Under the pieces are notes generated by a model. That model searched no databases, was not told the DNA's origin, and was given only the letters and a program-made list of their open reading frames with translations. Positions 1 to 64,000 of a stretch of 64,000 nt of DNA are shown here, piece by piece. The translations under genes were made by a program, and so were the position numbers. Numbering within the stretch: position 1 is the first letter of the stretch; every line of letters starts with the position of its first letter. This DNA comes from Minisyncoccia bacterium. GTDB lineage: Bacteria > Patescibacteriota > Minisyncoccia > Phycocordibacterales > UBA918. Where the stretch lies: positions 108,251 through 172,250 of the forward strand of contig JBKJIT010000001.1 in assembly GCA_046598345.1 (NCBI GenBank), given 5' to 3'.

Positions 1-255
1 CGTGACTCCTTGGATACCAAACACCGTCATAAAAATATTGATAATTCCCCAGAATCCAATGATGATGACAAACGCAAGAATTCCCCAGAGTGCAAACGAC
101 TTTGCTTTTTTTTGAGAGTCCTCATCACCACCGTGAAGTATGAAATATTGGAACGTATTCCACATGAAAAAGAGGAATGCGAGTAGGAGAACAAAGGGAA
201 TGATCCGATTGTTCAAGAATGTAAAAAAAAGTTGGAGGTATTGCTGAATATCCAT
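1..255 (-). CDS. small integral membrane protein, C-terminus beyond window edge (two predicted TM helices; VirB2/TrbC-pilin-like architecture is only a guess)
   Basis: Reverse-strand ORF starting at the ATG complementary to 253-255. Translation begins MDIQQYLQLFFTFLNNRIIPFVLLLAFLFFMW and ends inside GFWGIINIFMTVFGIQGVT. It runs off the window start, so it is absent from the ORF track. Confidence 0.35.
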   Translation of the reverse strand, partial: MDIQQYLQLFFTFLNNRIIPFVLLLAFLFFMWNTFQYFILHGGDEDSQKKAKSFALWGILAFVIIIGFWGIINIFMTVFGIQGVT

Positions 256-303
256 ATCCACATAATACCCCAAATACGGCTTATTTTTTGACTCTTTTCA
301 CAT

Positions 304-330
304 TGACAAAATATCTAGTTATGGTATAAT
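304..330 (+). promoter_or_regulatory. sigma70-like promoter (TTGACA, 15 nt spacer, extended -10 TGgTATAAT)
   Basis: ttgacaaaatatctagttatggtataat lies directly upstream of the 381 start. It sits inside the track ORF 330..569, which argues that the real start is M381. Confidence 0.5.
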
Positions 331-380
331 TGACATTGGTAAAAATTCGATGTCCAACCGTTGAGACTCAAGGAGATGTC

Positions 381-569
381 ATGAAAACATCGCAATTGTT
401 TCTGGCAGGACTAGCAGCGGGAGTCATCATCTTTTCGGAGATGGTGTTCCCGTCAGAACCAATGACTTCCAGTGTGAATGATGAAGTGCATACGGGACAA
501 TGTCTCACAGTCGAAAAGGACGGCAAACCTTTGCCTTGTCAGTTCGTTTCGAAAATCGCAGACGAGTAG
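381..569 (+). CDS. small secreted/membrane protein (62 aa), hypothetical
   Basis: In-frame ATG at 381 preceded by AAGGAG (ctcaaggagatgtcATG). N-terminal hydrophobic segment MKTSQLFLAGLAAGVIIFS. Confidence 0.45.
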   Translation: MKTSQLFLAGLAAGVIIFSEMVFPSEPMTSSVNDEVHTGQCLTVEKDGKPLPCQFVSKIADE

Positions 570-591
570 TTCCTAAATCCAGGGAGAGAAA

Positions 592-750
592 GTGTTAAGA
601 ATTCTCGGATGGCTTCTTGTTGCGCTGGGTCTCGGAGTAATTGCTGAGATTCCAGGTTTGAAGTACCTCCCTCTTGCCCCGGTTCTTTTCGCTGGAGTGC
701 TGATTGCCGGGGTTGGTCTCGCACTCGCACTCCGAGGGAAGGGATGGTTT
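592..750 (+). CDS. very small membrane protein (52 aa), GTG start
   Basis: GGGAGAGAAA then GTG. Translation VLRILGWLLVALGLGVIAEIPGLKYLPLAPVLFAGVLIAGVGLALALRGKGWF is entirely hydrophobic. A GC-rich palindromic hairpin follows. Below the 60-aa track cutoff. Confidence 0.3.
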
Positions 751-908
751 TAGCACGGCAGGATGTGTCCAACAAAAGCCGGTTTGCGTTTACGCGGCCG
801 GCCTTTTTTAATGGTCCTCCGGATGTCTATCTCTTGCATACTCCTTTTTAACATGCTTTATTTGCAGTTAGATAGGATCGCTCACGTATCCTTAATTGGA
901 GGTTAAAA

Positions 909-1136
909 TTGAAGAAAATATTTCCTATAGTTCAGTGCGTCATTCAGTTCTTTGGGAATGCCTTCCTTATCATAGGAATGGCTCTGTATCTTTTTTCCTT
1001 CGAACCGTTTTTAGAACCTCCTACACTAGGGGTTGTAGACCTAGGTATCATAGGTGCTTCGTTGTTCTTGATCGGAGACCTTTTTAGGATTTTTGGAGGA
1101 GGAGGATCGATTTTTCACCCACGTATCAAATCGTAA
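909..1136 (+). CDS. small membrane protein (75 aa), TTG start
   Basis: GGAGG sits 6 nt upstream of TTG at 909. Two hydrophobic helices. Followed by terminator 1141..1174. Confidence 0.5.
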   Translation: MKKIFPIVQCVIQFFGNAFLIIGMALYLFSFEPFLEPPTLGVVDLGIIGASLFLIGDLFRIFGGGGSIFHPRIKS

Positions 1137-1140
1137 ACGA

Positions 1141-1174
1141 AGGCCGAGAGGTGTTTCACCCCTCGGCCTTTTTA
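1141..1174 (+). terminator. rho-independent terminator
   Basis: aggccgagagg tgtttcac ccctcggcc followed by ttttt. Confidence 0.6.
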
Positions 1175-1240
1175 CTTGTATGTAAAATGTTAAAGGCCAG
1201 ACGCGAAACTTCGCGTCTGGCCTCTGTGGGGGTTCGTGGA

Positions 1241-1432
1241 TCAACCAAGCAAAATGGGCTCCTGCTCATAGAACCGATGCTTGACCCTAAATTGCTTCGA
1301 AAGCCGCTTCCGGAGTTTCTTCTCCTTGGGCCGGTGACTTTTCTTGGTCTTTTTTTCCGGCCTCGCGCCATTGAGGCTCTTGCTTCTGGGTACACGCCGG
1401 GAACACGGTTTCGAACAATGACGTTTGGACAT
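1241..1432 (-). CDS. small highly basic protein (63 aa, K/R-rich), possible nucleic-acid-binding protein
   Basis: Reverse-strand ORF with a near-perfect SD: AAGAGGAGG, 6 nt, ATG (complement of 1430-1432). Protein MSKRHCSKPCSRRVPRSKSLNGARPEKKTKKSHRPKEKKLRKRLSKQ. The overlapping + ORF 1151..1456 spans two hairpins and is less plausible. Confidence 0.45.
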   Translation of the reverse strand: MSKRHCSKPCSRRVPRSKSLNGARPEKKTKKSHRPKEKKLRKRLSKQFRVKHRFYEQEPILLG

Positions 1433-1808
1433 CTACTGCCTCCTCTTCTTGATTGAACTACGGGAACTGCTCCTGAGCTGTGGGCTAGAGTACTCCCGAC
1501 TTATCTTTTTAGCAAGGTGTCAAAAGTTTATATTAATTGCTCAAATCCCCTTATTTTGCTAGTATCTCTGGGTCTTTGTAGGCCTCTCGTGAGGCTGTGG
1601 CTATAAAATGCAAACAGTTTTACGTTTTATCCGGTTCCGAGTGCGCGAGGAAATTCCTAATATCGAGTGGCAGCGAGACAAGGGAATAGGAATGGTTAGA
1701 GCGGTACAAATACAATTTAAAAACTTAGTGCGGCAGTGGCTATGAAGAGCAATGGGATTGCTTTTCATCCGTAGGGTGGTTCTTCAAAAATTAAATAGTA
1801 TAGTGTGC

Positions 1809-1833
1809 GGCCGTAGCTCAGGTGGTTAGAGTG
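1809..1833 (+). other. duplicated 5' fragment of a tRNA (acceptor stem + D-arm only), tRNA pseudogene remnant
   Basis: gcggccgtagctcaggtggttagag closely matches the 5' 25 nt of the downstream tRNA-Ile (gcggctgtagctcagatggttagag). It is then followed by a 12-bp AT-rich hairpin and has no anticodon or T arm. Confidence 0.35.
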
Positions 1834-1885
1834 GTAAAATAGAATAAAGATTCTATTTTACCTGATAACTCTTTGACAATTTCGT

Positions 1886-1959
1886 GCGGCTGTAGCTCAG
1901 ATGGTTAGAGCGCGTCACTGATAATGACGAGGTCCTAGGTTCGATTCCTAGCAGCCGCA
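1886..1959 (+). tRNA. tRNA-Ile (anticodon GAT)
   Basis: Hand-folded cloverleaf. Acceptor gcggctg/cagccgc, D-arm gctcagatggttagagc, anticodon stem cgtca/tgacg with loop ctGATaa, T-arm cctag-gttcgattc-ctagg (note: stem-loop string as written), discriminator A. No encoded CCA. Confidence 0.85.
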
Positions 1960-2350
1960 CAAAGCAGTCAAAGAGACAGACGAGGCCGTAGGCTAAATTA
2001 GTTCGGGGAACTAATTTAGGAGGTTGCCAGATATTTTGTGAGTGAAGCGAGACAAAATAGCGACAACCTGTACTGAACATGTAATGTTCGAGTCCTTACA
2101 GGACCTGTACACTTTTCGCAGAAACTGCTCAAAGTCTTAAAAATGACATTGAGTCATTTTTAACCTTCCGGCCGCACACTGAATGGTATTTAATTTTTGA
2201 AGAATACTCAGTTTAGAGATACCCTTTCGAAAGGTCTTGTTAGGAAGGTAAAATTACATTCATTGAATCCTCATACAAAGGAGTGTATATTCTGAGTTGG
2301 TTTTTTGTTTGTCTTTATTTCAATGTAGTTCTTTCTTAAAGGGAGTGGAA

Positions 2351-2695
2351 ATGTTGCCTCAACTGATACGTATGGACGAGCCACAGCGGAAATTGGGTGA
2401 ACTCGCAATGTACATGCCCCATGCCCCCACACAGGTGGTACTGTTTGGGGGAATTCTTGCTCAATATCTGCGGCTACCACTCCTTTCACCTGATGGCTTT
2501 GTCTTTGGCTGCGACATGGCTATTCTCGCTCTTATGAGGAGTGCACCGAGAGACGCCTCAGGAAACGCCACGGAGGGAATCGGTTTCTTGGAAAGCCAGA
2601 TCCCTGCAATCGCCGACGTGATTTTCGAAAAGGAAGACGCTGAACGAGTGCGTGCGAGCTTTGAACGGAGTCGTAACTCGCTAGCTGTGGCCTGA
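2351..2695 (+). CDS. hypothetical protein (114 aa)
   Basis: ATG at 2351 preceded by AAAGGGAGTGG. Followed by terminator 2728..2758. Confidence 0.5.
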   Translation: MLPQLIRMDEPQRKLGELAMYMPHAPTQVVLFGGILAQYLRLPLLSPDGFVFGCDMAILALMRSAPRDASGNATEGIGFLESQIPAIADVIFEKEDAERVRASFERSRNSLAVA

Positions 2696-2727
2696 ACAGG
2701 GGAGTGATTTCTGGAACGAATAACGCA

Positions 2728-2758
2728 CAGCGCACTCGAGGAGAGTGCGCTGTTTTTG
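2728..2758 (+). terminator. rho-independent terminator
   Basis: cagcgcactc gagga gagtgcgctg tttttg. Confidence 0.7.
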
Positions 2759-3087
2759 TACTGAGTAATTCTAGTTATGCAACGAAGATCGTAGCTCCAC
2801 GTACGCAATACCACTTAGATTGATGTCACCATGACAAGATCCTCAGCTATTTCTTGCGCGCGAATAGTGAAGGCAATAACAAACATGGAAAAGGCAATAA
2901 CTAAAAACCATGCGATGTAGGGAAACGGCTTGAATTCTTCGAGCTTTCTCATTGAGGTATCATACTATTTTTCATCATAAGCGATGCTGTTTCCCGGGGA
3001 TAATTAAAAAAGCATGTATTGACTAATAGAAAAAACGATGTATAGTTCTAAATAGAAATCAGTCATTCGGCTGATAGGGAGAACTAT

Positions 3088-3459
3088 ATGCTCTGGTTTA
3101 AAAGCTTGGGTCTTGGATTGTTATTCTGGTGTGTGGTAGTTGTAGTTGCAGCTGTCGGTGATTTGCTCGCGGTCATGGGGAACCCTGACATGTCTGATCG
3201 GGAAATGATGGTTCAGCTTGTCATAAACATACTCTTCGTGTGGATGGCTGCGGTAGGCTCATTCCTCCTCATCCACATCAAGAAAATCAAGCTCGGCTGG
3301 CGACCCTTTCTTGTACGCTCCGTGTTTATCTGGGTACCCATCTCGATTGGCTGGTGGGCAATGTCAAAAACAGGCGCTGTCGGCTGGTTTACACTGGGCG
3401 GCATGTTTTCGTCCGTCTTCTTTGCGTATGAAATGCTCGTACTTCGTACACGTACATAA
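3088..3459 (+). CDS. hypothetical integral membrane protein (123 aa, 4 TM)
   Basis: RBS GGGAGAACTAT then ATG. Translation is hydrophobic throughout. Terminator follows. Confidence 0.6.
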   Translation: MLWFKSLGLGLLFWCVVVVVAAVGDLLAVMGNPDMSDREMMVQLVINILFVWMAAVGSFLLIHIKKIKLGWRPFLVRSVFIWVPISIGWWAMSKTGAVGWFTLGGMFSSVFFAYEMLVLRTRT

Positions 3460-3491
3460 GGGGTCGGTGGTGTAGCTATACATATTGTTCC

Positions 3492-3525
3492 AGCGCCCGT
3501 AGTTGTATCTGCGGGCGCTTTTTTA
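3492..3525 (+). terminator. rho-independent terminator
   Basis: agcgcccg tagttgtatct gcgggcgct tttttt. Confidence 0.7.
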
Positions 3526-3546
3526 TACTCATGGTAAAATGCCCGA

Positions 3547-4893
3547 ATGAGCGATTTTGCTGCCTACTTTAAAGGGAAGAAGATAACTGTCATGCGAATT
3601 GGGCTCCTTGGCCGGGGTGTGGGGGACGCCGCCTTTTTGGCAGAATCTGGAGCAGTTGTTCTTGTAGTAGACGATGCTTCTCAGGAGGTTATGCAACCCT
3701 CAGTAGATGCTCTCAAAAAATATCCAAACATATCATTTAAATTTGGCCCTTACGATGTGACTGATTTTACTGAGGCTGATATGGTGCTCGTTGGAGCAGG
3801 GGCACCATTTGATTTGCCATGTCTTATTGCAGCAAAAAACGCAGGTGTACCACTTACAATGAGCGGAACACTTTTTGCAAAACTTTCGGGAGTTCCTATT
3901 ATTGGAATTACGGGTACGAGAGGAAAATCAACCGTGACGCACATGATTCACCATGTGCTTTCTGAAGCAACGGAGGGGGCCCCGGTGCTTCTTGGTGGAA
4001 ATGTCCGAGGTATCTCCAATTTGCAGCTTTTTAAAGATGTGGAGGAAGGATCGCTTGCGGTCATGGAACTCGATTCATGGCAACTCCAAGGATTTGGCTG
4101 GGCAGAAATAAGCCCGCACGTTGCGGTTTTTACCAACTTTATGGAGGATCATTTAAATTATTATCGGAAGAGCATGGCACTCTATTTCAGAGATAAGGCG
4201 AACATATTTAGATACCAGGAACCGGGGAGTACACTCGTGACTACGCAGGAAGTATTTGATCGGGCGAAAGCATTTGCTAAAGCGGAAGGATTCGAAATGG
4301 GCCAGGAGATTTCATTAGTAGATACTTCTATTTTGCCTCAGGACTGTCTTCTCGCGATGCCCGGAGAACACAATCGGTTAAATGCAGCGCTTGCGTATGA
4401 GGCACTTAAAGCGACAGGACTAGAGGACGAAGTGATTTTTGAAGGGCTCACCACATTCCCCGGAGTTCCGGGACGCCTAGAGTATTTGGGCGAAAAAGAC
4501 GGTGTGAAAATGTACAATGACAACAACGCAACAACCCCGACTGCGACACGAGCGGGACTAAAAGCGGTGGGGAATCCGGCAAACGAAGGAATGAACGTCG
4601 TTCTCATTATGGGCGGAGCAGGAAAGGATCTTGATCCGTCACCGCTTCTTGAAATCATTCCCGAATACTGCAAGAAAGTGATTCTGCTTCCGGGAACTGG
4701 AACGGATACGATTAAGGAAAAGATTGAGGCTGTGGAGGTTCCGTCACTGAAGGAAGCCGTGGAGGCCGCGCTCGGCGTAGCCGAGCGCGGCGATGTGATT
4801 CTTTTTAGTCCCGCGTTCGCATCATTTGGCCTCTTTAAAAATGAATATGACCGCGGTGACCAGTTCGTCGATCTTATAAAAAGTCGACTCTGA
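3547..4893 (+). CDS. murD: UDP-N-acetylmuramoyl-L-alanine--D-glutamate ligase
   Basis: N-terminal Rossmann-like KKITVMRIGLLGRGVG. Mur ligase P-loop GITGTRGKSTVTHMI. Central and C-terminal Mur ligase domains, 448 aa. Confidence 0.88.
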   Translation: MSDFAAYFKGKKITVMRIGLLGRGVGDAAFLAESGAVVLVVDDASQEVMQPSVDALKKYPNISFKFGPYDVTDFTEADMVLVGAGAPFDLPCLIAAKNAGVPLTMSGTLFAKLSGVPIIGITGTRGKSTVTHMIHHVLSEATEGAPVLLGGNVRGISNLQLFKDVEEGSLAVMELDSWQLQGFGWAEISPHVAVFTNFMEDHLNYYRKSMALYFRDKANIFRYQEPGSTLVTTQEVFDRAKAFAKAEGFEMGQEISLVDTSILPQDCLLAMPGEHNRLNAALAYEALKATGLEDEVIFEGLTTFPGVPGRLEYLGEKDGVKMYNDNNATTPTATRAGLKAVGNPANEGMNVVLIMGGAGKDLDPSPLLEIIPEYCKKVILLPGTGTDTIKEKIEAVEVPSLKEAVEAALGVAERGDVILFSPAFASFGLFKNEYDRGDQFVDLIKSRL

Positions 4894-5065
4894 TAACGCG
4901 GCCAGATTGTCGTGCTAGAGAAGTTGGGCGATACCCATCCATATTGGTACTGACAGGATTACGCTGATGATGATTGAGCGCGCTGCACCTAAACCTCTGC
5001 CTTCTATCTCGTCTTGAATCATGTTGCTCTCCCGGTGAAGGTCCATTAGATATTTTACCAGTTCA

Positions 5066-6427
5066 GTGTGGTCTTCAAAGGCGCATTCCACATTTCTTCA
5101 TTTGATAGTATATTCATTTATTATGGTACACACGGACATTCTCCAGCTTTCAAAAGTATCAAGCATCCATTTTATTGGTATTGGCGGTATTGGGATGTCC
5201 GGGCTTGCGAGGCTCTTTCTTCACGAAGGAAAGACAGTGAGCGGATCAGACCGCGCATCGTCCCAAATCACTGACGCTCTTCTAAAAGAAGGAGCTACTT
5301 TTTTCCCTTCACAAGAATCTAAAAATATTACGGGAGACATAGAAATGATTGTGTATACGGAGGCGATGTCGCCGGATCATGAGGAAATGGTGGCTGCGCG
5401 TGAGCTAGGAGTCCCGATGATGAATTACTTTGAAGCCCTGGGAATTGTGGCGAATGCGTATTATCTTATTGCAATTGCCGGTGCGCACGGAAAGACAACG
5501 ACAACTGCGATGCTCATTGATATTTTCGAAGAGGCTGGACTTGATCCATCTGGGATTGTTGGTTCACTCCGCGCGAAGACGAAAAGCAATTATCGCCCGG
5601 GAAAGAGCAAATATTTTATTGCAGAGGCGTGTGAGTACAAACGAGACTTTCTCTCCCTCCGGCCTGATGTGCTCGTGATTACCAATATTGAGCACGAACA
5701 TGTCGATTACTATAAAAATCTAGAAGCAGTGCAAGTGGCATTTCGCGAATTTGCACTACAGGTGCGTGAAGGAGGGACCGTGATTGTTAATTTTAGCGAT
5801 AAAAATATTGCTCCTATTCTTCAGGGAGTTACTGTGAGCGTAATTGACTACGGGGAGTATGTAGATCCACTTCGTGTACTTAAGGTGCCGGGTCTCCATA
5901 ACCAAATGAATGCAGCGGCGGCCGCAGCCGCCGCTGCCTGTGTCGGTATTGAAAAAGCAGTAGCACATACAGCACTCCAGAACTTTACCGGAACATGGCG
6001 TCGATTTGAATATAAGGGGGAAGTAAACGGCGCTAAAGTATACGATGACTACGGCCATCATCCCACTGAAATTAAAGCGACGATGCAGGGGGCACGGGAA
6101 TTATATCCCGATAGAAAAATAACGCTGGTGTACGAACCACATACCTACTCCCGTACGGAGGAACTGTTTACTGATTTTGTTTCAGTCTTGAGTCAGGCTG
6201 ATACGCTTTATTTACTTCCCATTTACGCTGCACGAGAAATAGATACGAAAGAAGTGTCGAGCGAAATGCTTATAACAGCGATTGCTCCCCATAATCCTCG
6301 GGCATTTATAGTTCCTGATTTTGATACAGTTATTGAAGAGATCCGAAGAACCGCAACACCCGGGGATCTCATCCTGGTGGAAGGAGCTGGAGGTATAACC
6401 CGGGTTGCAAGTGAGTTGACAAAGTAA
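5066..6427 (+). CDS. murC: UDP-N-acetylmuramate--L-alanine ligase (true start may be the ATG near 5123)
   Basis: Classic MurC N-terminus IHFIGIGGIGMSGLARLFLHEGKTVSGSD. Mur ligase P-loop IAIAGAHGKTTTTAM. 453 aa. Confidence 0.9.
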   Translation: MWSSKAHSTFLHLIVYSFIMVHTDILQLSKVSSIHFIGIGGIGMSGLARLFLHEGKTVSGSDRASSQITDALLKEGATFFPSQESKNITGDIEMIVYTEAMSPDHEEMVAARELGVPMMNYFEALGIVANAYYLIAIAGAHGKTTTTAMLIDIFEEAGLDPSGIVGSLRAKTKSNYRPGKSKYFIAEACEYKRDFLSLRPDVLVITNIEHEHVDYYKNLEAVQVAFREFALQVREGGTVIVNFSDKNIAPILQGVTVSVIDYGEYVDPLRVLKVPGLHNQMNAAAAAAAAACVGIEKAVAHTALQNFTGTWRRFEYKGEVNGAKVYDDYGHHPTEIKATMQGARELYPDRKITLVYEPHTYSRTEELFTDFVSVLSQADTLYLLPIYAAREIDTKEVSSEMLITAIAPHNPRAFIVPDFDTVIEEIRRTATPGDLILVEGAGGITRVASELTK

Positions 6428-6495
6428 ATTTTTCATACATAATTTCACTTGGACGAGTCTTGTACTCGATAGATAGCTTCTTGCAACGAGGAGGA

Positions 6496-7065
6496 ATGAT
6501 GGTAACTGAATGCGTGGTTGTATTGGGGCATGGACCTAAGAGTCCAGAACTTGACAAGCACTGTCGGATTCGACTCTCGAGAGCGCTTGCGGCAGTATGT
6601 GACTTTTTGCAGATGGGGAAGAAAGTTGTACTTATCCTTCCCACAGGGTCGCATCTGGACGCGGGAGAGACCATGGCCACACAGATGTACGACCATCTCA
6701 TCCAAATTGGCGGTGAGTGGTTGATGAAGCCAGAAATCCAGGTCATTATCAATCGGACTGAACGGCGGGTGTGGAGCACGCGCCTTGAAATGCAGTACGC
6801 TCAACGCGTTACCGAAAGGTTGGAAGGTGAGGTTCATTACCACTTTGTCACCAACGAGGTGCATGCGATACGCGTTATCTGCACCAACGATCTGATAGGG
6901 CTTCCTAACTGTCTGTTGATTCTGAGTAATGACGATCCACCACCGCGATTTCACGAGGCGCTCGCGTACATTAAATTACACCTCCAGAAGTTTGCTCCCT
7001 TTGAATACCTGAGTACTGCTATCGAAAATCGGAGGAGGGGAGCGCAGAAATACGTACGAGGGTAA
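6496..7065 (+). CDS. DUF218/YdcF-like (ElyC/SanA family) domain protein
   Basis: RBS GAGGAGGAATG-ATG. The VVLGHGP... core resembles the DUF218 fold. Family assignment from motif memory only. Confidence 0.45.
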   Translation: MMVTECVVVLGHGPKSPELDKHCRIRLSRALAAVCDFLQMGKKVVLILPTGSHLDAGETMATQMYDHLIQIGGEWLMKPEIQVIINRTERRVWSTRLEMQYAQRVTERLEGEVHYHFVTNEVHAIRVICTNDLIGLPNCLLILSNDDPPPRFHEALAYIKLHLQKFAPFEYLSTAIENRRRGAQKYVRG

Positions 7066-7085
7066 TGTGACTCTGAACAACTGGA

Positions 7086-7110
7086 AAGGCGGTGCATGCA
7101 CCGCCTTTTG
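7086..7110 (+). terminator. rho-independent terminator
   Basis: aaggcggtgca tgcaccgcc tttt. Confidence 0.65.
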
Positions 7111-7161
7111 TTATGTGTGGTACATTGAAAATTGGAATATTCCAAAGTCAGGAGCATTGGT

Positions 7162-7395
7162 ATGCGATCATGTTGTGAATGCAATGAACCAATTGAAGGT
7201 TGCATGGGGAGTGTGAATCCCACAGATTTCCTCGAACTCGAACAGGGTGACCGACATACATGTCGCGAACTGTGTGGGCGGTGCACACTCTTTTACCAGT
7301 CGAGGAACATGCGACCTCTTTGGACTCGTCAGCAAGTCCCTGTTTGGTCACCGGAAATCGTTAACCGCTACCCGGTCCTTGAAGCCACTTCATAG
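7162..7395 (+). CDS. small cysteine-rich protein (77 aa), putative zinc-ribbon
   Basis: MRSCCECNEPIEGCMG...HTCRELCGRCTLF has 9 Cys in CxC/CxxC spacings. RBS-like AGGAGCATTGGT then ATG. Confidence 0.4.
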   Translation: MRSCCECNEPIEGCMGSVNPTDFLELEQGDRHTCRELCGRCTLFYQSRNMRPLWTRQQVPVWSPEIVNRYPVLEATS

Positions 7396-7432
7396 TGGCT
7401 TTTTCTTTTGACTATGTTAGGTTGTATCGATT

Positions 7433-8149
7433 ATGGGGACACTTTTTGTTGTGGCGACGCCAATTGGGAATCTTGAAGACATCACGCTTCGGGCAATTCG
7501 TATTTTGAAAGAAGTTGACTATATACTCTGCGAGGATACACGGGTCACAGGAAAACTCCTCAAATACTACAACATTGAAACTAAGATGAAGCGCTATGAC
7601 GCGCATGCGTCGGAAAAAGTGCATGAGAGTATTTTGAAAGATTTAGAAGAAGGGAAGCACATCGCGCTCGTGTCTGACGCTGGGACACCTGGCGTGAGTG
7701 ACCCTGGGGTGCTTTTAGTTGCGCGCGCGCGCGAAGCTGGCGCGCGCATCGATGCGATTCCTGGACCTTCAGCACTTACCGCTGCGTTTTCGATCGCGGG
7801 ACTTACTGGAAATAACTTCGTGTTCTTAGGCTTCGCTCCTCAAAAGAAAGGTCGGCAGACTTTTTTTAAAAGTCTGCCGGGGTATGAAATCCCTGTCATT
7901 TTTTATGAAGCGCCCCACCGCATCATGAAGACTCTTGAATCGCTTGCTATGCATCTTGAAAATACTCCCACAATAGAAGACACTGAGGAAACGACTATTC
8001 CGGTTAACCGGAAGGTGGTGATCGCTCGCGAGCTTACTAAAATGTTTGAAGAGGTAGTTACGGGTTCGCCCAAGGAAGTTCTTCAGTACTTCTTGGAGTA
8101 TCCCGACCATATTCGGGGAGAATTTGTTGTTCTTGTGGAGGGACGGTAA
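7433..8149 (+). CDS. rsmI: 16S rRNA (cytidine1402-2'-O)-methyltransferase
   Basis: Tetrapyrrole-methylase fold N-terminus GTLFVVATPIGNLEDITLRAIRILKEVDYILCEDTR is typical of RsmI. Confidence 0.85.
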   Translation: MGTLFVVATPIGNLEDITLRAIRILKEVDYILCEDTRVTGKLLKYYNIETKMKRYDAHASEKVHESILKDLEEGKHIALVSDAGTPGVSDPGVLLVARAREAGARIDAIPGPSALTAAFSIAGLTGNNFVFLGFAPQKKGRQTFFKSLPGYEIPVIFYEAPHRIMKTLESLAMHLENTPTIEDTEETTIPVNRKVVIARELTKMFEEVVTGSPKEVLQYFLEYPDHIRGEFVVLVEGR

Positions 8150-8157
8150 GATAAGGT

Positions 8158-8400
8158 ATGTCACGTGAATCGTTTGTCTTTCTAGCAGGATTTGTTGTTT
8201 TCTTTGTTTCGTTCTTAGGCATCCCTATGGAATGGGAAAAATATATTCTTATTGGATCAGGTGTATTTCTTATGATTCTCGGGTACAGCCTTCGGCGCTC
8301 GTCGTTCCTCCGTTCTCTTAAAGCACACGATGGAGAGAGGAAGAGTGAGATGTTTGTGGAACAGGTTGCTCTGCGGGAGACTGAAGAAGAGAAAGAATGA
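8158..8400 (+). CDS. small membrane protein (80 aa), hypothetical
   Basis: Two TM helices then a charged tail. Tightly spaced after rsmI. Confidence 0.45.
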   Translation: MSRESFVFLAGFVVFFVSFLGIPMEWEKYILIGSGVFLMILGYSLRRSSFLRSLKAHDGERKSEMFVEQVALRETEEEKE

Positions 8401-8407
8401 TTCGTAT

Positions 8408-9712
8408 ATGTATCGTTATGGAGTAATTGGAATAGTTACACTCGGAACGCTTTTTGTCCTGCATGCGGGGCTCACGCGGATGACGACATACGAGTATGTA
8501 GCGGGCGAAACATCTGCAGAAGCTATCGCAGTGAACTCTGATGAAGCAAAGCACGTTGAAGCGATTCCCGTGGACACGAGAGAAGTAGTTACGCATGTAC
8601 CACTTCCAGCACAAGTAAAAAATATTTACATGACATCCTGTGTCGTCGGCACCACTGATTTCAGGAATCGGTTAGTGGCACTCATAGATGAGACTGAAAT
8701 CAATTCGGTCATTATTGATATCAAGGATTTTTCGGGAACGATTTCATTCCCTCCAAAATCAGCCGCCTGGCAACCTGCGTGGACTGATGCGAGATGCGGT
8801 ACCAGGGACATGAAAGAATTTATTGCAACTCTTCACGAAAAAGGGATATTCGTCATTGCGCGTATGACGGTGTTTCAAGATCCGTTCTACGCTCCGAAGC
8901 ATCCAGAACTCGCAGTCCTCAAGGCCTCTGACGGCAGTGTGTGGCGTGACGGGAAAGGACTCGCATTTATAGATGTTGCCGCAAAGGAGTATTGGGATCA
9001 CATCATTGAACTTTCCAAGGAAGTGTACAACATGGGCTATGACGAAATTAATTATGATTACGTGCGGTATCCTTCTGATGGAAATATGAAAGACATTGCG
9101 TTTCCCAGAAGTATGGCAGGAGAGTACGGTGCTGATAAGCAAGCTAACCTCGAGGCGTTTTTTAAATACTTAAACGAAAAGCTCGACGATCCGGAACTCT
9201 TTAATGAAGTTCGTCATGAAAATACTGGACGCGCGACCGCAACCCCGTATACCTCAGCTGATCTCTTCGGTATGACGACGACAAACACCGACGACCTTTC
9301 TATTGGGCAAGTACAGGAGCGCGCTGCGCCATACTTCGATTTTATCGCCCCTATGGTGTACCCATCTCATTATCCGAAAGCATTCCTTGGTCTTGGGAAT
9401 CCAAATGACTATCCGTACAAGGTGGTACATTACGCAATGAGTGGCGGTGTGGCCCGCATGATTGCATCGACAACCGTGGTACAAGGATTCCTCCATGAAC
9501 GCATTGGCACCTCAACACCGGCGGTGTATACAAAGCCTGTCTATACAGCCGATAAGTTTAGAACTTGGATTCAGGATTTTGATTACGGAGGAGACTACGA
9601 TGCTGCGGATGTGCGCGCTCAGATTCAGGCTAGCTATGATGCTGGAGTAAATAGTTTTATGATTTGGGCGCCTTCAAATATTTACACACGCGGGGCACTC
9701 CTCAATGAGTAA
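8408..9712 (+). CDS. putative glycoside hydrolase-like TIM-barrel protein (COG1306/DUF4015 type), N-terminal membrane anchor
   Basis: ATG at 8408 chosen because the track start 8330 overlaps the upstream gene. N-terminal TM. Motifs SVIIDIKDFSGTISF, FVIARMTVFQDP and GYDEINYDYVRYP resemble the uncharacterised putative-GH family. Confidence 0.55.
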   Translation: MYRYGVIGIVTLGTLFVLHAGLTRMTTYEYVAGETSAEAIAVNSDEAKHVEAIPVDTREVVTHVPLPAQVKNIYMTSCVVGTTDFRNRLVALIDETEINSVIIDIKDFSGTISFPPKSAAWQPAWTDARCGTRDMKEFIATLHEKGIFVIARMTVFQDPFYAPKHPELAVLKASDGSVWRDGKGLAFIDVAAKEYWDHIIELSKEVYNMGYDEINYDYVRYPSDGNMKDIAFPRSMAGEYGADKQANLEAFFKYLNEKLDDPELFNEVRHENTGRATATPYTSADLFGMTTTNTDDLSIGQVQERAAPYFDFIAPMVYPSHYPKAFLGLGNPNDYPYKVVHYAMSGGVARMIASTTVVQGFLHERIGTSTPAVYTKPVYTADKFRTWIQDFDYGGDYDAADVRAQIQASYDAGVNSFMIWAPSNIYTRGALLNE

Positions 9713-9769
9713 TTGCGGGGGAGTGAGTTTTGGTATACGCTTAAATTTGGATTAACAGGGGAGGAGAGT

Positions 9770-9994
9770 ATGGAACCAGCAACAGTGCACGGCATTGCGC
9801 ATGAAGCTGCAGTGAGCCTGAATGACATCGAGCTGATTCAGTTGTGGTCCACAATGACTGCAACTCGATCACCTGACGCGGTGCAAAAGGTGCTTCGGGG
9901 AGAGCCTGGTTCGGCAATCTCGGACGCGCGGCTCCGTGAAGTCGCTGATGCGATGAGTGAGCGAAATCTGTTCTCGTCGATGTGTCTCCTGTAA
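9770..9994 (+). CDS. small hypothetical protein (74 aa)
   Basis: Strong RBS GGGGAGGAGAGT then ATG at 9770. Followed by terminator 10008..10040. Confidence 0.45.
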   Translation: MEPATVHGIAHEAAVSLNDIELIQLWSTMTATRSPDAVQKVLRGEPGSAISDARLREVADAMSERNLFSSMCLL

Positions 9995-10007
9995 AGGAAC
10001 ACCAATA

Positions 10008-10040
10008 CGCCCCGCGGCCTTCAGGCAGCGGGGCGGTTTC
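10008..10040 (+). terminator. rho-independent terminator
   Basis: cgccccgc ggccttcaggca gcggggcg gtttctg. A TATACT -10-like hexamer follows, ahead of the 10056 start. Confidence 0.6.
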
Positions 10041-10055
10041 TGTTATACTTTCAAT

Positions 10056-11966
10056 ATGTCATTTGATCCAAACAAGATCACGTTCTTTGCGCAAACCGAT
10101 GCGCGCGGTAAAAACGTGAAGTTTGGTATTAAAGCGAAGGATAGGCAGCGGCACGTGTACGTCATTGGAAAGACGGGAATGGGGAAGTCGACCATGTTGG
10201 AAAACATGGCGGCGCAGGATATTCAAAATGGAGAGGGTTTGGCATTCATCGATCCACACGGGTCCTCGGCTGAAAGTCTTCTTAATTACGTACCTGAACA
10301 TCGAGTAAATGATGTGCTCTATTTTGCGCCATTTGATACCGACCACCCAATTTCGTTTAACGTCATGGAGGATGTGGGGGCAGACAAGCGGCACCTTGTT
10401 GTGTCTGGACTCATGTCGGTGTTTAAGAAAATATTCGTCGATCAGTGGTCGGCGCGTATGGAGTATATTCTTTCGAATACGCTCCTTGCGCTTCTTGAGT
10501 TTCCAGACTCGACGCTTCTTGGAGTTAACCGCATGCTTTCCGATAAGGACTACCGTAAGAAAGTAATTGATAACATCACCGACCCATCCGTAAAGTCTTT
10601 TTGGGTGGATGAGTTTTTGAAATACAACGAACGATACATGCAGGAGGCGGGTGATGCGATCAAGAATAAGATTGGGCAATTTACTGCAAATCCGGTTATT
10701 CGCAATATTATCGGACAACCGAAGTCGTCGTTTGATATTCGGAAGATCATGGATGAAAAAAAGATCATCATTATGAATCTTTCCAAGGGTCTTATTGGTG
10801 AAACCAATGCGAATCTCTTGGGGTCTATGCTGACGACGCGTATTTATCTTGCGGCGATGAGTCGTGCTGACCTTAGCCCTGAGAAGATGCGCGATATGCC
10901 CAATTTCTATTTTTACGTAGATGAGTTCCAGTCGTTTGCAAACGCAACCTTCGCGAATATTCTTTCTGAGGCTCGTAAGTACCATCTCAATCTCACGATT
11001 GCACACCAATACATCGAGCAAATGGAAGAGGATGTGCGCAATGCTGTTTTCGGTAACGTAGGCACGACGATTGCGTTTCGAGTGGGGCCATTTGACGCTG
11101 AAGTCCTTGAGACCATTTTTACCCCACAGTTTCTTGCCGCCGATATTGTTAATTTAGGGTTTGCACAAGTCTATCTCACCTTAATGATCGACGGTATTGG
11201 TTCTCAGCCATTTTCTGCGACAACGCTACCTCCGATTGAGCCTCCTCTCATTTCCCATAAAAATATGGTGGTTGCGGCGAGTCGCAGACAATTTTCTCGT
11301 CTTCGGCCAGAAGTTGAAGCTCAAATTTTAAAATTCCATGAGCCGGTTGTTTTTGTAAAGAAGTTAGAAGAAAAGCCTGCCCTTCCTAAGCCTTCACCTG
11401 TGGAGGAAAAGAAGCTCCCCTACGTTACCTTACAACCTAAAACGGCAAGTACTCCAACAGTCTCCCGTCCACCGGCCGGTGTTCTGCACCATGAAGAAAC
11501 CCCTCATCGCGAATCTTCTTCGCACGGAGAATTTCTAAAACGGGAAGAGCGAAGGCAGGCTGAACGTCGGCTAAGCGAGCGGCCATCTCCAGCTTCTCTG
11601 CCACATAAACCCAAGGAACATAATCTAAATGAACTCAGATCTGTGCTTAAAAATATTGTGAGAGTGGACACAGAAAAAAATACAGAGGAAAACAAGATCC
11701 CCCACAAAGCGGAAAAATTTGAGGAGTCGCGAGGCGAACTGAAGAATCTTCTCAGTTCTGTCCTTAAGACAGCTCCGCCTCCGACTGCGCCTATCCCCTC
11801 ACCAGCTGCAGCTATATCTCCACCCACACCCACACCCACACCGTCACAGCCTCCTCAGGTAGAGGAGCGCATACCACCCCAGCCACCGACACCAGAAAGT
11901 GCGGTAACTCCTAAAGAACTTGAACGGATGATGCGGGTGACGACTAGTGATACTTCGCCGCTCTAG
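10056..11966 (+). CDS. HerA/DUF87-like (FtsK-HerA superfamily) P-loop ATPase with low-complexity Pro/Thr-rich C-terminal tail
   Basis: Walker A VIGKTGMGKST, then FIDPHG about 17 aa later (HerA/DUF87-style DPHGEY-like motif). IIMNLSKG and a Walker-B-like FYFYVDEFQSF. C-terminal 150 aa is disordered: PTAPIPSPAAAISPPTPTPTPSQPPQ. Confidence 0.6.
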   Translation: MSFDPNKITFFAQTDARGKNVKFGIKAKDRQRHVYVIGKTGMGKSTMLENMAAQDIQNGEGLAFIDPHGSSAESLLNYVPEHRVNDVLYFAPFDTDHPISFNVMEDVGADKRHLVVSGLMSVFKKIFVDQWSARMEYILSNTLLALLEFPDSTLLGVNRMLSDKDYRKKVIDNITDPSVKSFWVDEFLKYNERYMQEAGDAIKNKIGQFTANPVIRNIIGQPKSSFDIRKIMDEKKIIIMNLSKGLIGETNANLLGSMLTTRIYLAAMSRADLSPEKMRDMPNFYFYVDEFQSFANATFANILSEARKYHLNLTIAHQYIEQMEEDVRNAVFGNVGTTIAFRVGPFDAEVLETIFTPQFLAADIVNLGFAQVYLTLMIDGIGSQPFSATTLPPIEPPLISHKNMVVAASRRQFSRLRPEVEAQILKFHEPVVFVKKLEEKPALPKPSPVEEKKLPYVTLQPKTASTPTVSRPPAGVLHHEETPHRESSSHGEFLKREERRQAERRLSERPSPASLPHKPKEHNLNELRSVLKNIVRVDTEKNTEENKIPHKAEKFEESRGELKNLLSSVLKTAPPPTAPIPSPAAAISPPTPTPTPSQPPQVEERIPPQPPTPESAVTPKELERMMRVTTSDTSPL

Positions 11967-12148
11967 AACTCATTCTAAACCCCCATCTAGATGCACGGGG
12001 TTGCGTTAAACAGAGCAAAAGAGCGTTGTTCTCTGTCCGTCTTTAATTTCTCTGTGAGGAGGAACCAAAGAAGCAGGGAGATGTATAGGCGATGCGCTTG
12101 GTCAATCTCCGTCACCTTTTCTTCATGAATTTGGTACTATAAGCGATT

Positions 12149-13015
12149 ATGGCTTCAGAAAAAACAGTGCTCATTACAGGAGGTGCGGGTTTCATTGGGT
12201 CCCATCTTTCGGAGCGACTATTAAAAGATGGGTACCGTGTCATCTCACTTGATAATTATTCCACTGGATCAAAGTCCAATCATATTGAGGGGGTCGAGTA
12301 TCGAGAAGGAGATACAAATGATATTGAGACTCTTGTATCTGAAACACCGGACCTAGTATTTCATCTGGGTGAATATGCGCGCGTCGAGCAAAGCTTCGGT
12401 GCGATTGAAAGAGTTCTTAAAAGTAATGTGATTGGGACAAAGCAGGTACTTGAATTTTGCAGAAAGCGGAAATGCAAATTAGTGTACGCAGGGTCGAGCA
12501 CAAAATTTGCCGACGGAGGTATTGGACGTGATCAGAGCCCGTATGCGTGGACAAAGGCAACGAACACAGAACTTGTACGCAACTATGGCGAATGGTTTGG
12601 TCTCAAATATGCTATTACCTATTTTTATAATGTGTACGGTGACAGAGAACGGAGTGATAGTGGCTCCGGAACAGTAATTGGAATATTCAAAGAACAGTAT
12701 GAGGCGGGAAAATCACTCACCGTACGCGCGCCAGGAACTCAGCGCAGAAATTTCACTCACGTTCACGACATTGTCGATGGGATTGTGCTCGTCGGGGAGC
12801 GCGGTGAGGGAGATGAATACGGTCTCGGACACAAGCATTCGTATTCTGTCCTTGAAGTGGCAGGAATGTTTGGGAGTGAAATTGAAATGCTCCCCGAGCG
12901 TCCCGGGAATCGCATGAATTCGTCAGTTGATTATAGCCGTGCCCGACTTGAACTTGGCTGGAAGCCTAAGCGCGATCTTCCGGATTACATCGCCTCCATC
13001 ACACACAATGGTTAA
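12149..13015 (+). CDS. NAD-dependent epimerase/dehydratase (short extended-SDR, 288 aa)
   Basis: TGGAGFIGSHL Rossmann motif. SDR fold. Confidence 0.8.
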   Translation: MASEKTVLITGGAGFIGSHLSERLLKDGYRVISLDNYSTGSKSNHIEGVEYREGDTNDIETLVSETPDLVFHLGEYARVEQSFGAIERVLKSNVIGTKQVLEFCRKRKCKLVYAGSSTKFADGGIGRDQSPYAWTKATNTELVRNYGEWFGLKYAITYFYNVYGDRERSDSGSGTVIGIFKEQYEAGKSLTVRAPGTQRRNFTHVHDIVDGIVLVGERGEGDEYGLGHKHSYSVLEVAGMFGSEIEMLPERPGNRMNSSVDYSRARLELGWKPKRDLPDYIASITHNG

Positions 13016-14177
13016 ACGCGTACTCGTTTTTTCTACTGACGATCATCTCTATCCTGCAGGAGGAGCAGAGCAGGCGTTTGGAAATATTAGTGAACGCATG
13101 CCCGACGTGGAATTTGATCTCATTTGTGCAAAGCTCCGAAAAGGAGTAAAAGGGTTTGAGCGCGTAAAAAACGTTAACATCTACCGCATGGGATTTGGTA
13201 TGCCCATAATCGACAGCATCGTTCTCGCTCTCTTTGGACACTTTTGTGCCTACAAACTTATGCGCACGCATACGTATGATCTCATATGGTCAATCATGGC
13301 ATCCTATGGAGCATTTGCTGCAGTGCGTGTAAAAAAGAAAACACACATTCCATTTTTGCTCACCCTCCAAGAGGGAGATGCATTCGAACATATTTATGCC
13401 CGCGTAAAATATGTTCGAAAGTCATTTAATGAAATTTTTCAATTGGCTGACGGGTTACAGGCCATTTCAAAGTATTTGCTTACGTGGGGTAAGGAGATGG
13501 GGTTTCGTGGCGCGGATGCAAAAGTAATTCCGAATGGAGTTGACGTTGACGTGTACCTTCGAGAGTACTCTCTCGAAGAGATTGCACGTGTACGCAATGC
13601 ATTTGGGTTCGAGGCCGGTTCAACGATTCTCATTACGAGCTCTCGCCTTGAAAAGAAAAATGGGGTTGCTGATGTAATTACAGCACTCTCAAAACTTCCA
13701 CCCAAGGTATGTTTTGTAATTTGCGGGAGCGGTTCACTCGAATCAGAACTGAAAGCGCAGGTGAAGCAACTCGACCTCTCCTCTCGAGTAACATTCTTAG
13801 GTTTTGTAGACCCAAGCGAGCTACCACTTCTCATGAAAGCTTCCGATATTTTTATTCGTCCATCGCTAACCGAAGGTTTGGGCATAGCATTTTTAGAGGG
13901 AATGGCCGCGATTGGAATTATTGTTGGAACACCGGTGGGTGGTATACCTGATTTCCTTACAGATGGAAAGACGGGATTTATGGTTACTGTAGAAGATCCA
14001 GACAGTATTAAAATGGTGATAGAAAAGATTATGAGCTTAAGCGAGTCAGAGAAGGGTCTGGTTCGCAGGGAAGCGCAGTCCGTAATTCGTGAGGTATATA
14101 ATTGGGACATTGTGACACGTCACATGCAAGAGCTTTTTGATGATATAACTAGGTCTCATGAGCGCACTCATTCTTGA
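13008..14177 (+). CDS. glycosyltransferase family 4 (GT-B)
   Basis: Start ATGGTTAA overlaps the upstream stop. C-terminal GT4 signature SLTEGLGIAFLEGMAAIGIIVGTPVGGIPDFLTDGKTGFMV. Confidence 0.8.
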   Translation: MVKRVLVFSTDDHLYPAGGAEQAFGNISERMPDVEFDLICAKLRKGVKGFERVKNVNIYRMGFGMPIIDSIVLALFGHFCAYKLMRTHTYDLIWSIMASYGAFAAVRVKKKTHIPFLLTLQEGDAFEHIYARVKYVRKSFNEIFQLADGLQAISKYLLTWGKEMGFRGADAKVIPNGVDVDVYLREYSLEEIARVRNAFGFEAGSTILITSSRLEKKNGVADVITALSKLPPKVCFVICGSGSLESELKAQVKQLDLSSRVTFLGFVDPSELPLLMKASDIFIRPSLTEGLGIAFLEGMAAIGIIVGTPVGGIPDFLTDGKTGFMVTVEDPDSIKMVIEKIMSLSESEKGLVRREAQSVIREVYNWDIVTRHMQELFDDITRSHERTHS

Positions 14178-15354
14178 CGGAGAACTTAAAAGCGCACTTT
14201 CTGCAATTCGCTCGCTTGGAAAGCGTGGCATTACCGTGGTATCGGGTTCGCTCCGCGAAAGCGCAATGGGACTCCATTCAAAATGTACGAATGAGTCTTT
14301 CGTGTATCCGTCACCATATGTAGATCAAGAGGGATTTGTGGCCTCGGTGCGTGAAGCTGCCCGACGTATTGGTGATACACCAGTTGTATTCGCGTTCAGT
14401 GACGCAACGTGGCTATCACTCTACGCACATCGCGAGGTGCTGAAGGAGGACATGACGCTTGTATTTCCGAATGATGACGCGGTTGCTATTGCATTCGATA
14501 AGGCTGCGACGTATTCTCTCGCTCGCGTTTCTGGTGTCCCTACCATAACCTCGCACACCGCGGAACTTCCGAGCGAAGTTCCGTATCTCGCTGATACGCT
14601 CACGTTCCCGCTTGTGGTAAAGCCAAGACGAAGTGTTGTGTGGCGGGAAGGTCGCGGTGTCTTCGGGAGTGCCAGCTTTGTGCATGACAAAGGCGAATTA
14701 GTCAGAAAATTTTCAGAACTCAAAGATGCTTGGGGTGAAGCACCGCTCATTCAAGACCTCCTTGTGGGTGAAGAGTACGGAGTTGAGATGATTGCGTCTG
14801 AAGGTAAACCACTTGCTATCGTGACACACCACCGACTTCGGTCACTCTCACCTACGGGCGGCGCATCGGTGCTCAAGGAAACGCTGGGGCAGGGGATTCT
14901 TCGGGAAACACTTGAGGCGCATGCGTTAACACTCATTCAAAAGATCTCGTGGAGTGGACCTATTATGGTTGAGTTTAAAGTTAATAGCGATACGAGAGAG
15001 CCGAAACTCATGGAAATAAATGGACGTTTCTGGGGCTCCCTTCCACTTTCGATAGCGGCGGGAGTTGATATGCCGTACATCTACTATGCACTTGCGGAGG
15101 GGACACATAGTGATACGGAAGTAATTCGCGGTAAAGACGGGGTGACCACGCGACATTTCTTGGGAGATGTCATGCACCTCACGAGAGTACTCTGTACGCG
15201 AGATAAGTTGCGCCATCTACTCTACCCAGAGCGAAGCAAAGCAATCCGTGATTTCTGTATACTTCCGAAAGGAACGAAAAGTGATGTATGGTCGCTTCAG
15301 GATCCAAAACCCGCTATCATGGAGTTCATTGATGCAGTTAAAAAACGAACATGA
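14158..15354 (+). CDS. ATP-grasp domain ligase
   Basis: FPLVVKP, EYGVEM, MVEFKVNSDTREPKLMEINGRFWGS match ATP-grasp motifs of the CPSase/D-Ala-D-Ala ligase type. Confidence 0.7.
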   Translation: MSALILDGELKSALSAIRSLGKRGITVVSGSLRESAMGLHSKCTNESFVYPSPYVDQEGFVASVREAARRIGDTPVVFAFSDATWLSLYAHREVLKEDMTLVFPNDDAVAIAFDKAATYSLARVSGVPTITSHTAELPSEVPYLADTLTFPLVVKPRRSVVWREGRGVFGSASFVHDKGELVRKFSELKDAWGEAPLIQDLLVGEEYGVEMIASEGKPLAIVTHHRLRSLSPTGGASVLKETLGQGILRETLEAHALTLIQKISWSGPIMVEFKVNSDTREPKLMEINGRFWGSLPLSIAAGVDMPYIYYALAEGTHSDTEVIRGKDGVTTRHFLGDVMHLTRVLCTRDKLRHLLYPERSKAIRDFCILPKGTKSDVWSLQDPKPAIMEFIDAVKKRT

Positions 15355-16154
15355 CCGTCACCGCAATTCTACATACTCATTCAACGTATTCGTACGATGC
15401 GAAGCTTTCGCTTAGGGATCTTAAAGCTCTCCTCGTCACGCGTGGGGTACAGGTTGCGTGCATGACTGAACACACGGATGAAATGACGCATGAGAGCGCG
15501 GCGGCGTTTGTGCGGGAATGCGAAATATTATCCGACGATTCGTTTTTATTCATTCCTGGTTTTGAGGTGCCGACATATAACCATGCGCACATTCTTATGA
15601 TTGGTATGCGAGAATTTCTTGGAAACTATGCAAGGAATTTGGAGGAACTCCGACCTTGGGCAGAACGAGCTGCGTTTGTTGTCCTTGCGCACCCGGTGCG
15701 AAATGATTTCTTGGTTGACGACGGACTCCTTAGAATGATTGATGGGCTTGAGGTATGGAACCAACAGTATGACGGCAAACGTGTGCCGCGCACCCATTCA
15801 CTTACGCTCTACGAAAAACTTCGCGCAAGAAAGCCAGAACTTCACGCAACGGGTGGCGTTGATTTACATAGGAAGGAGCACGCTGGGGCGCCCCACATTA
15901 CGCTTGAAGTTGAAAGTCTTAGAGAGTCGCACGTGCTTGAGAAACTAAAGGTAGGTGCATATACGGTGAATTCAAAGGAGACTTCGTTTTTTGGTACGCT
16001 TCCTAATCCTGGAATGTTGAAACGCGCTCACCGAGTGGAGAGTTTCATTTCAGTAACTATTATCGTGCTTGGCAAAACGGTAAACAAAACGCTGGCCGTC
16101 GTTGGAATTACGTTACCTAAATCACTGAAGGAGCTTGTTCGGAGGCGAGTGTAG
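15351..16154 (+). CDS. PHP-domain metal-dependent phosphoesterase
   Basis: N-terminal LHTHSTYSYDAK and downstream MTEHTD / FIPGFEV histidine/aspartate motifs of the PHP fold. Confidence 0.65.
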   Translation: MTVTAILHTHSTYSYDAKLSLRDLKALLVTRGVQVACMTEHTDEMTHESAAAFVRECEILSDDSFLFIPGFEVPTYNHAHILMIGMREFLGNYARNLEELRPWAERAAFVVLAHPVRNDFLVDDGLLRMIDGLEVWNQQYDGKRVPRTHSLTLYEKLRARKPELHATGGVDLHRKEHAGAPHITLEVESLRESHVLEKLKVGAYTVNSKETSFFGTLPNPGMLKRAHRVESFISVTIIVLGKTVNKTLAVVGITLPKSLKELVRRRV

Positions 16155-17130
16155 TGATGTCTTTCATTGATGCGCTCCCCATGCCATATTTTTCTTTGAG
16201 CATTTCAAAGTGTTCAAGAATTTCTTCAAGGTTTCTAAAATTTTCTTTTTGGTTTGTGCCCACATTGTGTGGATGCCACCAGAGGTGAAATATTTCACCG
16301 CACTTTGCTGCGTGCGTCATGCTGTCTTTTATTCGTTTCATACGCAGAGATTCAAAAGGTGAGAGAAATTTATTCCAGGGTCGCAAAAAACGGCTCGCTT
16401 TAATGTCGACAGGAAACGGAGGTGATTCTTCTGGAAGTGCATATGTGTGATGTCCACTTATATTTAGGTAGTGGTCGAGAAGACGAAGACCCCGAATAAA
16501 AAGAGTTTGCTCACTATCTTTCCTCGGGGCGTACAGAAAATGTGTTTCGTTTCCACGATACGCATGGATTCCATTTCTTTTGCACGTGCGCAGTGCCTCG
16601 TCGCTCGGCTGATTGCGCGGGAAGACCATTGATTCGGTTGTGACACCGTATGTCTCAGAGATTTTTTTGTGAGCCTCTAAATCCGCTTCAAAGACGTTCG
16701 GTGGGTTGTCGTGTCCGTCCATGCAGTAAAAATGCGAGAAGGTATGGTTGGCAATTTCTTGTCCCGGAGTCGCTAAGATTTTTTCAACAAGGGAAGATCC
16801 AAAATGATATGGATCAGATTTTTCATCGTCGCCAATTTCAGTCGTGTCGAGATGGTGGTAGGCGGAAACACGCTCGTCTTCATATGTTGGCCAGAGTTCA
16901 TGCGGGGGAAGCACGCCATACAGCTCTTCCTTATTTCGTGCCATGAGCATGCCGAGGGTTGCCCACGTGGCGTGGATGTTGTGTGATTTAAAAAGTTCGA
17001 GCATCCGGGGAATTGCCGTCTGTTCTCCGAGTACATGTGGGCCGTATTCCTTAAGTGAGACCTTATCAAACATGCCCCAGAAAAGCTCAAAATCGAGCGA
17101 TATGACGAGATATCCCGGTTTGTGATCCAT
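16117..17130 (-). CDS. polysaccharide deacetylase family protein (CE4/NodB-like)
   Basis: LVISLDFELFWG N-terminus and ANHTFSHF histidine motif. Convergent with the PHP gene. Confidence 0.6.
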   Translation of the reverse strand: MDHKPGYLVISLDFELFWGMFDKVSLKEYGPHVLGEQTAIPRMLELFKSHNIHATWATLGMLMARNKEELYGVLPPHELWPTYEDERVSAYHHLDTTEIGDDEKSDPYHFGSSLVEKILATPGQEIANHTFSHFYCMDGHDNPPNVFEADLEAHKKISETYGVTTESMVFPRNQPSDEALRTCKRNGIHAYRGNETHFLYAPRKDSEQTLFIRGLRLLDHYLNISGHHTYALPEESPPFPVDIKASRFLRPWNKFLSPFESLRMKRIKDSMTHAAKCGEIFHLWWHPHNVGTNQKENFRNLEEILEHFEMLKEKYGMGSASMKDITTLASEQAPSVI

Positions 17131-17155
17131 ATCTTCAACTATAGCCCAGCAATTT

Positions 17156-17204
17156 AAATCCTAAAAGTTTTAAGAAAGAAGCTTTTAGGGATTTCTGTTA
17201 TAAT
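17156..17204. promoter_or_regulatory. 13-bp inverted repeat (aaatcctaaaag / cttttagggattt) abutting a TTATAAT -10 element in a divergent intergenic region; candidate operator
   Basis: Near-perfect palindrome with a 14-nt spacer, 3 nt upstream of ttataat. Lies between the divergent genes 16117..17130(-) and 17239..(+). Confidence 0.4.
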
Positions 17205-17238
17205 TTAAGAGAATTAATAAATTATAATCTATTCTATT

Positions 17239-17601
17239 ATGACATTCGAAGGTCCCAGCCCATCTTCGTCTGAGAAAAAGATGTCAGCGGAGGAATTAGG
17301 GGTTCTTGAAAAAGAATTTGATACACAATTATCTAAAATCCTGTCTGGACAATCGGATATCGTAGCACGTGTAAGGGAATTTTTTAGTTATCCAAAGGCA
17401 GTTGAGAAAAAGCAGTTAGCGCTATCTTCAGCTTATGGCCCGCAGCCCTTCAGTGGCAACATGGAAAATGTGGTAGGACAAGAAACACTCGAGGGTCTTA
17501 TCCGGGATAGTGCTGGCACTGAAAAGCAAAAAGAATATCTTGCAATAAGAACAGAAATAGAAAAGTTACGGGAACAGTATCGATATAACGCGAACATTTA
17601 A
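17239..17601 (+). CDS. hypothetical protein (120 aa)
   Basis: Clean ORF in the intergenic gap. Predicted helical. No recognisable motif. Confidence 0.5.
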   Translation: MTFEGPSPSSSEKKMSAEELGVLEKEFDTQLSKILSGQSDIVARVREFFSYPKAVEKKQLALSSAYGPQPFSGNMENVVGQETLEGLIRDSAGTEKQKEYLAIRTEIEKLREQYRYNANI

Positions 17602-17715
17602 ATTAGCGGAATTATTTCCGACCATTCAGTGATGGTGTAAACATTTTGGAGAAATAAATAAATCCTAAGGTAAAAAAGCATTCATGCTTAAGTCTGCCAA
17701 TTGTAGCGTTTGTAT

Positions 17716-18828
17716 ATGAAAATCCTTATCGCGACAGGTTTATATCCTCCCGACATCGGAGGTCCTGCAACGCATACACTCTTTCTTGAAAAAAATCTTC
17801 CGACGCATGGCATTTCGTACGCTGTGGTTCCCTTTGGTTCCGTACGGAAATATCCTCCGCTCATTCGTCATCTCGTATATGCAGTAAAACTCCTTCGAGC
17901 GGGACGCTCATGTGATGCGCTCTATGCGCTCGATACGGTTTCAGTGGGTTTTCCTTGCATGCTCGCTGCAATACTCCTCCGCAAACCGTTCTATCTTCGT
18001 GTTCCGGGTGATTATGCGTGGGAGCAGGGCCAGCAGCGATGGGGACTTATGGAAACGCTCGATGCGTACCTTGAGGAACGAAAGCACGCGCCGTTTTTTG
18101 TTCGACTTTTTGCATTCATCCAAACGCGTGTGGCGCGTAGAGCGACGCATGTCATTGTGCCAAGTGACTACATGAAACGTGTGGTGACATCATGGGGTAT
18201 TGATGCTCATCGCATTACACGCGTCTACAGTGCTCTTCAATCTCTTGAAGTCCGTGAACCCAAAGAAGTGCTTCGGAAGCAATTTGGTTTAAAAGGATTT
18301 GTGGTCATGACCGCTGCGCGCCTCGTGCCGTGGAAGGGGGTGAGCGCGCTCATTGATGCAATTGCGTCCCTCAGAAAAGAAGGATTCGATGTATCGCTCC
18401 AGGTCGTGGGTGATGGTCCACTCCGAGAGACGCTGAGGAAACGTGCTTGGGAAAAGGGGATTGCAGAGTGTGTGTACTTTCAGGGCGCGGTGTCCCATGA
18501 CCTCCTTGCAAAGTATCTCAAAGCGTCTGATGCGTTTGTGCTTAACACCTCCTATGAGGGAATGTCACATCAACTTCTCGAAGTCATGAGTCTCGGGATT
18601 CCCGTTATTACGACGCCTGTGGGGGGAAACGAAGAACTCATTACCCATATGCAGGAGGGAATTCTTGTACCCTTTAATGATACAGAAAAAATTAAAGAAG
18701 CACTTAAGGAACTATGCGAAAGTGAACAACTTCGGAGCGCACTCGTGGCCCACGCGCGACTCCGACTCTCTGCTTTTTCTGAAGACACGAGCATACGAGA
18801 GATTGTGTCCGTCTTAAAAAACGGATAA
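17716..18828 (+). CDS. glycosyltransferase family 4
   Basis: MKILIATGLYPPDIGGPATH N-terminus. C-terminal EGMSHQLLEVMSLGIPVITTPVGGNEE. Confidence 0.8.
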   Translation: MKILIATGLYPPDIGGPATHTLFLEKNLPTHGISYAVVPFGSVRKYPPLIRHLVYAVKLLRAGRSCDALYALDTVSVGFPCMLAAILLRKPFYLRVPGDYAWEQGQQRWGLMETLDAYLEERKHAPFFVRLFAFIQTRVARRATHVIVPSDYMKRVVTSWGIDAHRITRVYSALQSLEVREPKEVLRKQFGLKGFVVMTAARLVPWKGVSALIDAIASLRKEGFDVSLQVVGDGPLRETLRKRAWEKGIAECVYFQGAVSHDLLAKYLKASDAFVLNTSYEGMSHQLLEVMSLGIPVITTPVGGNEELITHMQEGILVPFNDTEKIKEALKELCESEQLRSALVAHARLRLSAFSEDTSIREIVSVLKNG

Positions 18829-18887
18829 TTTTTAAAATGCGTTCAGGCTTGTAAAGATGCTGTAATAAGATATCGTACTCTCTATCT

Positions 18888-20030
18888 ATGCATGTTGTAA
18901 GCTTAGCGCTTGATCCAAAAACACTCGACCCTGAAAGCGTCGTGGCGTTTCGAAACCGTGCGTACGGGAGACTCACCGAGCACTATTCGATTGTTGTTCC
19001 ATCTCCCGCTACGATGGTGGTGCATCTTTCAGATAAGACTACGGTGTACGGCGTGGGTGGTTTTCATAAAGTGGTGCAGCTTATTTCTATGTACCGGCGC
19101 GCGAGGGCCCTCATTCGTGCAGGGAAGTGTGATGTGATTACCAGCCAGGATATGTACTTCCTCGGTCTCCTCGGTCTTTTCCTCGCGCGCCGGTACCACC
19201 TCGGCTTAGAAGTGCAGGTGCTTGGCATTGAAAAACTCACGCCGTTCCGAAAACGGATTGCGCTCTTTGTGCTACATCGCGCCGGAGTGGTGCGCGCACT
19301 CAGTGATCGTCTTAAAGATCGCCTCATTACTGAGTTTAATGTCCCTGAGAAACTCATTAACGTGGTCACGATCTATGTGGACGTACAGAAGCTTGGTCTT
19401 GATGTGCGATCCTTGAAAGGTAAAGACACAGAGGAGTTTGAACGTCTCACGCGTGCATTCCGCGAACAGTATGGAAGCCGGATGAATTTCCTCTCCGTTT
19501 CAAGGCTCGTGCCGATTAAGCGAATTGAGCTTCAGCTCGAAGCCATCGCTGCACTCAAACAGCGATTTCCGCAGGTAATGCTCCACATTGTAGGGGATGG
19601 TCCAGATGAAGTACGCATCAAGACACTCGTCTCAAACCTTGGACTCGAAAAGGAAGTACTATTCCATGGGTATCAAACCGGATACGCGCTCGGTATGTTC
19701 TACATTGAGTGTGATTGTTTTCTTCTTACTTCCGATTACGAAGGATGGGGGATGGTCATTATTGAGGCTGCGACAGCAGGACTTCCTATCATCATGACTG
19801 ATGTCGGGTGTGCACGTGAATTCATTCGGGATGAGAAAAGCGGGCTCGTCATTCCACCTCAGGATGGGCAGGCGCTCATAGGCGCAATGGAGCGAGTTAT
19901 TACAGACCCGGAATTGAGACAGAAACTCTCGGTCGGCGCAATACAGGCGCTTGCGCAACTACCGAGCTTTGATACGATTCTCATGCGTTATAAAGAAAAT
20001 TGGGAGGTTGCCTTGTCCAGACGGATGTAA
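18888..20030 (+). CDS. glycosyltransferase family 4
   Basis: EGWGMVIIEAATAGLPIIMTDVGCAREFI E-x7-E region. Confidence 0.8.
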   Translation: MHVVSLALDPKTLDPESVVAFRNRAYGRLTEHYSIVVPSPATMVVHLSDKTTVYGVGGFHKVVQLISMYRRARALIRAGKCDVITSQDMYFLGLLGLFLARRYHLGLEVQVLGIEKLTPFRKRIALFVLHRAGVVRALSDRLKDRLITEFNVPEKLINVVTIYVDVQKLGLDVRSLKGKDTEEFERLTRAFREQYGSRMNFLSVSRLVPIKRIELQLEAIAALKQRFPQVMLHIVGDGPDEVRIKTLVSNLGLEKEVLFHGYQTGYALGMFYIECDCFLLTSDYEGWGMVIIEAATAGLPIIMTDVGCAREFIRDEKSGLVIPPQDGQALIGAMERVITDPELRQKLSVGAIQALAQLPSFDTILMRYKENWEVALSRRM

Positions 20031-20039
20031 TTATTTTTT

Positions 20040-20975
20040 ATGAATATACTTATCACAGGAGGAGCAGGGTTTCAGGGAAGCCATCTCGCAGAACGCATGC
20101 TCGCAAAGGGACATTCAGTAACTATCCTCAATACCTTTTCTGATGAGAAAAAGCGCAACATCGCTTCATTCCAGGATAAGCTTAATGTCGTCTTTGGATC
20201 TATCACTGATCCAGTTCTCATTGAAAAGACCGTCCGTGGTCACGATGTGGTATTTCACCTCGCTGCGAATGTGAACGTTGATCACTCACTCTCTGATCCA
20301 AAGAGTTTTCTCGATGTGAACGTTATGGGAACGTTTAATATTTTGGAGCAGGTGCGGGCGCATGGCATCCGTATGATTCATGCATCAACGTGTGAAGTAT
20401 ACGGCGATGGGCATGACCTAAAGGACGGGGAACTGCTCGATGAGACCGCAGAGCTTAAGCCGAAGAGTCCATACGCGGCATCGAAGGCTGCAGCTGACCG
20501 TCTCTGCTACGCGTATCACGCGTCATTTGGGGTAAATGTAACTATCGTGCGCCCGTTTAATATTTTTGGGGAACGACAAAAGAGCGGAACGTTCGGAGCG
20601 CTCATTCCAATTCTCGTACGTAAGGCGATGTCGGGAGAAAAGCTTACGGTTTTTGGCGATGGTACTGCAACGCGTGATTATCTGCACGTCAGTGATCTCG
20701 TGAGTGCGTATGAGCTCGTAATGGATACATCAGGACTCGAAGGAAAAAGTATTAACTTTGCGAGCGGAAAGAACACATCCGTAAAAGAAATTGCAGAATA
20801 TATTGGAAAGAAGTTTAGTGCAGAAGTGAAGCATGGTCCTGCGCGTCCCGGAGAGGTGACGCGTTTCCCTGCAGATATTTCGTACGCAGAGAGTATTGGA
20901 TTTGCTCCACAAATTTCAATATGGAATGGCATCGACCGGTACATTGAATGGGCGAAAAAAGAAGCTCAAGTGTAA
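20040..20975 (+). CDS. NAD-dependent epimerase/dehydratase (dTDP-glucose 4,6-dehydratase / UDP-sugar epimerase family)
   Basis: ITGGAGFQGSHL. Catalytic YAASK (YxxxK) motif. 311 aa. Confidence 0.85.
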   Translation: MNILITGGAGFQGSHLAERMLAKGHSVTILNTFSDEKKRNIASFQDKLNVVFGSITDPVLIEKTVRGHDVVFHLAANVNVDHSLSDPKSFLDVNVMGTFNILEQVRAHGIRMIHASTCEVYGDGHDLKDGELLDETAELKPKSPYAASKAAADRLCYAYHASFGVNVTIVRPFNIFGERQKSGTFGALIPILVRKAMSGEKLTVFGDGTATRDYLHVSDLVSAYELVMDTSGLEGKSINFASGKNTSVKEIAEYIGKKFSAEVKHGPARPGEVTRFPADISYAESIGFAPQISIWNGIDRYIEWAKKEAQV

Positions 20976-21007
20976 GTAGGGTGAGTGGGTAGCTTTGAAT
21001 AGTCGCC

Positions 21008-22402
21008 TTGAACAGACGGTATACTATCTGTGTGCCAAAACGAGATCTCTCACAATTCATTCCACCTATTGATCCTGCAAAACATGCAGCGGGTGTTTTA
21101 AATTCAGTGTTAGAAAAAACGGGAACACAATCTCAATCGCCAGCGAGTGAAGACACTCTGGCACGTATGGAGAATGCATGGGGTCATATTGAGGCAGGAA
21201 AGGCGCTGACGGGAGGATCAGTTTTGGAGCGAAGTGCTTCCGGCCGTTCGCTCCGACTTCTCATTCTTTCGCGCGATCTTGCGCTCTTTGAAGGAGGAAG
21301 TCTTGCTCAGAATCAGCTTCTCGAACTTGCCGAGCGTTTTTCAGAAGTTCATGTCATCGTACTCTCAGTGACCGGGACGGGATCCAAAGTCCCTCTGCGC
21401 ATTCAGAATCAAGTATGGGTGTACCCGACGTACTCAAAGTACTGGTGGAAAACAGGCTTCGATGCGTATCGCATCGCGGAGGAGCAGCTATCATTTGCGC
21501 AGGGTTTTCGAGCAGATCTCGTCATTGCACACGATCCGTTTGAATCTGGAGTGGCCGCGCATTTCATTGCAAAAAAGTACGAGCGGCCACTCCAGATTCA
21601 TGTGCGCGAAGATTTTTACGATCCGCATTTTAAGCTTCTGGATGAACACAACAGTCTAAGGGTGTTTGTGGCGTCCTATGCACTCAGTCACGCAGAATCG
21701 ATTCGGACAAAGACAGCGTATATTCGTGAACGCTTGATCTCGGAGGATCCTCACCTGGAAAAGCGCACAGAAGTACTTCCAAACTATATTAATTTAAAAG
21801 CTTGGCGAGATGCCGTCCCAGCGTTCAGTCTGGAGATGCGCTATCCTCAATTTAAATTCATCATCGTTCATATTTCACAGATGACTAAAGCATCGCACAC
21901 GCAAGAGGTTATTAACGGTACGCTTCGACTCCTCAGTCAGTACCCTATGATGGGACTCGTCATTGTTGGCTCGGGGCCACTTCGTGCTACGTACGAGAAA
22001 TATGTTACTGAACTCAAGATGACGCGTCAGATTATTTTTGAACCCATGCCTGACGAAGTGCTCTCGCATTTAAAAACGGCGCACGTATGTATCCACCTCT
22101 CCATTGACGACGCGGAATCACACATCCCACTCATGGCGGCTGCGGCAAAGATCCCCATGATCATCAATGCAGAAGCAGGTAAGGAAATATTTAAAGACAA
22201 TGAATCTGCATTTCTCTGCGGAGCGACAGACGTAGAGTGTGTGGGGGCAAGGCTTAATACATTTCTTAATCAAAATGCGCTTCGGACAAGTTTTGGTGAT
22301 GAGGCAGAAAATGCTATCTTTACCCATATTGAGCAAGATTTTGAGTCATATATGGACGCCTATGCGGGAAGCATAGAACGTTCCTTTGCGCAGGCGAGTT
22401 AG
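21008..22402 (+). CDS. GT-B fold glycosyltransferase (GT4-like, divergent); start uncertain
   Basis: Two Rossmann-like halves (LRLLILSRDLALFEGGS ... GLVIVGSGP ... IPMIINAEAGKE). Low similarity to the canonical motif. Confidence 0.5.
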   Translation: MNRRYTICVPKRDLSQFIPPIDPAKHAAGVLNSVLEKTGTQSQSPASEDTLARMENAWGHIEAGKALTGGSVLERSASGRSLRLLILSRDLALFEGGSLAQNQLLELAERFSEVHVIVLSVTGTGSKVPLRIQNQVWVYPTYSKYWWKTGFDAYRIAEEQLSFAQGFRADLVIAHDPFESGVAAHFIAKKYERPLQIHVREDFYDPHFKLLDEHNSLRVFVASYALSHAESIRTKTAYIRERLISEDPHLEKRTEVLPNYINLKAWRDAVPAFSLEMRYPQFKFIIVHISQMTKASHTQEVINGTLRLLSQYPMMGLVIVGSGPLRATYEKYVTELKMTRQIIFEPMPDEVLSHLKTAHVCIHLSIDDAESHIPLMAAAAKIPMIINAEAGKEIFKDNESAFLCGATDVECVGARLNTFLNQNALRTSFGDEAENAIFTHIEQDFESYMDAYAGSIERSFAQAS

Positions 22403-22428
22403 GGTAAAGGCAGTAATGAGAATTTTGG

Positions 22429-23439
22429 ATGCGACTACTCATCACCACTCAGACAGTTGATACAGAAGACCCTATTCTTGGTTTTTTTCATGGGTGGCTG
22501 ATTGAACTCTCTAAGCATGTTGAACATATTCATGTGGTGTGTCTTCGTAAAGGAGCCTACACCCTTCCGCAAAACATCACCGTTCACTCGTTGGGAAAAG
22601 AAGATCGACAAAATCGGCTCGCGTACGTTCTTACCTTTTATAAAAATGTGTGGAAGCTCCGCAACGAATACGACATTGTGTTTTCTCATATGAATCCCCA
22701 CTACATTGTTCTTGCAGGATTATTTTGGCTCATAACCGGCAAACGAATCTTTCTCTGGAGAAATCATGCGAAGATGAACATGAAGAGTCGTATCGCGGCG
22801 TGGTTTTCAAGACGTGTGTTTTACACTTCTCCGTATGCATGTATGCGGCGATTCCGGCATTCTATGCAGATGCCGGTGGGAATTGATACGGAATTATTTA
22901 AGCCACAGCCAGAAATCGTGCGCGAAGAGGGAACAGTCCTTTTTCTCGGCCGTCTTTCTCCAGTGAAGCGTCCTGAACTCATGATGGAAAGCACAAAGCA
23001 TGTGCCGGAGCTTCGTATACATGTGTACGGGGACGAGCCCGGCGGCTCGCATACGTATGGTGACGCACTGAGGGCACAGAGTGGGGAAAACACTTCCTTT
23101 TTTCCTTCGCTTCCAAATTATAAAACTCCGAAAGTGTACGCTGCTCACGATATCTATGTAAATCTTACTCCAGAAGGAAGTATGGATAAAACGGTTCTTG
23201 AGGCCGCAGCATGCGGCACACTCGTGCTCGTTTCAAATCGCTCGTTCCAGGATGTATTACCACCGGAATGTACTCTCGCCCATGACCGACCGGAAGATAT
23301 TGGAGCAGCACTTCGAACACTCATACATCTTGCCCCAGAGAAAAAAAATAGCTATCGTGTAACCTTAAACCAAATGGTTCTTGAGTCCCATTCTCTAAAG
23401 AAACTTGTGAACACCCTCATTAGTCAGTTTGCATCATGA
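22429..23439 (+). CDS. glycosyltransferase (GT4/GT1-like)
   Basis: TVLFLGRLSPVKRPELMM and LEAAACGTLVLVSN GT-B C-terminal half. Confidence 0.6.
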   Translation: MRLLITTQTVDTEDPILGFFHGWLIELSKHVEHIHVVCLRKGAYTLPQNITVHSLGKEDRQNRLAYVLTFYKNVWKLRNEYDIVFSHMNPHYIVLAGLFWLITGKRIFLWRNHAKMNMKSRIAAWFSRRVFYTSPYACMRRFRHSMQMPVGIDTELFKPQPEIVREEGTVLFLGRLSPVKRPELMMESTKHVPELRIHVYGDEPGGSHTYGDALRAQSGENTSFFPSLPNYKTPKVYAAHDIYVNLTPEGSMDKTVLEAAACGTLVLVSNRSFQDVLPPECTLAHDRPEDIGAALRTLIHLAPEKKNSYRVTLNQMVLESHSLKKLVNTLISQFAS

Positions 23440-24278
23440 CACATATCGATTTCATAGGTATCGGAGCGCAAAAATCAGCCACATCGTGGGTGTATGCCTG
23501 TCTCTACGAACATCCGCAGATTTGTGCACCGATTAAGGAAATACACTTCTTTAGTCGCCCTCGCTTTAGCGAGGGAAAAGAGTGGTATGAAGATCATTTT
23601 AAACGCTGTGGAGAAGGAAAACTGTGTGGGGAATTTTCGACCTCGTATCTGTATTCGAAAGACGCGCCCCTGCGCATTCATTCTTTGTACCCGAACGCTA
23701 AACTTATTGCCATCCTTAGGAATCCTATTGATCGCGCATACTCGCACTATCGAAATGCAATCAAGGCGGGAGAAATCAAGGAATCAGAATCGTTTGAATC
23801 GTTCAGCGCACGGGAAGTGAGTGTGCTGGAGCAGGGTCTCTTCACACAGCAGCTCACGCGGTATTTCGAACTTTTCCCGCGCGAGCAAGTCCTCATTCTT
23901 ATTCAGGAAGATATTGAAAAAAGTCCGGAGGCATTTATGGAACGGATTTTTACGTTTCTAGGAGTCGACTCTACTTTTGTGCCAACTATGCTCCATACGC
24001 AAGTAAATGTTGGACGCATCCCAAAACGTGTGTTTATTGACCGCATGATGACGCACACTGCAGAATTTCTCCGAAAGATTGGATTTGATCGCTTTGTGTG
24101 GATTATTCGGAAACTTGGAATGCCCGACTTTGTGCGTTCATTTAATACTAAGGAGGGCAAGAAAGAAGGTAAGCCTCCCTATGATCGCGGAGCACTCGCA
24201 GCGTATTTTCGAGATGATGTGCGCGGCCTCACAGAATTTTTGGGGCGTGATATGGTAAAGGAATGGAACCTCGAGTAA
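23436..24278 (+). CDS. sulfotransferase family protein (PAPS-dependent)
   Basis: 5'-PSB motif GAQKSATSW near the N-terminus and 3'-PB-like ILRNPIDRAYSHY. 280 aa. Confidence 0.7.
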   Translation: MTHIDFIGIGAQKSATSWVYACLYEHPQICAPIKEIHFFSRPRFSEGKEWYEDHFKRCGEGKLCGEFSTSYLYSKDAPLRIHSLYPNAKLIAILRNPIDRAYSHYRNAIKAGEIKESESFESFSAREVSVLEQGLFTQQLTRYFELFPREQVLILIQEDIEKSPEAFMERIFTFLGVDSTFVPTMLHTQVNVGRIPKRVFIDRMMTHTAEFLRKIGFDRFVWIIRKLGMPDFVRSFNTKEGKKEGKPPYDRGALAAYFRDDVRGLTEFLGRDMVKEWNLE

Positions 24279-25087
24279 CACATACGCTACGCGATACCCT
24301 CGTAAGTCTCCTGGGGATTTTGGGTATTACAACTCTCTATAACCTGAGAGAAAAACGCCGCGGACCCCTCGTGCGTGTCCTCGTCTTTCATGATGTTACC
24401 GACGCCGTTTGGTTTGATTCTGTCATGAAGGAACTCAGTCTGCATGTTCATTTTCTCAGCCCGAGCGCCTTTGAAGCGGGTAATTTTATGTCGGATCGTG
24501 TAAATGTACTCGTAACCTTCGATGATGGGTACGCATCATGGGTAGAGATCTGTCTTTCGATTCTTGCTAAGTATAAATGCACTGCGGTATTTCTTGTAAA
24601 TTCAGGACTCCTCGATTCAAAAGACAAGAATACGAAAGCGACGTACGTACGTGAGCGCCTCCTCCTTTCCACAATGCGAGAGGTACTGACGTGGGATGGG
24701 CTGAGGGCGCTCGCTCACGAGGGACATACGATTGGGGGACACACGAGAACGCATGCGCGGCTCGGAGAGTTACAGGATGATGTGGCACTAGAAGAAATTC
24801 GAGGTGATAAAGCACGCGTTGAAGCAGAGCTTGACTCAACGCTCACCTGGTTTGCGTATCCCTTTGGAAATCCGGGAGACTACACGAAGCGTACCGCCGC
24901 GCTCGTTAGGGAATCGGGGTACCAGTATGCGTGCACAACTGAGGCGGCATTTGTGTCACCGGGAGGAGAGAGGATGGTGATCCCGCGTCTCTGTTTGCCA
25001 GACGGCCTTTCTCCACGCGCCGTTCGCTCGTGGGTGAGTGGAGGATATGATGTGCTTCGTAAACTAAAAAAACTATGTGTGGAATAA
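24263..25087 (+). CDS. polysaccharide deacetylase (CE4/NodB homology domain)
   Basis: VLVTFDDGYASW (TFDDG motif) and HTRTH histidine motif. Confidence 0.75.
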   Translation: MEPRVTHTLRDTLVSLLGILGITTLYNLREKRRGPLVRVLVFHDVTDAVWFDSVMKELSLHVHFLSPSAFEAGNFMSDRVNVLVTFDDGYASWVEICLSILAKYKCTAVFLVNSGLLDSKDKNTKATYVRERLLLSTMREVLTWDGLRALAHEGHTIGGHTRTHARLGELQDDVALEEIRGDKARVEAELDSTLTWFAYPFGNPGDYTKRTAALVRESGYQYACTTEAAFVSPGGERMVIPRLCLPDGLSPRAVRSWVSGGYDVLRKLKKLCVE

Positions 25088-26907
25088 ACGGTATTACGAC
25101 AAACGACCCGGCTCGCGTAGATCGAATGAACCAAGCAATTATTCATCGTGGTCCAGACGGTTCGCGGATTTGGGAAGGGAACGGGATTACTCTCGGCCAC
25201 AATCGACTTGCGATTATTGATCTTTCCGACCTTGCAATTCAGCCCATGGCAGGAATTGATGGTCGATACGAGATCGTTTTTAACGGAGAAATCTATAATT
25301 ATCGTGAACTCCGTGCACAGCTTGCATCTAAATACACTTTCAAAACGGAAAGTGATACGGAAGTGCTCATCACTGCGTACCACGAGTGGGGCGAAGCGAT
25401 GTTTGCACGCCTTCGGGGTATGTTCGCGTTTGGTCTCTGGGATAATCGGGAGAAGACGCTTACACTTGTGCGCGACCATATGGGCATTAAACCCCTCTAT
25501 TACACTCAAAAAGAGGGTGTGCTTGCGTTTTCGTCTGAAATACCTGGGTTGCTACAGGGGATAGAAAATCGTGTCCTCAATCGGCGGCGGGTTGGAATGT
25601 ACCTCTCAATGGAATATGTGCCAGGTCCCAAAACGCTCATTGAAGGAGTGTATAAGCTTCAACCCGGACATCTACTCGTGTATGCGCGCGGAGCATATAC
25701 AGTTCGCTCGTATCTTGACGCACTTCCAAAAAAACGTGTGGTCACGGAGGAGGAGATCTACCGTACGATTGATGAAGGAGTGCACCGGCAAATGGTGTCC
25801 GATCGTCCTATCGGCGCATACCTCTCTGGAGGGTTTGATTCTAGTATCGTGGTGCATCACATGGCGAAGCATTCACCGCACACTAAAACGTATTCCGTCG
25901 ATTTTGAAGCAGTGCGGGGTGAGGAGGAGGACAGTGTCAAATTTAATGCCGATGCAGCTCTTGCGAAGCAGACTGCCGCCTTTTATGGCACTGACCATAA
26001 GACTCTTACAATCGGGCTTCAAGACGTGCGCGAGAACATGGAACGTGTGCTTTCGTCCATGAATGAACCGGTCGCAAATTCCACTGCGATCACACAATTT
26101 CTCCTCAGTGATTTTGTACGAAAGGACGGTGTCATTGTTGTCTTAGGCGGCGATGGAGGAGATGAGCTCTTTGCTGGTTACACGCGACACCGACTTGCGA
26201 TGGGTGCGTATATGTACCAGCAACTGCCACACTTCCTTCAACGACTCGGTGGAAGCCTAAGTGCACGTGTTGGAAAGCTTTCCACGCCGTTCTACACGCC
26301 GCTTCACCGCACACTAATGATTAAGGACGAAAAGAAAATTGCTCCCTTTCTTACGAGTGGACTTTCCATTAATCATGAGGTGGAGACTTACTTCAATGCG
26401 CTCTACGAGGACCCGCAGTTTAATGGAGTGCACCCCCTTGATGTATTTATGAATGTCGATCGGAGAACGTGGCTCGCTGATGAGTGTTTCGTGCGTTCCG
26501 ATTACACATCTATGGCGCACGGCATTGAACTCCGAGTGCCACTCCTTGATCTTGATATTATCAAGCTCGCGGACCAACTCTCAATCTGGAAGAAGGTGCT
26601 ACCGCATGAGGGAAAGCGGATTATTCGGAGTACGTATAAACCGTATTTACCAGCCCATCTCTACAACCAACCTAAACGTGGTTGGCTCAGCCCAGCGGCA
26701 AAATGGTTTCGGGACCCCGAGATAAGTTCGTTTGCTCGCGAAGTATTTTCATCGGAGTATTACTCAGGTCTTGACGGTCTATTCAACTGGGAAAGTGTAC
26801 AGTCTATGCTGAATACACATATTGAAAAGAGAGGATATTATCTGTATCCACTTTGGAATATTCTTGTCCTGCAGGTCTGGGCACGGAAGCACAACATATT
26901 TACATGA
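25075..26907 (+). CDS. asparagine synthase (glutamine-hydrolysing) family amidotransferase
   Basis: N-terminal MCGI nucleophile. SGGFDSS PP-loop. 610 aa. Confidence 0.85.
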   Translation: MCGINGITTNDPARVDRMNQAIIHRGPDGSRIWEGNGITLGHNRLAIIDLSDLAIQPMAGIDGRYEIVFNGEIYNYRELRAQLASKYTFKTESDTEVLITAYHEWGEAMFARLRGMFAFGLWDNREKTLTLVRDHMGIKPLYYTQKEGVLAFSSEIPGLLQGIENRVLNRRRVGMYLSMEYVPGPKTLIEGVYKLQPGHLLVYARGAYTVRSYLDALPKKRVVTEEEIYRTIDEGVHRQMVSDRPIGAYLSGGFDSSIVVHHMAKHSPHTKTYSVDFEAVRGEEEDSVKFNADAALAKQTAAFYGTDHKTLTIGLQDVRENMERVLSSMNEPVANSTAITQFLLSDFVRKDGVIVVLGGDGGDELFAGYTRHRLAMGAYMYQQLPHFLQRLGGSLSARVGKLSTPFYTPLHRTLMIKDEKKIAPFLTSGLSINHEVETYFNALYEDPQFNGVHPLDVFMNVDRRTWLADECFVRSDYTSMAHGIELRVPLLDLDIIKLADQLSIWKKVLPHEGKRIIRSTYKPYLPAHLYNQPKRGWLSPAAKWFRDPEISSFAREVFSSEYYSGLDGLFNWESVQSMLNTHIEKRGYYLYPLWNILVLQVWARKHNIFT

Positions 26908-26937
26908 AGCTTTTATAAAAATAAATAGCTTACCCTC

Positions 26938-28056
26938 ATGTTCTCTTTTTTCAAAGACAAACAGATTGCCCTCATTTTACTCGCAGTGGTGAGCGTGATA
27001 ATCGCATTTACGTATGTCGACAGTCATGCCATAAACGCGATAGGAAGCCCGCGGGTATGGAGTCCGGATACACAAACCTATATAGAAGCAATGAAATTCA
27101 TAGAGGGAAGCAGCACAGGGCCTCTCGAGCCTGTTGTGGCGACCCGGCTCCTCACTTCACCGTTATTGCTCACCTCGGCGCTGGGAATAAAATACATAGT
27201 AGGGGACTACGGATACGGCATTTTGTTTCTAAATTTTGTGCTGTATTTAGTGTCCGTTATTCTTTTTTATCAGTTAGCCCTTCAAATATACAAACAGGAA
27301 AGAATAGCTTTCATCGCTGCTTTTTTATATATCACCAATTGGTGTCTGTTTTCATTTGGCACTACCTATCTTTCAGATATGGGTGGTTGGTTTTTCTTCT
27401 TGCTCACCTCACTCCTCAGTGTTCTGTACTATCTTAAAAATAGAAGCGTATATTTGTATGCCGCAATAGCTGCCGCATGTATTGGCGTGCTCTTTAAAGA
27501 ATACGGCGCGCTCGGGATTATCAGTTTAGGAATGCTTATCATACTAGGCGCTCGTACATGGGGGCAGAAGATTCGAGATATTTTAGTTGCAGGGGTTTCT
27601 TTTCTATTGGTCTTAGTGGCCTACCACGCATGGTTTTATTTCCAGTTTGACTGGAGCTATGTAGATTGGTACCAGTATAATCACCAGCAATATCGAGAGA
27701 ATACCTACAAAACACTTGGTGCTGCCATTAGTACACTTATAAAAGTTATCGGGTGGGTGTTTCTCGCAGGATGGCCTTTTTTCGCGATGGGAGTATGGTA
27801 TGAGATCAAAGATGTCCTAGGACGAAATTACAGTCGCGCTATTCTACTTCTAGGACTCTTGCCTGCCTCGCTCTTTTTCCTTGTGTGGCCTGCTTTTACT
27901 CAGCGTGTTGCATTCACACTCGTTCCGTGGGTTGCATTAATAGCGGCGTATGGTCTCTCAAAAATACAAAAAACATGGTTTCTTGTAGTGCTACTCCTCA
28001 TCTATGCACTCATAAACTATCACGTGGACATACTTATGATAGTAATTAATATATAA
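26938..28056 (+). CDS. polytopic integral membrane protein, putative GT-C-like glycosyltransferase / polymerase
   Basis: About 10 TM helices with one larger loop near the N-terminus. No soluble domain. Located inside the glycan cluster. Confidence 0.5.
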   Translation: MFSFFKDKQIALILLAVVSVIIAFTYVDSHAINAIGSPRVWSPDTQTYIEAMKFIEGSSTGPLEPVVATRLLTSPLLLTSALGIKYIVGDYGYGILFLNFVLYLVSVILFYQLALQIYKQERIAFIAAFLYITNWCLFSFGTTYLSDMGGWFFFLLTSLLSVLYYLKNRSVYLYAAIAAACIGVLFKEYGALGIISLGMLIILGARTWGQKIRDILVAGVSFLLVLVAYHAWFYFQFDWSYVDWYQYNHQQYRENTYKTLGAAISTLIKVIGWVFLAGWPFFAMGVWYEIKDVLGRNYSRAILLLGLLPASLFFLVWPAFTQRVAFTLVPWVALIAAYGLSKIQKTWFLVVLLLIYALINYHVDILMIVINI

Positions 28057-28061
28057 ATTGC

Positions 28062-29533
28062 TTAGTTGGTAGTTGTAACCTTATCTTTTAAATCTCCCTT
28101 TTCATAATATTCCTTTTCGCCTCCTATCGCATCGAAATCTGCTTTTTTGCCAGTTATGATACTTTCTGCTGCTGCAATTCCCATTTCGAGTGAATGATCC
28201 TGATTGTTGTAACGAAAACGGCCGGGACGCCCAATGTAAAACAGATTGCTGAAACGATCGAGAAAACCTTTGATGTGTCCGAGATTGGATTCGTAGTGTA
28301 GATCATAAATGGGGTACACGTCTTTTTGAGTGATGCGGTAATAAGTTCTCACCTCCTCTTTTTTCAAGAAGCCGGCTTTTTCGAGATGGGGAAGTATGTA
28401 CGCAAACAGTTCATCCTTATTCATAGACCAGACTGGCTCATCTTCAAAGCAGAAAAACTCAAGGAAGAGGGATGTTGTACCAGAGGGAGACATCCATGAA
28501 CTAAAATTTTTCATTTCTGACATTCGTGCGACAGGCACTTCTTTCTTGGGGAAATATATCCATTGATCTCTGGTCACGGATTCTTTGTTGAGCGTAATGA
28601 AGAGATATACTTGGTGCCGATATCGTAAATTTTTGAGGGCAGGCGGAACTTCTGGTGGAAGGGTAGTATCGAGAAGGTTTACAAAATTCACGATTGGTAT
28701 TGATTCAACTAGGTACTCACATTCAATCTCCAGCTCTTCTTCGCCGGCTCGTGCAATTACTTTGGTAATGCGGTTTTCTTCTATGCATATCTTTTGCACT
28801 TCGACATTGAACATAAAGAATACCCCTTTTGTTCCAGATTTTCTTGTATCGTCCGGTAAATAAGTCCCGTACCCTTACGAGGATAATAAAAGGTATCCAC
28901 AAGTGATTTTGGCTTATTTCGTGCCTTACTGGAGAATATTTTCAGTATCATGTCCTGCGCAATAGTACGGAGACTCAATCCTTTAATGCGTTGACCGGCC
29001 CAGTCGGGGTGAATGGTTGATGCGGGAATACCCCAGATCTTTTCTGTGTAGTTAATCATGTTGAACTCCCCCAATGTCCGACCAAAATTAGCGATCACAT
29101 AATCTTCAAAGTTTTTAATTTTCTTACCGAGAATGCCGTACTGCATCTTTGCTAGTGCGTAGTCGGTAAGGATGCGTATTGATGTAAAGAGTCCGATATT
29201 GCGCAGTGCCTGAATAGGATTCACCGGATAGTCATAAAATTTGCCATCAATGAACTGGCGAGTGTACCGATTAACGGTTATCCAGTCATCGTGGAGCACT
29301 TCTTCGATCATTTCGTACAGGTATGGATTTTTTGAAAAAAACCGATGGGGACCGTTGTCTGTATAAAAGGTTCCAACGTCTTCTTTGAAAGCATACGTTT
29401 TTGAAAGGCCTCCAACTTCAGAAGTCTTTTCCAGGACTAGGAATTTTTTACCAGCCTTTGCAAGCTCAAGTGCAGCGGCCATGCCTGCGGGCCCAGCGCC
29501 TATTATGAGCGTTTCTATCTTAATCCTGCGCAT
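28062..29533 (-). pseudogene. FAD-dependent oxidoreductase (amine-oxidase / phytoene-desaturase-like) split by a frameshift into two 250-aa ORFs (28781..29533 N-terminal half, 28062..28814 C-terminal half)
   Basis: The upstream ORF has the FAD dinucleotide motif IIGAGPAGMAAALELAKAG. The downstream ORF reads as the C-terminal substrate/FAD domain. The two ORFs overlap by 34 nt in different frames. Confidence 0.55.
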
Positions 29534-29701
29534 TATGTGTTTTTATAAAAAATGATGAGCTGTACATTATTCAAGCCTTCAATCTTCATGAATCGTTTCA
29601 TATGGTACTACGCAGCCAACACATTATCAATTTAAAACCTTTGTTTCGAATACATCTCGCAAAGAATATATGCGAATAGACATTTCCTTTCTGTTACATA
29701 C

Positions 29702-30151
29702 TTATTCTGCTGGAGTGGCGTGGGTATCTCGAAAAATCAAATACTTGTATATAAAAAAACTCCAAACAGCAATGGTCATCATGCAGGACATTTGGGCATA
29801 GATATCATACATCCCGAGTCGTTCCACAAAAACCACCATCAGTATGGTATTCATGTTGAGGTTTATCAGTGCCAGGACAAAGAAAAGACTGAATTGACCT
29901 GAGATGTTCTTGTCCCGATTCTCAAAGGTGACGTATTTTTGAAGTAAAAAGCTCACAATAACCGCTAATGTAAATGAAATCCCAGAAGCGAGAAGGTATT
30001 GAATATCAAAAATGCGCGACAGGATGTAGTAAACGATGAGTTGAAAAGTAGCCGCTGACCCTCCTGCAATAAGAAAAAGGATCAACCGTCGGAACTTCTT
30101 GATATTCCCAGTTATGAAATTACATATATTACCTGCATCCACACACAACAT
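29702..30151 (-). CDS. GtrA-like family membrane protein
   Basis: About 130-150 aa with 4 TM and GtrA-like hydrophobic pattern. Located in a glycan cluster. Start uncertain. Confidence 0.55.
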   Translation of the reverse strand: MLCVDAGNICNFITGNIKKFRRLILFLIAGGSAATFQLIVYYILSRIFDIQYLLASGISFTLAVIVSFLLQKYVTFENRDKNISGQFSLFFVLALINLNMNTILMVVFVERLGMYDIYAQMSCMMTIAVWSFFIYKYLIFRDTHATPAE

Positions 30152-30289
30152 TCTACTACAACTTCTACGCAGATGTTTTAATTATGTATGAATGGGGATG
30201 TGGGACTTTCGACGAGAGAACCTAATCTTTACTCACCGAGTTAAAGGTGGTAGTCTTCGTTCATAAACGTGACAAAATAAGGCTAAAAT

Positions 30290-31126
30290 ATGAAAATTGG
30301 ATTCATCGGACAAGGGTACGTTGGTAAAAACATAGCGAACGATTTTGAAGCACGTGGCCATGAAGTAGTCAGGTACTCTCTGGAGCCGGAATATATTTTG
30401 AATATGGATAAAATCCAGACGTGCGATATTGTCTTTATTGCTGTTCCCACACCCACAACCCCGGATGGTTTTGATTATTCAATAATTGAACAATCACTTC
30501 CGCTATGTAGGGAAGGGGCCAAAGTTGTTCTCAAATCAACACTGCTTCCAGGTACAACGGAAAAACTACAAAAGCTGTTTCCCCAGCTTTGCATACTTTT
30601 TTCGCCTGAATTTTTGTGTGAAGCGACGGCTGCTCATGATGCGGCAAACCCAGTCTTCAATATCATTGGGAGTCCTACGAACACAGCACTTCACGAAGAT
30701 GCTGCCAAAGAAATTATGAGCATTCTTCCTAAAGCTCAGCATTCCTTTCAAACGACCGCAACAGCAGCGGAGCTTTTTAAATATGTACACAACATTCAGG
30801 GGTATATGCGGGTCATTCTTTCGAACCTTTTTTATGACACCGCCACAACACTTGGCGTTGAGTGGGAAGACGTCCGTCGTATGATGGATGTGGACCCTAT
30901 GATGTCGCCGTACTACAACTCCCCGCTCCATAAGAGTGGTCGTGGCGCAGGAGGGCATTGTTTTATTAAAGACATGGCAGCATTTAGGATGCTCTATGAA
31001 AAGGCACTCCCTGAGGATGCTCTCGGTATTGAGGTATTCAAAGCCCTTGAAAGTAAGAACCTGGAGCTTTTAGCCTCCACTAACAAGGACCAGGGTCTTG
31101 TGAACGGGGTGTATGGACAAGATTAA
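30290..31126 (+). CDS. UDP-glucose/GDP-mannose dehydrogenase-family protein, short form (278 aa) lacking the C-terminal UDP-binding domain
   Basis: N-terminal MKIGFIGQGYVG Rossmann. Catalytic-Cys motif GGHCFIKD near residue 230. The ORF stops about 45 aa later, whereas full-length Ugd is about 430 aa. Confidence 0.65.
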   Translation: MKIGFIGQGYVGKNIANDFEARGHEVVRYSLEPEYILNMDKIQTCDIVFIAVPTPTTPDGFDYSIIEQSLPLCREGAKVVLKSTLLPGTTEKLQKLFPQLCILFSPEFLCEATAAHDAANPVFNIIGSPTNTALHEDAAKEIMSILPKAQHSFQTTATAAELFKYVHNIQGYMRVILSNLFYDTATTLGVEWEDVRRMMDVDPMMSPYYNSPLHKSGRGAGGHCFIKDMAAFRMLYEKALPEDALGIEVFKALESKNLELLASTNKDQGLVNGVYGQD

Positions 31127-31193
31127 GATTGAATAGAATATTTTCTGAAAGGAATGTGTTATAAAGAGAGTGCTATTAAAATAAAATTAACTC

Positions 31194-31778
31194 ATGCCGA
31201 AGATTGATTGGGAGGTGAATACAGTAAAAAATATATTTACAAGGAATGACCTATGGCCATGGAAGGATGACGAACTAGATTCTGTGTTGGATGTTGCTTG
31301 TGGTTTGTCATTTAAATCCAAGTTTATCCCTGCGAAAATTCGAGTGGGAGTTGATATATTTGAAAAATATTTCGATCATATTGAAACTGATGTGCCTTAT
31401 GTCGTTATAAAACACGACGTTCGTCGACTGAGTGAAATTTTTCTGCCTAAAAGCTTTGATCTCGTCATTGCTTTGGATATCATTGAACATCTCGAAAAGG
31501 AGGAGTCACTTGCTATGATCAGAGAGTGTGAGAAAATTGCTCGTAAGGCAGTAATTCTTGAAACACCGAAAGGATATGTACCACAAAATCTTGATATACA
31601 GGGTCATGGAGGTCATGAATTCCAGACACACCGATGCGGATGGGAAAAGGAAGAGTTAGAATCTTTGGGGTATAAGGTAATAGTAAGAGATTATGTCATG
31701 AGCAATGTTCAAAGACATACGGAACTAGATGTGGATCCTCATATCCAACTCATGGACGGCATTAAATTTATTCAATGA
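31194..31778 (+). CDS. class I SAM-dependent methyltransferase
   Basis: Motif I VLDVACG and post-I LVIALDIIEHL. Confidence 0.6.
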   Translation: MPKIDWEVNTVKNIFTRNDLWPWKDDELDSVLDVACGLSFKSKFIPAKIRVGVDIFEKYFDHIETDVPYVVIKHDVRRLSEIFLPKSFDLVIALDIIEHLEKEESLAMIRECEKIARKAVILETPKGYVPQNLDIQGHGGHEFQTHRCGWEKEELESLGYKVIVRDYVMSNVQRHTELDVDPHIQLMDGIKFIQ

Positions 31779-31782
31779 ACTC

Positions 31783-32736
31783 ATGGCACGAATTCTGATT
31801 ACTGGATCTAAGGGCGTAATAGGCACCTTTCTCACTGATTTCTTAACAAAGAGGGGGCATAGTATTTTCGGTATTGATCTTACTCATGGATTTGGAGAGG
31901 TGGGGTGGGAACATGCTATGGCAAAGAATGAGTTTACTTATTCTCGCTGTGATGTGAGCGACTTTCGACAACTCGAGCGTGTCTTTGAAGAAGCGGGGCC
32001 TTTTGATTTTGTGTATCACACCGCAGCAGAATTTGGTAGGTGGAATGGGGAAGATTTTTATGAACAACTCTGGCGAAGTAACGCAATTGGTACTAAAAAT
32101 ATTATTCGCCTTCAAGAAAAATTGAAGTTTAAATTAATTCACTTTTCTTCTTCGGAAGTATATGGAGATTTCCCTGGAATTATGGAGGAATCGGTAATGG
32201 ATACTGTAGAAATTAAACAAATGAATGATTACGCATTAACTAAATGGGTTAATGAACAACAAATTCGAAATTCTGTAATTAAAAATCAAACGGATAGTGT
32301 TATCGTCCGACTTTTCAACACGTATGGTCCGGGAGAGTGGTATCACCCGTACCGCAGCGTAAATTGTAAATTTACCTACCATGCTCTTCATGGTCTTCCG
32401 GTCACCGTCTATAAGAACCATACACGCACCTCTACCTACCTTGAGGATACATGTAATACACTCTCAAACATCGTTGATAACTTTATACCCAATTCAGTTT
32501 ATAATATTGGAGGCCGAGAATTGCATAACATGGAAACTCTAGTGGAGCTGATCTGGAAATACACTGGTGCTAATGTTGACCTCATAACTTACGCGGAATC
32601 AGAGATCCTTACAACAAAAGACAAAGTAGTGGACGTAAGCAAATCTGAACGTGATCTGCAGCATAAGAACAGTGTTACCTTAGAAGAAGGTGTCAAAAGG
32701 ACGGTGGACTGGATGCGTACGTTTTATGGCATGTAG
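31783..32736 (+). CDS. NAD-dependent epimerase/dehydratase
   Basis: MARILITGSKGVIG Rossmann. SDR fold. Track ORF 31729 trimmed to the first ATG after the upstream stop. Confidence 0.7.
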   Translation: MARILITGSKGVIGTFLTDFLTKRGHSIFGIDLTHGFGEVGWEHAMAKNEFTYSRCDVSDFRQLERVFEEAGPFDFVYHTAAEFGRWNGEDFYEQLWRSNAIGTKNIIRLQEKLKFKLIHFSSSEVYGDFPGIMEESVMDTVEIKQMNDYALTKWVNEQQIRNSVIKNQTDSVIVRLFNTYGPGEWYHPYRSVNCKFTYHALHGLPVTVYKNHTRTSTYLEDTCNTLSNIVDNFIPNSVYNIGGRELHNMETLVELIWKYTGANVDLITYAESEILTTKDKVVDVSKSERDLQHKNSVTLEEGVKRTVDWMRTFYGM

Positions 32737-32763
32737 CTATTAAAAGGTGGTTCGTCGCAATCT

Positions 32764-33885
32764 ATGCATATAGTTTACGTTGCTAACAGTCGCTTCCCAA
32801 GTGAACGGGCGCATATGACGCAGATAGTGCATATGTGTAATGCATTTGCTGAGAATGGGCACGAGGTCACTCTACTTGTAACTGATCGAAAGACTAATAT
32901 TGTTGAAGATCCGGAGACTTTTTTTGGTGTTCCCCTTACATTTTCGATAGAGCGGATCCAAGTTCCAGATATTGCAGGCCGCGCAAAAGACATACCTATA
33001 TTTCTGAGACCTCTTGCGTTCATGATTCAACGTCTCGTATTTACATTAAGGGCAAAAAAATACATAGAAAGAGAATCGTTTGATCTTATTTATGGACGCG
33101 ACGAATGGATTTTGTATTCCTTGAGCATACTTCAGAGTGTAAAAATAATTTGGGAATCTCACGAAGCGAAATATTCATTTCCTGCTCGTCTGCTTATTCC
33201 TCATGTTAAAAAACTAGTAGTTATCTCTGAGGGTATTTATACATTTTATATCAGTAAAGGAGTCTCAAACCAGAAAATGATTGTTGCGCATGATGCGGTG
33301 GATGCCCGTTTTTTTGACCCGCATATACCAAAAGATGAAGCCCGAAAAATGCTTGGCATTGCCACGACCAAGCCCGTCGTTATGTACATCGGAGGACTCG
33401 AGTCCTGGAAGGGAGTCGAAACACTTCTGAAAGCAGGGGATCAGTCAGATGCCTTTGAAGTCCATATTGTGGGTGGTAAAGAAAACGAGCTTTTGAAATA
33501 TCGTAAAATATATCCAAACGCTCACTTTCATGGCCCTTGGTTCTATCGAGAACTTCCAAAAATCCAACAGGCAGCTGATATTCTCGTGATTCCAAATACT
33601 GCAAAAGTGGCTCTCTCTGCAGAATATACATCACCCCTCAAGCTTTTTACATACATGACTTCAGGAAAGCCTATTGTTGCATCAAAAATTCCAAGTATTG
33701 CAAACATCCTGTCGGAGGAAGAAGTTTTTTTCTTTGAGCCTGATGATCCTGAGTCACTCTTTACAATCATACTTTCAGCAATCCAAAACAGCAGAGATGC
33801 TAAGGAGAGAACGGAGAGAGCCTACAGCAAGAGTTTCAAGTATACTTGGATACGACGTGCGGAAGAAATTACTAAATCCCTATAG
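32764..33885 (+). CDS. glycosyltransferase family 4
   Basis: GT-B architecture with VMYIGGLESWKG and C-terminal lysine/glutamate motifs. Confidence 0.7.
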   Translation: MHIVYVANSRFPSERAHMTQIVHMCNAFAENGHEVTLLVTDRKTNIVEDPETFFGVPLTFSIERIQVPDIAGRAKDIPIFLRPLAFMIQRLVFTLRAKKYIERESFDLIYGRDEWILYSLSILQSVKIIWESHEAKYSFPARLLIPHVKKLVVISEGIYTFYISKGVSNQKMIVAHDAVDARFFDPHIPKDEARKMLGIATTKPVVMYIGGLESWKGVETLLKAGDQSDAFEVHIVGGKENELLKYRKIYPNAHFHGPWFYRELPKIQQAADILVIPNTAKVALSAEYTSPLKLFTYMTSGKPIVASKIPSIANILSEEEVFFFEPDDPESLFTIILSAIQNSRDAKERTERAYSKSFKYTWIRRAEEITKSL

Positions 33886-34702
33886 TATGTTTCATATAAA
33901 TCTTGTCTTTAAAATACTCCCCAGACTTTCTGAGCGGTTAAGTAACTCGTTTTTTCAAACTGTGCGTCTGTACCTAAAATTTTTACTATTTTTAATCTCT
34001 AAGAAACTGCATAAGAAAGCTTCTCCATGGAGATTCGAATTTTATTTTGAAGGCAAAGAACTTAGAATAAAATTATTTGAAGGCAGTCCTGACATCGCTG
34101 CACTTGCTGAAATCTTTTTAGACGGAGAGTACGATTGGGATAGTATTAAAGAACCACAGATTATTATTGATCTTGGAGCACATACAGGAAACACTGCACT
34201 CTATTTTCACGCAAAATATCCGAATGCAGTAATTTATGCAGTTGAAGCATCGCCTCAAACCTTTTCGCATCTATTAGAAAATGTGCATGGTATAGCACAA
34301 ATAAAGCCCATCTTCGGAGCCATCTCAGACAGGAACGGAAAGATAACTTTTTATGAGTCGGAGAGTAGTTTAGGAAGTTCAATTTATAAACGAGCTAACA
34401 GTGTCGGGGTCGAGGTTCCCACATTCACATTAGACAGTCTCTTTTTGAAAGAAGGCTTAGGAAGAGCGGATTTTATAAAAATTGATATTGAAGGGGGCGA
34501 AGGGGATATCTTTCTCAGGGATTTACCTGAGAAATACGCTGAATGGTATATAGTCGAGGTTCACTCAGACCTTATGACAGAGCGTGTTGATTTCATACAG
34601 AGATTTTTCGCGAAATATGAGACCTTAACTAAATCTCTTGCCACCAAAGATCGCTATTTGCTGTATGCAAAGGCGACAATAACGAATGAAATAACCATGT
34701 AA
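33886..34702 (+). CDS. FkbM-family methyltransferase
   Basis: IIIDLGAHTGNTALYF and FIKIDIEGGEGDIF are FkbM-domain hallmarks. Start set at the ATG immediately after the upstream stop. Confidence 0.7.
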
Positions 34703-34737
34703 CTTTAGAGGAATGGGGTGTGTTATTATTGGAACCC

Positions 34738-35784
34738 ATGCAGCATATACTTATTACAGGAGGGGCAGGTTTTATCGGAGTGAACGCTACTCGGCGTTTT
34801 TTAAGAGACGGGTGGAAGGTTACTATTTTTGACAATTTGTCTCGAAAAGGCTCTGACATTAACTTAAGGCATTTGGAAATGGAAAATCACAAAAATCTTT
34901 TTGTGATGATTAATGATATTCGTACCGACAGAGAGGCGCTGAATCAGATTGCATCAGAATGTGATGTAATCCTACATCTTGCTGCACAGGTTGCGGTCAC
35001 CACCTCGATCATCGACCCTCAAACTGACTTCGACATTAACATATTAGGTACATTCAATGTCCTTGAAGCAGCGCGCAAAAGTGAGCGCAAGCCGCTCGTG
35101 ATTTATGCGTCAACGAACAAGGTCTTTGGAGCACTTGAAAATTATCCAGTGCGAGAAATGGAGACACGCTTTGAGTTTGAGCACGACCACTTCCATACGC
35201 ATGGAGTTCCTGGTGATCATCCACTCGATTTCCATTCTCCCTATGGCTGTTCGAAAGGCGCAGCTGATCAGTACGTGGTCGATTATGCACGCATCTATGG
35301 TCTAAACACTGTAGTTTTTCGGCAATCATGCATTTATGGTACCAATCAATTTGGAGTTGAAGATCAGGGATGGTTAGCATGGTTTGCTATTGCAACCATG
35401 TTGGGTAGACCTCTTACCCTCTACGGAACGGGCAAGCAGGTTCGTGACGCGCTCTTTGTCGATGATCTTGTTGATTTGTATGTCCATGCAGTTACAAATC
35501 GTGTTTCCATGAATGGAAATGCCTATGTGGTAGGTGGAGGTCCGAACAATACGCTCTCGCTACTAGAACTTTTGGATATGATTGAGAAAAAACTTCAAAA
35601 GAGGCCAGTTACAACTCTCGCTGCGATTCGCGCCGGCGATCAACCTATATTTGTGGCGGATGTACGAGCGCTTGAAAAAGATTTTAATTGGAAACCGCAG
35701 ATCACTGTGCACGAAGGTGTAGATCGCATGATTGAATGGATGCACGAACATGAGGCTGATATTAGAAAACTTTTTCAGGCTTAA
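34738..35784 (+). CDS. NAD-dependent epimerase/dehydratase (CDP-paratose 2-epimerase-like)
   Basis: ILITGGAGFIGVNA. SDR catalytic YGCSK. Confidence 0.8.
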   Translation: MQHILITGGAGFIGVNATRRFLRDGWKVTIFDNLSRKGSDINLRHLEMENHKNLFVMINDIRTDREALNQIASECDVILHLAAQVAVTTSIIDPQTDFDINILGTFNVLEAARKSERKPLVIYASTNKVFGALENYPVREMETRFEFEHDHFHTHGVPGDHPLDFHSPYGCSKGAADQYVVDYARIYGLNTVVFRQSCIYGTNQFGVEDQGWLAWFAIATMLGRPLTLYGTGKQVRDALFVDDLVDLYVHAVTNRVSMNGNAYVVGGGPNNTLSLLELLDMIEKKLQKRPVTTLAAIRAGDQPIFVADVRALEKDFNWKPQITVHEGVDRMIEWMHEHEADIRKLFQA

Positions 35785-35799
35785 TTTTCTCCCTAACGC

Positions 35800-36972
35800 A
35801 TGAACGTACTCCTGAGCTCGTCAACTATTGATCGTTCAAATGGGTATGGAAATATAACATATGAATTTTCTCGTTCTCTTGTTGAAAAGGGAGTCAGTGT
35901 AACTCTTCTGCTTCCTCGAGATACAAGGGACGAAATACCTGTGATTTCGGGTCTCAAAATTGAGAGAATATTACCACCGTACCTATTTCAGGCAATTCGC
36001 CCCAAGCTGTTTGAATACCTCCTATGGAAGTATGACAATAAGAGTAAATTTGATATTGTACATTCTCTTTTTGAAACCCCGTATGCTCCACTCATGGCCC
36101 GTGAGTCAAGGCGCCGTAAGATACCATTTGTAATGGGGGCACAGGGAACCTACGGAGTAAAACCCCTTACTGAGCAGCCTGAACGCTTCCTTCTGAAATA
36201 CGCGTATAGGACGGCAAAAACAATTATTGTACCGAGCGCGTATACTAAAAAGACTATCCTGAAGGAATCTGGTGAAAATTACGACATCACAGTGATTCAT
36301 AACGGTGTTGACTTTGACCGCTTCAACACCGCTACGGAAACCGGTGTAGAAATCAGAAAGCAATATCCGGGCAAGCAACTATTACTTACCGTTGGTCAGC
36401 TTAAAAATAGAAAGGGACAAGACATGGTGATAAAGGCACTTCCGGCAATTTTGAAACAGCACCCCGATACGATGTATCTTCTCGTGGGTGACGATGGTTG
36501 GAATGGGTATCTAAATCGTCTTGCGCAAGAGGTGGGTGTCTCTGACCATGTGGTATTTGTGGGCTCGGTAGCTGGGAAAGATGTACCAAAATACTTTCAT
36601 GGATGTGATGTCTATGTGCACACTGCACGCATTTCGGGAAAATATTATTTCGAGGGTTTTGGCATCGTGTATCTTGAGGCAGCTGCGTGTGGCAAGCCAT
36701 CCGTTGGTACCGACGCAGGAGGTATTACAGATGCCCTTCTTCATGAAAAAACTGGTTTTGTTGCAGAAAATGAGAATATTGAACAAGTAGCAGATTACAT
36801 AAATAAACTTCTGAGTGATCAGTACTTGCGTAAAAAGATGGGAAACGAGGCACAAGAGTATGCACGTCTTCATAGGTGGAGTCACATCACAGAGCAATAC
36901 CTAAAAGTATATGAAGATATTCTTAAAAAGGATCCTGTTCGAAAGACTATGAGTTATGGTAATTTAGTATAG
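35800..36972 (+). CDS. glycosyltransferase family 4
   Basis: EGFGIVYLEAAACGKPSVGTDAGGITDALLHEKTGFV. Confidence 0.8.
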   Translation: MNVLLSSSTIDRSNGYGNITYEFSRSLVEKGVSVTLLLPRDTRDEIPVISGLKIERILPPYLFQAIRPKLFEYLLWKYDNKSKFDIVHSLFETPYAPLMARESRRRKIPFVMGAQGTYGVKPLTEQPERFLLKYAYRTAKTIIVPSAYTKKTILKESGENYDITVIHNGVDFDRFNTATETGVEIRKQYPGKQLLLTVGQLKNRKGQDMVIKALPAILKQHPDTMYLLVGDDGWNGYLNRLAQEVGVSDHVVFVGSVAGKDVPKYFHGCDVYVHTARISGKYYFEGFGIVYLEAAACGKPSVGTDAGGITDALLHEKTGFVAENENIEQVADYINKLLSDQYLRKKMGNEAQEYARLHRWSHITEQYLKVYEDILKKDPVRKTMSYGNLV

Positions 36973-36975
36973 TCT

Positions 36976-37638
36976 ATGAGAATTCCCGAAAATATTAAAC
37001 GTTCACTTAGGCCTCTGTATGTCCCGATTACTAGTTGGTATTACAATACTTTCAAAGCTCCAAAGCGATATCATCATCTTTATGACACGATTCGTGCAAT
37101 TTCTGCAAAGAGTATTCTCGAAGTAGGGGTATGGAATGGCGGACGTGCGGTGAGAATGATCGAAGTTGCCAAAGAGCAGACTTCTCAGGTTTCGTACTTC
37201 GGTTATGATCTTTTCGAAGACTTAGGAGAAGTTGGGTACATCGCAGAGCTTTCAAAACGACCACCTACAGAACGTGAAGTTGCTGCACTTCTAAAAGCAA
37301 CTGGAGCAGAAGTCAAGCTTTTTCGTGGAAATACACTGGAGACGCTCTGTGTCTCAGTCGAGACACTTCCAAAGATTGACTTCGTCTTTATTGATGGGGG
37401 ACACAGTGTAAAAACGATTGCGAGTGACTGGAGCTATATAGAAAAAGTATTGCATAATAACTCAGTGGTTATTTTTGATGATTACTGGCGCAATCGCAGC
37501 GATGCCGGCTGTAAAGCCATTGTTGATGCTATCGATCGGTCTCAATACAATGTGGAGATCTTACCGGAAATAGATTCTTTTAATAATCCCGATTTCGGCA
37601 GATTAGAAATTAGTTTTGCTAAAGTAACCAAAAAATAG
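36976..37638 (+). CDS. class I SAM-dependent O-methyltransferase (TylF/MycF / Methyltransf_24-like)
   Basis: ILEVGVWNGGRAV and FVFIDGGHSVKTIASD / VVIFDDY motifs. Confidence 0.65.
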   Translation: MRIPENIKRSLRPLYVPITSWYYNTFKAPKRYHHLYDTIRAISAKSILEVGVWNGGRAVRMIEVAKEQTSQVSYFGYDLFEDLGEVGYIAELSKRPPTEREVAALLKATGAEVKLFRGNTLETLCVSVETLPKIDFVFIDGGHSVKTIASDWSYIEKVLHNNSVVIFDDYWRNRSDAGCKAIVDAIDRSQYNVEILPEIDSFNNPDFGRLEISFAKVTKK

Positions 37639-38385
37639 TTACGGTTTACGAATTACAAATTGGTCATTTTTCACCTCAAGTCTATTTTTCAAACCCTTCC
37701 TTTCCACGAATTCATACAATGCTTTCTGTACATCTGGGAGCCGATAATCGTCGCCACTAAGAATGCCGCCTGATTTTGTTTTCTCGTAGTATATCTTTAT
37801 ATCATTGAGCACATACTCGTAGTCATGATTGCCATCAATGTAGACAAAATCAAAATAGTTATCCGGGAAATGCACGGCTGCCTCTGTTGAGGTCTCACGG
37901 CGTATCTTTACTTTTTGGGTATTTATTTCATTTTGAAACATATTTATGACTTGCTTATATCGAGAATCTTGTGCTTCTTGAGTATATTTACCGATTTTCT
38001 TTTTATCAAAGTAGTTTTCCTTAGTGAAATAGAACCAGGGATCAATAAGTACAAGTTCTGATGGATTGCATATCTCATAGATACGTTTAGAAAAATCGCC
38101 TGTCCAAACCCCCACTTCGCAGCATTTTCCATTTTTAGGTACTCGCTTTAAGATGAAATCTCTGGGATAAGGTAAGAAGGAATTTATGTAACGGTATATT
38201 CCTCTGAAATATGGCTTAATGTAGGTTTTAATAAAGTGGTTTTCATTTGCATACGTGAGCAAAATTGCGCGCAATTTGTAATCATTGCGATATACCGCAT
38301 TGTTTTTGCTAGTTTTTTTGTCCATACATACATTATATATTATTATGTAAAGATTGAGTTTTCCATTGAAACAATTATGAATCAC
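37639..38385 (-). CDS. class I SAM-dependent methyltransferase (Methyltransf_24-like paralog); start possibly the internal Met (MDKKTS, about 38325)
   Basis: CCEVGVWTGDFS, FVYIDGNHDYEY, GGILSGDDY. Confidence 0.6.
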   Translation of the reverse strand: MIHNCFNGKLNLYIIIYNVCMDKKTSKNNAVYRNDYKLRAILLTYANENHFIKTYIKPYFRGIYRYINSFLPYPRDFILKRVPKNGKCCEVGVWTGDFSKRIYEICNPSELVLIDPWFYFTKENYFDKKKIGKYTQEAQDSRYKQVINMFQNEINTQKVKIRRETSTEAAVHFPDNYFDFVYIDGNHDYEYVLNDIKIYYEKTKSGGILSGDDYRLPDVQKALYEFVERKGLKNRLEVKNDQFVIRKP

Positions 38386-39354
38386 ATTTTCAAAAAATTA
38401 GGTTTAAGGATCCTACAACGGAAGCCGCATATGTACTCAAAGTCACTGATCTTTAATGTGCTAGGGATGCAAGTATATAGGACTGTAGTGTTTTATCTCT
38501 GGCGCGTACTACGAATACCAATACGCATTGATCCAAAATTTAAACCTCACCTCGAAAGCTTATTTGTAAACGGCTATATTGCGATTCCAAACTTCTTCGG
38601 ATCCAGCGAGTACAAAAAGATCTATGATGAATACTTCGCACTTCTGCCCCAGTTTGAAAAGAGCGGTAGTCCCGTTGATCTACCGCATGTTGACCGGATG
38701 GATATTTTGGATAACCGAGTTAGTGAGTTTTTCAGAAATTCTTTTTGTAGGAATGCTCTCATTCGTGGACTTGTAGCTGCGTATCTTAATCGTAATTTCA
38801 ATATGCCATATGAAGTTGATCTTACGCGCATATATCTTAAGAATCTTGAGGAAATGAAATTACCGCAAAACGGTGGCACTAACAATTGGCATTTCGATGC
38901 ACCGCTCCGTACGTTAAAGGCATTTTATTACGTAACTGATACTGCAAAGGAGAACGCTGCACTCCAATACTGTGTCGGTTCGAATAAGCGCAATACCCTA
39001 CGTCGTCTTTGGCTCGAATACAAATTGAGCATCCGATATGCTTATAATAAAAGAAATCCCAGCCATGGTGGAGAATACAAGGACGGCGAGCCGTGGGTAG
39101 TGCTTACCGATGCAGAAATGAAGGGCCATGATCTGAAGGAAATGTGTATGGAAGTTGAGGCAAATACCTTAGTCATTGTTGATATCGGTGGCTTTCATAA
39201 GCGCGGCGAATTCAGCTCAATTAAACCGCGAGATACCGTAGAACTTAACTTTCGTAACATTGATACCATTCGGAATGAACTCTATCCCATTGAAAGACAG
39301 TTTCGTAAGAAGTTACCCAAGTTTGACCATAAAGTCAGGACGAATGTTGCCTAG
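38377..39354 (+). CDS. putative 2OG-Fe(II) oxygenase of the phytanoyl-CoA dioxygenase (PhyH) family
   Basis: WHFDAP (His-x-Asp) and distal GFHKRGE His suggest the 2-His-1-carboxylate facial triad. Weak assignment. Confidence 0.45.
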   Translation: MNHIFKKLGLRILQRKPHMYSKSLIFNVLGMQVYRTVVFYLWRVLRIPIRIDPKFKPHLESLFVNGYIAIPNFFGSSEYKKIYDEYFALLPQFEKSGSPVDLPHVDRMDILDNRVSEFFRNSFCRNALIRGLVAAYLNRNFNMPYEVDLTRIYLKNLEEMKLPQNGGTNNWHFDAPLRTLKAFYYVTDTAKENAALQYCVGSNKRNTLRRLWLEYKLSIRYAYNKRNPSHGGEYKDGEPWVVLTDAEMKGHDLKEMCMEVEANTLVIVDIGGFHKRGEFSSIKPRDTVELNFRNIDTIRNELYPIERQFRKKLPKFDHKVRTNVA

Positions 39355-40149
39355 CCCGATTTCTTTTTTGATATCGGATTCATTTACGACTCCATCTTTT
39401 AAAGCTTTTTTCACAACGTCAAAGAAAAGGTTTTCAATCTGTCTATTAGGGTGGGGAGCATAATGTGTCGGGTACCTTCCTAGGAGCTTGTATATTGGCT
39501 CACGAGGAATGATACCTAGTATGGTCTTCATCTTATTTCGGGTGAAATCAATAGGTAGACCAGTCTTCCAGGGCTGAGTGAGTCTTCCTGTCATATGAAT
39601 CATTTTTGTTTCTTCCGTGTATTCATCGAGGTGATTCCAGATGCGGGGAAGCGGAGTGATTGATGTTTCTTTACGTAAGTCCATTAACTCCCGATATGTT
39701 AGGGCACGGTCATGAAGTGCAGCGAGGAAAGTCCGAATATTCCAATGTGTTAGTTTCGCACAATTAAGCAGCATCACACTCGTATCCCATGCATCTTTCT
39801 TAGGACATGCCGCTATTGCATGACCCTTTAGATCAAAAGAAAAAAGTTCCTCGATATTGGTGAGTGCAAAGATGTCTGGATCAATAACCACGGCAATTCC
39901 TTCGTACCCCATAAGTTCGGGCGTCATAAAGCGGGAAAGGGTAAAAGACTGCAAATCAGTGTTGGTATATATTCGCTCGTCACCCTCCACATACGTGTAT
40001 ACAGTACCTATAAAATTCTTGAAAATATCAATTTCATCCACGTTCATTATTTCAACATTGGATCCGGCCTTTGATTCGATGGCATACTTTGCTATACGAG
40101 CGCCAAAAAGCTGTTTATTGTTTGTTTGAATAAATACAGTAGGTTGCAT
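39313..40149 (-). CDS. GT-A fold glycosyltransferase, GT8-like
   Basis: DxD-like VVIDPDIF and C-terminal HMTGRLTQPW resembling the GT8 H-x-G-x-x-KPW motif. Confidence 0.45.
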   Translation of the reverse strand: MQPTVFIQTNNKQLFGARIAKYAIESKAGSNVEIMNVDEIDIFKNFIGTVYTYVEGDERIYTNTDLQSFTLSRFMTPELMGYEGIAVVIDPDIFALTNIEELFSFDLKGHAIAACPKKDAWDTSVMLLNCAKLTHWNIRTFLAALHDRALTYRELMDLRKETSITPLPRIWNHLDEYTEETKMIHMTGRLTQPWKTGLPIDFTRNKMKTILGIIPREPIYKLLGRYPTHYAPHPNRQIENLFFDVVKKALKDGVVNESDIKKEIGLGNIRPDFMVKLG

Positions 40150-40159
40150 AAGCCATATT

Positions 40160-41962
40160 CTACACTAACTCATACTCATGCATGAGTATTGCAAGGGAGA
40201 GATAGAAATGTAGTGCCTTACCGGGCCATTTTTCATCACGTTCGACAACCTGTTTGATTTTCTTCCAGTCAATAATTTCATTTTTGTGCTCCACTGCACT
40301 CAATATATCTAAGAAATGTTCTTTGTAGGTATCGTCGTACCACGCTTTTACAGGAGCACGCCAGCCGGTTTTTTCTTTCCTTTTAGAAATATACTGTGGA
40401 AGTTTTTGGTCATATATTTCACGTAGAAATATTTTATTTGAATCTGCGGAAATATACTGCTTCGATGAGATGTGTGTATCCATGTATGTTCGAAGGGGAG
40501 TGTAGGCAAGTGGACAGCGCATTTCCATCGACTGGCTCATATACAGTTTGTCTGAGCGTATAAAATTTTCTGACGCGAGCCAAAAGAAACGATCGAGAAG
40601 CATTGCTCGATATACGTCATCCGTTTTTTTGCTATAGATTGGCAAAAGCAGGTCTGTCGTTTCTTTAAGGTATTTCCGTACATTTGATTTTGTATTTTTC
40701 GTTGAAAAAGTTGAAGGTAGACCTCGAAAGTGTAAGAAAATATCCGAGATTTCACTGTAATCTGTATCATCATTATTACGAACACTTTTTATTACGTTTA
40801 CTCCGTATGATGTAAGCAGTCTTTTGTAGTTCTCAACCCTTTGTATGAGTCTGTAGTGAGGATATCCTCCAAACAGCTCGTCCCCACCGTCTCCGGAGAG
40901 TACAACGCGTAATCCTTGGCCATGTATTCCCTCAATGCATGCTGTCTGATAATAAATAGGAACAGAAATGTTATAGTTGGGCTCCTCAATTGCCTTGTAT
41001 GCGTTTATAAAGTTTCTTAGATATGACTCTTTCGTGATCTGAATGGGAGTAAATTCCTGATTAAAATCTTTAGCTAATTTCTCTGCAAGAAATGCATCAG
41101 CGTTATGAGATTCATCCCCGCCTTCAAATGTGGTACTGAAGGCATGTATGGTTCGCCCAGCTCGAACACTTTCATAGAAAATGAGTGAAGAGTCCAGGCC
41201 ACCACTTAGATTTATAGAAATTTCACGCTTACTCTGAAGATGGTCTACTATTGTTTGTGATATAGCCTCTCCTGGACTGAGACGGTCGTACTCGGATTCA
41301 CCGCTCGAAATAAACAATTCAGACGAAAGAAGGGATGTGTTCATGTCGAAAGTCATGACTTCAGACGGGTGTAGTTTACGAACATCAGAAATAAACGTTC
41401 TATTTCCTGGGACGTAACCGATACTTGTAGCAACTTCAATGGCTAAAAGATCAAGATCTCGCTTAATAAAGGGAAATTTTAGTATTGCCTTTAATTCCGA
41501 AGCAAAAACAAACTTCCCATTTACGAAGGCATAGTACAAGTTTTTTTGACCTGACTGATCACGGTAAAGACGTAGAACCTTTTCAGCCTTATTGTACAGG
41601 GCAATCGCAAACATTCCGTGAATATGCCTAGCAAAATCCCATCCATGCTTCTTTATAAGTCTAAAGAGGAGTAGCGTATCGACGGTCGTTGCAACCCCGG
41701 TAACTCCTAGATCACGTTGGATAGCTGCAGTGTTGTAAAGTTGTCCATTAAATGCGAGTACCCATGGACTCTCTTCATTCATTACAGGTTGAATAGACTC
41801 ACGAATGTCACCACGGATTGCTAGGAGGAGATGACTAATGAGGACATTCTGATCTTCAAAAGTTCCTATGTAGTCTGGTCCTCGATGATGTTGCGTTTCG
41901 CGGGCAGCATTAAAATCCCTTATTTCTAGCCCCCCTTTAGTAGCGCCGATGATGCCGCACAT
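40160..41962 (-). CDS. asparagine synthase (glutamine-hydrolysing) family amidotransferase, second paralog
   Basis: MCGIIG N-terminal nucleophile. SGGLDSS PP-loop. 600 aa. Confidence 0.85.
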   Translation of the reverse strand: MCGIIGATKGGLEIRDFNAARETQHHRGPDYIGTFEDQNVLISHLLLAIRGDIRESIQPVMNEESPWVLAFNGQLYNTAAIQRDLGVTGVATTVDTLLLFRLIKKHGWDFARHIHGMFAIALYNKAEKVLRLYRDQSGQKNLYYAFVNGKFVFASELKAILKFPFIKRDLDLLAIEVATSIGYVPGNRTFISDVRKLHPSEVMTFDMNTSLLSSELFISSGESEYDRLSPGEAISQTIVDHLQSKREISINLSGGLDSSLIFYESVRAGRTIHAFSTTFEGGDESHNADAFLAEKLAKDFNQEFTPIQITKESYLRNFINAYKAIEEPNYNISVPIYYQTACIEGIHGQGLRVVLSGDGGDELFGGYPHYRLIQRVENYKRLLTSYGVNVIKSVRNNDDTDYSEISDIFLHFRGLPSTFSTKNTKSNVRKYLKETTDLLLPIYSKKTDDVYRAMLLDRFFWLASENFIRSDKLYMSQSMEMRCPLAYTPLRTYMDTHISSKQYISADSNKIFLREIYDQKLPQYISKRKEKTGWRAPVKAWYDDTYKEHFLDILSAVEHKNEIIDWKKIKQVVERDEKWPGKALHFYLSLAILMHEYELV

Positions 41963-42015
41963 ATTTCATGTATTATATATTAAACTTTCTAAAAGGAGGT
42001 TTGGTTAAAGAAAAT

Positions 42016-42975
42016 ATGGATATTGATGCATCTGCTAGGTCAAGGAAGGTTATACGTGAAGCGATTAATTCCCTCAAGGAATTTCAGAATCTCGATGAGA
42101 GATTTTGGAACGAGTTGTGTTCCCGTGTTCAGAATCGCAAGGGTAAGCTTGTGCTTACGGGAGTGGGGAAGTCAGGTTACATCGCTATGAAAGTTGCTGC
42201 CACACTCACAAGTCTTGGAAATTTTGCGACGTTTATACATCCTGTTGAAGCAATGCATGGAGATTCCGGTGGGGTAACTGAGGGGGATACGGTAATTGCT
42301 TTCTCGTATTCTGGAAACACAAAAGAACTGATTCAGTTTATGCGTCACATCAAGGAAAGAATGGAAGTGTCTTTGATTGGTGTTACAGGTGCGAGGGATT
42401 CACAACTCGGCAAACTTTCAGATATGGTGATCCTTATTACAATTCAGGAAGAGGGTAGTCCGTATAACCTTGCTCCTATGGCATCCACCACAGCAATGCT
42501 TGTTGCCGGGGATGCACTTGCAGCGGGTCTAACTTCTCCACAGACTTTCACAAAAAATGATTTCGCTCGTTATCACCCAAGTGGTACACTCGGCTTTTCA
42601 CTCACCTCAGTGAAAGAAAGAATGTTACCTCATACTCCTGACGATATGGTTGGTGAAGATACTGAACTGCAAGAAGTGTTACTCCATATGAGCAACATTG
42701 GAAAGGGGATAATTGGGGTCATTTCCCCGAATGGCGCACTTACGGGAGCAATAACCGATGGTGACATACGGAGATTCCTATGCACAAATATTTCAATCGA
42801 AGGTGCACATGCAAAAGATGCAATGAATGTGACGCCAAAGTATGTTCAGCATAACCACACACTTAAAGATGCACTTGAGATGATGGAATCTTTTAAGATC
42901 ACAAATGTCTTTGTTATCAACGAGGAAAGCATACCAATTGGCATCCTTCACATGCATGATATTTTAAGCTCATGA
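42016..42975 (+). CDS. kpsF: arabinose-5-phosphate isomerase (KpsF/GutQ family: SIS + tandem CBS)
   Basis: RBS AAAAGGAGG. SIS domain LVLTGVGKSGYIAMKVAATLTSLG. Two C-terminal CBS-like repeats. Confidence 0.75.
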   Translation: MDIDASARSRKVIREAINSLKEFQNLDERFWNELCSRVQNRKGKLVLTGVGKSGYIAMKVAATLTSLGNFATFIHPVEAMHGDSGGVTEGDTVIAFSYSGNTKELIQFMRHIKERMEVSLIGVTGARDSQLGKLSDMVILITIQEEGSPYNLAPMASTTAMLVAGDALAAGLTSPQTFTKNDFARYHPSGTLGFSLTSVKERMLPHTPDDMVGEDTELQEVLLHMSNIGKGIIGVISPNGALTGAITDGDIRRFLCTNISIEGAHAKDAMNVTPKYVQHNHTLKDALEMMESFKITNVFVINEESIPIGILHMHDILSS

Positions 42976-44441
42976 GAGAAGAGATAGATTTTAGTTACGC
43001 CCTCGAATTTTATAATCGATTGGAAGCTGTCCACATGGACAATCTCCCCCTCACGAAATATTTTGAATGTGAAGGGTCTGACTATTGGCAATTTTACAAA
43101 CAGAGGATTTTTGAAGAAATTAAGACTTTTAGTCGAACAAAGCACATAGTGCGACCAAGGGCGAATCGTTTTAGTAAGACGGTAGATTTTTGCGTGTATG
43201 TCGGGGTCGTTCTCTCAACTGTGTTTTCTTTAATGCGTAAAAGAAAGGCGCTAGTGTATGCAATTGATAAAGTAGACCCAGTGCACAAGAGTGATTTTAG
43301 GCTTTCTACCGTGTATGCATTTCTTAAGAGAGCACAGATATCTTATCTAGAAATCTTCCATACCGTGATAGGGGGTGCGACCATCAAGCATTTCTTTCAG
43401 CGAAGGCGAATTGTTACCTACCTCGAAGCAGCCGATCGTCTCTATCCCATAGCAGTATGGCTCAAGCTCCATAAGCCTCTCGAGCTGGCTGTAGTTACAA
43501 ATATAGCCCTAGAAAATTTTAGTGAAAGAGAAAGAGAATTCGCCATTACTCTCATACAAAAATATCTACGTCAAATCGATATTTCTCGTTTTAAAATTAT
43601 GTTTTTTTCCTTTCTTATGCGAAAAAGCAAATGCAAAATATTTCTTGCAATTGACGATGCTCGTTATTATTACGAACTCTTAAGAGCGGCAAAACTTGCC
43701 AAGGTTCCAAGCTATGCCTTCCAGCATGGACACTTTACGAAATACCATGTTGGATGGCTTAGATCTAATAATCAGTATGGCGAGTCGACCTATCCAGATC
43801 ATTTTTTAGTTTCGAGTGAATATTGGAAACAGGAACTAACTAGGTTGGGTGGGATTATGCCATCACATACTATTCTTGTCTCTGGAGACAAGACGCCTAC
43901 ACCAGACACTGCGTTTAGGGACATGCGTGAGGAAAGTAAGATACATATTCTTATCCCTTACGAAACAGCGTGCCCAAAGCATGAAGTTGCAGTGTATATA
44001 CGCAGCTTTCTGAGTATAAAAAATGTTCATGTGATATTTAAGCTTCGCCCAGATATGTCTACAGCTGAACAATTGAAGGAGTACGGCCTACAAGAATTAA
44101 AGGACTCACGGTTTGAGACCGCGGTAGATATTGGGGAATGTATAGAAAGAGTAGATATAGTTGCTGGAGTCTATTCAACATTTCTATATGACATGATTTT
44201 ATATAAGAAGCGAGTTGTTATCCTTGACACCTCATCTGATTATGGTGAGGGCATGTACGAAAACGGCTTGGCGGATCTTTTGAAGCGAGGGCGTGATCTT
44301 GAGACTTTTATATGGCAAATTAAAAAATTGCCGGACTCACTAATTGTGGAAAGAAAAACAAAATTATTAGCTAATGGAATTACACTGGAACAGACATTGA
44401 AAGATATAGTTGAAAAACATATTCATGACCGATTACTTTAA
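42972..44441 (+). CDS. hypothetical protein, possibly a capsule-synthesis (KpsS/KpsC-like) or TagF-like glycosyl/phosphotransferase
   Basis: 489 aa with no clear motif. Placed by synteny between kpsF and a kdsB-like gene. A QHGHF motif is present. Confidence 0.35.
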   Translation: MREEIDFSYALEFYNRLEAVHMDNLPLTKYFECEGSDYWQFYKQRIFEEIKTFSRTKHIVRPRANRFSKTVDFCVYVGVVLSTVFSLMRKRKALVYAIDKVDPVHKSDFRLSTVYAFLKRAQISYLEIFHTVIGGATIKHFFQRRRIVTYLEAADRLYPIAVWLKLHKPLELAVVTNIALENFSEREREFAITLIQKYLRQIDISRFKIMFFSFLMRKSKCKIFLAIDDARYYYELLRAAKLAKVPSYAFQHGHFTKYHVGWLRSNNQYGESTYPDHFLVSSEYWKQELTRLGGIMPSHTILVSGDKTPTPDTAFRDMREESKIHILIPYETACPKHEVAVYIRSFLSIKNVHVIFKLRPDMSTAEQLKEYGLQELKDSRFETAVDIGECIERVDIVAGVYSTFLYDMILYKKRVVILDTSSDYGEGMYENGLADLLKRGRDLETFIWQIKKLPDSLIVERKTKLLANGITLEQTLKDIVEKHIHDRLL

Positions 44442-44558
44442 GGTAAGTCCTGTAAAAGATGTTTTCGACATTTTGTTTTCGTTATTTTTTCTAGATTGTT
44501 TTGATCGCGTGAGAAACCTTGCTCTGGAGACCAAATTGCTTTAACTAATCAGAGTAAT

Positions 44559-45818
44559 TTACTTAGGACGATACATTTTGAACAAAATATAGAGCATAAA
44601 ACAATGCACAATATAGAAAATTAGAAGGGAGAAGACAGCGCCCCATATACCATATATAGGTACTAAGATAATGAGCGGTATAATCCGAATCACTGGTTTT
44701 GTAATGTTGAGTATGTACAATTCTTTTTTACTTCCGAGTGAGGTTAGTGCTTGTGTATAAAGGGTAAGAGGAATAGTGAAGAGTGTAAGAGAAAGTACTT
44801 GGGAATATCTCACTGCTTCTTGATATTCAGGAAAAAAATGGATAAAGAGAAATTCAGCGAATGTAATATAAGAAAGAATAAGGACGATGCTAATAAGAAA
44901 AGTAATAAACATTTTATGTGGAAGCGCATCCCTCAGTTCTTCATAGGTGCGTGTACTAAATTTCGGCAATATAAGTGAACGAATGATCTTTGAAGTACCA
45001 TGAAGTTGCCGTATCGGAGCGAGAGCAATGGCATAGATAGCGAGAGAGGTTGCTCCTAGAAGCTGAAAAATAATGACTTTATCAATATATGTAGAAAAGT
45101 TAGAGAATGAATCCATGAGACTCAAGTGTTTTCCCAAAGAAAGAGATTTGTTGTCTACAAATGCATTTTTGTCGATCTTCCTGACCAAGAGAAAATAACG
45201 AACTGAAGAAATAATCATATTTGAAAGAAAGAGAGTGAGCACAGCATAAATGACATCTTCAGTGAGATAGGCAACCAGGATGACACTAGTTGTGATAGCA
45301 ATATTTTTGTATATGTTATCGTTAGCAATCTTAGTAAATTGTTTTTTGCCGTTAAAATATGATCCGTAGAGTGAGGATGCATATAAGAGAGGCGAGCAGA
45401 GCCCGATAATTAGGAGCGAGTATCCGAGAACATCATTATTCTTGTAAAGGTAGTATGATCCCCCCAGAAGTGTTAACAACGATACGGGAATGGTCCATTT
45501 AAGTTTAAGAAGGAAACCTTTTATTAGAGTACGCTCAGATCCACGGGCCACTGCTTGCGCTACTGAAATGTCCAATCCAGAGAGAGTAAATGCAGCAATC
45601 ATACTGGCGATTGAAAGAATATACGCATAAAATCCGTACTCAGCTGGATTAAAGATTCGTACCAGGCAAAGGGTAAGTACAAATCCAGAGATACCGGCAA
45701 AGATTTGACCAATAGTAAGTACCATAGTTCCTTTAGCCAAATACCGGACATCTGTCTTAAGGTAAGGCTGTAATCTACTTGCAAGACGATTAAGAATATA
45801 AATTGATCTTTTTTTCAT
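44559..45818 (-). CDS. Wzx-like oligosaccharide flippase (MOP/polysaccharide biosynthesis protein family)
   Basis: 419 aa, 12 to 14 TM. N-terminal LAKGTMVLTIGQIFAGISGF typical of Wzx/PST family. Confidence 0.7.
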   Translation of the reverse strand: MKKRSIYILNRLASRLQPYLKTDVRYLAKGTMVLTIGQIFAGISGFVLTLCLVRIFNPAEYGFYAYILSIASMIAAFTLSGLDISVAQAVARGSERTLIKGFLLKLKWTIPVSLLTLLGGSYYLYKNNDVLGYSLLIIGLCSPLLYASSLYGSYFNGKKQFTKIANDNIYKNIAITTSVILVAYLTEDVIYAVLTLFLSNMIISSVRYFLLVRKIDKNAFVDNKSLSLGKHLSLMDSFSNFSTYIDKVIIFQLLGATSLAIYAIALAPIRQLHGTSKIIRSLILPKFSTRTYEELRDALPHKMFITFLISIVLILSYITFAEFLFIHFFPEYQEAVRYSQVLSLTLFTIPLTLYTQALTSLGSKKELYILNITKPVIRIIPLIILVPIYGIWGAVFSLLIFYIVHCFMLYILFKMYRPK

Positions 45819-45908
45819 TGGTATATATAACGCTAGGTAGCTTCGCTTTGTTCTATATATTTAACCTTAAATATAGTATAGTTTTGAAGAAAAATATCAT
45901 ACATTAAC

Positions 45909-47015
45909 GTGGAACAAGAAAGAAAACTTAAAGTCTTATCAGTTTTTCGGTCGCATCTCCTTGAAAACCGCGGGACGCCACTTCGCGTTAAATCACTTAT
46001 TAGTCACTTTAGGGGGGATGTCGACCTAGAATGGCATACGTGCACCCTGGATAGGGAGAGTCCGCTCGGTTTGCCGCATATCTCAATAATGCATGATCAT
46101 TTATATGATATTCGGAAGATCGCTTCGTATGCCGAAAAAAACAATATCAATGTTTTGATCTTCCACAGTGTCGCTGCAGCATTCTATCTTCCTTTTTTAA
46201 AACTGCTAATGCCCCGGAAAAAATTTGTGCTTGAGATGCACGGGTTTCGTGAAGAGGAAAGTCTTCTCTATGGAAGTATTTCAAAATTTACGTATAATCG
46301 CGATCGTCTCTTTTATAGCGTGATCTACAGGCTCGCCAATCTCATTACTACGTGCAGCGAAACTGCAAGTCAACGAATGAGGAAATATAATAAGAATGTT
46401 GTAACCGTTTATGGTGGTTTTGATCCAGTTTTATTTAATTCACATGTTTCTTCCGGAAACTTTATACAAAGAAATGCCGAAGATATTATCGTTGGATATG
46501 CGGGCGATGGTCGGAAATGGCAAGGTCTACCTTTTCTATTGGATGCGTTTGATAAGCTAGTTCAACTACATCCGAAGTTTAAGCTAGCACTGCTTTTAAG
46601 TGAAAACCGTAAGATTCCTGAGCGACCATACATTCAAGTCTTAGGGGCACTACCACATGATATGGTAGCCAGGTTTACTGTTGATTGTGACATCTTAGTC
46701 ATCCCCCGTATTCATTCACCTGTAAATGAACTTGGGTATCCCTCTAAATTAATGGAATACATGGCGATGGGAAAACCTGTGGTAGGAAGTAGAACAAGTG
46801 ATATTCACAAAATAATTCGTTCAGGGGAAAATGGAGTTCTTTTTAATCCTGAAGATGTAGAAGGCTTCATTGAAGCAACAAGTAGTTTGACAGAGAAGGA
46901 AGTGCGTAAAACAATTGGGAAAAGAGCAGAAGAAACCGCCTTTGCCGGATTTACGTGGGAAATACAGGGTGCTCTTTTTAAAGATGCTATTTTTAAGATA
47001 GGAAGAAGATATTGA
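45909..47015 (+). CDS. glycosyltransferase family 4
   Basis: VGYAGDGRKWQG and GYPSKLMEYMAMGKPVVGSRTSDI. Confidence 0.75.
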   Translation: MEQERKLKVLSVFRSHLLENRGTPLRVKSLISHFRGDVDLEWHTCTLDRESPLGLPHISIMHDHLYDIRKIASYAEKNNINVLIFHSVAAAFYLPFLKLLMPRKKFVLEMHGFREEESLLYGSISKFTYNRDRLFYSVIYRLANLITTCSETASQRMRKYNKNVVTVYGGFDPVLFNSHVSSGNFIQRNAEDIIVGYAGDGRKWQGLPFLLDAFDKLVQLHPKFKLALLLSENRKIPERPYIQVLGALPHDMVARFTVDCDILVIPRIHSPVNELGYPSKLMEYMAMGKPVVGSRTSDIHKIIRSGENGVLFNPEDVEGFIEATSSLTEKEVRKTIGKRAEETAFAGFTWEIQGALFKDAIFKIGRRY

Positions 47016-47079
47016 TTTATTTCTATTTGTATTGTATAATATCTAGGTAAGTTCATTTCATCTTTAGAAAGGGGTTCAA

Positions 47080-47670
47080 ATGTCTGCTCAAAGACCGATG
47101 GAGCAAGTTGTTGATAGCGATTCAGTACAGTTGGTGGCAAACCAGAAATTTCACCACCTTGGCAAAAACGGGGTACCTTATTTTCGTTTGAGGGTGCAGA
47201 GGTTGCCGAATGGGGATGTGTATCCCATGATCTCCACACCGGATGCGGCAAGCGTGCTCCCCGTTGAATGTGACGCAGCGGGACTCATAGTTGGGGCTCA
47301 CTTCCTTTGTCAGGAAAGACCGGAGTCTGAAGGTGTGATTACCAAGGCGGTGGGTGGGTACTGCAACCTTGGTGAAACCCGGGAGGAAGCTGCAATTCGA
47401 ACACTTCGGGCTAAGATGGGGATTGTTACGGAAGTCAAAGATCTGATCCCCTGTGGTGAGGCATATGGCTATGGTGACCAATACAGATTTCCGGTCTCAT
47501 GCTATGTATCGAAGGCGTTCTTCGTTGATCAAGACGCGGTTTTAGGCTCGGGGTGTAAGCGTCGTTTCATGACGATTAAGGAGGTTGCGGACACCCATCG
47601 CAAGAATCGATTCTTCAGTGATGACACTGTGCACTTGATCGCTACGATCATGTTGCGAAATGCGATGTGA
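47080..47670 (+). CDS. NUDIX hydrolase
   Basis: Nudix box GGYCNLGETREEAAIRTLRAKMGI (Gx5Ex7REUxEExGU). Confidence 0.65.
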   Translation: MSAQRPMEQVVDSDSVQLVANQKFHHLGKNGVPYFRLRVQRLPNGDVYPMISTPDAASVLPVECDAAGLIVGAHFLCQERPESEGVITKAVGGYCNLGETREEAAIRTLRAKMGIVTEVKDLIPCGEAYGYGDQYRFPVSCYVSKAFFVDQDAVLGSGCKRRFMTIKEVADTHRKNRFFSDDTVHLIATIMLRNAM

Positions 47671-48853
47671 GATGCATACGAGTGGTAAATTGAATGGCCG
47701 GGGATCTCCCCGGTCTTTTTCTTATTCAGAATTAGCTTGCATATTCTTGCTGTGTGTGGAGAATGAATGGGTGTCAAAACGGTCATTTCTTGTTGTGTTG
47801 GGAGCGCGTCCGAATTTCGTAAAGGCAGCGCCCTTTTTTCGTCGTGCAAAAGAGTACCCAGAATTTGAATTTAAGCTGGTCCATACTGGACAACATTTTG
47901 ATGACAATATGTCTAAAATCTTTTTCGAGGAGATGCAAATCCCCAAACCGGATATCCATTTAGACATAAAGGGTGATTTTCACACAGAAAAAATAGGCAA
48001 AATGTTTACAGCTCTAAAAGAGGTGGTCCGCACTCACGGACAGGATGGTGTAATTGTTTTTGGAGACATTAACTCGACCCTCGCTGGGGCTGTTGCTGCT
48101 GCTACTGAACGAAAGCGGATCATTCATATAGAATCCGGTCTACGTAGCCACGACCGAAGAATGCCTGAGGAAATCAATAGAGCGATCGTTGATCACCTCA
48201 GTGACCTACTTTTTGTGACCGAAGAATCCGGGAAGGAGAATTTACTCAAGGAAGGTATATCTGAGGAAAGGATTCATGTTGTAGGAAACATTATGATTGA
48301 GAGTATTGAGCTTTTTAAAAACCATTTTCATAGTTCAAATGTGCACGAACAACTCTTAACCACTCCCCAAGATTATTATGTTGCCACTATACATCGTTCT
48401 GAAAATACTGATGATGTGCACATTTTAGAGAAGATTATGAATATTCTAGATGCACTTTCAAAAGAAAAGCCGATTGTTATGCCACTTCATCCAGGAACTC
48501 GTCAGAAATTACTGAATTTTGGACTTGAAAAAAAATTGCAAGGAATTAAAGTAATCGAACCATTGGGTTACATAGATTTTATGAAACTCGTTATCGATTC
48601 ATCCGGTGTAGTAACAGACTCGGGAGGTATTCAGGAAGAAACTTCTCATTTGGGCATTCCATGTAGTACGCTACGGGAGAACACCGAGCGCCCAATAACC
48701 GTATCTTTAGGATCTAATAAGTTGTTTAACATTGATGACATTTCTTTAGAGGCTCTCATTGCCCATTTGGGAAGGAAAGATTTTAAGTCGAATCATATTC
48801 CACTTTGGGATAAGGATGTCAGTAAAAGGATTTTAGATATTTTAAGAAAATGA
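47660..48853 (+). CDS. UDP-N-acetylglucosamine 2-epimerase (WecB/NeuC family); probable GTG start near 47771
   Basis: LGARPNFVK...HTGQHFD..MS..FF family signature. 397 aa in track. Confidence 0.8.
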   Translation: MRCEMHTSGKLNGRGSPRSFSYSELACIFLLCVENEWVSKRSFLVVLGARPNFVKAAPFFRRAKEYPEFEFKLVHTGQHFDDNMSKIFFEEMQIPKPDIHLDIKGDFHTEKIGKMFTALKEVVRTHGQDGVIVFGDINSTLAGAVAAATERKRIIHIESGLRSHDRRMPEEINRAIVDHLSDLLFVTEESGKENLLKEGISEERIHVVGNIMIESIELFKNHFHSSNVHEQLLTTPQDYYVATIHRSENTDDVHILEKIMNILDALSKEKPIVMPLHPGTRQKLLNFGLEKKLQGIKVIEPLGYIDFMKLVIDSSGVVTDSGGIQEETSHLGIPCSTLRENTERPITVSLGSNKLFNIDDISLEALIAHLGRKDFKSNHIPLWDKDVSKRILDILRK

Positions 48854-49602
48854 AACAAAAAAAAGTATTGGGAATTATACCAGCACGACTTAACTCAACA
48901 CGGCTTCCGCGCAAAATGCTGCAAGATATTTGTGGGAAGCCGATGATTCAGTGGACGTACGAGAGTGTAAAAAAGGCAAAAATTTTGGATGCTGTTGTTG
49001 TGGCAACTGACTCTATAGAAATCGCCGATGCGGTGAAAGCGGTTGGTGGTATGGTACTTATGACTTCTTCCAAACCCAAGAATGGGACAGAAAGGGTAGC
49101 TGAAGCTGCGCGACTATTTAACGGCTTTAAACCCGATATTGTTATCAACATCCAAGGAGATGAACCCATGATGCCTGTTTCTGCAATTACGAAAACGGTA
49201 GAACTACTGCTCGCAGATGGAAAAACAGTCATGTCTACAGTAGCCCGGCCATTTCCCAAAGGAGGTAACTTAGCGGAACCAGGGCAGGTAAAAGTAGTCC
49301 TTGATAAAGATAATTATGCGCTTTATTTCTCAAGGTCAAAGATTCCATATGAGAGAACGCCGTATGCCAAATTTTATAATCATATTGGAATTTATGGATA
49401 CCAGTATGAGTTTTTGCAAAAATTTGTAACCTTTAGGCAGACACCGTTAGAAAAAGCAGAACTTCTTGAGCAACTTCGTGCGCTTGAAAACGGATTCAAA
49501 ATCAAGGTGGGAATAGGAAAGTATGAAAGGCTTGAAGTAAATGAGCCGCATGAGTTAGAGGCTGTGCGTAAAATGATGGCAAGACGCTTGAAATCAAGGT
49601 AA
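48850..49602 (+). CDS. kdsB: 3-deoxy-manno-octulosonate cytidylyltransferase-like (CMP-Kdo synthetase family; CMP-sugar synthetase)
   Basis: IIPARLNSTRLPRKML and NIQGDEPMM. 250 aa, the expected KdsB length. Confidence 0.7.
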   Translation: MKQKKVLGIIPARLNSTRLPRKMLQDICGKPMIQWTYESVKKAKILDAVVVATDSIEIADAVKAVGGMVLMTSSKPKNGTERVAEAARLFNGFKPDIVINIQGDEPMMPVSAITKTVELLLADGKTVMSTVARPFPKGGNLAEPGQVKVVLDKDNYALYFSRSKIPYERTPYAKFYNHIGIYGYQYEFLQKFVTFRQTPLEKAELLEQLRALENGFKIKVGIGKYERLEVNEPHELEAVRKMMARRLKSR

Positions 49603-49674
49603 CTTTTTGGCTGAGAATCGGTTATACTCTCTGAGAAATTTAGCAGTATTTTTAATTGATCGAGGAAATAGCGT

Positions 49675-51321
49675 ATGCAGAATGAAGAGCAAAAAGAGGA
49701 TATTCTGAACCTTCCGCGCCTTAATGTTAAAGGTCGTCAACTTCACGATCTTGAGGTAATGCTCGTAGGTGGATTTTTCCCAGTTGAGGGCTTCATGGAT
49801 GAGGCAGACTACAATGCTGTCGTCGAGACTATGCACCTCGCAGATGGACAGATTTTTCCTATTCCTATTGTCCTCGACGTGCCACACGATAGCCCATATC
49901 ACGTAGGGGATCGAATCCTCCTCTGTGATCCGTTTGGAAATCCGCTTGCGATCATGAACGTGAGTTCGCGATTTACGCCAGATAAGCAAAACGAAGTACT
50001 AAAGGTCTATGGTACAGATGACCCAATGCATCCGGGTGTTCAGTATGTCCTCGATGAAATGCATGATACCTATATTGGTGGACCGGTAGCACATTTGGCA
50101 CTTCCAGTACGTCATGATTTTAAGCAGTGGAGACGGACACCGGCAGAACTCAAGGCACTTTTTAAAGAACGAGGTTGGGACAAGGTCGTTGGGTTCCAAA
50201 CACGTAACCCAATGCACCGCGCACATTTTGAGCTCGTGAAGCGTGCGTCAGAGACGGTTGGCGCACCAGTCCTCATTCATCCTGTAGTTGGTATGACGAA
50301 ACCGGGCGACATTGATTATGTCACTCGTGTGCGAACGTATAATGTTGTGCATTCAAAGTATGGAAAAGACTTTACAGAACTTTCGCTCTTACCGCTTGCA
50401 ATGCGAATGGCGGGACCGCGTGAGGCAGTGTGGCACTCGATCATTAGGCGAAACTACGGCTGCACGCACTTCATTGTGGGGCGCGATCATGCGGGGCCAG
50501 GAAAGGGAAGTGACGGCAAAGATTTTTACGGTCCGTATGAGGCCAGAGATCTTGCGCTTACTTGTGCGGACGAAGTAGGAATCACCATTGTGCCTTCGGA
50601 CGAACTCGCATATTCAAAGACACGCGATGCGTATGTTTCGACGAGTGAAGTAACTCCGGAGGACGAGATTGAGAATATTTCCGGCACTGAATTCCGACGC
50701 CGACTCTTTGCAGGAGAAGAAATTCCCGATTGGTTTTCATTTAAGGAAAGCATTGATATTTTACGCCAAAGTGTGAAGCGCGATACGCGCCCTGGAGTAG
50801 CTGTGTTTTTTACGGGTCTTTCATGTTCCGGAAAATCAACGCTTGCAAACCTTCTCCTTGCACGACTCCAGGAAATCCAAGACAGAGAGATTACACTCCT
50901 CGATGGCGATTTGATTCGGGCACACCTTTCAAAAGGACTTGGATTCTCAAAGGAGGATCGGGATGAAAATGTGAAGCGTGTCGGGTTTGTGGCGAGCGAA
51001 ATTGTGCGACACGGGGGTATTGTAATTTGCGCCCTTATTGCACCGTACAAGGATGCACGTCGCTACGTACGCAACCTGATCGAGCAGCACGGTGAATTCG
51101 TTGAAATTTTTGTCGAGACCTCGCTCGAAGAATGTGCTCGTCGCGATACAAAGGGTCTCTATGAAAAGGCGAAGCAGGGACTCATTAAAAATTTCACGGG
51201 CGTTGATGATCCGTATGAGATTCCTGAAAGCCCTGAACTTGTGGCCAAAACGGAGGAGGCGACTCCTGAGATGCTTGTCGAAGAAATCATTTCTAGCTTG
51301 AAAGACCGCAAGGTACTGTAA
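49675..51321 (+). CDS. bifunctional sulfate adenylyltransferase (Sat-type ATP sulfurylase) / adenylylsulfate kinase (CysC): PAPS synthase
   Basis: GFQTRNPMHRAHFEL and GRDHAG motifs of ATP sulfurylase. C-terminal APS kinase P-loop GLSCSGKSTLAN. Confidence 0.85.
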   Translation: MQNEEQKEDILNLPRLNVKGRQLHDLEVMLVGGFFPVEGFMDEADYNAVVETMHLADGQIFPIPIVLDVPHDSPYHVGDRILLCDPFGNPLAIMNVSSRFTPDKQNEVLKVYGTDDPMHPGVQYVLDEMHDTYIGGPVAHLALPVRHDFKQWRRTPAELKALFKERGWDKVVGFQTRNPMHRAHFELVKRASETVGAPVLIHPVVGMTKPGDIDYVTRVRTYNVVHSKYGKDFTELSLLPLAMRMAGPREAVWHSIIRRNYGCTHFIVGRDHAGPGKGSDGKDFYGPYEARDLALTCADEVGITIVPSDELAYSKTRDAYVSTSEVTPEDEIENISGTEFRRRLFAGEEIPDWFSFKESIDILRQSVKRDTRPGVAVFFTGLSCSGKSTLANLLLARLQEIQDREITLLDGDLIRAHLSKGLGFSKEDRDENVKRVGFVASEIVRHGGIVICALIAPYKDARRYVRNLIEQHGEFVEIFVETSLEECARRDTKGLYEKAKQGLIKNFTGVDDPYEIPESPELVAKTEEATPEMLVEEIISSLKDRKVL

Positions 51322-51515
51322 TACGCAAAGGGTGCGGGGTATTGAAGCCACTCGAAGATTCCACTTCGTGAATGCTGCCGTTGATACACTCATGAATCCC
51401 GTCTGCCCCCATTTTTACGTGGTTGCAAGGGCGAATCCTATCTTTGCGTATCCAGCTCGCCATATGAAGGAGCTCGAGGGGTATGTAGGCATGCGCGGGA
51501 ATATTGACACTAAGG

Positions 51516-51540
51516 TAAACCTGTAACCAGGTTTTGTCTC
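51516..51540 (+). terminator. hairpin aacctg-taac-caggtt followed by a T-rich stretch; weak terminator
   Basis: Sits about 200 bp downstream of the PAPS synthase stop. Confidence 0.35.
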
Positions 51541-51608
51541 TCTTTATACAGGGGAGGGTATCTCGTGGTATAGTCTTCGACACATGAATCCCATTAAGAG
51601 TAGAGGGA

Positions 51609-53843
51609 TTGCGCAAAGAGTTACTAACTTTTAATTTCACTCGGATGAAAGATATTGCAAAAGGAATAGTGTATTTGGGAGTTTTTGCCATCCCATTTAT
51701 TCCCCTCATTATTTCCAACACAATGTTTTTTCCCTTTATTACGGGAAAAAATTTCACCTTCCGCGTCATTGTTGAAATTATTTTTGCAGCATGGATACTA
51801 CTCGCTCTCTATGAACCTCTCTATAGGCCACGTTTTTCGTGGATAGTCGCTGGGTTTACATCGCTCCTCGTCGTAATGTTTTTTGCGAATCTTTTCGGGG
51901 CAAACCCGCTCCAGAGTTTTTGGAGCAATTTCGAACGTATGGAAGGGTATGTCACCTTGGTGCATATGTTCCTCTACTTTCTTGTGGCTGGGAGTGTACT
52001 TACTACTGATAAGCTTTGGAACCGTTTTTTCAACACAACACTTTTTGCAGCAGTACTCCTCTCGCTCTATGCATTTGCGCAGCTTTCTGGGAATATTGTT
52101 ATCAATCAGGGAGGATGGCGTCTCGATGGAACTCTGGGTAATTCAGCGTATATGGCAATCTATATGCTTTTCCACAGCTTCATAGCGCTCTTTATGCTTG
52201 TACGGACGCGTACTCGAGGACTTCAATACACGTATGGGGCGCTTTTAATTCTATTCATTTTTCTTCTCATACAGACAGCGACTCGCGGTTCAATAATCGG
52301 ATTTTTCGGGGGCCTCTTTGTGACAACGCTCTACATCACGCTATTTATCAAGGATCATCCACGAGTTCGTAAGGTAGCAATATCTTCACTCGTTGCTGTG
52401 GTTGCTCTTGTTGGACTCTTTGTTGCATTTAGGGACTCAGCACTTATTCAAAGCAACCCCTACCTCGGTCGAGTCGCGAACATAACGCTGAGTGAAGGAA
52501 ATGTACGTTTTAAAGTGTGGAATATGGCGATTGAAGGATTTAAGGAACGCCCAGTTCTTGGATGGGGACAGAGTAATTTCAACTACGTTTTCAATGAGCA
52601 CTATGATCCATCAATCTACTTTGCTGAATCATGGTATGACCGGGTGCACGATATTGCATTCGATTGGCTCATTGCAGGGGGTGTCTTAGGATTCATTGCG
52701 TACTTCTCGATTCTAGCTGCAGCACTCTACTACCTTTTCTTTAGACCACTCTTTAAGAAAGACGATGAGTCAATGACTGTGGTTGAGCGGGGTGTGCTCC
52801 TCGGTCTCCTTGCGGGATATGTCTTCCATAATATTTTCGTGTTCGACAACATCGTAAGTTATGTCTATTACGGAACCATCCTCGCATTTATTCATTCACG
52901 TGTTGCGTCGGCAATACCCAAGGTGGCAGCAGCAAAATTTGACACGCGTGTACTCGAACAGATTGCTACACCTGTTGTTGGGGTCGCACTCTTGTTTGTG
53001 ATCTACTTTGTGAATGCACCGGGTATTCGAGCTGCGAGTGACATTATTGATGCATTTTCAACACAGTCTCCAGACGCAGCCTTCCAACAGTTTGACGAAG
53101 CACTCTCGCGTAATTCATTTGGAAACCAGGAAATCCGGGAACAGCTCACGAGACAGGCACAAGCACTCATCCAGGATCCTAAAGCCGATGCAGCTCTTAA
53201 GGAAAAGGTGAAAGCACGTGTGGAAGAAGAGCTCATTAAGCAGATTGAGGAAAAGCCTAATGATGCACGTGTGCATGTATTCATTAGCTCCTTCTATCGA
53301 ATGACGGGGGATATTGATAAGGCAATCGAACAACTCGAAATAGCTCGTTCTCTTTCTCCACAAAAGCAGCAAATTATTTTTGAACAGGGGCTCGCGCATC
53401 TCCAGAAGGGTGAGAACGACATAGCACTCGCATACTTTAAAGAGGCGTATGATCTTGCACCTTCTTACTCGGAAGCCGCAGTATTCTATGCAGTTGCAGG
53501 ACTTTTCGCGGGGAAGCCAGAGATTATAGACGAAGTTCTTACCACCAAAGAGCTTAGAGATAGCTTCTCAGAAAATGATCTTGCCGTGCAAGCTGCGTAC
53601 AGCACGAAGCAATTTGATGTTCTCGAAAATATATTTAAGACTCGAATAGAACGGAAACCGGAAGATCCTCAGGCACGTACCAATCTTGCGTTTATCCTGA
53701 ATGAACAGGGTAAAACAACCGAGGCGATTGAAATTCTGAACCAAGCAGCGAAAGATATTCCGTCATTTGAAGGACAGTCACAGCAGTTTATTGCGAGTCT
53801 CCTTGCGGGAAACAGTCCAACGACGAGCCCTGTAGCACCGTAG
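51609..53843 (+). CDS. O-antigen ligase-domain (Wzy_C) membrane protein fused to C-terminal TPR repeats; putative O-oligosaccharyltransferase or polymerase
   Basis: About 12 TM N-terminal half with TATRGSIIGFFGGL (Wzy_C-like loop). The C-terminal 300 aa is soluble, helical and TPR-like. Confidence 0.65.
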   Translation: MRKELLTFNFTRMKDIAKGIVYLGVFAIPFIPLIISNTMFFPFITGKNFTFRVIVEIIFAAWILLALYEPLYRPRFSWIVAGFTSLLVVMFFANLFGANPLQSFWSNFERMEGYVTLVHMFLYFLVAGSVLTTDKLWNRFFNTTLFAAVLLSLYAFAQLSGNIVINQGGWRLDGTLGNSAYMAIYMLFHSFIALFMLVRTRTRGLQYTYGALLILFIFLLIQTATRGSIIGFFGGLFVTTLYITLFIKDHPRVRKVAISSLVAVVALVGLFVAFRDSALIQSNPYLGRVANITLSEGNVRFKVWNMAIEGFKERPVLGWGQSNFNYVFNEHYDPSIYFAESWYDRVHDIAFDWLIAGGVLGFIAYFSILAAALYYLFFRPLFKKDDESMTVVERGVLLGLLAGYVFHNIFVFDNIVSYVYYGTILAFIHSRVASAIPKVAAAKFDTRVLEQIATPVVGVALLFVIYFVNAPGIRAASDIIDAFSTQSPDAAFQQFDEALSRNSFGNQEIREQLTRQAQALIQDPKADAALKEKVKARVEEELIKQIEEKPNDARVHVFISSFYRMTGDIDKAIEQLEIARSLSPQKQQIIFEQGLAHLQKGENDIALAYFKEAYDLAPSYSEAAVFYAVAGLFAGKPEIIDEVLTTKELRDSFSENDLAVQAAYSTKQFDVLENIFKTRIERKPEDPQARTNLAFILNEQGKTTEAIEILNQAAKDIPSFEGQSQQFIASLLAGNSPTTSPVAP

Positions 53844-53902
53844 TGGATTGTGCGCTTGACGCAGGAAGTCTAGCAGCTATACTTACGCATGAGTCCACGT
53901 TG

Positions 53903-54190
53903 TGGAGCTCTAAATTTGAAAGTTTAACGTAAAGATCCCCGGGGTGGGGATTTTTGCGTTTTAGGGTGTGCCTCAACGTAGAAATCCTCACCCCGGGTGG
54001 GTGAGACAGTCTGGGGGAGTGTCGCAAGACTTTGAACTCTAATTTAGTCTCCCAGACTAAATTAGTATGAAAAGTTACAGCCGCTGTATGCGGTTTTTGC
54101 GTTTTAGGGATGGTATACTACGAGGAGCTCGTCTTTCGATATGGCTAGTAGCGGCGCTCACAATATTTAAACTTTCAATTAATTTGGAGT
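53903..54190. repeat. MITE-like non-coding element: imperfect terminal inverted repeats (ggagctctaaatttgaaagtttaa ... ttaaactttcaattaatttggagtcc) enclosing internal palindromes and a 16-nt direct repeat
   Basis: Internal perfect hairpin ctaatttagtct-ccc-agactaaattag. Palindrome atccccggggtggggat. tttttgcgttttaggg appears at about 53950 and about 54097. Confidence 0.4.
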
Positions 54191-54230
54191 CCTGCCCCTA
54201 CTGGCCATATTGGCAGATGAGTTTTATTGT

Positions 54231-55319
54231 ATGCCTTCTACTGTAAGAGAAAAGGTCCCCTTGGCCCCGTACACCACGCTTGGGATTGGTGGGGTTGCAG
54301 AATATTTTGTAGACCTGGAACATATATCGTTGTTTACAGATGTTGCAGAGTGGGCACGTGAGAAGAAACTCCCTATAACAATTCTCGGGGGAGGATCGAA
54401 TGTACTTATAGCTGATGAAGGAATTCAAGGACTCGTGATACACATGAGGACTACGGGCGTCAGGGTTCTCCATGAGGATGAGGATACCGTAGTGATTGCC
54501 GCTGCTGCAGGAGAATCGTGGGATACACTAGTGAATTTCGCAGCGGAATCGGGATACTGGGGTCTAGAAAATCTCTCGGGTATTCCGGGAAGCGTCGGCG
54601 CAGCTCCCATTCAAAATATCAATGCGTATGGAATAAGTGTAGGGGACTCTGTGTCTCACGTGCAGGCAGTCAATCTACTGACCTTAGAGGAAGTGAGTTT
54701 TTCAAAAGAAGAGTGTGCGTTTCAGTATCGCGATAGTTTTTTCAAATCAGAGAAAGGACGTGAGTTTCTTATAACCACTGTGAATGTTGTATTGCAAAAA
54801 AGACGAGGCGCAGTACTCAAGTATCGGAGTTCGTCACAGAGCATCGAACGACTTCTTTCGGAAGAAGGGATAACCGACCCAACTCCTCGTGATATACGAA
54901 GGGGAATTCTCCATATGCGACGAAACATTGGCATGCTTCTTGGGATGTATCAATCCGCAGGGTCATTCTTTAAAAATGTTCTCCTAAGTCAAGAGGAGTT
55001 TACGCGGCTCGCTGAAATAGTTGCAGCGAAGTACGGAGAAAAATCTGGAATACTTTCTCCCTGGCACTGGGAAGTGGAAGGGGGGCTTTATAAAGTGTCT
55101 ACAGCGTTTCTCATGGAGTGCACTGCATACAACAAAACGGATTTTAAAGAAAAAAGCTTTAGGGGTGTGGTGGGTATTTCACCAGGTCATACACTCTCGC
55201 TCGTTAATCAGGGCAGCGCACACGCAGCAGATGTTCGTGCGTTTGCAAAAGAGATACAGGAGACTGTACATGCAACATTTAATATTCTTATTGAACCTGA
55301 AGTACTTTTTCTTCCCTAG
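54231..55319 (+). CDS. murB: UDP-N-acetylenolpyruvoylglucosamine reductase
   Basis: LAPYTTLGIGGVAEYF and ILGGGSNVLI FAD-binding motifs. C-terminal MurB domain. Confidence 0.8.
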   Translation: MPSTVREKVPLAPYTTLGIGGVAEYFVDLEHISLFTDVAEWAREKKLPITILGGGSNVLIADEGIQGLVIHMRTTGVRVLHEDEDTVVIAAAAGESWDTLVNFAAESGYWGLENLSGIPGSVGAAPIQNINAYGISVGDSVSHVQAVNLLTLEEVSFSKEECAFQYRDSFFKSEKGREFLITTVNVVLQKRRGAVLKYRSSSQSIERLLSEEGITDPTPRDIRRGILHMRRNIGMLLGMYQSAGSFFKNVLLSQEEFTRLAEIVAAKYGEKSGILSPWHWEVEGGLYKVSTAFLMECTAYNKTDFKEKSFRGVVGISPGHTLSLVNQGSAHAADVRAFAKEIQETVHATFNILIEPEVLFLP

Positions 55320-55529
55320 TTTGCATTAAAAAACTTTTCAAAAAATATTTTATAAAAATTTTCAGTGCAGAAATTTTTTTACAAAATTATTTATCCACAT
55401 ATATTTTTTATTTTTTCTTGTATGAATTTTTTTTTAATAGATAATGTAATTAAGCAACGTTCTCTCAATGCTCTTTGAAAAGAGAACAATGCGGTCGAGT
55501 TGTTAAGACTAATTAATTCAAACTCAATC

Positions 55530-55622
55530 ATGGCAGCAAAAAAGAAGGCAGCTAAGAAGACAGCTAAGCGAAAGGCAGCTAAGAAGACCGCAAAGCGAAA
55601 GACAACTGCAAAGCGAAAATAA
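55530..55622 (+). CDS. 30-aa lysine/alanine-rich basic peptide (MAAKKKAAKKTAKRKAAKKTAKRKTTAKRK)
   Basis: ATG at 55530, TAA at 55620. Three tandem KAAKKTAKR-like repeats. Own terminator at 55643..55669. Preceded by a 200-bp AT-rich region. No obvious SD. Confidence 0.3.
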   Translation: MAAKKKAAKKTAKRKAAKKTAKRKTTAKRK

Positions 55623-55642
55623 TTTCGTTTACGCTAAACAAA

Positions 55643-55669
55643 AACACTCCCACAAGGGAGTGTTTTTGT
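55643..55669 (+). terminator. rho-independent terminator
   Basis: aacactccc acaa gggagtgtt tttg. Confidence 0.6.
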
Positions 55670-55732
55670 TTCTCTAGGACAGTTTTTTGGAGAGCATTTT
55701 TCATGCTATGCTGGGTACACTTTTAAATCCAT

Positions 55733-58267
55733 ATGTCATTTCTCGATAGATTTTTCGGCCCCACTTACGAAAAGGAGCTTAAGGAAATTAAGCCTATTGT
55801 GGCAAAAATTAATGAGCTGGGAGAAGTCATGAAAGCCCTCAGTGATGCAGATTTGTCTGCGAAAACTGATGCGTTTAAAGCACTTCTTACAGAAGGAAAG
55901 ACACTCGACGACATACTTCCTCAGGCATTTGCTGCGGTCCGCGAGGCTAGTACCCGAACGCTTGGGCAACGTCACTACGATGAGCAGCTCATCGGTGGAA
56001 TCATTCTTCATCGCGGCAAGATTACTGAGATGCGTACGGGAGAAGGAAAGACATTGGTAGGAACTTTGCCTGCGTACCTCAATGCACTCTCTGGAGAGGG
56101 TGTGCACGTGATCACCGTGAACGATTACCTCGCGCGTCGTGACGCGGTGTGGATGGGTCAAATTTATGCAAAACTTGGATTACGTGTCGGTATCATAAAT
56201 CAAAATGAATCGTATCTCTATGATCCAGAACATCAGAACAAGGATTCTGAACGTGATGCCGAAGGTTCGTTCAGGGTTGTGTATGAATTTCTTCGACCGA
56301 CATCACGTAAGGACGCATATGCTGCTGACATTACGTACGGAACAAACAATGAGTACGGTTTTGATTATCTCCGTGACAATATTGAATTTGATGCAGATCG
56401 ACTTCGACAGCGAGGACATCATTTTGCGATTATCGACGAAGTTGACTCTATTTTAATTGACGAAGCGAGAACCCCACTTATTATCTCCGCCCCCGCTGAA
56501 GACTCAGAGGATCTCTATACGGTTTTTGCTGGTATCGCAGGAAAGCTCATGCCAGAAACGCATTACAATATTGATGAGAAACTGAAAAGCGCGACTTTGA
56601 CCGACGAAGGGGTGGAGTTTGCGGAAAAGATTTTAGGCATTGGAAACATTTATACCGATAAAGGTATTAAGTACGTGCATCATCTTGAAACGGCCGTGCG
56701 CGCAAAGGCGCTCTACAGTCGTGACAAAGAATATGTCGTGAAGGATAACGAGGTCGTTATTGTGGATGAATTTACGGGACGGCTGCAACCTGGACGACGG
56801 TGGTCTGATGGACTACATCAGGCGGTTGAAGCAAAGGAAGGGGTCTCGATTCAGAAAGAGTCACGTACGTACGCTTCGATTACATTTCAAAACTATTTTA
56901 GAATGTACGAAAAGCTCGCTGGTATGACTGGTACAGCACTTACCTCACAGGAAGAATTTTACTCCGTGTACAAACTGGATGTAATTCCTGTACCAACGCA
57001 TCTTCCCGTAAAGCGCACCGACCGCAATGATCTTATCTTCCAGACGGAGCGCGGGAAGATAGAGGCGATCATTCGAAAGATCAAGGAGGTACACGAGACC
57101 GGGCAGCCAATGCTTATCGGTACCGCATCGATTGATAAAAACGAACTCCTCGCCACTCACTTAGCGAAAGCGGGGGTTCCATTCCAAATGCTTAATGCGA
57201 AGAACCACGAACGAGAAGGAGAGATAATTGCGGAAGCGGGTGAGAAGGGCCGCGTGACACTCGCAACGAATATGGCGGGTCGTGGTGTCGACATCAAGCT
57301 CGGCGGTGTGCATGCGACCAAGGAAGAGGCTGAGGAAGTCAAAGCACTAGGAGGACTTTTCGTCCTTGGTACTGAGCGTCACGAAGCAAGACGCATTGAT
57401 AATCAGCTCCGTGGTCGTGCAGGACGTCAGGGAGATTTCGGAGAGACACAGTTTTTTGTATCCATGGAGGATTCTTTGATGCGCGTGTTTGCAAGCGACA
57501 TGGTAAAAAATATGATGGGGCGCTTAGGTATTCCAGAGGATCAGCCTATCGAAAATACTATGATCACGAGGTCGCTTGAATCAGCGCAAAAAAAGATTGA
57601 AGGGTTTCACTTTGATGCAAGGAAGCAAGTCCTCGCCTACGACAATGTGCTTAACCAACAGCGACATATAATCTATGAACGACGGGAAAAGCTACTCTCG
57701 GGTCACGTAGAAGATGTCGAACGGTTGCTTGCTGAAGTTGTCGCATTTGCGCCAGGCGTGGAGCGTGCGATTGAATCTCGAAAACATGAGCTCGGAGAGA
57801 CTGCTTGGATGGAAGTGGTTCGTAGACTCATGCTTCAAGTAAACGATATCCTTTGGGTAGAGCACCTTGAAGTTATGCAACATACACGTTCGAGCGTGAG
57901 TCTACGTGCATACGGTCAGCAGGATCCATTAATTGAGTACCGCAAGGAGGCAATTCGTTTATTTCGAGAAATGGAAGAAGCTGCACTTCACCGGATTGCT
58001 GAGCTCATTCCTACCGTGCGTGTGGAGGCTGTAGAGAAAGAAGAAGAGGCCCTCCGAAAAGCACAGGCTCACGCACAAATTGCAGGGGGATCCCTCGCTG
58101 CAGTGGACGCGCAATCAGGAATTCCGGGAACGCCTGTACGCAAGGAAGATCGTACGGGACGCAATGAGTTTGTAACGATCACGAATGGTAACGAGACAAA
58201 GGAGATGAAATACAAGAAAGCCGAACCTCTCCTCCAAAGTGGGGAGTGGACACTCGTGACGAAATAG
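55733..58267 (+). CDS. secA: preprotein translocase ATPase SecA
   Basis: 844 aa. N-terminal MSFLDRFFG. DEAD-like motor motifs MRTGEGKT and DEVDSILIDEARTPLIIS. Confidence 0.92.
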   Translation: MSFLDRFFGPTYEKELKEIKPIVAKINELGEVMKALSDADLSAKTDAFKALLTEGKTLDDILPQAFAAVREASTRTLGQRHYDEQLIGGIILHRGKITEMRTGEGKTLVGTLPAYLNALSGEGVHVITVNDYLARRDAVWMGQIYAKLGLRVGIINQNESYLYDPEHQNKDSERDAEGSFRVVYEFLRPTSRKDAYAADITYGTNNEYGFDYLRDNIEFDADRLRQRGHHFAIIDEVDSILIDEARTPLIISAPAEDSEDLYTVFAGIAGKLMPETHYNIDEKLKSATLTDEGVEFAEKILGIGNIYTDKGIKYVHHLETAVRAKALYSRDKEYVVKDNEVVIVDEFTGRLQPGRRWSDGLHQAVEAKEGVSIQKESRTYASITFQNYFRMYEKLAGMTGTALTSQEEFYSVYKLDVIPVPTHLPVKRTDRNDLIFQTERGKIEAIIRKIKEVHETGQPMLIGTASIDKNELLATHLAKAGVPFQMLNAKNHEREGEIIAEAGEKGRVTLATNMAGRGVDIKLGGVHATKEEAEEVKALGGLFVLGTERHEARRIDNQLRGRAGRQGDFGETQFFVSMEDSLMRVFASDMVKNMMGRLGIPEDQPIENTMITRSLESAQKKIEGFHFDARKQVLAYDNVLNQQRHIIYERREKLLSGHVEDVERLLAEVVAFAPGVERAIESRKHELGETAWMEVVRRLMLQVNDILWVEHLEVMQHTRSSVSLRAYGQQDPLIEYRKEAIRLFREMEEAALHRIAELIPTVRVEAVEKEEEALRKAQAHAQIAGGSLAAVDAQSGIPGTPVRKEDRTGRNEFVTITNGNETKEMKYKKAEPLLQSGEWTLVTK

Positions 58268-58327
58268 TGCTGTCGAGCACAAAAAATCCTGAGCCTCCGC
58301 TCAGGATTTTTTGTGCTCGACAGCACT
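58267..58327. terminator. long perfect palindrome (about 28-bp stem) acting as bidirectional terminator after secA
   Basis: gtgctgtcgagcacaaaaaatcctgagc ctccg gctcaggattttttgtgctcgacagcac. Confidence 0.65.
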
Positions 58328-58350
58328 CTGAAAGGGAGTACTATGTACCC

Positions 58351-58686
58351 ATGCATTTTATTCTTCGCACCGTTGCCACCGCACTCGCACTCATCCTCGT
58401 TGCGTACCTGCTTCCAGGAATCGAGGTTACGGGCATATATCCTGCAATTATTGCAGCTCTTATTTTGGGCCTTCTCAATGCGATTGTTCGACCAATTCTT
58501 ATTTTTCTCACACTCCCAGTAACAATAGTAACTCTCGGCCTCTTTATTTTTGTGATTAACGCCGTACTGTTTTCCTGGGTTGCGACCTTTGTTGATGGAT
58601 TTGAAATTACGGGTGGTTTTCTCGCATCCCTCATAGGCTCCATCCTCGTGAGTATCGTGAGTTCGCTCATGAGTAAAATCGCTTAA
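58351..58686 (+). CDS. DUF360/YvlD-like small membrane protein (phage-holin-4 superfamily fold)
   Basis: 4 TM about 110 aa. Conserved GIEVTG and LPVTIVTLGLF patterns. Confidence 0.5.
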   Translation: MHFILRTVATALALILVAYLLPGIEVTGIYPAIIAALILGLLNAIVRPILIFLTLPVTIVTLGLFIFVINAVLFSWVATFVDGFEITGGFLASLIGSILVSIVSSLMSKIA

Positions 58687-58706
58687 GTATGAAGGAGGTT
58701 CGGCAC

Positions 58707-59342
58707 ATGGGTATTTTGGTGCTCATTGTATGCCTCATAGTCGTATCCCTTGTGGGCGTCATGTGGGACATTCCACTTGATCACATTGTTGCCTATGCAG
58801 AAACACACAGGCTCTTAGGAGCGTTCCTTTTTGCACTCCTCATGTTCGCTTCTACCGTGTTTGCTCCACTCACGACACTTCCTCTCGTTCCACTCCTTGC
58901 ACCCATCCTGGGTCCGTTCACTACAGCGATAGCAAGCATTATCGGATGGACTACGGGTGCCACAGTCGCATTTCTTATTGCGCGTCACGGGGGACGCCCG
59001 GCACTCCTTCGGCATGTTGATCTACAGAAGGTTGAGCGATACGAATCTCTGCTTCCCAAGGAAACACACTTCCTCGCACTCGTCATGCTTCGCATGCTTA
59101 TACCGGTTGATCTACTCAGCTACGCGCTCGGGTTTTTAAGTACCGTAAAACTCGGGGAGTACGTGCTCACAACGATTATTGGTGTGTCGTGGTTCTCGTT
59201 TGCCTTTGCGTACATGGGGGATGCCATCATGAGTCGGAACTATGTACTTTTGGGCGGGATCGGTGTAGCATCAATCCTCGTGCTCAGTATTGCGTACAGC
59301 TATCTACGGAAAGGAAAACGCAAAAACACTGATCCCACATAA
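58707..59342 (+). CDS. TVP38/TMEM64 (DedA-like) family membrane protein
   Basis: RBS GAAGGAGG then ATG at 58707. Multi-TM. Confidence 0.55.
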   Translation: MGILVLIVCLIVVSLVGVMWDIPLDHIVAYAETHRLLGAFLFALLMFASTVFAPLTTLPLVPLLAPILGPFTTAIASIIGWTTGATVAFLIARHGGRPALLRHVDLQKVERYESLLPKETHFLALVMLRMLIPVDLLSYALGFLSTVKLGEYVLTTIIGVSWFSFAFAYMGDAIMSRNYVLLGGIGVASILVLSIAYSYLRKGKRKNTDPT

Positions 59343-59345
59343 ACT

Positions 59346-60350
59346 ATGTTTGTTGATGAATTAGAAATTGCAGCCATCGCGGGAACGGGGGGGCCGGGAG
59401 TCGTCCGTTGGCGACGCGAAAAGTCTGAACCTCTCGGAGGGCCTAATGGTGGAAATGGAGGAAGGGGCGGCGACGTTTATATGCGTGCTGTCAGGGATCT
59501 AAGCCTGCTTTCCAAATATACAGGATCAAAGGAATTTGCGGCAGGAAACGGTGATGCCGGAGGCAATAGTAGTCAGCATGGGCATGACGGAAAGGATTAC
59601 ATCATAGATGTCCCGGTAGGCGCTACAGTGACCGATTTGGCTCGTGAACGCGTTTTTACATTTAATACAGTTGGTGAGACCCACAAGATACTCCAAGGTG
59701 GGCACGGTGGTCTCGGAAATGAGTATTTCAAATCGTCCACTAATCGGTCTCCCGATCGTGCGACTACTGGAAAAGCGGGGGAGACGGGAAGGTTCTTAAT
59801 TGAACTTTCGCTTATTGTTGATGTTGGACTTGTCGGTTTTCCAAATGCTGGAAAATCAACACTTATTAATGCGCTCACGAATACGAGGGCTAAAGTAGGT
59901 GCGTATCCCTTTACGACCTTAGAGCCTCATCTCGGGGATTTGTATGGATTTGTTATTGCAGACATCCCAGGGCTTATTGAGGGTGCCTCAGAAGGAAAAG
60001 GATTGGGACATAAATTTCTGCGTCATGTGAGCCGTACCAAGATGATCCTACATTTAATTTCACTTGAACAAGAGGATGTTCTAGATGCCTACCGCATAAT
60101 TCACGAAGAGCTCGAAAAACATGACCCTGCACTGCTTCAAAAAAATGAGTGGGTACTCCTTACAAAAAGTGATCTGGTTTCAGGAGATGATGCTGAGGCT
60201 GCAAAGAAACTTCTCGCTAAAATCAGCCCTAATGTATTTGTTGTCTCATCAGAAACAGGGGAGTCCATAAAAGAACTCTCTGACTCGCTCGTGCTGTACC
60301 TTCGAAATAGTGAAAAAGAGGATGAAAAAAGTGCGACCTCTCCAAAATAA
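59346..60350 (+). CDS. obg: GTPase Obg/CgtA
   Basis: Gly-rich N-terminal Obg fold GGPNGGNGGRGGDVY. G1 GFPNAGKST. G3 DIPG. Confidence 0.9.
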   Translation: MFVDELEIAAIAGTGGPGVVRWRREKSEPLGGPNGGNGGRGGDVYMRAVRDLSLLSKYTGSKEFAAGNGDAGGNSSQHGHDGKDYIIDVPVGATVTDLARERVFTFNTVGETHKILQGGHGGLGNEYFKSSTNRSPDRATTGKAGETGRFLIELSLIVDVGLVGFPNAGKSTLINALTNTRAKVGAYPFTTLEPHLGDLYGFVIADIPGLIEGASEGKGLGHKFLRHVSRTKMILHLISLEQEDVLDAYRIIHEELEKHDPALLQKNEWVLLTKSDLVSGDDAEAAKKLLAKISPNVFVVSSETGESIKELSDSLVLYLRNSEKEDEKSATSPK

Positions 60351-60501
60351 TTTCTGTACCAACCGCGACATTATTTTTATAAAAGAGGTTTTATTTATAT
60401 TTTAAGCCGTACAATTCTAGCCTGGAAACAGGATATTGACATAAATGAGAAACGTGTGATTTTAACTTGCCAAATAGCCCTGTAACGCTACTATACACAC
60501 C

Positions 60502-61935
60502 ATGCAAACGGAGGAAAAAACTACAGATACAGTCTACCGACCGACAATTGGAATTGAAGTTCATGCAGAACTGAAGACCAAAACAAAAATGTTTTGTGAT
60601 TCTGCTAATGCTCCACACACTGGGGAACCAAATACGCACATTTGTCCGGTCTGTCTCGCTCATCCGGGGACTCTTCCTGTCATTAATAAAGAGGCAGTAA
60701 AGCATGTGCTTAAAGTAGGACTAGCACTCGGTAGTGAGCTCGCCTCGTATACAGAGTTTGATCGCAAAAATTATTTTTATCCAGATATTCCGAAAGGGTA
60801 TCAAATTAGTCAGTACATCTATCCGTTGGTAAAAGGTGGTGTTCTTGAAGGAGTCGCGATTACCAGAGTTCATCTTGAGGAAGACACTGCACGTTCACAG
60901 CATGAATCGGGAGAAGGAAGTCTCATTGATTATAATCGGGCAGGAGTTCCGCTCATGGAACTGGTTACCGAACCAGTAATTCATTCTGCAAAAGATGCAG
61001 CAAACTTTGCACGTGAACTTCAGCTTCTTCTCCGGACTCTCGGGGTTTCAGACGCAAACATGGAACAGGGGGAAATGCGAGTTGAAGCAAATATCTCTAT
61101 AAGTAGTACGGATACATTTGGTACTAAAGTAGAAGTAAAAAACTTAAATTCATTCAAGTCCGTCGAAAGTGCGATTATCTATGAAATTGACCGCCAGAAA
61201 GAACTCCTTGAGAAGGGTGAAATGGTGGTTCAGGAAACAAGGGGATGGGACGAGATTAAATCGCGCACGTTCTCACAACGCCTAAAAGAAACCGCGCACG
61301 AGTACCGCTACTTCCCAGATCCTGATTTGCCTAAGTTGGATTTAACGTCGTATTCTGAATTTTCAGTATCTCGTCTACAGCAGGAAATACCACTTTTACC
61401 CTCAATTCTGCGCGAAAAATATAGTTATCTTGGATTGACGAGAGAACACATTGAAATAATTATTGCTGATACAGTCTTGCGAGTATTTTTTGCTGCAGTG
61501 CTTCTGCATACGAATGATAATCAGAAGCTCGCAACTCTTTCTGCGAATTATCTGACTTCTGATATTGGGCAACTTCGTATGAATGGATTGGTTCTTAATC
61601 CAAGTCGTTCAGAGGCCTTTGTTTCTTTGATGAAAATGGTGGAGGAAGGTAAAATCACCTCACGAGTTGCTAAAGATTTACTTTTGGAAGTATTGGAAAG
61701 TGAAGTAAATCCTCAGGATTTAGCTGAATCTCGTGGACTCTTACAAAATAATTCTAGTGATGCACTTCGGGTTGTGGTTTTGGAGGTTATTGCACTGAAC
61801 GAGAGTGTGGTTCTGGAATACCGAGCAGGGAAGATCACATCACTGCAATTTCTTGTTGGACAGGGTATGAAGGCAACTAAGGGATCTGCCAATCCAACAC
61901 TACTCGCAGAACTGTTTGTCGCGGAGCTTCAGTAA
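60502..61935 (+). CDS. gatB: Asp-tRNA(Asn)/Glu-tRNA(Gln) amidotransferase subunit B
   Basis: IGIEVHAEL, CPVCLAHPGTLPV, C-terminal YqeY-like tail. 477 aa. Confidence 0.9.
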   Translation: MQTEEKTTDTVYRPTIGIEVHAELKTKTKMFCDSANAPHTGEPNTHICPVCLAHPGTLPVINKEAVKHVLKVGLALGSELASYTEFDRKNYFYPDIPKGYQISQYIYPLVKGGVLEGVAITRVHLEEDTARSQHESGEGSLIDYNRAGVPLMELVTEPVIHSAKDAANFARELQLLLRTLGVSDANMEQGEMRVEANISISSTDTFGTKVEVKNLNSFKSVESAIIYEIDRQKELLEKGEMVVQETRGWDEIKSRTFSQRLKETAHEYRYFPDPDLPKLDLTSYSEFSVSRLQQEIPLLPSILREKYSYLGLTREHIEIIIADTVLRVFFAAVLLHTNDNQKLATLSANYLTSDIGQLRMNGLVLNPSRSEAFVSLMKMVEEGKITSRVAKDLLLEVLESEVNPQDLAESRGLLQNNSSDALRVVVLEVIALNESVVLEYRAGKITSLQFLVGQGMKATKGSANPTLLAELFVAELQ

Positions 61936-62035
61936 AATAAATCGTTATCTCGGATTGACGCTGTAAAGCTATCCACCATGTATTTGCATGATATCTCTGG
62001 TATTCCAGGGCGGTTCTTGTATACTTGTCGTGATG

Positions 62036-62983
62036 GATACACTCGTTCTTGATGGGAAGAGTTTTATGAAAGCGTCTAAGGCTGCGCGAGATCTCGGCTA
62101 CACTGCTGATTACGTTGGTCAACTTTGTAGAAGTGGAAAGGTCCCTGCACACCTTGTGGGAAGAACCTGGTACGTGGATGCAGCACACCTCGGTGAGCAT
62201 CGGGTTGAAAAGAAGCGTATGGCACGAGTTAAAGCTCGTGAGCAGGCACACAAAGCACTTGAGGAACACAGGTTACTTCGAATTCAGACGGAAACTGATC
62301 CAAAGCCAGGGCGGCGAATTGCCTATGCAGAAGATCGGAGTGAGCTGATTCCAAAGCCCCGTAAGCTTACTATTGCAAGTGAGTACGAGCCTCGAGAGCC
62401 TGTTGTTTTAGAGGAAACTGCTGATCCTTTTATTATCGAAAATAAGGGAGAGAAAATCCTCATGGAGGGCAAAATTAAGATTTTTGATGCAAATGATGAT
62501 GCGCTTACTGACCCAGACACAATAATTCTTCATCCAAAAATACAGAGAAAACATGGAAAACCTGAAGTAATAGAAGTGAGCGAGAAGAAAACACCAACAG
62601 CCCATGAGGTGCACTTAATTGTTTCCGAGGAAATAGGGGAAACTGAGGTTGATCTACCTATTCAGACCGATTCAGTACCTTCTAAGCCCGCCTTTGCAAG
62701 CTTTGCTGATCGTCTTGAGAGCATGGAAGACACAAAAGTTCCTGCAGTAAGTAGTAAGCCTATTCCAGATCAAGAACCAGTAGTTTCACCAGTTAAACCA
62801 CCTAGGAAATCGATCGCTGTTCCGCTAAGCGTCATCTTTCTAGCGGTTATCATTATCGTTCTATCATTCGGAGTTGGAAGTCTGTGGCAGGTTACGACAA
62901 GTCAGGATACCTCTGGACTACTCAGTATCTCGTACTACTTCGAAACACAGTCAACCATTAACTTTATATTAAGCAAAATATAG
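62036..62983 (+). CDS. membrane-anchored protein with N-terminal HTH-like domain, basic coiled linker and C-terminal TM
   Basis: KSFMKASKAARDLGYTADYVGQLCRSGKVPAHLVGRTWYV (HTH-like). KR-rich linker. TM IAVPLSVIFLAVIIIVLSF. Paralog of the 63428 gene. Confidence 0.5.
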   Translation, partial: DTLVLDGKSFMKASKAARDLGYTADYVGQLCRSGKVPAHLVGRTWYVDAAHLGEHRVEKKRMARVKAREQAHKALEEHRLLRIQTETDPKPGRRIAYAEDRSELIPKPRKLTIASEYEPREPVVLEETADPFIIENKGEKILMEGKIKIFDANDDALTDPDTIILHPKIQRKHGKPEVIEVSEKKTPTAHEVHLIVSEEIGETEVDLPIQTDSVPSKPAFASFADRLESMEDTKVPAVSSKPIPDQEPVVSPVKPPRKSIAVPLSVIFLAVIIIVLSFGVGSLWQVTTSQDTSGLLSISYYFETQSTINFILSKI

Positions 62984-63261
62984 GTATCTCGTCTAAACTA
63001 TATTAAAAATACTCATAACCTTTGCTTAGGTCACCAGCAAGTGGCGTGTTTCTGGAAGCTGGTGCGCTATTTTGAGATTGTCACTGAGGTGGCATATTTT
63101 CTTTGTAAGGTTACAGACCCTATTCGCCCGTGCTTTTCGAAAATGAACGCCAGCTAGGAAATGTATTCAAAAGTACTGAATGTATGCTGACCGAAGTAAA
63201 AGCGCTGGGTCTGTTTTTTGGATATGTTTCTGTACACATTTCTGTTTCAAAATTCTAATAG

Positions 63262-63285
63262 AAATCCCGTTCGGGATTTTTCTTG
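63262..63285 (+). terminator. rho-independent terminator in the intergenic region, about 280 bp after the nearest upstream stop
   Basis: aaatcccg ttcg ggattttt. Confidence 0.45.
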
Positions 63286-63427
63286 TTTTCGACTGATTTA
63301 TTCGGGTACTTTTTTAAACCTCTCGATTTATTTTTTCCTCCAAAATTCTATTTGGAAAATGTTAATAACTTTCGTATAGAACTAGGCAAAAAAGCTATAT
63401 AATTTATAGACATTTTGTTTTTTGTTC

Positions 63428-64000
63428 ATGTCTGAAACATTGTCACTTTCTGGTCAGGAATTCATCCCCGCAACTATTGCGGGGAAGCACTTTGGATACA
63501 CCGGTGATTACATTTCAAAACTAGCTCGCGAGGGTCAGGTGGAGGGTACGAAAATTGGTAATCAGTGGTTTGTGACGAATGCATCCGTTCAGGCATTTGT
63601 CGAGCATAAGACCATTGAGAAAACTGAACACTATGCGCGTGTACGTGAGGCGCGTAAACGAGAGCTTGTTGAGTACGCAACGAAAAATGAAGAAGCACAT
63701 GCGGAGAAATCGAGAACACACCGGATGTCTGCACTTATTCAAACACTCGTCATTTTAATCCTCGGACTTTCCGTAGGTGCGAGCGGGTACATCATCCGCA
63801 CGACACCTCTTCCGCAAAATGCATCACTCGCAAGCACTTCGTTTTCTGGTCTCGAACGTCTTGCGGTCATGGTCTATACGTTCGTGTCTGGCGAGAAAAA
63901 AACAGCGCCAGCAATCAATACGTTTACGGTTCCTACCGCAGATCTCGCTGCTACACCGGCGTATGCAACAACGACGCACACATCCCTTGTAGTTGCTCCT
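63428..64000 (+). CDS. paralogous HTH-like membrane protein, 3' end beyond the window
   Basis: QEFIPATIAGKHFGYTGDYISKLAREGQVEGTKIGNQWFV aligns with the N-terminus of the 62036 protein. Followed by a KR-rich segment and TM LIQTLVILILGLSVGASGYII. No stop before the window end, so it is absent from the track. Confidence 0.45.
   Translation, partial: MSETLSLSGQEFIPATIAGKHFGYTGDYISKLAREGQVEGTKIGNQWFVTNASVQAFVEHKTIEKTEHYARVREARKRELVEYATKNEEAHAEKSRTHRMSALIQTLVILILGLSVGASGYIIRTTPLPQNASLASTSFSGLERLAVMVYTFVSGEKKTAPAINTFTVPTADLAATPAYATTTHTSLVVAP

Follow-up and report, generated by a model that had tools for sequence, protein, structure and literature searches.

A working tRNA-Ile gene apparently nested within an interrupted copy of itself in a Paceibacteria bacterium

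A tRNA-Ile gene that is bracketed by a long imperfect inverted repeat and preceded by a duplicated fragment of its own 5' end poses the question of how such an arrangement came about: is it the scar left at a tRNA by the integration or excision of a mobile element, as a preliminary description of this DNA proposed, or a structure of a different kind? The locus belongs to a Paceibacteria (CPR) bacterium and was analysed within a 64-kb stretch of its DNA, hereafter the window. The 35-bp imperfect inverted repeat given in the preliminary description is indeed present, with a shift of 1-2 nt in the coordinates: the arms occupy positions 1779-1813 and 2169-2204 of the + strand, enclose 355 bp and include perfect blocks of 18 nt and 12 nt. 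Their alignment consists of 32 matches, 2 mismatches and one 2-nt gap and scores 27, compared with 5.6 +/- 1.3 (maximum, 18) in a control of 3000 equally spaced segment pairs drawn at random from the window; the inverted repeat is far beyond chance. Its 18-mer is unique in the 64 kb (chance expectation, 0.18 matches), but the repeat is not unique to this bacterium, with a diverged homologue present in a related locus, L068. The computed fold of segment 1775-2210 has a free energy of -168.7 kcal/mol (z = -10.7 versus dinucleotide shuffles) and is closed by the helix that the inverted repeat forms.

Each arm supplies one strand of the acceptor stem of a second tRNA-Ile copy (GCGGCCG/CGGCCGC) and one strand of a leader/trailer helix of ~27 bp. 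The left arm combines the leader strand of the long helix (1779-1805) with the 5' acceptor strand GCGGCCG (1806-1812), and the right arm combines the 3' acceptor strand and discriminator CGGCCGCA (2169-2176) with the trailer strand; this 3' acceptor strand, which matches the duplicated 5' fragment, went unnoticed in the preliminary description. The left arm is homologous to the L068 leader CTTTGAAAATTAAATAATGTAGTGT, which in L068 precedes an intact tRNA, and the right arm to the L068 trailer ACACTGAACGTTACTTTAATTTTCAAAG, so that in this relative the homologous helix directly flanks the intact tRNA-Ile.

Between the arms lies an intact tRNA-Ile(GAT) gene (1886-1960, + strand), already recognized from the sequence and now called by ARAGORN and by Rfam (RF00005, 75.4 bits against a threshold of 29), with a canonical cloverleaf. 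In the Rfam scan of the locus, tRNA was the only match, and no family covering the whole region was seen. The gene is enclosed by helix strands in a nested cassette (1869-1975, + strand), in which the 5' side (1869-1885) comprises the helix strand CTCTTTGAC and a leader, and the 3' side (1961-1975) comprises a trailer and GTCAAAGAG; these flanks form a 24-nt inverted repeat with 83% complementarity and pair in the computed fold. The sequence CTCTTTGACAATTT (1869-1882), which we took to resemble the rRNA antitermination boxA, is not conserved in the leaders of relatives, and this reading was dropped.

The second copy of the tRNA is broken into pieces around the cassette, all on the + strand. 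The acceptor 5' strand and D arm (1805-1831) are 93% identical to 1884-1910, which bears out the previously noted duplication of the tRNA 5' end, and the D arm forms a D-arm-like hairpin in the minimum free energy fold. An AT-rich hairpin (1833-1862), described before as one of 12 bp but actually of 13 bp (1833-1845 paired with 1850-1862), stands in for the 5' strand of the anticodon stem, and the related loci L068, L054 and L051 have hairpins of this type at the same position. The anticodon loop CTGATAA (1862-1868), identical to that of the intact gene, comes next, and the cassette follows directly. Beyond the cassette come the 3' strand of the anticodon stem, the variable loop and the 5' strand of the T stem (CAGACGAGGCCGTAGG, 1977-1992), aligning to tRNA positions 39-53, and a T-loop remnant (TGTTCGAGTCCTTAC, 2085-2099) that is 81% identical to 1939-1954 and contains the T-loop-like GTTCGAGTCC pointed out earlier, here located at 2086-2095. 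The outer copy is interrupted, then, by the AT hairpin, by the helix-flanked tRNA cassette and by two oppositely oriented elements of ~100 nt, each with three hairpins, the ends of which overlap the T-loop remnant. When the five outer exons (1806-1832, 1862-1868, 1977-1992, 2085-2099 and 2169-2177) are joined in order, 61 of the 75 tRNA positions match the intact gene and 14 differ; the joined sequence scores 38.5, compared with -3.5 +/- 3.9 for shuffles, and lacks the 5' strand of the anticodon stem. The pieces are non-overlapping segments of the tRNA, in tRNA order, each present once.

The genomic context of this locus recurs in relatives. The tRNA-Ile(GAT) gene adjoins murD in 119 of 161 murD neighbourhoods of related bacteria, an intact tRNA-Ile is kept in all 119, and about half of these loci carry similar extra, interrupted copies. 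Interrupted copies, both nested and in tandem, are found at fixed offsets in many species, and nested loci have their sole promoter motif upstream of the 5' part of the outer copy. The exact arrangement of the window was found in no sampled relative, the closest MurD proteins being 70% identical in genomes and 69% identical in metagenomes. In relatives, the 16S rRNA gene lies 1.2-1.5 kb upstream of the tRNA-Ile locus, and the orientation of the tRNA-Ile unit relative to murD differs from one relative to another. An apparent insert in the T loop of tRNA-Ile in one related locus (L003) was rejected, its run of 100 N being an ordinary scaffold gap.

In 43 of 62 loci, the tRNA is flanked by a helix that extends the acceptor stem (score of at least 12, typically 13-25 bp). 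The sequence of this helix varies among loci while pairing is retained, with 84 G·U against 13 A·C appositions on the tRNA strand, counts that are not independent, since common descent within a few types of helix inflates them; the helix has the signature of a selected RNA structure, as does the module A described below. A generic census of hairpins (64 G·U vs 46 A·C; control, 115 vs 111) was too noisy to be used. In rRNA operons, the processing stems formed by leader and trailer sequences are substrates of RNase III, and tRNA-Ile(GAU) is the classic tRNA of the rRNA spacer. The helices described here are similar to those stems in being long and formed by the sequences on either side of a stable RNA gene, but differ from them in that they directly prolong the acceptor stem of a tRNA, in that the unit has its own promoter, and in that their cleavage by RNase III is putative.

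The two ~100-nt interruptions belong to a family of triple-hairpin palindromic elements that is captured by a covariance model, R1. The first (1990-2093), in the 'C' orientation, is on the + strand, the same as the tRNA (102.1 bits, E = 2e-19), and includes a hairpin that was reported before as a perfect one of 9 bp and proves to have 12 bp (1993-2004 paired with 2008-2019). The second (2087-2166), in the 'B' orientation and with a short central stem, is on the - strand (40.9 bits, E = 1e-6) and has BLAST matches to the related loci L025, L023 and L014. A third element (53998-54098, + strand; 33.1 bits, E = 4e-5) is found 52 kb away, in the interval that separates murB from an O-antigen-ligase-like gene, and is flanked by the 16-nt direct repeat TTTTTGCGTTTTAGGG (53951-53966 and 54094-54109). 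Across 1.36 Mb, comprising the murD neighbourhoods of relatives and the window, R1 finds 55 copies at E < 1e-3, three of them in the window. Of these, 44 (80%) are within 800 nt of tRNA-Ile, 18 on the tRNA strand and 26 on the opposite strand, and the other 11 lie more than 800 nt away or in a locus that contains no tRNA-Ile.

Compensatory changes are seen in 22 of 31 pairs in an alignment of 11 R1 sequences and in 31 of 31 in the R1 alignment in which 94% of the cells are paired and G·U accounts for 1.5% of the cells. This pairing is not that of a strand-specific RNA: both orientations are common, and of the ~1545 cells of an alignment fitted to the model, 23 are G·U and 8 are A·C. Being short, non-coding, multicopy and present on both strands, R1 qualifies as a small repeat element and behaves like small mobile or recombining DNA. 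Small palindromic repeats and MITEs are well known in bacteria, including REP/BIME, BOX, Correia and Rickettsia palindromic elements. R1 is similar to these in being non-coding and modular, in its presence on both strands, within its own copies and also in intergenic regions, in its almost purely Watson-Crick pairing and, in one case, in the 16-nt direct repeats at its flanks. Unlike these repeats, R1 is concentrated around tRNA-Ile and occurs inside loops of tRNA-derived sequence, is devoid of the usual terminal inverted repeats and has no known cognate transposase.

Upstream of the left arm, we traced a probable promoter of the whole unit (1537-1565, + strand), with the -35 box TTGCTC (1537-1542), a 17-nt spacer and the extended -10 box TGCTAGTAT (1557-1565). 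It is assigned by homology to the motif TTTGCTATAGT, which most relatives have 5' of tRNA-Ile or its outer copy; a consensus promoter scan omitted it because its -35 box fits only 3 of 6 positions. Two more tRNA-derived fragments, both on the + strand and both overlooked in the preliminary description, lie between this promoter and the inverted repeat. The first (1589-1705), which aligns with the upstream region of L068, consists of the acceptor-like GTGAGGCTGT, an expansion of the D loop and the 3' part of the D arm (ATGGTTAGAGCG), with an exact 12-nt copy of tRNA positions 16-27 starting at 1692. The second (1728-1779) is truncated and consists of GTGCGGCAGT GGCT, a hairpin and CCG; the segments 1589-1613 and 1728-1752 form a direct repeat with 80% identity.

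The D-loop expansion is a diverged version of a module with three hairpins, module A, and the BLAST match to module A of L068 covers 1589-1640. Among the relatives, module A with an acceptor-like 5' strand is represented by 64 copies in 57 loci, all 64 co-oriented with the tRNA and located at fixed distances from it, either 12-19 nt downstream or 32-66 nt upstream. Its pairs include 739 Watson-Crick, 48 G·U and 8 A·C, the three hairpins covary, and the loops are conserved (for example, GATGTTTACGAG). Module A behaves, to the extent that covariation and strand bias can tell, like structured RNA; the version in the window is highly diverged.

The small ORFs that adjoin the locus (2297/2351-2695, 3088-3459, 1241-1432 on the - strand, and others scanned) contain no Pfam family and have no homologue in 160 related loci; they are not linked to the element. 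ORFs 2297-2695 and 3088-3459 are followed by murD and murC. A replication origin, suggested by the box CTGTCCAC that we took to resemble a DnaA box, was set aside: the GC skew keeps its sign across the window, and the 16S rRNA gene and murD of relatives are on the same strand on either side.

The explanation that we favour, and hold to be somewhat probable, is that the region ~1570-2205 is the tRNA-Ile(GAU) transcription unit of the cell, built like a nesting doll through duplication, recombination and loop-targeted insertion. The inverted repeat, on balance, is probably the closing helix of a broken second tRNA-Ile copy that encloses the working gene. Its inner 7-9 bp would be the acceptor stem of the older copy, and the outer ~27 bp would be a leader/trailer extension of this stem, of the kind found around tRNA-Ile throughout the Paceibacteria group. 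Four insertions would have broken the older copy, namely, the AT hairpin, the cassette with the only intact tRNA-Ile, placed right after the anticodon loop, and two R1 elements that sit in opposite orientations in the T arm. We infer co-transcription, the route of processing and the order of evolutionary events as follows. Transcription from 1537-1565 would produce a single precursor of ~650 nt that folds into nested helices, and RNase P together with 3'-end enzymes would excise from it the single tRNA that functions; the long perfect helices may, in addition, be cleaved by RNase III, and the rest of the precursor RNA would be a scaffold or a by-product. As for the origin of the locus, segments of tRNA-Ile would have been duplicated and recombined, and hairpin elements and helix-flanked tRNA cassettes would have been inserted into the loops of the redundant copy, with no integrase involved. 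Such events would survive because one intact copy of tRNA-Ile is always kept.

Could the scaffold itself be functional? It is possible, although we consider it unlikely, that the tRNA-Ile-derived sequence, that is, the outer copy along with the upstream fragments with D-loop expansions, is a functional structured RNA that is transcribed together with tRNA-Ile. It might serve as a tRNA-like RNA to which an enzyme that handles tRNAs binds, or as a scaffold for processing or stability; the inverted repeat would then be its selected closing helix, a role to which we assign a similarly low probability. The invariable strand and fixed distances of module A, its covarying hairpins with their excess of G·U over A·C, and its conserved loops are all compatible with such a function, and so are the covariation of the paralog's 5' acceptor strand with the tRNA acceptor of each genome and the fold itself (z = -10.7). 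Parts of the scaffold look selected at the RNA level, an observation that runs against the view of it as a by-product. However, the scaffold appears to be dispensable because roughly one relative in two is without an extra copy. Furthermore, the composition and order of the parts vary widely even among loci with the same leader helix, many outer copies lack the anticodon stem or the 3' half, module A is highly diverged in the window, and there is no match to an Rfam family. The known tRNA-like non-coding RNAs include tmRNA and YrlA. The outer copy is similar to these in having a tRNA-shaped core with large extra domains, but in contrast to them, it is nearly identical to the neighbouring tRNA-Ile, highly variable in composition and absent in half of the relatives.

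Under another scenario, which seems quite unlikely, the helix-flanked tRNA-Ile cassette is a selfish mobile unit that enters the loops of the resident tRNA-Ile gene, destroying it and taking over its function, with the window recording at least two successive rounds of this process, and the ~100-nt hairpin elements are derivatives that contain no tRNA. It is conceivable, if improbable, that a self-propagating 'replace-and-destroy' tRNA-Ile cassette generated the nested shells in repeated rounds and that the hairpin elements are its cargo-less derivatives moved by an enzyme. Intact cassettes occupy three different outer-copy loops: at least 10 species have one in the anticodon loop, following CTGA; in the window the cassette follows CTGATAA; and in L068 it lies in the D loop. 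The hairpin element has a central stem similar to the leader/trailer stem of the nested cassettes, a small number of discrete leader types are scattered across the MurD tree (a rough neighbour-joining tree), and L025 contains a duplicated 5' fragment of murD followed by two triple-hairpin elements. Against this reading, the window ORFs of at least 200 aa include no transposase, recombinase or reverse transcriptase, there is no empty/filled-site pair among close relatives (closest MurD, 70% identical), the junctions share no clear common target motif, and homologous recombination among tRNA-derived repeats yields many of the same arrangements. The window ORFs scanned contain no enzyme able to insert elements or cassettes, an observation that bears also against the explanation that we favour.

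The integration or excision scar that was proposed first is not supported by these findings, and we consider it very unlikely that the fragments are attL/attR-type scars of an integrase-mediated insertion of an island or prophage at tRNA-Ile that was later deleted or excised. Genes for tRNAs are classic integration sites, and integrases use the anticodon-loop and T-loop sublocations within them. Many partial 3' copies in relatives indeed start at the anticodon or T loop (for example, positions 38-75 and 57-75), and extra tRNA segments next to an intact gene are a feature that this locus shares with att scars and hot-spot arrays; arrays of partial tRNAs are described for integrative elements of Prochlorococcus in a preprint (bioRxiv 10.1101/2020.12.28.424599). 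Unlike att scars, however, the pieces in the window tile one whole tRNA in order, wrapped around the intact gene, with no repeated att core, and the junctions of the inserts, including those of the hairpin elements, share no identity block. The 5' copy is only 79 nt away from the intact gene, and none of the 119 related loci contains a partial tRNA copy more than 800 nt from the gene. The intervening sequences, spacers of ~30-200 nt, are conserved hairpin modules rather than decayed genes, and there is no island. No Pfam match to an integrase, transposase, recombinase or reverse transcriptase was detected, at the thresholds used, in the window ORFs of at least 200 aa, and none to a recombinase in four scanned ORFs of 63-132 aa that adjoin the locus; likewise, no reverse transcriptase that would indicate a retron lies adjacent, ORFs 2297-2695 and 3088-3459 being free of Pfam families. 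The module patterns are absent from 2.9 million viral contigs, bar one chance match: the pattern GTCTTGCG..CTCACTCGAAAGG gave 0 matches, and the single match of the 17-mer CGACAACCTGTACTGAA falls in a coding region of a phage, without a tRNA, so a viral origin was rejected. The two fallbacks of the preliminary description, a small tRNA-carrying mobile element and a structured non-coding RNA, come closer to the evidence, namely, the cassette in tRNA loops and the RNA-type covariation.

It appears highly improbable that the outer copy is an intron-containing tRNA gene whose interruptions are removed by self-splicing or by an endonuclease and a ligase. All the interruptions lie in or beside the loops of the cloverleaf, the exons are very similar to the intact gene, and in L025 the pairing of the outer-copy T stem is kept by a double change. 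Multi-intron tRNAs are known in archaea and a red alga (PMC4090602, PMC9602550). The outer copy is similar to the archaeal disrupted (multi-intron, split and permuted) tRNAs in being interrupted in the D, anticodon and T regions and in having long complementary flanks that hold the halves together, and to the group I introns of bacterial tRNAs, including tRNA-Ile, in the insertion in the anticodon loop. In contrast to the archaeal genes, however, the host is a bacterium, no bulge-helix-bulge motif was seen by eye in the junction sequences, and an intact gene is always present, here inside the interrupted one. The joined exons restore no working tRNA: those of the window lack the 5' strand of the anticodon stem, and the paralog lineage has lost U8 and carries a change at position 7. 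Unlike group I introns, the inserts are ~100 nt long or carry a whole tRNA, and the same elements are found on either strand and also outside the vicinity of tRNAs. No group I core or other ribozyme family was detected even at E up to 10, the Rfam searches at E up to 5 or 10 (the window locus, six relatives and a complete nested unit) returning only tRNA and chance matches, and no Pfam family of splicing endonucleases or ligases was found within the 64-kb window. Splicing is not needed because every locus retains an intact gene.

Finally, an invertible switch, in which the inverted repeat mediates inversion of the enclosed DNA, is extremely improbable: although the 35-bp arms flank 355 bp and the tRNA-Ile unit is found on either strand relative to murD across relatives, the window ORFs of at least 200 aa contain no recombinase family, the oppositely oriented relatives have the promoter inverted together with the gene, and inversion would silence an essential single-copy tRNA because the promoter is outside the arms.

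We know of no described bacterial counterpart of a working tRNA gene located inside the loops of its own broken copy, and full-text searches of the literature brought up no publication that describes, for CPR bacteria, either interrupted or nested tRNA genes or repeats of this sort. Annotation pipelines would call one tRNA in this locus and miss ~550 nt of conserved, structured, tRNA-derived sequence around it. Under the nested organization that we favour, a working tRNA resides inside a broken copy of itself in ultra-small bacteria with genomes of roughly 1 Mb. The locus yields two new families to study, a triple-hairpin repeat with Watson-Crick-only pairing that favours tRNA loops and a strand-specific, RNA-like D-loop module, and the conserved 13-25 bp extension of the acceptor stem raises the question of how tRNA-Ile matures in these organisms. 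If the cassette is mobile, it would be a means by which an essential gene spreads selfishly; should the shell be functional, it would be a new tRNA-like RNA.

The tRNA-Ile(GAT) gene at 1886-1960 on the plus strand is the sole tRNA detected by ARAGORN in the 64-kb window and scores 75.4 bits in Rfam; at curated thresholds, Rfam identified no other family in the window, and a permissive scan of 1400-2400 returned only chance-level matches beyond the tRNA. The gene is enclosed by the inverted repeat reported in the preliminary description, with arms at 1779-1813 and 2169-2204 that align with 32 matches, 2 mismatches and one 2-nt gap and contain perfect blocks of 18 nt and 12 nt. The score of this repeat is 27, whereas 3000 random pairs at the same spacing score 5.6 ± 1.3 (maximum 18), and the 18-mer has no other copy in the window. 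The duplicated tRNA 5' end (a 27-nt copy at 1805-1831, 93% identical to 1884-1910) and the T-loop-like GTTCGAGTCC (2086-2095) were located as well, and both hairpins described previously are present, at corrected lengths of 13 bp rather than 12 bp for the AT hairpin and 12 bp rather than 9 bp for the perfect hairpin. The predicted RNA fold of 1775-2210 (-168.7 kcal/mol, z = -10.7) is closed by the inverted repeat.

The inverted repeat is the acceptor stem and leader/trailer helix of a broken copy of tRNA-Ile, which surrounds the working gene and two palindromic repeats. The right arm starts with CGGCCGCA, a 3' acceptor strand with the discriminator, which pairs with the GCGGCCG in the duplicated 5' fragment; in its inner part, the repeat is thus the acceptor stem of a second copy of tRNA-Ile. 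The segments of this outer copy, namely, the acceptor and D arm (1806-1832), the anticodon loop CTGATAA (1862-1868), the 3' strand of the anticodon stem with the variable loop and the 5' strand of the T stem (1977-1992), the T loop (2085-2099) and the 3' acceptor strand (2169-2177), stand in tRNA order; when joined, they are identical to the intact gene at 61 of 75 positions and score 38.5 vs -3.5 ± 3.9 for shuffles. Four interruptions break up this copy: the AT hairpin, which takes the place of the 5' strand of its anticodon stem; a cassette (1869-1975) in which the intact tRNA lies between the mutually pairing CTCTTTGAC and GTCAAAGAG; an element of ~100 nt (1990-2093); and a related element on the opposite strand (2087-2166). 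Upstream are two further tRNA-derived 5' fragments (1589-1705 and 1728-1779) and a promoter-like site (1537-1565) that matches a motif conserved in relatives. Directly 5' of the intact tRNA, CTCTTTGACAATTT (1869-1882) resembles the boxA of rRNA-operon antitermination (TGCTCTTTAACAATTT); it is not conserved in the leaders of the relatives.

The locus adjoins murD and murC. The closest relatives of the window's MurD are 52-70% identical and belong to Paceibacteria/Parcubacteria-type CPR genomes and metagenomes, with none above 70% identity in the genomes or metagenomes searched. Among 161 murD neighbourhoods of relatives (designated by L-numbers), tRNA-Ile(GAT) adjoins murD, on either strand, in 119, and 16S rRNA lies 1.2-1.5 kb upstream in the loci that reach far enough. 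The acceptor stem of tRNA-Ile runs unbroken into a leader/trailer helix in 43 of 62 loci; this helix scores at least 12 and is typically 13-25 bp long. It comes in a handful of unrelated sequence types, with the pairing retained in all; on the tRNA strand, there are 84 G·U vs 13 A·C, a count that includes inherited events and thus overstates the number of independent changes. Two tRNA-Leu genes found in these loci have no such helix. The long helix extending the acceptor stem is a feature of this clade. The arms in the window share homology with the L068 leader and trailer, which there enclose the intact tRNA; in the window's lineage, it is therefore the broken gene that occupies this position.

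Roughly half of the 119 loci have additional copies derived from tRNA-Ile, none of them farther than 800 nt from the gene, and the intact tRNA-Ile is retained in every locus; as judged on a rough neighbour-joining MurD tree, the distribution is patchy. Among the interrupted copies, two layouts, nested and tandem, are repeated at fixed offsets. In the nested layout, a promoter is followed by the outer 5' part with a D-loop expansion, CTGA, a hairpin with CTGTCCAC, the leader and the intact tRNA, and then by the trailer, GTCTTGCG, a hairpin, CTCAC and the outer 3' part; in L068, the cassette is located in the D loop of an outer copy. In the tandem layout, the interrupted copy begins 12-19 nt past the tRNA. 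Our literature search, conducted outside subscription journals, found no published description of such an arrangement.

A covariance model built from 11 copies of the ~100-nt triple-hairpin element detects 55 copies in 1.36 Mb, and 44 of these are no more than 800 nt from tRNA-Ile: 18 share its strand and 26 lie on the opposite one. A division into two separate module types was rejected: these are one family read on opposite strands. In this family, 94% of cells are paired, compensatory change is found at all 31 pairs, and G·U accounts for only about 1.5% of cells. The element is also found directly after 16S rRNA and beside a tRNA-Leu that has a partial 3' copy of itself. Given the occurrence on both strands, the nearly pure Watson-Crick pairing and the settings other than tRNA-Ile, the element behaves like small palindromic DNA repeats.

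Several loci illustrate these other settings. In L055 (560-800), a terminator-like hairpin comes after tRNA-Leu(CAG), and next is a partial T-loop/acceptor self-copy interrupted by a triple-hairpin element, so the phenomenon is not limited to tRNA-Ile. L025 (3532-3900) shows the same pattern of partial duplication plus element at a protein-coding gene: a 65-nt copy of a murD 5' end (MTDFKEYFKGKKITVMG...), which resembles the window's MurD more than L025's own, precedes two elements and the complete murD. The third member of the family in the window (53998-54098; 33 bits with the element's covariance model) lies between an O-antigen-ligase-like gene and murB, comes after a terminator-like hairpin, and includes, on the other strand, a close counterpart of the hairpin at 1993-2019; the 16-nt direct repeat TTTTTGCGTTTTAGGG (53951-53966 and 54094-54109) that brackets it could be a target duplication.

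The D-loop expansion, or module A, carries its own acceptor-like 5' strand. Its 64 copies in 57 loci are all on the tRNA strand and consist of three covarying hairpins, with 48 G·U vs 8 A·C; in this strand bias and covariation, module A behaves like a transcribed, structured RNA. The two kinds of module thus differ in behaviour. Another module, 'D', recurs near tRNA-Ile in L004, L028, L061, L002, L155 and others, on both strands, and includes AAGGGCACTTCC within a hairpin that CCATTTTTA/TAAAAATGG close; read in reverse complement, the module is similar to the conserved promoter and start region (GCTATAGT..GGCCACTTG). The spacer between 16S and tRNA-Ile of several relatives contains another conserved hairpin, whose loop is CTTATGAGCG(T/A)AGCGAATTAGTGAG (520-565 in L025, 1020-1065 in L111, and upstream of the tRNA in L064). 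In L003, a stretch of exactly 100 N (3755-3854) splits the T loop of the single tRNA-Ile seen there, with a partial 3' copy and an element downstream; this stretch most probably marks a scaffold gap that the repeats caused, so mis-assembly of such loci may be frequent in MAGs.

The remainder of the window encodes a large surface-polysaccharide cluster, murB, secA and obg. The cluster (~44 kb, about 9900-53900) parts murD/murC from murB and includes glycosyltransferases, sugar epimerases, sulfotransferase/PAPS synthesis, asparagine-synthase-like, flippase- and Wzy-like genes. The G+C content is 0.36-0.43 between 28 and 50 kb and about 0.47 elsewhere, and part of the cluster may have been horizontally acquired. 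A 669-aa protein (9957-11966, plus strand) with weak matches to a TrwB/VirD4-type coupling protein and a HerA-like ATPase domain is an odd neighbour of cell-wall genes in a ~1-Mb genome. An extremely Lys/Arg-rich 63-aa ORF (MSKRHCSKPCSRRVPRSK...; 1241-1432, minus strand) belongs to no Pfam family and lacks homologues in the related loci; immediately upstream of the tRNA unit of L025 is another minus-strand ORF, of about 73 aa (1711-1932).

The shell around the intact gene may itself be a functional tRNA-like RNA, and the helix-flanked cassette may be mobile. Splicing of the outer copy as an intron-containing tRNA is unlikely because the intact gene is always present, the joined exons fail to restore a tRNA, and the Rfam scans detect no intron family. 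The integration or excision scar suggested in the preliminary description fails: the pieces of the outer copy have no repeated core, window ORFs of at least 200 aa yield no match to integrase, transposase or reverse-transcriptase families, and there is no island and no viral match. Both readings rank below an origin of the layout by duplication and recombination among tRNA-derived repeats, in which insertions would have entered the loops of the redundant copy. In the favoured model of expression, a single transcript from the putative promoter at 1537-1565 would fold into nested helices, from which RNase P and 3'-end enzymes would release tRNA-Ile, with RNase III perhaps acting on the long helices.

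Follow-up and report, generated by a model that had tools for sequence, protein, structure and literature searches.

A probable VirD4/TrwB-type coupling protein-like ATPase, soluble and extended by a long disordered tail, encoded in a Patescibacteria chromosome

The coupling proteins (T4CPs) of type IV secretion systems (T4SSs) dock auxiliary proteins via their C-terminal regions: the C-terminal region of TraD binds TraM, and that of DotL binds adaptor proteins (PMC12857230). For Patescibacteria, the study by Quinonero-Coronel et al. 2025 (PMC12102498) reports 5,713 VirD4-type T4CP homologues in 2,918 of 3,035 genomes (96%), compared to VirB4 in 80% of the genomes, with just 148 of these homologues located near virB4. 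According to the same paper, the t4cp gene of Southlakia is dispensable for epibiotic growth whereas the T4SS is essential, and exaptation of the T4CP homologues is already raised there as a possibility. The essential T4SS cluster of Southlakia is without a recognisable coupling protein (PMC10633639). The gene described here is almost certainly one of these 5,713 matches; the passages of that paper searched here contain no mention of subfamilies, of a missing transmembrane domain (the term 'transmembrane' does not occur), of tail motifs, of the degree of conservation or of forms adjacent or fused to a membrane anchor.

Gene, fold and family of the ATPase

The gene is located in a 64,000-nucleotide stretch of DNA from a Minisyncoccia bacterium, which was analysed as a whole and is referred to as the window. 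The gene and the features of the ATPase core are the following:

10056..11966, + strand: complete gene of the probable T4CP-like ATPase, 636 aa, stop codon included (ORF list; Pfam PF10412, PF01935, PF02534 and PF12696 above their cut-offs)
10167..10193, + strand: Walker A motif or P-loop GKTGMGKST (aa 38-46), aligning to the P-loop of TrwB
10248..10262, + strand: IDPHG motif (aa 65-69), closing the strand that follows the P-loop helix and aligning to 'VDPNG' of TrwB
10380..10754, + strand: all-helical insert (aa ~109-233) in the nucleotide-binding domain of the AF2 model
10905..10925, + strand: Walker B strand FYFYVDE (aa 284-290, with D289 and E290), aligning to 'LWLFIDE' of TrwB and invariant in homologues
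10971..11009, + strand: ARKYHLNLTIAHQ (aa 306-318) in the TraG-D_C-type motif region, aligning to 'GRKAGLRVVAGLQ' of TrwB and near-invariant

The ATG at position 10056 is likely the true start, since an identical 636-aa protein (P0001) from an independent assembly is present in a public collection and M1, F3, D4 and P5 are near-invariant in an alignment of 62 homologues; the N-terminus is kept in more than 100 homologues. No second copy of the ATPase was found within the 64-kb window. The database name of close homologues is 'type IV secretion system DNA-binding domain-containing protein'.

Among 62 homologues, residues G38, K39, T40, G41, G43, K44 and S45 of the P-loop and D66, P67, H68 and G69 of the IDPHG motif are invariant. 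An earlier note on this DNA had recognized both motifs, which are separated by 18 residues and not by 17 as given there, and had read them as the signature of HerA/DUF87 ATPases. The placement in the FtsK-HerA superfamily holds, but a Walker A motif followed by hDPxG is not specific for HerA since T4CPs have it too (IVDPNGD in TrwB). Motifs of the IDPHG type are common to T4CP, VirB4 and HerA proteins.

The AF2 model of the ATPase (pTM 0.77, with low confidence over aa 320-385) shows two short beta-hairpins in the approximately 30 residues before the P-loop, which leave no room for a HAS barrel as the P-loop starts at aa 38. A TM segment was not predicted in the ATPase, the top Kyte-Doolittle 19-mer reaching 1.57, and a signal peptide was not found in it either. 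In these respects, the description of the N-terminus in the earlier note was accurate. The helical insert is made up of eight helices, which the model places between strands E87-90 and E237-241; its pLDDT values are mostly between 80 and 95. From its position and predicted fold, we infer that the insert is the counterpart of the T4CP all-alpha domain and probably homologous to the AAD of TrwB.

The family of the ATPase was assessed by comparison of sequence, profile and model. The top Pfam match was TrwB_AAD_bind (PF10412) with 30.0 bits (cut-off 20.5) and an E-value of 3.3e-7 over aa 26-343, and the models T4SS-DNA_transf (PF02534; 25.3 bits, cut-off 20.1) and TraG-D_C (PF12696; 25.4 bits, cut-off 22, aa 284-352) were matched as well. 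The broad model DUF87 (PF01935) scored 26.7 bits, above its cut-off of 23.2, and FtsK_SpoIIIE scored 13.6 bits, under its cut-off of 24. The best NCBIfam matches were to TraD and VirD4-like models, both of them far under the equivalog cut-offs (SXT_TraD, 46.6 bits vs 366; CD1115 VirD4-like, 39.5 bits vs 250). In a PDB search with the single sequence, TrwB was a marginal match (E 0.03); it took a family profile built from 45 diverse relatives to make this match significant, with E-values of 4e-6 for TrwB, 2e-4 for DotL and 0.028 for HerA. The Foldseek search of the AF2 model against the PDB, a check proposed in the earlier note, was led by TrwB (9.6e-9), DotL (1.4e-8) and Cag-beta (5.5e-8), with alignments of 330-412 columns and T4CP matches spanning 1e-8 to 6e-7; HerA structures followed from 1.1e-6 down to 1e-3 and VirB4 at 6e-4, and neither an ABC nor a KAP ATPase was the best match. 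TM-scores to T4CP structures are modest (~0.45-0.5), and the sequence identity to TrwB is ~15%.

These results suggest that the protein is very probably a soluble, VirD4/TrwB-type T4CP-like P-loop ATPase of the FtsK-HerA superfamily, even if the far missed NCBIfam equivalog cut-offs, the low confidence over aa 320-385 and the TM-score of ~0.46 to TrwB count against this class. Its architecture comprises a RecA-like core, an inserted all-helical domain and a disordered tail of ~200 aa, and is without an N-terminal membrane domain. Thus, the ATPase shares with TrwB (R388) and other VirD4-type T4CPs, its best profile and fold matches, the Walker A/B core, the helical insert and the TraG-D_C region. 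It differs from them in that they have an N-terminal membrane domain of two helices and are encoded by plasmids or ICEs, whereas the ATPase is devoid of this domain, adds the 200-aa disordered tail and is encoded by a chromosomal core gene unlinked to virB4 or a relaxase gene. With HerA, the protein shares the superfamily, the P-loop with the subsequent hDPxG motif and a DUF87 score above cut-off, and HerA structures are among the Foldseek matches (1e-6 to 1e-3). Since HerA was proposed in the earlier note, we considered the protein also as a HerA/DUF87-type helicase-translocase and possibly an anti-phage ATPase (HerA-Sir2, HerA-DUF4297 or MADS-like). However, T4CPs outrank HerA in every comparison (Pfam, Foldseek, PDB profile), the ATPase, with its P-loop from aa 38, has no HAS barrel, and no partner nuclease was found adjacent to its gene in the window or in three annotated related loci. 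We regard a HerA-type identity as very unlikely.

The disordered tail and its conserved motifs

The C-terminal part of the protein contains the following features:

11364..11963, + strand: C-terminal tail (aa 437-636), which pLDDT, homologue identity and composition mark as an intrinsically disordered linker
11616..11660, + strand: tail motif 1, EHNLNELRSVLKNIV (aa 521-535), family consensus (E/D)DLRSVLK+I, predicted helix 524-539
11736..11771, + strand: tail motif 2, ELKNLLSSVLKT (aa 561-572), family consensus ELKxALxxVL, from aligned tails, predicted helix 560-570
11772..11906, + strand: Pro/Ala/Thr-rich spacer (aa 573-617) with a 'PTPTPT' patch, 40% P, sequence unconserved in homologues
11901..11963, + strand: extreme C-terminal motif, AVTPKELERMMRVTTSDTSPL (aa 616-636), predicted helix 619-628

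The tail is composed of 18% P, 13% E, 10% S, 8% T, 8% K and 7% R. In the AF2 model, its pLDDT is below 50 save at short helices, which fall exactly on the conserved motifs. The identity among 120 homologues is 12-38% in the tail as opposed to 80-99% in the core. The earlier note had described a Pro/Thr-rich disordered tail of 150 aa; the tail is real and indeed predicted to be disordered, but it comprises ~200 aa and is rich in Pro, Thr and Ala only at aa 573-617. No further Pfam domain and no gamma (KOPS-binding) domain were detected in it.

In the aligned tails, L527 and L531 of motif 1 are invariant and R528 is near-invariant. The C-terminal motif is 77% identical across aa 621-636 in 120 homologues, with L622, E623, R624, M625, M626 and D632 invariant. 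By sequence comparison, AVTPKELERMMRVTTSDTSPL (here TPKELERMMRV) is the clade-specific form of an amphipathic C-terminal peptide, KE[VI]PE[DE]xLRKxL, that occurs family-wide. Of the 82 Paceibacteria loci, 59 have this motif within the last 30 aa of the protein, compared to 0.14 expected from shuffled tails. The relatives, both the 120 close homologues and the 82 species-level loci, thus keep the architecture, the three helical motifs and the C-terminus, the point on which the earlier note had asked for conservation, but not the sequence of the PT patch.

Pro/Thr-rich composition is common in wall-spanning linkers. On account of such a composition at aa 573-617, the tail could be taken for an extracellular or cell wall-spanning linker, as the earlier note did, or else for an artefact of reading frame or assembly. 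The ATPase domain must, however, be cytoplasmic, and the protein carries no signal peptide or TM segment. Between positions 11365 and 11966, the frame of the ATPase is the sole open one, the other two frames carrying 10 and 14 stops, and the identical protein stems from an independent assembly. The tail length class, the order of the motifs and the C-terminal peptide are kept in more than 200 relatives, whereas the PT patch is not. Both an extracellular linker and an artefact are extremely improbable in our view, and the former is not needed as an explanation since the tail resembles the cytoplasmic docking tails of TraD and DotL.

In F-plasmid TraD and Legionella DotL, the C-terminal extension past the ATPase is a docking platform (PMC12857230), and the conserved motifs suggest that the same logic may apply to the tail described here. 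TraD and DotL are anchored in the membrane and their genes are part of T4SS loci, whereas the ATPase is soluble and encoded outside of a T4SS locus. The tail motifs are unrelated in sequence to the docking regions of TraD and DotL, and docking is suggested by their conservation only.

Neighbourhood and distribution of the gene

The following neighbouring genes are relevant for the interpretation of the locus:

8158..8400, + strand: conserved 80-aa protein with two TM segments, upstream of the DUF4015 gene, in 47 of 60 loci, no Pfam match
8408..9712, + strand: upstream DUF4015 gene, membrane-anchored putative glycoside hydrolase (Pfam PF13200, E 2.6e-77)
9770-9994: lineage-specific 74-aa ORF directly upstream of the ATPase gene; an epimerase gene is located downstream of the ATPase gene
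1..255, - strand: partial VirB2-like T4SS pilin gene with its start at 255, leaving the window (Pfam T4SS_pilin PF18895, E 5.9e-8, 33.1 bits vs 26.6)

Relatives of the ATPase are present in at least 589 species-representative genomes, and the best 80 loci inspected all belong to Patescibacteria. Across Paceibacteria, the core is 72% identical, compared to 45-53% for MurC, MurD and RsmI of the same genomes. The gene order murD-murC-rsmI-2TM-DUF4015-ATPase is conserved in the Paceibacteria loci: the DUF4015 gene lies directly upstream of the ATPase gene in 50 of the 60 loci with enough flank, and the mur and rsmI order is stable in about 50 of 60. The gene is thus a chromosomal core gene of Paceibacteria that is inherited vertically, is under very strong constraint and lies outside of mobile elements. 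Beside distant relatives (~55% identity), the synteny with mur, rsmI and DUF4015 is lost, which confines it to Paceibacteria. For this reason, we did not count these genes as functional partners; DUF4015 is a synteny neighbour of the ATPase and not a supported functional partner. A search of 84 related loci yielded no homologue of the 74-aa ORF. With this small protein and the epimerase as neighbours, the absence of an adjacent partner reported in the earlier note was confirmed.

The VirB2-like pilin gene, which the earlier note had identified correctly, is the sole T4SS-type gene found in the window and lies 9.8 kb from the ATPase gene; pilin homologues occur at a comparable upstream distance in loci L002, L007, L010 and L018. 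Genes for VirB4, VirB6, VirB8, a relaxase or a nuclease were not found among the window ORFs scanned. The scan covered all ORFs longer than ~460 aa and some smaller ones, leaving out about two dozen ORFs of 190-390 aa between 17.7 and 49.6 kb. The scanned ORFs include AsnB (twice), Wzy_C/TPR, SecA, ATP sulfurylase/APS kinase, GatB, Obg, MurB, glycosyltransferases, ATP-grasp, a PHP-domain protein and a deacetylase.

The neighbourhood also bears on the possible anti-phage function of a HerA-type ATPase. The PADLOC profile mad8 matched the ATPase with an E-value of 2.5e-15 and the HerA profiles with 6e-8 or weaker, and some plasmid-borne relatives outside of the CPR are located near CHAT-domain proteins. 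On the other hand, no Sir2, DUF4297, NurA, nuclease or mad partner is adjacent to the gene in the window or in three annotated related loci, and de novo clustering of the neighbours in 84 related loci yielded envelope and housekeeping families only. In addition, the fixed core synteny and the 72% identity across a bacterial class are not the behaviour of a defence gene.

As to the PADLOC matches themselves, mad8 is a generic P-loop profile since HHpred/PDB alignments underlie the MADS profiles. A MADS system is defined by a mad operon of eight genes, among them those for a methyltransferase, a specificity subunit and a kinase; here, the mad8 profile alone matches, and the ATPase gene is surrounded by genes for DUF4015, an epimerase and glycosyltransferases. 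We therefore rejected MADS, and with it a defence identity based on the mad8 and HerA matches, which reflect generic P-loop similarity without system partners.

In other Patescibacteria, related ATPases adjoin, or are fused to, a membrane-anchored protein of ~450 aa, and the family as a whole thus appears to work at the membrane. The gene of this anchor protein often follows that of a sigma-region-4/HARE-HTH DNA-binding protein. The anchor family was not matched in the Pfam, NCBIfam and PDB profile searches. Together with the sigma-like protein and the same ATPase, the anchor protein may constitute an undescribed membrane-associated DNA-handling module in other Patescibacteria. No HMM matches to the anchor protein (within 10 kb) or to the sigma-like protein were obtained in the window or in the 84 Paceibacteria loci, which, as regards the anchor protein, counts against the explanation favoured below.

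Possible roles of the ATPase

By analogy to other T4CPs, the ATPase probably forms a hexameric ring, which would use ATP to receive a DNA or protein substrate and pass it to a membrane channel. Since the ATPase has no anchor of its own, the tail motifs would recruit it to one or several partners in trans, with the flexible linker acting as a tether in a similar way as proposed above from TraD and DotL. The likeliest channel, by a small margin, would be the chromosomal T4SS-like machine of this lineage encoded elsewhere in the genome, as such clusters are characteristically without a coupling protein of their own. We favour this explanation of a tail-tethered T4CP-like ATPase feeding a T4SS-like channel tentatively and put its chances, as a whole, just short of even. 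The T4SS link as such is possible, and we would give it somewhat less than an even chance. Several observations stand against a T4SS role. The canonical transmembrane domain is missing, and the scanned ORFs of the window comprise no virB4, virB6, virB8 or relaxase gene. T4CP homologues are commoner than VirB4, and the Southlakia t4cp is dispensable although the T4SS of Southlakia is essential (PMC12102498). A conjugation-type T4CP would not usually be under such extreme constraint or be encoded amid housekeeping genes of the cell envelope.

Some of these observations would be accounted for if the T4CP-like ring ATPase had been exapted as a housekeeping translocase that is independent of a T4SS, with possible roles in FtsK-like DNA handling at division or in cell-envelope biogenesis; the C-terminal peptide would then tether it to the divisome or a membrane protein. 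The higher identity of the core relative to MurC, MurD and RsmI and the conserved location of the gene in the chromosome beside mur and rsmI are in line with such a role. So are the wider distribution of T4CP homologues compared to VirB4, their location almost never beside virB4 and the dispensability of the Southlakia homologue next to an essential T4SS (PMC12102498); the last of these, however, also counts against a universally essential housekeeping role. The synteny with mur, rsmI and DUF4015 is restricted to Paceibacteria, moreover, and may reflect common descent of the gene order instead of a link in function.

FtsK is made up of the same elements as the ATPase, i.e. motor, Pro-rich linker and targeting element, in the opposite order. 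FtsK/SpoIIIE proteins belong to the same superfamily, and their motor, long Pro-rich flexible linker and localisation element are analogous to those of the ATPase, which mirrors FtsK in reverse; the ATPase differs by this reversed order, by the lack of a membrane domain and by the Pfam FtsK_SpoIIIE score under cut-off. The C-terminal E-V-P-E-D-x-L-R-K resembles, at the sequence level, the C-terminal peptides of Patescibacteria FtsZ proteins (EVPAFLRKK, SVPAFIRKK and DIPAFIRRK), but the likeness is short and, with one extra residue in the ATPase consensus, needs a gap of one residue. No FtsK was found in the Patescibacteria loci examined, which cover little of each genome, and FtsK is probably not missing phylum-wide since papers on Saccharibacteria mention an FtsK gene, a point against the ATPase standing in as a translocase. 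Weighing both sides, we think it rather unlikely that the ATPase is an exapted housekeeping translocase. A more specific version, in which the orphan, anchor-less subfamily is a T4CP fold exapted in Paceibacteria as an 'inside-out FtsK', appears to us quite unlikely; in this case, the multivalent tail motifs could tether the ring, and the FtsZ-like end could recruit it to FtsA, SepF or a membrane partner.

A large part of bacterial diversity belongs to the Patescibacteria, which depend on host cells. Their T4SS is essential in the sole species tested, yet its cluster is without a coupling protein, and T4CP-like genes are located elsewhere in nearly every Patescibacteria genome. If the gene were merely a detached T4SS coupling protein, our results would be a useful refinement of the annotation and no surprise. 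The ATPase described here is a distinct variant in that it is soluble, probably tail-tethered and exceptionally conserved, and in that its relatives adjoin or are fused to an uncharacterised membrane protein. Testable handles on what these ATPases connect to are provided by the three tail motifs, the C-terminal one included, and by the anchor protein; these handles could separate host interaction, DNA traffic and cell division as their roles.

Family and fold of the ATPase

The open reading frame claimed for the ATPase was present exactly as described, and the identical 636-aa protein is found in public assemblies (database protein P0001). Since residues M1, F3, D4 and P5 hardly vary among 62 aligned homologues, the ATG at 10056 was taken as the start rather than the GTG upstream at 9957.

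9770-9994, plus strand: 74-aa ORF immediately 5' of the ATPase; strong Shine-Dalgarno sequence (GGGGAGGAG)
10056-11966, plus strand: ATPase gene

The 74-aa ORF had neither a homologue among 84 related loci nor a Pfam match, and no second ATPase copy was found in the window. A GC-rich hairpin (approximately 10010-10034) is followed by a TATACT box about 10 nt 5' of the ATPase ATG. The Walker A motif (GKTGMGKST, aa 38-46), the IDPHG motif (aa 65-69) and the lack of a transmembrane segment reported in the earlier note were all borne out, the last by a Kyte-Doolittle 19-mer maximum of 1.57, which is below transmembrane strength.

In Pfam, TrwB_AAD_bind (PF10412, 3.3e-7) scored best, DUF87, T4SS-DNA_transf and TraG-D_C came next, and each of these models exceeded its gathering cut-off; the top NCBIfam matches were TraD and VirD4-like models, all far under their equivalog cut-offs. 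A single-sequence search of PDB sequences gave a marginal match to TrwB only, and a profile derived from 45 diverse relatives (alignment A3) matched TrwB (4e-6), DotL (2e-4) and HerA (0.028). The AlphaFold2 model of aa 1-440 (pLDDT 73.8, pTM 0.77) has a RecA-like core into which an all-helical segment (aa ~109-233) is inserted. In a Foldseek comparison with the PDB, this model was led by TrwB (9.6e-9), DotL (1.4e-8) and Cag-beta (5.5e-8), with HerA (1.1e-6), the DndH C-domain and VirB4 (6e-4) ranking after these type IV coupling proteins (T4CPs). The TM-scores were modest, about 0.46, partly because aa 320-385 were modelled at low confidence although their sequence is almost invariant. On the basis of the Pfam, profile and Foldseek rankings, the ATPase is a member of the FtsK-HerA superfamily of the T4CP type, so that the proposed HerA/DUF87 identity holds for the superfamily but not for HerA as the nearest family. 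An hDPxG motif after the P-loop is common to the ATPase and TrwB (IVDPNGD).

The segment of aa 320-385 (window 11013-11210), near-invariant in the family, had pLDDT <50 in both AlphaFold2 runs and may fold solely in the oligomer, where it could form a subunit interface or the central pore. A reading as a MADS component was rejected: the PADLOC 'mad8' match (2.5e-15) is uninformative, the profiles having been built from HHpred/PDB alignments, and no other MADS gene lies nearby.

The disordered C-terminal tail

The tail is no frame artefact, as stops interrupt both alternative frames (10 and 14) and the annotated one alone is open. Its length is ~200 aa (aa 437-636) instead of the 150 aa noted earlier, and of its composition (P 18%, E 13%, S 10%, T 8%) only aa 573-617 are truly Pro/Ala/Thr-rich. 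Among 120 close homologues, identity is 80-99% in the core (aa 1-430) and 12-38% in the tail, save for three conserved islands:

aa 521-535: island 1, (E/D)DLRSVLK+I
aa 561-572: island 2, ELKxALxxVL
aa 616-636: island 3, extreme C-terminus, ITPKELERMMRVTTSDKPPL

In the full-length AlphaFold2 model, the tail is predicted to be disordered (pLDDT <50) except for helices at 493-503, 524-539, 560-570 and 619-628, the last three of which coincide with the conserved motifs. The PTPTPT patch is not conserved. Within the last 30 residues, the C-terminal amphipathic motif K/F-E-V/I-P-E-D/E-x-L-R-K-Φ-L occurs in 59 of 82 species-level Paceibacteria loci, compared to 0.14 for shuffled tails. Since the islands are conserved and the intervening sequence is disordered and variable, the tail has a conserved 'linker plus short linear motifs' architecture, the pattern expected of a partner-docking tether. 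It resembles in this respect the C-terminal regions of known T4CPs, where TraD binds TraM and DotL binds adaptor proteins (PMC12857230). Nothing supports the extracellular location implied by the former reading as a cell-wall linker, and the tail is explained without export.

A zinc-ribbon-like motif (CxxC...F.PD..RP.yC..C) was observed in the disordered tails of sister-clade proteins (P0153, P0163, P0176, P0211, P0213 and P0222) and in none of the 120 close homologues, whose tails contain no cysteine at all. The FtsZ C-terminal peptides of three Patescibacteria loci read EVPAFLRKK, SVPAFIRKK and DIPAFIRRK (L105, L111 and L145). Speculatively, and judged from sequence, the C-terminal consensus of the ATPase family, E-V-P-E-D-x-L-R-K (compare window 11901-11963), resembles these peptides with one residue inserted, which may be due to chance or to a shared docking partner.

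Neighbourhood in the window and in distant relatives

The scan covered all window ORFs >~460 aa and a selection of smaller ones, leaving out about two dozen ORFs of 190-390 aa at 17.7-49.6 kb. The scanned ORFs encode Mur ligases, RsmI, DUF4015, epimerases, GT4 glycosyltransferases, ATP-grasp and PHP-domain proteins, a deacetylase, MurB, two asparagine-synthase-like proteins, a Wzy_C/TPR protein, ATP sulfurylase/APS kinase, SecA, Obg and GatB. None of them encodes VirB4, VirB6, VirB8, a relaxase or a nuclease, and no type IV secretion system (T4SS) machinery gene, relaxase or defence partner adjoins the ATPase, in keeping with the earlier claim that it has no adjacent partner. The sole T4SS-type gene among them is the partial VirB2-like protein at 1..255, which is indeed a T4SS pilin (PF18895, 5.9e-8) but lies on the minus strand (255->1) and not on the plus strand; the synteny extends to four close relatives (L002, L007, L010 and L018), where the gene lies about as far upstream of the ATPase.

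Positions 12149-54000 form a very large envelope-glycan region with many GT4 glycosyltransferases, several epimerases, two asparagine-synthase-like amidotransferases, a flippase-like Polysacc_synt protein, a Wzy_C/TPR protein and a UDP-GlcNAc 2-epimerase, and its fused ATP sulfurylase/APS kinase suggests sulfated glycans. G+C is 0.36-0.43 between ~28 and 50 kb vs ~0.47 elsewhere, hinting at horizontal acquisition of this segment.

Distant relatives from other Patescibacteria were sampled as 80 metagenomic loci (L085-L164), 53 of them with sufficient flank. In 37 of these 53, a ~450-aa protein with an N-terminal hydrophobic anchor is encoded immediately upstream of the ATPase on the same strand (e.g. 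L127:6594-7946, ATPase from about 8001). Homology links this anchor protein to the first ~400 aa of the 'long' family members (P0181, P0183, P0187 and P0189; blastp 5e-43 to 1e-15), which combine a transmembrane segment, the anchor domain and the ATPase in one polypeptide. The two thus form a fusion/fission pair, which argues for their physical interaction. The anchor domain is also present in P0229, a high-GC 1,227-aa protein, and the family has no match in Pfam, NCBIfam or PDB sequences. Further upstream, ~2.4 kb from the ATPase, 31-33 of these metagenomic loci encode a ~340-aa sigma-like protein that combines a sigma-70 region-4 HTH with an RNA-polymerase-delta-like (HARE-HTH) domain (e.g. 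L164:5672-6700), which suggests a three-gene DNA-related module. Neither gene had an HMM match in the window or in 84 Paceibacteria loci. In core-sequence clustering, the orphan clade of our ATPase is set apart from the anchor-adjacent and fused groups, and the C-terminal motifs also differ, being 'PGExIxF' or 'LxELKxxL' in anchor-adjacent groups and 'FxEPII' in some fused proteins.

Distribution, constraint and possible role

An exhaustive representative search yielded 21,581 cluster representatives at E≤1e-3, of which 5,799 reached E≤1e-30. Scanning species-representative genomes confirmed at least 589 relatives, the best 80 loci of which were all from Patescibacteria (Kaiser-, Adler-, Zambryski-, Taylor-, Yonath- and Nomurabacteria, Paceibacterota). 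Paceibacteria share the fixed order murD-murC-rsmI-(85-aa 2-TM protein)-DUF4015-ATPase, with DUF4015 in 50 of 60 loci with sufficient upstream flank; downstream of the ATPase, an LTD-domain protein and glycosyltransferases are the usual neighbours. This synteny was not seen in relatives at ~55% identity and is therefore taken to be gene order kept by descent, not a sign of a functional link. In the same Paceibacteria genomes, identity to the query is 72% for the ATPase core vs 45% for MurC, 49% for MurD, 48% for DUF4015 and 53% for RsmI. The ATPase gene belongs to the chromosomal core rather than to a mobile element, and its constraint is unusually strong. In most Paceibacteria relatives, a surface protein of ~450-480 aa with a lamin-tail domain (LTD) adjoins the ATPase on its 3' side (L002:10045-11403, L039:11860-13296; ~44 related loci); the window lacks it.

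Outside Patescibacteria, 441 plasmid records contain relatives with 28-38% identity. The plasmids are large, most of them are typed as non-mobilizable, and their hosts include Sulfitobacter, Bradyrhizobium, Streptomyces, Bacillus, haloarchaea and Sulfolobus. The relatives appear as isolated genes; inspected cases included Sulfitobacter plasmid NZ_CP081110 (L165) and Bradyrhizobium plasmid NZ_CP064708 (L166). One relative lies between transposases; another has CHAT-domain and TPR proteins next to it and is extended at its N-terminus by ~320 aa of its own.

In 3,035 Patescibacteria genomes, Quinonero-Coronel et al. report VirB4 in 2,417 and 5,713 VirD4-type T4CP homologues in 2,918, only 148 of these homologues being near virB4; in Southlakia the T4SS is essential and t4cp non-essential, and exaptation of T4CP homologues 'cannot be ruled out' according to the authors (PMC12102498). 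Wang et al. describe the essential Southlakia T4SS cluster as devoid of recognisable coupling and relaxase proteins (PMC10633639). As the T4SS-like clusters of the lineage lack a coupling protein and the family is that of T4CPs, we narrowly and tentatively favour a role of the ATPase in the lineage's chromosomal T4SS-like machine. Nearly as likely, though itself rather improbable, is a T4SS-independent, exapted housekeeping role, since T4CP homologues are commoner than VirB4, Southlakia can dispense with its copy and the ATPase is under extreme constraint. The protein would act as a hexameric ATP-driven receptor or translocase, and would be recruited in trans through its tail motifs.

Since T4CP homologues have been reported in Patescibacteria (PMC12102498), the gene class is already known; the searched passages of the literature contain no description of its subfamily structure or architecture. 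Within this reported class, the ATPase represents a variant not described before, one that is orphan, anchor-less, tail-tethered and hyper-conserved.

What the first reader, a model, noticed from the sequence alone, without database searches (positions are those of the whole stretch)
12149..53843. A 42 kb contiguous glycan-biosynthesis supercluster occupies two-thirds of the window
The interval is essentially uninterrupted sugar-chemistry genes.

- At least ten GT4/GT-B glycosyltransferases, one GT8-like enzyme, five SDR epimerase/dehydratases and two CE4 deacetylases.
- An ATP-grasp ligase, a PHP phosphoesterase and two AsnB amidotransferases.
- A sulfotransferase and a PAPS synthase.
- Four methyltransferases (one class I, one FkbM, two TylF-like) and a PhyH-like oxygenase.
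- A KpsF/KdsB/2-epimerase module, a Wzx flippase, a GtrA-like protein, a GT-C-like membrane protein and a Wzy_C-TPR protein.

For a small-genome organism this is a very large investment. It predicts a Wzx/Wzy-dependent, heavily decorated heteropolysaccharide or protein-linked glycan of at least 8 to 10 sugars. Many members are divergent (the GT-B at 21008, the GT8-like gene, the 42972 ORF), so the structure is probably not a described O-antigen or capsule type.
Basis: partly seen in the sequence, partly recalled or inferred. Interest (0 to 1): 0.8.

Follow-up and report, generated by a model that had tools for sequence, protein, structure and literature searches.

The report
Conserved sulfated-glycan locus in Paceibacteria
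The 42-kb stretch is a genuine cell-surface sugar-chain factory in an ultra-small uncultured (CPR/Paceibacteria) bacterium, built from gene modules shared across that lineage, including a sulfation module and a previously unnamed enzyme family, but it belongs to a known kind of system.

Summary
Of 39 ORFs in 12149-53843, 32 pass Pfam thresholds for glycan-related families, and 42972, which has no Pfam hit, models as a GT-B enzyme. Counts need correcting: 8 GT4 (not at least 10) and 4 SDRs (not 5).

The organism is a Paceibacterium (SecA 76% to a Ca. Paceibacterota MAG). Independent contigs from one run match most of the window at 99.99-100%, and I found no sign of a chimera.

The new point is that the locus is lineage-conserved, not idiosyncratic. 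It fills a fixed slot between murC/DUF4015/VirD4-like ATPase and murB-secA.
- **Module A (12149-26907):** SDR, GT4, ATP-grasp, PHP, CE4, four more GT4, sulfotransferase, CE4 and AsnB. It recurs almost gene for gene in two other genomes at 30-80% identity. Its sulfotransferase and ATP-grasp each have about 1,300 homologues.
- **Module B core (39313-45818, plus 51609-53843):** GT8-like, AsnB, KpsF, orphan GT-B, Wzx and Wzy_C-TPR. Its genes recur upstream of secA in five relatives, not all in each.

Most likely a lipid-linked, acidic, amidated, methylated and sulfated oligosaccharide is flipped by Wzx. Wzy_C-TPR then transfers or polymerises it. That architecture matches PglL and WsfB O-oligosaccharyltransferases. 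No initiating transferase, Wzz, KdsA or LCP ligase lies in the window.

The parts
12149..13015 (+). Module A: SDR NAD-dependent sugar epimerase/dehydratase
   Evidence: Pfam Epimerase 156.8 bits. 78-80% identical, over partial alignments, to the first gene of the syntenic modules in L170 and L171.
12927..14177 (+). Module A: GT4 glycosyltransferase. The true start is probably the Met at about 13005.
   Evidence: Glycos_transf_1 120 bits. L171 68%, L170 65%, L091 39%.
14158..15354 (+). Module A: ATP-grasp ligase (ATPgrasp_Ter type), a putative amide-forming decoration enzyme
   Evidence: Pfam 49.2 bits. AF2 pLDDT 91.3, with an ATP-grasp fold closest to biotin carboxylase or CPS. 1,319 homologues; the top 120 are 54-69% identical. 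Named sources are Minisyncoccia, Ca. Kaiserbacteria and Ca. Pacebacteria.
15351..16154 (+). Module A: PHP-domain metallo-phosphoesterase
   Evidence: Pfam PHP 23.9 bits (below the 26.4 cutoff) and NCBIfam CehA_McbA domain 60.9 bits. L171 73%, L170 63%, always next to the ATP-grasp gene.
16117..17130 (-). Module A: CE4 polysaccharide deacetylase with no signal peptide or TM segment
   Evidence: Polysacc_deac_1 30.2 bits. L171 67%, L170 62%, L090 49%. N-terminus inspected.
17239..17601 (+). 120-aa ORF of unknown function, not conserved in relatives; it may be spurious
   Evidence: No Pfam hit and no homologue in any fetched locus. It lies in the divergent intergenic region.
17710..20030 (+). Module A: two GT4 glycosyltransferases (17710-18828 and 18888-20030)
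   Evidence: Glycos_transf_1 124.7 and 136.8 bits. Syntenic in L170, L171, L090 and L091.
20040..20975 (+). SDR epimerase/dehydratase, an extra gene relative to L170 and L171
   Evidence: Epimerase 215 bits. No NCBIfam equivalog cutoff is reached. Absent at this position in L170 and L171.
21008..22402 (+). Module A: divergent GT4-type GT-B glycosyltransferase with an N-terminal extension
   Evidence: Glycos_transf_1 46.4 bits. Homologues of about 470 aa sit at the same position in L171 (51%), L170 (47%) and L090 (30%).
22429..23439 (+). Module A: GT4-family protein in which only the C-terminal domain is detected
   Evidence: Glyco_trans_1_2 45.8 bits. L171 62%, L091 33%.
23436..24278 (+). Module A: PAPS-dependent carbohydrate sulfotransferase
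   Evidence: Sulfotransfer_1 66.2 bits. The nearest solved relatives are a bacterial sulfotransferase (4.9e-23), heparan-sulfate 3-O-sulfotransferases (1.4e-18) and the NDST sulfotransferase domain (9e-14). 5'-PSB, Glu/His and 3'-PB motifs are conserved. 1,279 homologues; the top 120 are 57-72% identical.
24263..25087 (+). Module A: second CE4 deacetylase, overlapping the sulfotransferase stop by 16 nt
   Evidence: Polysacc_deac_1 74.5 bits. The same adjacency is seen in L170 and L171.
25075..26907 (+). Module A: AsnB-type glutamine amidotransferase
   Evidence: Asn_synthase 238 bits. TIGR01536 410.6 bits, above the 267.1 cutoff. L171 72%, L170 54%, L090 45%, L088 42%, L091 40%.
26938..28056 (+). 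GT-C-type (PMT_2/ArnT-like) integral membrane glycosyltransferase with about 10 TM segments
   Evidence: PMT_2 30.6 bits, above the 26.1 cutoff. Hydropathy. No homologue in the fetched loci.
28062..29533 (-). FAD-dependent oxidoreductase (NAD_binding_8 / amine-oxidase / weak GLF) split into two 250-aa ORFs by a -1 frameshift at about 28818-28828
   Evidence: The split is identical in an independent Logan contig. A full-length 536-aa FAD-binding protein, of which only the 3' end lies in the locus, precedes GtrA in L087; tblastn detected no similarity to the window's two ORFs.
29702..30151 (-). GtrA-family small membrane protein (flippase for polyprenyl-P-sugar)
   Evidence: GtrA_DPMS_TM 75.7 bits. 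L087 37%, L091 28%.
30290..31126 (+). Short-form NDP-sugar dehydrogenase-like protein with N-terminal and central domains only; the GGHCFIKD Cys motif is kept
   Evidence: UDPG_MGDP_dh_N and central domain. TIGR03026 122 bits, below cutoff. 278-aa homologues in L171 (62%) and L091 (52%) show it is a family and not a truncation.
31194..39354 (.). Variable decoration block of nine genes: class I MT (31194), SDR (31729), GT4 (32764), FkbM MT (33674), SDR (34720), GT4 (35800), Methyltransf_24 (36976), Methyltransf_24 (37639, - strand) and a weak PhyH-like ORF (38236/38377-39354)
   Evidence: Pfam results. GT4 32764 is 36-42% identical to genes in L086, L088, L089 and L090. The MTs and the PhyH-like ORF have no homologue in the fetched loci, although analogous MT, PhyH and FkbM genes occupy this zone in L087 and L088.
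39313..40149 (-). Module B core: GT8-like GT-A glycosyltransferase (DPD motif)
   Evidence: Glyco_transf_8 23.8 bits against a 24.3 cutoff. 54-57% identical in L085-L089, where Pfam GT8 is on record for four of the five homologues.
40160..41962 (-). Module B core: second AsnB-type amidotransferase
   Evidence: Asn_synthase 157 bits. 44-47% identical in L086, L088 and L089 at the same position.
41968..42975 (+). Module B core: KpsF/GutQ-family sugar-phosphate (arabinose-5-P) isomerase, SIS+CBS
   Evidence: TIGR00393 233 bits, above the 203.7 cutoff. 43-48% identical in L086, L088 and L089.
42972..44441 (+). Module B core: orphan GT-B-fold transferase family (about 490 aa), unnamed and seen so far only under Patescibacteria labels
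44559..45818 (-). Module B core: Wzx-type (MOP/Polysacc_synt) flippase
   Evidence: Polysacc_synt 69.5 bits. 33-40% identical in L085, L087-L089 and L010.
45909..47015 (+). GT4 glycosyltransferase
   Evidence: Glyco_trans_1_4 66.8 bits.
47080..47670 (+). NUDIX-like ORF with a degenerate Nudix box. It is GC-rich relative to its neighbours and is followed by a strong hairpin with a T-tract.
   Evidence: NUDIX 20.2 bits against a 21.1 cutoff. GC 0.51 against about 0.40 for neighbours. Hairpin at 47696-47715.
47660..48853 (+). WecB, non-hydrolysing UDP-GlcNAc 2-epimerase. The probable true start is 47756.
   Evidence: TIGR00236 282 bits, above the 210 cutoff. The independent gene call is 365 aa.
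48850..49602 (+). KdsB, CMP-Kdo synthetase
   Evidence: TIGR00466 208 bits, above the 155 cutoff, and NF003952 281 bits.
49675..51321 (+). Bifunctional ATP sulfurylase/APS kinase (PAPS synthase)
   Evidence: NF004040 778.6 bits, above the 669 cutoff. 80% identical in the closest genome, L001, again directly upstream of Wzy_C-TPR.
51609..53843 (+). Wzy_C-domain membrane protein (about 12 TM segments) with a C-terminal TPR domain: a glycan ligase, O-oligosaccharyltransferase or polymerase
   Evidence: Wzy_C 58.3 bits plus TPR families. Weak match to WaaL 7tpg (E 0.056). Found directly upstream of (murB-)secA in L001, L004, L006, L010, L085, L087, L088 and L089.

Best explanation
The interval is a genuine chromosomal cell-envelope glycan locus of a Paceibacteria (CPR/Patescibacteria) bacterium. 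It fills a conserved slot between murC-DUF4015-VirD4-like ATPase and murB-secA. It is a mosaic of lineage-conserved modules, not a one-off O-antigen-like island.

**Inferred mechanism.**
1. Nucleotide sugars are made or tailored in the cytoplasm. The enzymes are 4 SDRs, WecB (UDP-ManNAc), a short NDP-sugar dehydrogenase (uronic acids), KpsF plus KdsB (a CMP-activated Kdo-type sugar), and PAPS synthase.
2. These are assembled on a polyprenyl-phosphate carrier by 8 GT4, one GT8-like and one orphan GT-B transferase.
3. The intermediate is decorated before export. Two AsnB enzymes would amidate carboxylates. The ATP-grasp plus PHP pair would form an amide and then dephosphorylate. Two cytoplasmic CE4 enzymes would de-N-acetylate. 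A heparan-sulfate-type sulfotransferase would add sulfate. Four methyltransferases would methylate.
4. Wzx flips the product.
5. The Wzy_C-TPR protein hands it to its final acceptor or polymerises it. Given the monoderm host and the PglL/WsfB-like architecture, the acceptor is most likely a surface protein (S-layer or pilin) or a wall component.
6. GtrA plus the GT-C enzyme may add a further sugar outside the membrane.

**Shown:** family assignments, synteny and conservation, the fold of 42972, and the sulfotransferase catalytic motifs.

**Inferred:** all substrates, the order of steps, whether there is one glycan or several, and the acceptor.
For: - **Families:**
- **Host:** SecA is 76% identical to a Ca. 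Paceibacterota MAG, and all close hits are Patescibacteria.
- **Independent contigs:** Logan contigs from SRR31159418 match the window at 99.99-100% over 15075-31271, 36519-46977 and 47042-61321.
- **Left border:** L091 shows MurC-DUF4015-ATPase (71%) followed by GT4s, GtrA, the short dehydrogenase and AsnB.
- **Right border:** (PAPS synthase-)Wzy_C-TPR-(MurB-)SecA is conserved in 8 loci.
- **Module A:** it recurs almost gene for gene in L170 and L171; the window additionally has SDR 20040 and ORF 17239. Identities are 43-80% for eleven of the twelve genes and 30-34% for GT4 18888.
- **Module A family sizes:** the sulfotransferase and ATP-grasp each have about 1,300 homologues and co-occur on about 10 contigs.
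- **Module B core:** its genes recur together upstream of secA in L085-L089, though no locus shows all of them (AsnB in L086, L088, L089; KpsF in L086, L088, L089).
- **Sulfotransferase:** closest to heparan-sulfate glucosamine sulfotransferases, with PAPS-binding and Glu/His residues invariant.
- **PAPS synthase:** above the equivalog cutoff.
- **Precedents:** Wzy_C + TPR is the architecture described for PglL and the S-layer O-OTase WsfB, and the P. alvei slg locus also has an AsnB homologue (PMC2943079). An ATP-grasp amidoligase followed by a phosphatase is a proven glycan-decoration logic in C. jejuni (PMC11800379).
- **Operon packing:** genes 12149-28056 overlap or are separated by at most 109 nt.
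Against: - The window has no initiating phosphoglycosyltransferase (WecA/MraY-type or WbaP-type), no GT2 polyprenyl-P-sugar synthase for the GtrA/GT-C branch, no Wzz, no LCP ligase, and no KdsA or KdsC. These may lie elsewhere on the 174-kb contig but were not seen.
- The role of Wzy_C-TPR (OTase, ligase or polymerase) cannot be decided from sequence.
- Modules A and B are conserved separately, so two products are possible.
- The low-GC middle (about 28-50 kb) is fragmented in the independent assembly. Junctions at about 30.08 kb (11-bp overlap) and 46.98-47.04 kb (64-bp gap) are not spanned, and 31.27-36.5 kb was not covered by any contig I could retrieve.
- One gene is frameshifted.
- There is no expression or chemical evidence.
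Confidence: 0.6

Rival explanations
1. Classical Wzx/Wzy-dependent polymerised heteropolysaccharide (a capsule or secondary cell-wall polymer). In this reading the Wzy_C-TPR protein, or the GT-C-like 26938 protein, acts as the repeat-unit polymerase, and the polymer is then attached to peptidoglycan or released.
For: Wzx and a Wzy_C-domain protein are both present. There are many GTs and decoration genes, as in O-antigen and capsule loci. E. coli O-antigen clusters also lack their initiating wecA (own knowledge), so the missing initiating enzyme is not decisive. The locus lies among mur genes.
Against: The window has no Wzz/PCP chain-length regulator, no tyrosine kinase or Wza-type export, and no LCP ligase. 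Module A is too conserved for a serotype-like variable polymer: 57-72% identity over more than 100 clusters. The Wzy_C + C-terminal TPR architecture is described for O-OTases, not for Wzy polymerases.
Confidence: 0.25
2. Two or more independent glycans are encoded side by side. Module A (12149-28056) would make a lineage-wide sulfated, amidated wall-associated glycan. Module B (31194-53843) would make a separate, more variable Wzx-exported glycan.
For: Module A is found in L170 and L171 followed by different downstream genes, including in L171 a TagF-like Glyphos_transf plus a cytidylyltransferase. Module B core is seen in L085-L089 without ATP-grasp, PHP or sulfotransferase within 10 kb. GC3 differs: about 0.42-0.52 for A against 0.32-0.40 for B.
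Against: The window has only one flippase (Wzx) and one Wzy_C protein. The PAPS synthase needed by module A's sulfotransferase sits at the far end of module B, next to Wzy_C-TPR. L088 has module-A-type AsnB and GT4 genes directly upstream of module B. L091 shows GT genes running on from the left border.
Confidence: 0.3
3. The cluster is an artefact or foreign: either a chimeric join of contigs from different organisms, or a recently acquired mobile island.
For: GC drops from about 0.47 to about 0.40 between 28 and 50 kb. The independent Logan assembly breaks at about 30.08, 31.27, 36.5 and 47.0 kb, all inside that stretch.
Against: The GC transitions at about 28 kb and about 50 kb lie inside single independent contigs at 100% identity. 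Low-GC genes such as Wzx, the orphan GT-B, KpsF and GT8 are syntenic with murB-secA in five Paceibacteria contigs. Housekeeping genes obg and gatB have equally low GC3. Tetranucleotide correlation with the housekeeping flanks is 0.83-0.87 for every segment. There are no IS elements, integrases, flanking repeats or border tRNAs.
Confidence: 0.04

Closest known systems
S-layer protein O-glycosylation (slg) loci of monoderm bacteria (Paenibacillus alvei WsfB, Geobacillus stearothermophilus WsaB) and the PglL/PilO pilin O-glycosylation systems
   Same: A lipid-linked glycan is built by cytoplasmic GTs and exported. A Wzy_C-domain enzyme then transfers it. WsfB and PglL carry a C-terminal TPR like the protein at 51609. 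The P. alvei locus also contains an AsnB homologue, wsfA (PMC2943079).
   Different: No S-layer or pilin gene, and no initiating WsaP/WbaP-type enzyme, lies in the window. No PglL_A domain was detected. The present locus is far larger and adds sulfation, ATP-grasp/PHP, Kdo-pathway and GT-C/GtrA genes. Transfer to protein is untested.
Wzx/Wzy-dependent O-antigen and capsule gene clusters
   Same: Nucleotide-sugar genes, many GTs, a Wzx flippase and a Wzy_C-family membrane protein are clustered together. AsnB-type amidotransferases and methyltransferases serve as decorators.
   Different: No Wzz, PCP, Wza or LCP genes are present. The host has no LPS acceptor (a monoderm CPR; own knowledge). Sequence and gene order are conserved across a whole class-level lineage, unlike hypervariable serotype loci.
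Heparan-sulfate sulfotransferases (3-OST, NDST N-sulfotransferase domain) and PAPS-dependent sulfation of bacterial glycans
   Same: The best characterised solved relatives are 3-OSTs and NDST. The 5'-PSB, 3'-PB and catalytic Glu/His motifs align. A deacetylase gene directly abuts the sulfotransferase, echoing NDST's deacetylate-then-sulfate logic. A PAPS synthase is in the locus.
   Different: The deacetylase is a separate CE4 protein and not the NDST deacetylase domain. N- versus O-sulfation and the acceptor are unknown. The enzymes are cytoplasmic and presumably act on a lipid-linked intermediate.
Campylobacter jejuni HS:2 capsule glucuronamide decoration (Cj1438 C-terminal ATP-grasp amidoligase plus Cj1435 phosphatase)
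   Same: An ATP-grasp ligase gene is paired with a phosphoesterase gene inside a glycan locus that also has a uronic-acid-forming dehydrogenase-like gene.
   Different: The ATP-grasp here is ATPgrasp_Ter/CPS-like, not TupA-like. The phosphatase is PHP, not HAD. No serinol-phosphate or ethanolamine-phosphate synthesis genes were seen. The similarity is of logic only.
TagF/TarL CDP-polyol phosphotransferases and other GT-B enzymes that use CMP- or CDP-activated donors (WaaA, polysialyltransferase)

Membership tests
Wzx/Wzy-dependent polysaccharide pathway | Initiating polyprenyl-phosphate phosphoglycosyltransferase (WecA/MraY-type PF00953 or WbaP-type PF02397) | tested here: not met
   No such Pfam hit in any ORF of at least 100 aa in the window. 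It may lie elsewhere in the genome.
Wzx/Wzy-dependent polysaccharide pathway | Wzx (MOP-family) flippase | tested here: met
   44559-45818 (- strand): Polysacc_synt 69.5 bits, above the 28.2 cutoff, with 9 or more TM segments.
Wzx/Wzy-dependent polysaccharide pathway | Dedicated Wzy repeat-unit polymerase | tested here: inconclusive
   A Wzy_C-domain protein is present (58.3 bits). The domain is shared with WaaL ligases and PglL/WsfB O-OTases, so function cannot be assigned.
Wzx/Wzy-dependent polysaccharide pathway | Chain-length regulator (Wzz/PCP) and, in monoderms, an LCP ligase | tested here: not met
   No Wzz, GNVR or LytR_cpsA_psr hit in the window.
PglL/WsfB-type protein O-glycosylation | Wzy_C-domain oligosaccharyltransferase, often with a C-terminal TPR | tested here: met
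   51609-53843 has Wzy_C plus several TPR families at residues about 540-720. The architecture is as described for WsfB and PglL.
PglL/WsfB-type protein O-glycosylation | Glycan is transferred to Ser/Thr of a surface protein (S-layer or pilin) | not testable with these tools
   This needs glycoproteomics or a heterologous OTase assay. No candidate acceptor gene is in the window.
Kdo (CMP-Kdo) biosynthesis pathway KdsD-KdsA-KdsC-KdsB | Arabinose-5-phosphate isomerase (KdsD/KpsF) | tested here: met
   TIGR00393 KpsF/GutQ 233 bits, above the 203.7 cutoff. The KdsD equivalog cutoff is not reached (227 < 505).
Kdo (CMP-Kdo) biosynthesis pathway KdsD-KdsA-KdsC-KdsB | Kdo-8-P synthase KdsA and phosphatase KdsC | tested here: not met
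   No DAHP_synth_1 or KdsC-type HAD hit in the window.
Kdo (CMP-Kdo) biosynthesis pathway KdsD-KdsA-KdsC-KdsB | CMP-Kdo synthetase KdsB | tested here: met
   TIGR00466 208 bits, above the 155.2 cutoff.
PAPS-dependent carbohydrate sulfation | PAPS supply (ATP sulfurylase plus APS kinase) | tested here: met
   NF004040 778.6 bits, above the 669 cutoff.
PAPS-dependent carbohydrate sulfation | Sulfotransferase with 5'-PSB and 3'-PB motifs and a catalytic base | tested here: met
   The motifs GAQKSATS, KEIHFF and RNPIDRAYS align to 3-OST-3. E35, H37, R95, N96, P97, R100 and S103 are invariant in 23 family members.
PAPS-dependent carbohydrate sulfation | The acceptor is a sugar of this glycan | not testable with these tools
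   Inferred only, from conserved position inside module A and from similarity to glucosamine sulfotransferases.
TagF-like (Glyphos_transf) polyol-phosphate transferases, for ORF 42972 | Match to PF04464 or a significant profile similarity | tested here: inconclusive
GT4 glycosyltransferases, for ORF 42972 | Match to Glycos_transf_1 (C-domain) and Glyco_transf_4 (N-domain) | tested here: not met
   No C-domain hit in any member. Only 9 of 43 members have weak N-domain hits, the best at 8.7e-7. hhalign to a window GT4 gives probability 0.5%.

The most novel reading that the evidence does not exclude
Paceibacteria (Parcubacteria-type CPR bacteria) share a conserved biosynthetic module for a sulfated, de-N-acetylated and amidated acidic surface glycan. 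This would be a bacterial counterpart of glycosaminoglycan-style deacetylate-then-sulfate chemistry. An unnamed GT-B family linked to KpsF would take part in assembly, and a PglL/WsfB-like Wzy_C-TPR enzyme encoded next to secA would install the glycan on surface proteins or the wall. Such a glycan would be a lineage-wide surface determinant of these episymbiotic ultra-small cells.
Probability: 0.3. Interest if true: 0.75.

Novelty: new variant of a known kind. Interest (0 to 1): 0.5.

Why it matters
CPR/Patescibacteria live attached to other microbes, and their surface chemistry is essentially unexplored. A recent Saccharibacteria pilus study explicitly calls their glycosylation 'unexplored' (PMC11623550). 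My library searches found no description of Parcubacterial glycan loci, O-antigen-ligase-like genes or sulfotransferases.

Three results here give concrete, testable targets:
- About 4-7% of such a genome is a glycan locus in a fixed chromosomal slot.
- Its sulfation/amidation module has about 1,300 homologues, and the few that carry organism names are Parcubacteria-type CPR.
- It contains an uncharacterised GT-B family of about 400 clusters at 50% identity.

The targets are the sulfotransferase plus CE4 pair, the orphan GT-B and Wzy_C-TPR. They bear on host attachment, phage receptors and envelope biology in CPR. This is still a glycan gene cluster, a well-known kind of system, and no chemistry is demonstrated.

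Tried and rejected
- **Chimeric assembly or mobile island: rejected.** Independent contigs match at 99.99-100%. The borders and the core are syntenic in relatives. There are no repeats, IS elements or border tRNAs. Tetranucleotide correlation with the flanks is 0.83-0.87.
- **Truncated pseudogene reading of the 278-aa dehydrogenase: rejected.** Equally short homologues exist in L091 and L171.
- **Sialic or legionaminic-acid reading of the 2-epimerase/cytidylyltransferase pair: rejected.** The epimerase is WecB-type (282 bits against 85 for NeuC), the cytidylyltransferase is KdsB, and there is no NeuB.
- **Metagenome scan with the 21008 GT-B:** found nothing.
- **Sequence searches of 42972 and its family profile against PDB:** nothing. 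Fold searches gave only a generic GT-B result.
- **Fold search of the ATP-grasp:** only generic biotin-carboxylase or CPS-type hits, with no functional analogue.
- **Promoter and terminator scans:** not above shuffled expectation.
- **Cluster-member look-up for taxon names of sulfotransferase homologues:** returned no names.
- **Literature searches for CPR or Parcubacteria glycan, O-antigen-ligase or sulfotransferase descriptions:** nothing relevant.
- **SecA exact look-up:** failed, apparently because the gene call differs in some way.

Full report
**Observation**

ORF listing and Pfam scans of all 39 ORFs of at least 100 aa in 12149-53843 confirm an almost uninterrupted run of sugar-chemistry genes.
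- 32 of the 39 ORFs exceed Pfam gathering thresholds for glycan-related families.
- Five more have sub-threshold hits of the expected type: PHP 15351, GLF fragment 28062, PhyH 38236, GT8 39313 and NUDIX 47080.
- Two have no hit at all: 17239 and 42972.

NCBIfam places five genes above curated cutoffs: KpsF (41968), KdsB (48850), non-hydrolysing WecB (47660), the bifunctional ATP sulfurylase/APS kinase (49675) and AsnB (25075). None of the SDRs reaches an equivalog cutoff.

- There are 8 GT4 genes, not at least 10. There are nine GT-B transferases if 42972 is included.
- There are 4 SDRs, not 5.

- an FAD oxidoreductase split into two 250-aa ORFs (28062-29533, - strand)
- a short NDP-sugar dehydrogenase-like gene (30290)
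- a NUDIX-like ORF (47080)

The flanks are housekeeping genes. Upstream lie tRNA-Ile, murD, murC, an RsmI-like methylase, a DUF4015 glycoside-hydrolase-like protein and a VirD4/TraG-like ATPase. Downstream lie murB, secA, a holin-4-family gene, a DedA/VTT gene, obg and gatB.

**Organism and integrity**

- SecA finds its best genome match (76%) in a Candidatus Paceibacterota MAG, and all close hits are Patescibacteria.
- The exact 42972 protein is on an NCBI contig of 174,316 bp.
- Related contigs that carry the same locus are 0.6-1.05 Mb. By inference, 42 kb is about 4-7% of such a genome.
- Independent Logan contigs of run SRR31159418 match the window at 99.99-100% over 15075-30086, 30076-31271, 36519-46977 and 47042-61321.
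- The GC drop from about 0.47 to about 0.40 at 28-50 kb begins and ends inside single independent contigs.
- GC3 of obg and gatB is as low as that of the low-GC genes.
- Tetranucleotide correlation with the housekeeping flanks is 0.83-0.87 for every segment.
- There are no IS elements, flanking repeats or border tRNAs.
- Two joins remain unverified. The contigs overlap by only 11 bp at about 30.08 kb, and a 64-bp gap lies at 46.98-47.04 kb.
- I regard a chimera as unlikely (about 4%).

**Synteny: the main new result**

The locus sits in a conserved chromosomal slot.

*Right border.* Wzy_C-TPR lies immediately upstream of (murB-)secA in eight loci: L001, L004, L006, L010, L085, L087, L088 and L089. 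In the closest genome, L001, the PAPS synthase (80% identical) precedes Wzy_C-TPR (59%), murB and secA.

*Left border.* The groundwater contig L091 has MurC (46%), DUF4015 (42%) and the VirD4-like ATPase (71%). These are followed by GT4s, GtrA, the short dehydrogenase (52%), the 22429-like GT and AsnB.

*Module A (12149-26907).* In two other assemblies it recurs almost gene for gene: L170 from GCA_040384005.1 and L171 from GCA_964502345.1. The shared order is SDR, GT4, ATP-grasp, PHP, CE4(-), GT4, GT4, a GT-B of about 470 aa, GT4-C, sulfotransferase, CE4, AsnB. Identities are 43-80% for eleven of the twelve genes and 30-34% for the GT4 corresponding to 18888. The window additionally carries SDR 20040 and ORF 17239, which are absent from L170 and L171.
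- The sulfotransferase has 1,279 homologues at E<=1e-5; the top 120 are 57-72% identical and about 278 aa long.
- The ATP-grasp has 1,319 homologues at E<=1e-10. The named ones come from Minisyncoccia, Ca. Kaiserbacteria and Ca. Pacebacteria.

*Module B core.* The genes are GT8-like (54-57% identical), AsnB (44-47%), KpsF (43-48%), the orphan protein of about 490 aa (35-44%), Wzx and Wzy_C-TPR. They recur together upstream of secA in L085-L089, though no locus shows all of them: AsnB is seen in L086, L088 and L089, KpsF in L086, L088 and L089, and in L088 KpsF sits next to Wzy_C-TPR. Variable methyltransferase, PhyH, FkbM, GT9 and SDR genes are interspersed.

**The orphan ORF 42972**

- It has no Pfam, NCBIfam or PDB sequence match, even with a family profile.
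- The family has 394 clusters (at 50% identity) at E<=1e-30. All members are about 490 aa, and the few names given are Patescibacteria or Parcubacteria.
- AF2 gives a confident model: pLDDT 91.6, pTM 0.90.
- Member-wise Pfam scans give weak GT4 N-domain hits in 9 of 43 members and one Glyphos_transf hit.
- hhalign to the TagF-like protein of L171 gives E 4.9e-4 (probability 32%), against 0.5% for a window GT4.
- Invariant residues include Q251-H252 and K357.
- From memory, the motifs FKLRPD and TYSTFLYD resemble the K-x-H-P and DYSS-x-x-FD motifs of TagF-type enzymes.
- My reading is that this is a new GT-B transferase family. Its donor may be CMP- or CDP-activated, consistent with its KpsF neighbour. 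That inference is weak (about 0.3).

**Sulfation**

- The nearest solved relatives of the sulfotransferase are a bacterial sulfotransferase (3rnl), human heparan-sulfate 3-O-sulfotransferases (E 1.4e-18) and the NDST N-sulfotransferase domain (9e-14). Aryl sulfotransferases score only about 1e-3.
- The 5'-PSB (GAQKSATS), Glu/His (KEIHFF) and 3'-PB (RNPIDRAYS) motifs align to 3-OST-3. E35, H37, R95, N96, P97, R100 and S103 are invariant in the family.
- A CE4 deacetylase follows with a 16-nt overlap here and in L170.
- Both CE4 proteins lack signal peptides, so they probably act in the cytoplasm.
- With a bona fide PAPS synthase in the locus, sulfation of a hexosamine-containing intermediate is the best inference. 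N- versus O-sulfation is open.

**Other decoration logic (inferred)**

- Two AsnB-type amidotransferases, together with the short dehydrogenase that keeps its catalytic-Cys motif, point to amidated uronic acids.
- The conserved ATP-grasp/PHP pair parallels the proven C. jejuni Cj1438C amidoligase and Cj1435 phosphatase sequence (PMC11800379). The parallel is in logic only. The ATP-grasp fold search was generic.
- WecB implies ManNAc. KpsF plus KdsB imply a Kdo-type sugar, but KdsA and KdsC are absent from the window.
- GtrA plus a GT-C (PMT_2) protein suggest an extracytoplasmic addition. No GT2 polyprenyl-P-sugar synthase is present.

**Export and acceptor**

- One Wzx and one Wzy_C-TPR protein are present.
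- No initiating PGT, Wzz or LCP ligase lies in the window.
- Wzy_C with a C-terminal TPR is the architecture reported for PglL and for the P. alvei S-layer O-OTase WsfB. That locus also carries an AsnB homologue (PMC2943079).
- I therefore favour transfer to a surface protein or wall acceptor over classical Wzy polymerisation. This cannot be decided computationally.

**Novelty and score**

Glycan loci are a known kind of system. Three things are new here:
- the lineage-wide conserved architecture in Paceibacteria
- the conserved sulfation and amidation module
- the unnamed GT-B family

Library searches found no prior description. CPR glycosylation is described as unexplored (PMC11623550).

I rate the finding as a new variant of a known kind, with interest 0.5.

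Noticed in passing
window 28062-29533 (- strand), shift at about 28818-28828: An FAD oxidoreductase is split into two 250-aa ORFs by a -1 shift at the run CAAAAGGGGTA. The 0-frame reads CAA AAG GGG, giving an X XXY YYZ-like heptamer A AAG GGG. The split is identical in the independent Logan contig. It could be a pseudogene, a homopolymer error or a programmed -1 frameshift. A full-length 536-aa FAD-binding protein precedes GtrA in L087, but tblastn detected no similarity to the window's ORFs.
   Followed up: partly
window 58266-58327: A perfect 29-nt inverted repeat with a 4-nt loop begins at the secA stop codon. It looks like a terminator or regulatory hairpin. The mechanically listed ORF start at 58246 overlaps it, and an independent gene call starts the holin-4-family gene at 58351.
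   Followed up: no
window 55500-55622: A tiny Lys/Ala-rich ORF (MAAKKKAAKKTAKRKAAKKTAKRKTTAKRK) containing a 27-nt tandem repeat lies between murB and secA. Small ORFs occupy the same spot in L085, L087 and L089.
   Followed up: no
window 9957-11966; L007, L009-L012, L015, L031, L091: A VirD4/TraG-like coupling ATPase lies at the left border of the glycan locus here and in L091 (71%). In more distant Patescibacteria it lies 8-9 kb downstream of secA, implying a rearrangement that brought it to the other side of the locus.
   Followed up: partly
window 8330-9712: A membrane-anchored DUF4015 (glycoside-hydrolase-like) protein is conserved at the left border (L091, 42%). It may be a processing hydrolase for the glycan or the wall.
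   Followed up: no
window 47080-47715: The NUDIX-like ORF has GC 0.51 against about 0.40 for its neighbours and a degenerate Nudix box (GX5EX7RTLRAKMG). It is followed by the only strong hairpin plus T-tract in the locus (47696-47715). The independent assembly breaks just upstream of it (46977/47042). It may be a separately acquired gene.
   Followed up: partly
window about 30076-31271, 36519 and 46977-47042: All break points of the independent Logan assembly fall in the low-GC middle of the locus, and no repeats within the window explain them. This may reflect strain-level gene-content variation in the sample.
   Followed up: partly
L171 19290-20849: In a genome with module A, the downstream genes include a bona fide TagF-like Glyphos_transf (463 aa) next to an IspD/CTP_transf_3 cytidylyltransferase. 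This hints at polyol-phosphate (teichoic-acid-like) chemistry in related loci.
   Followed up: partly
L085, L087, L088, L089: GT9 (heptosyltransferase-family) genes and DUF6165 recur in the relatives' versions of the locus but are absent from the window. A GT9 gene with KpsF in organisms believed to lack LPS is odd.
   Followed up: no
window 58689-59342: A DedA/VTT-family membrane protein is encoded just downstream of secA. This family has been implicated in polyprenyl-phosphate recycling (own knowledge), which could be relevant to a lipid-linked glycan pathway.
   Followed up: no
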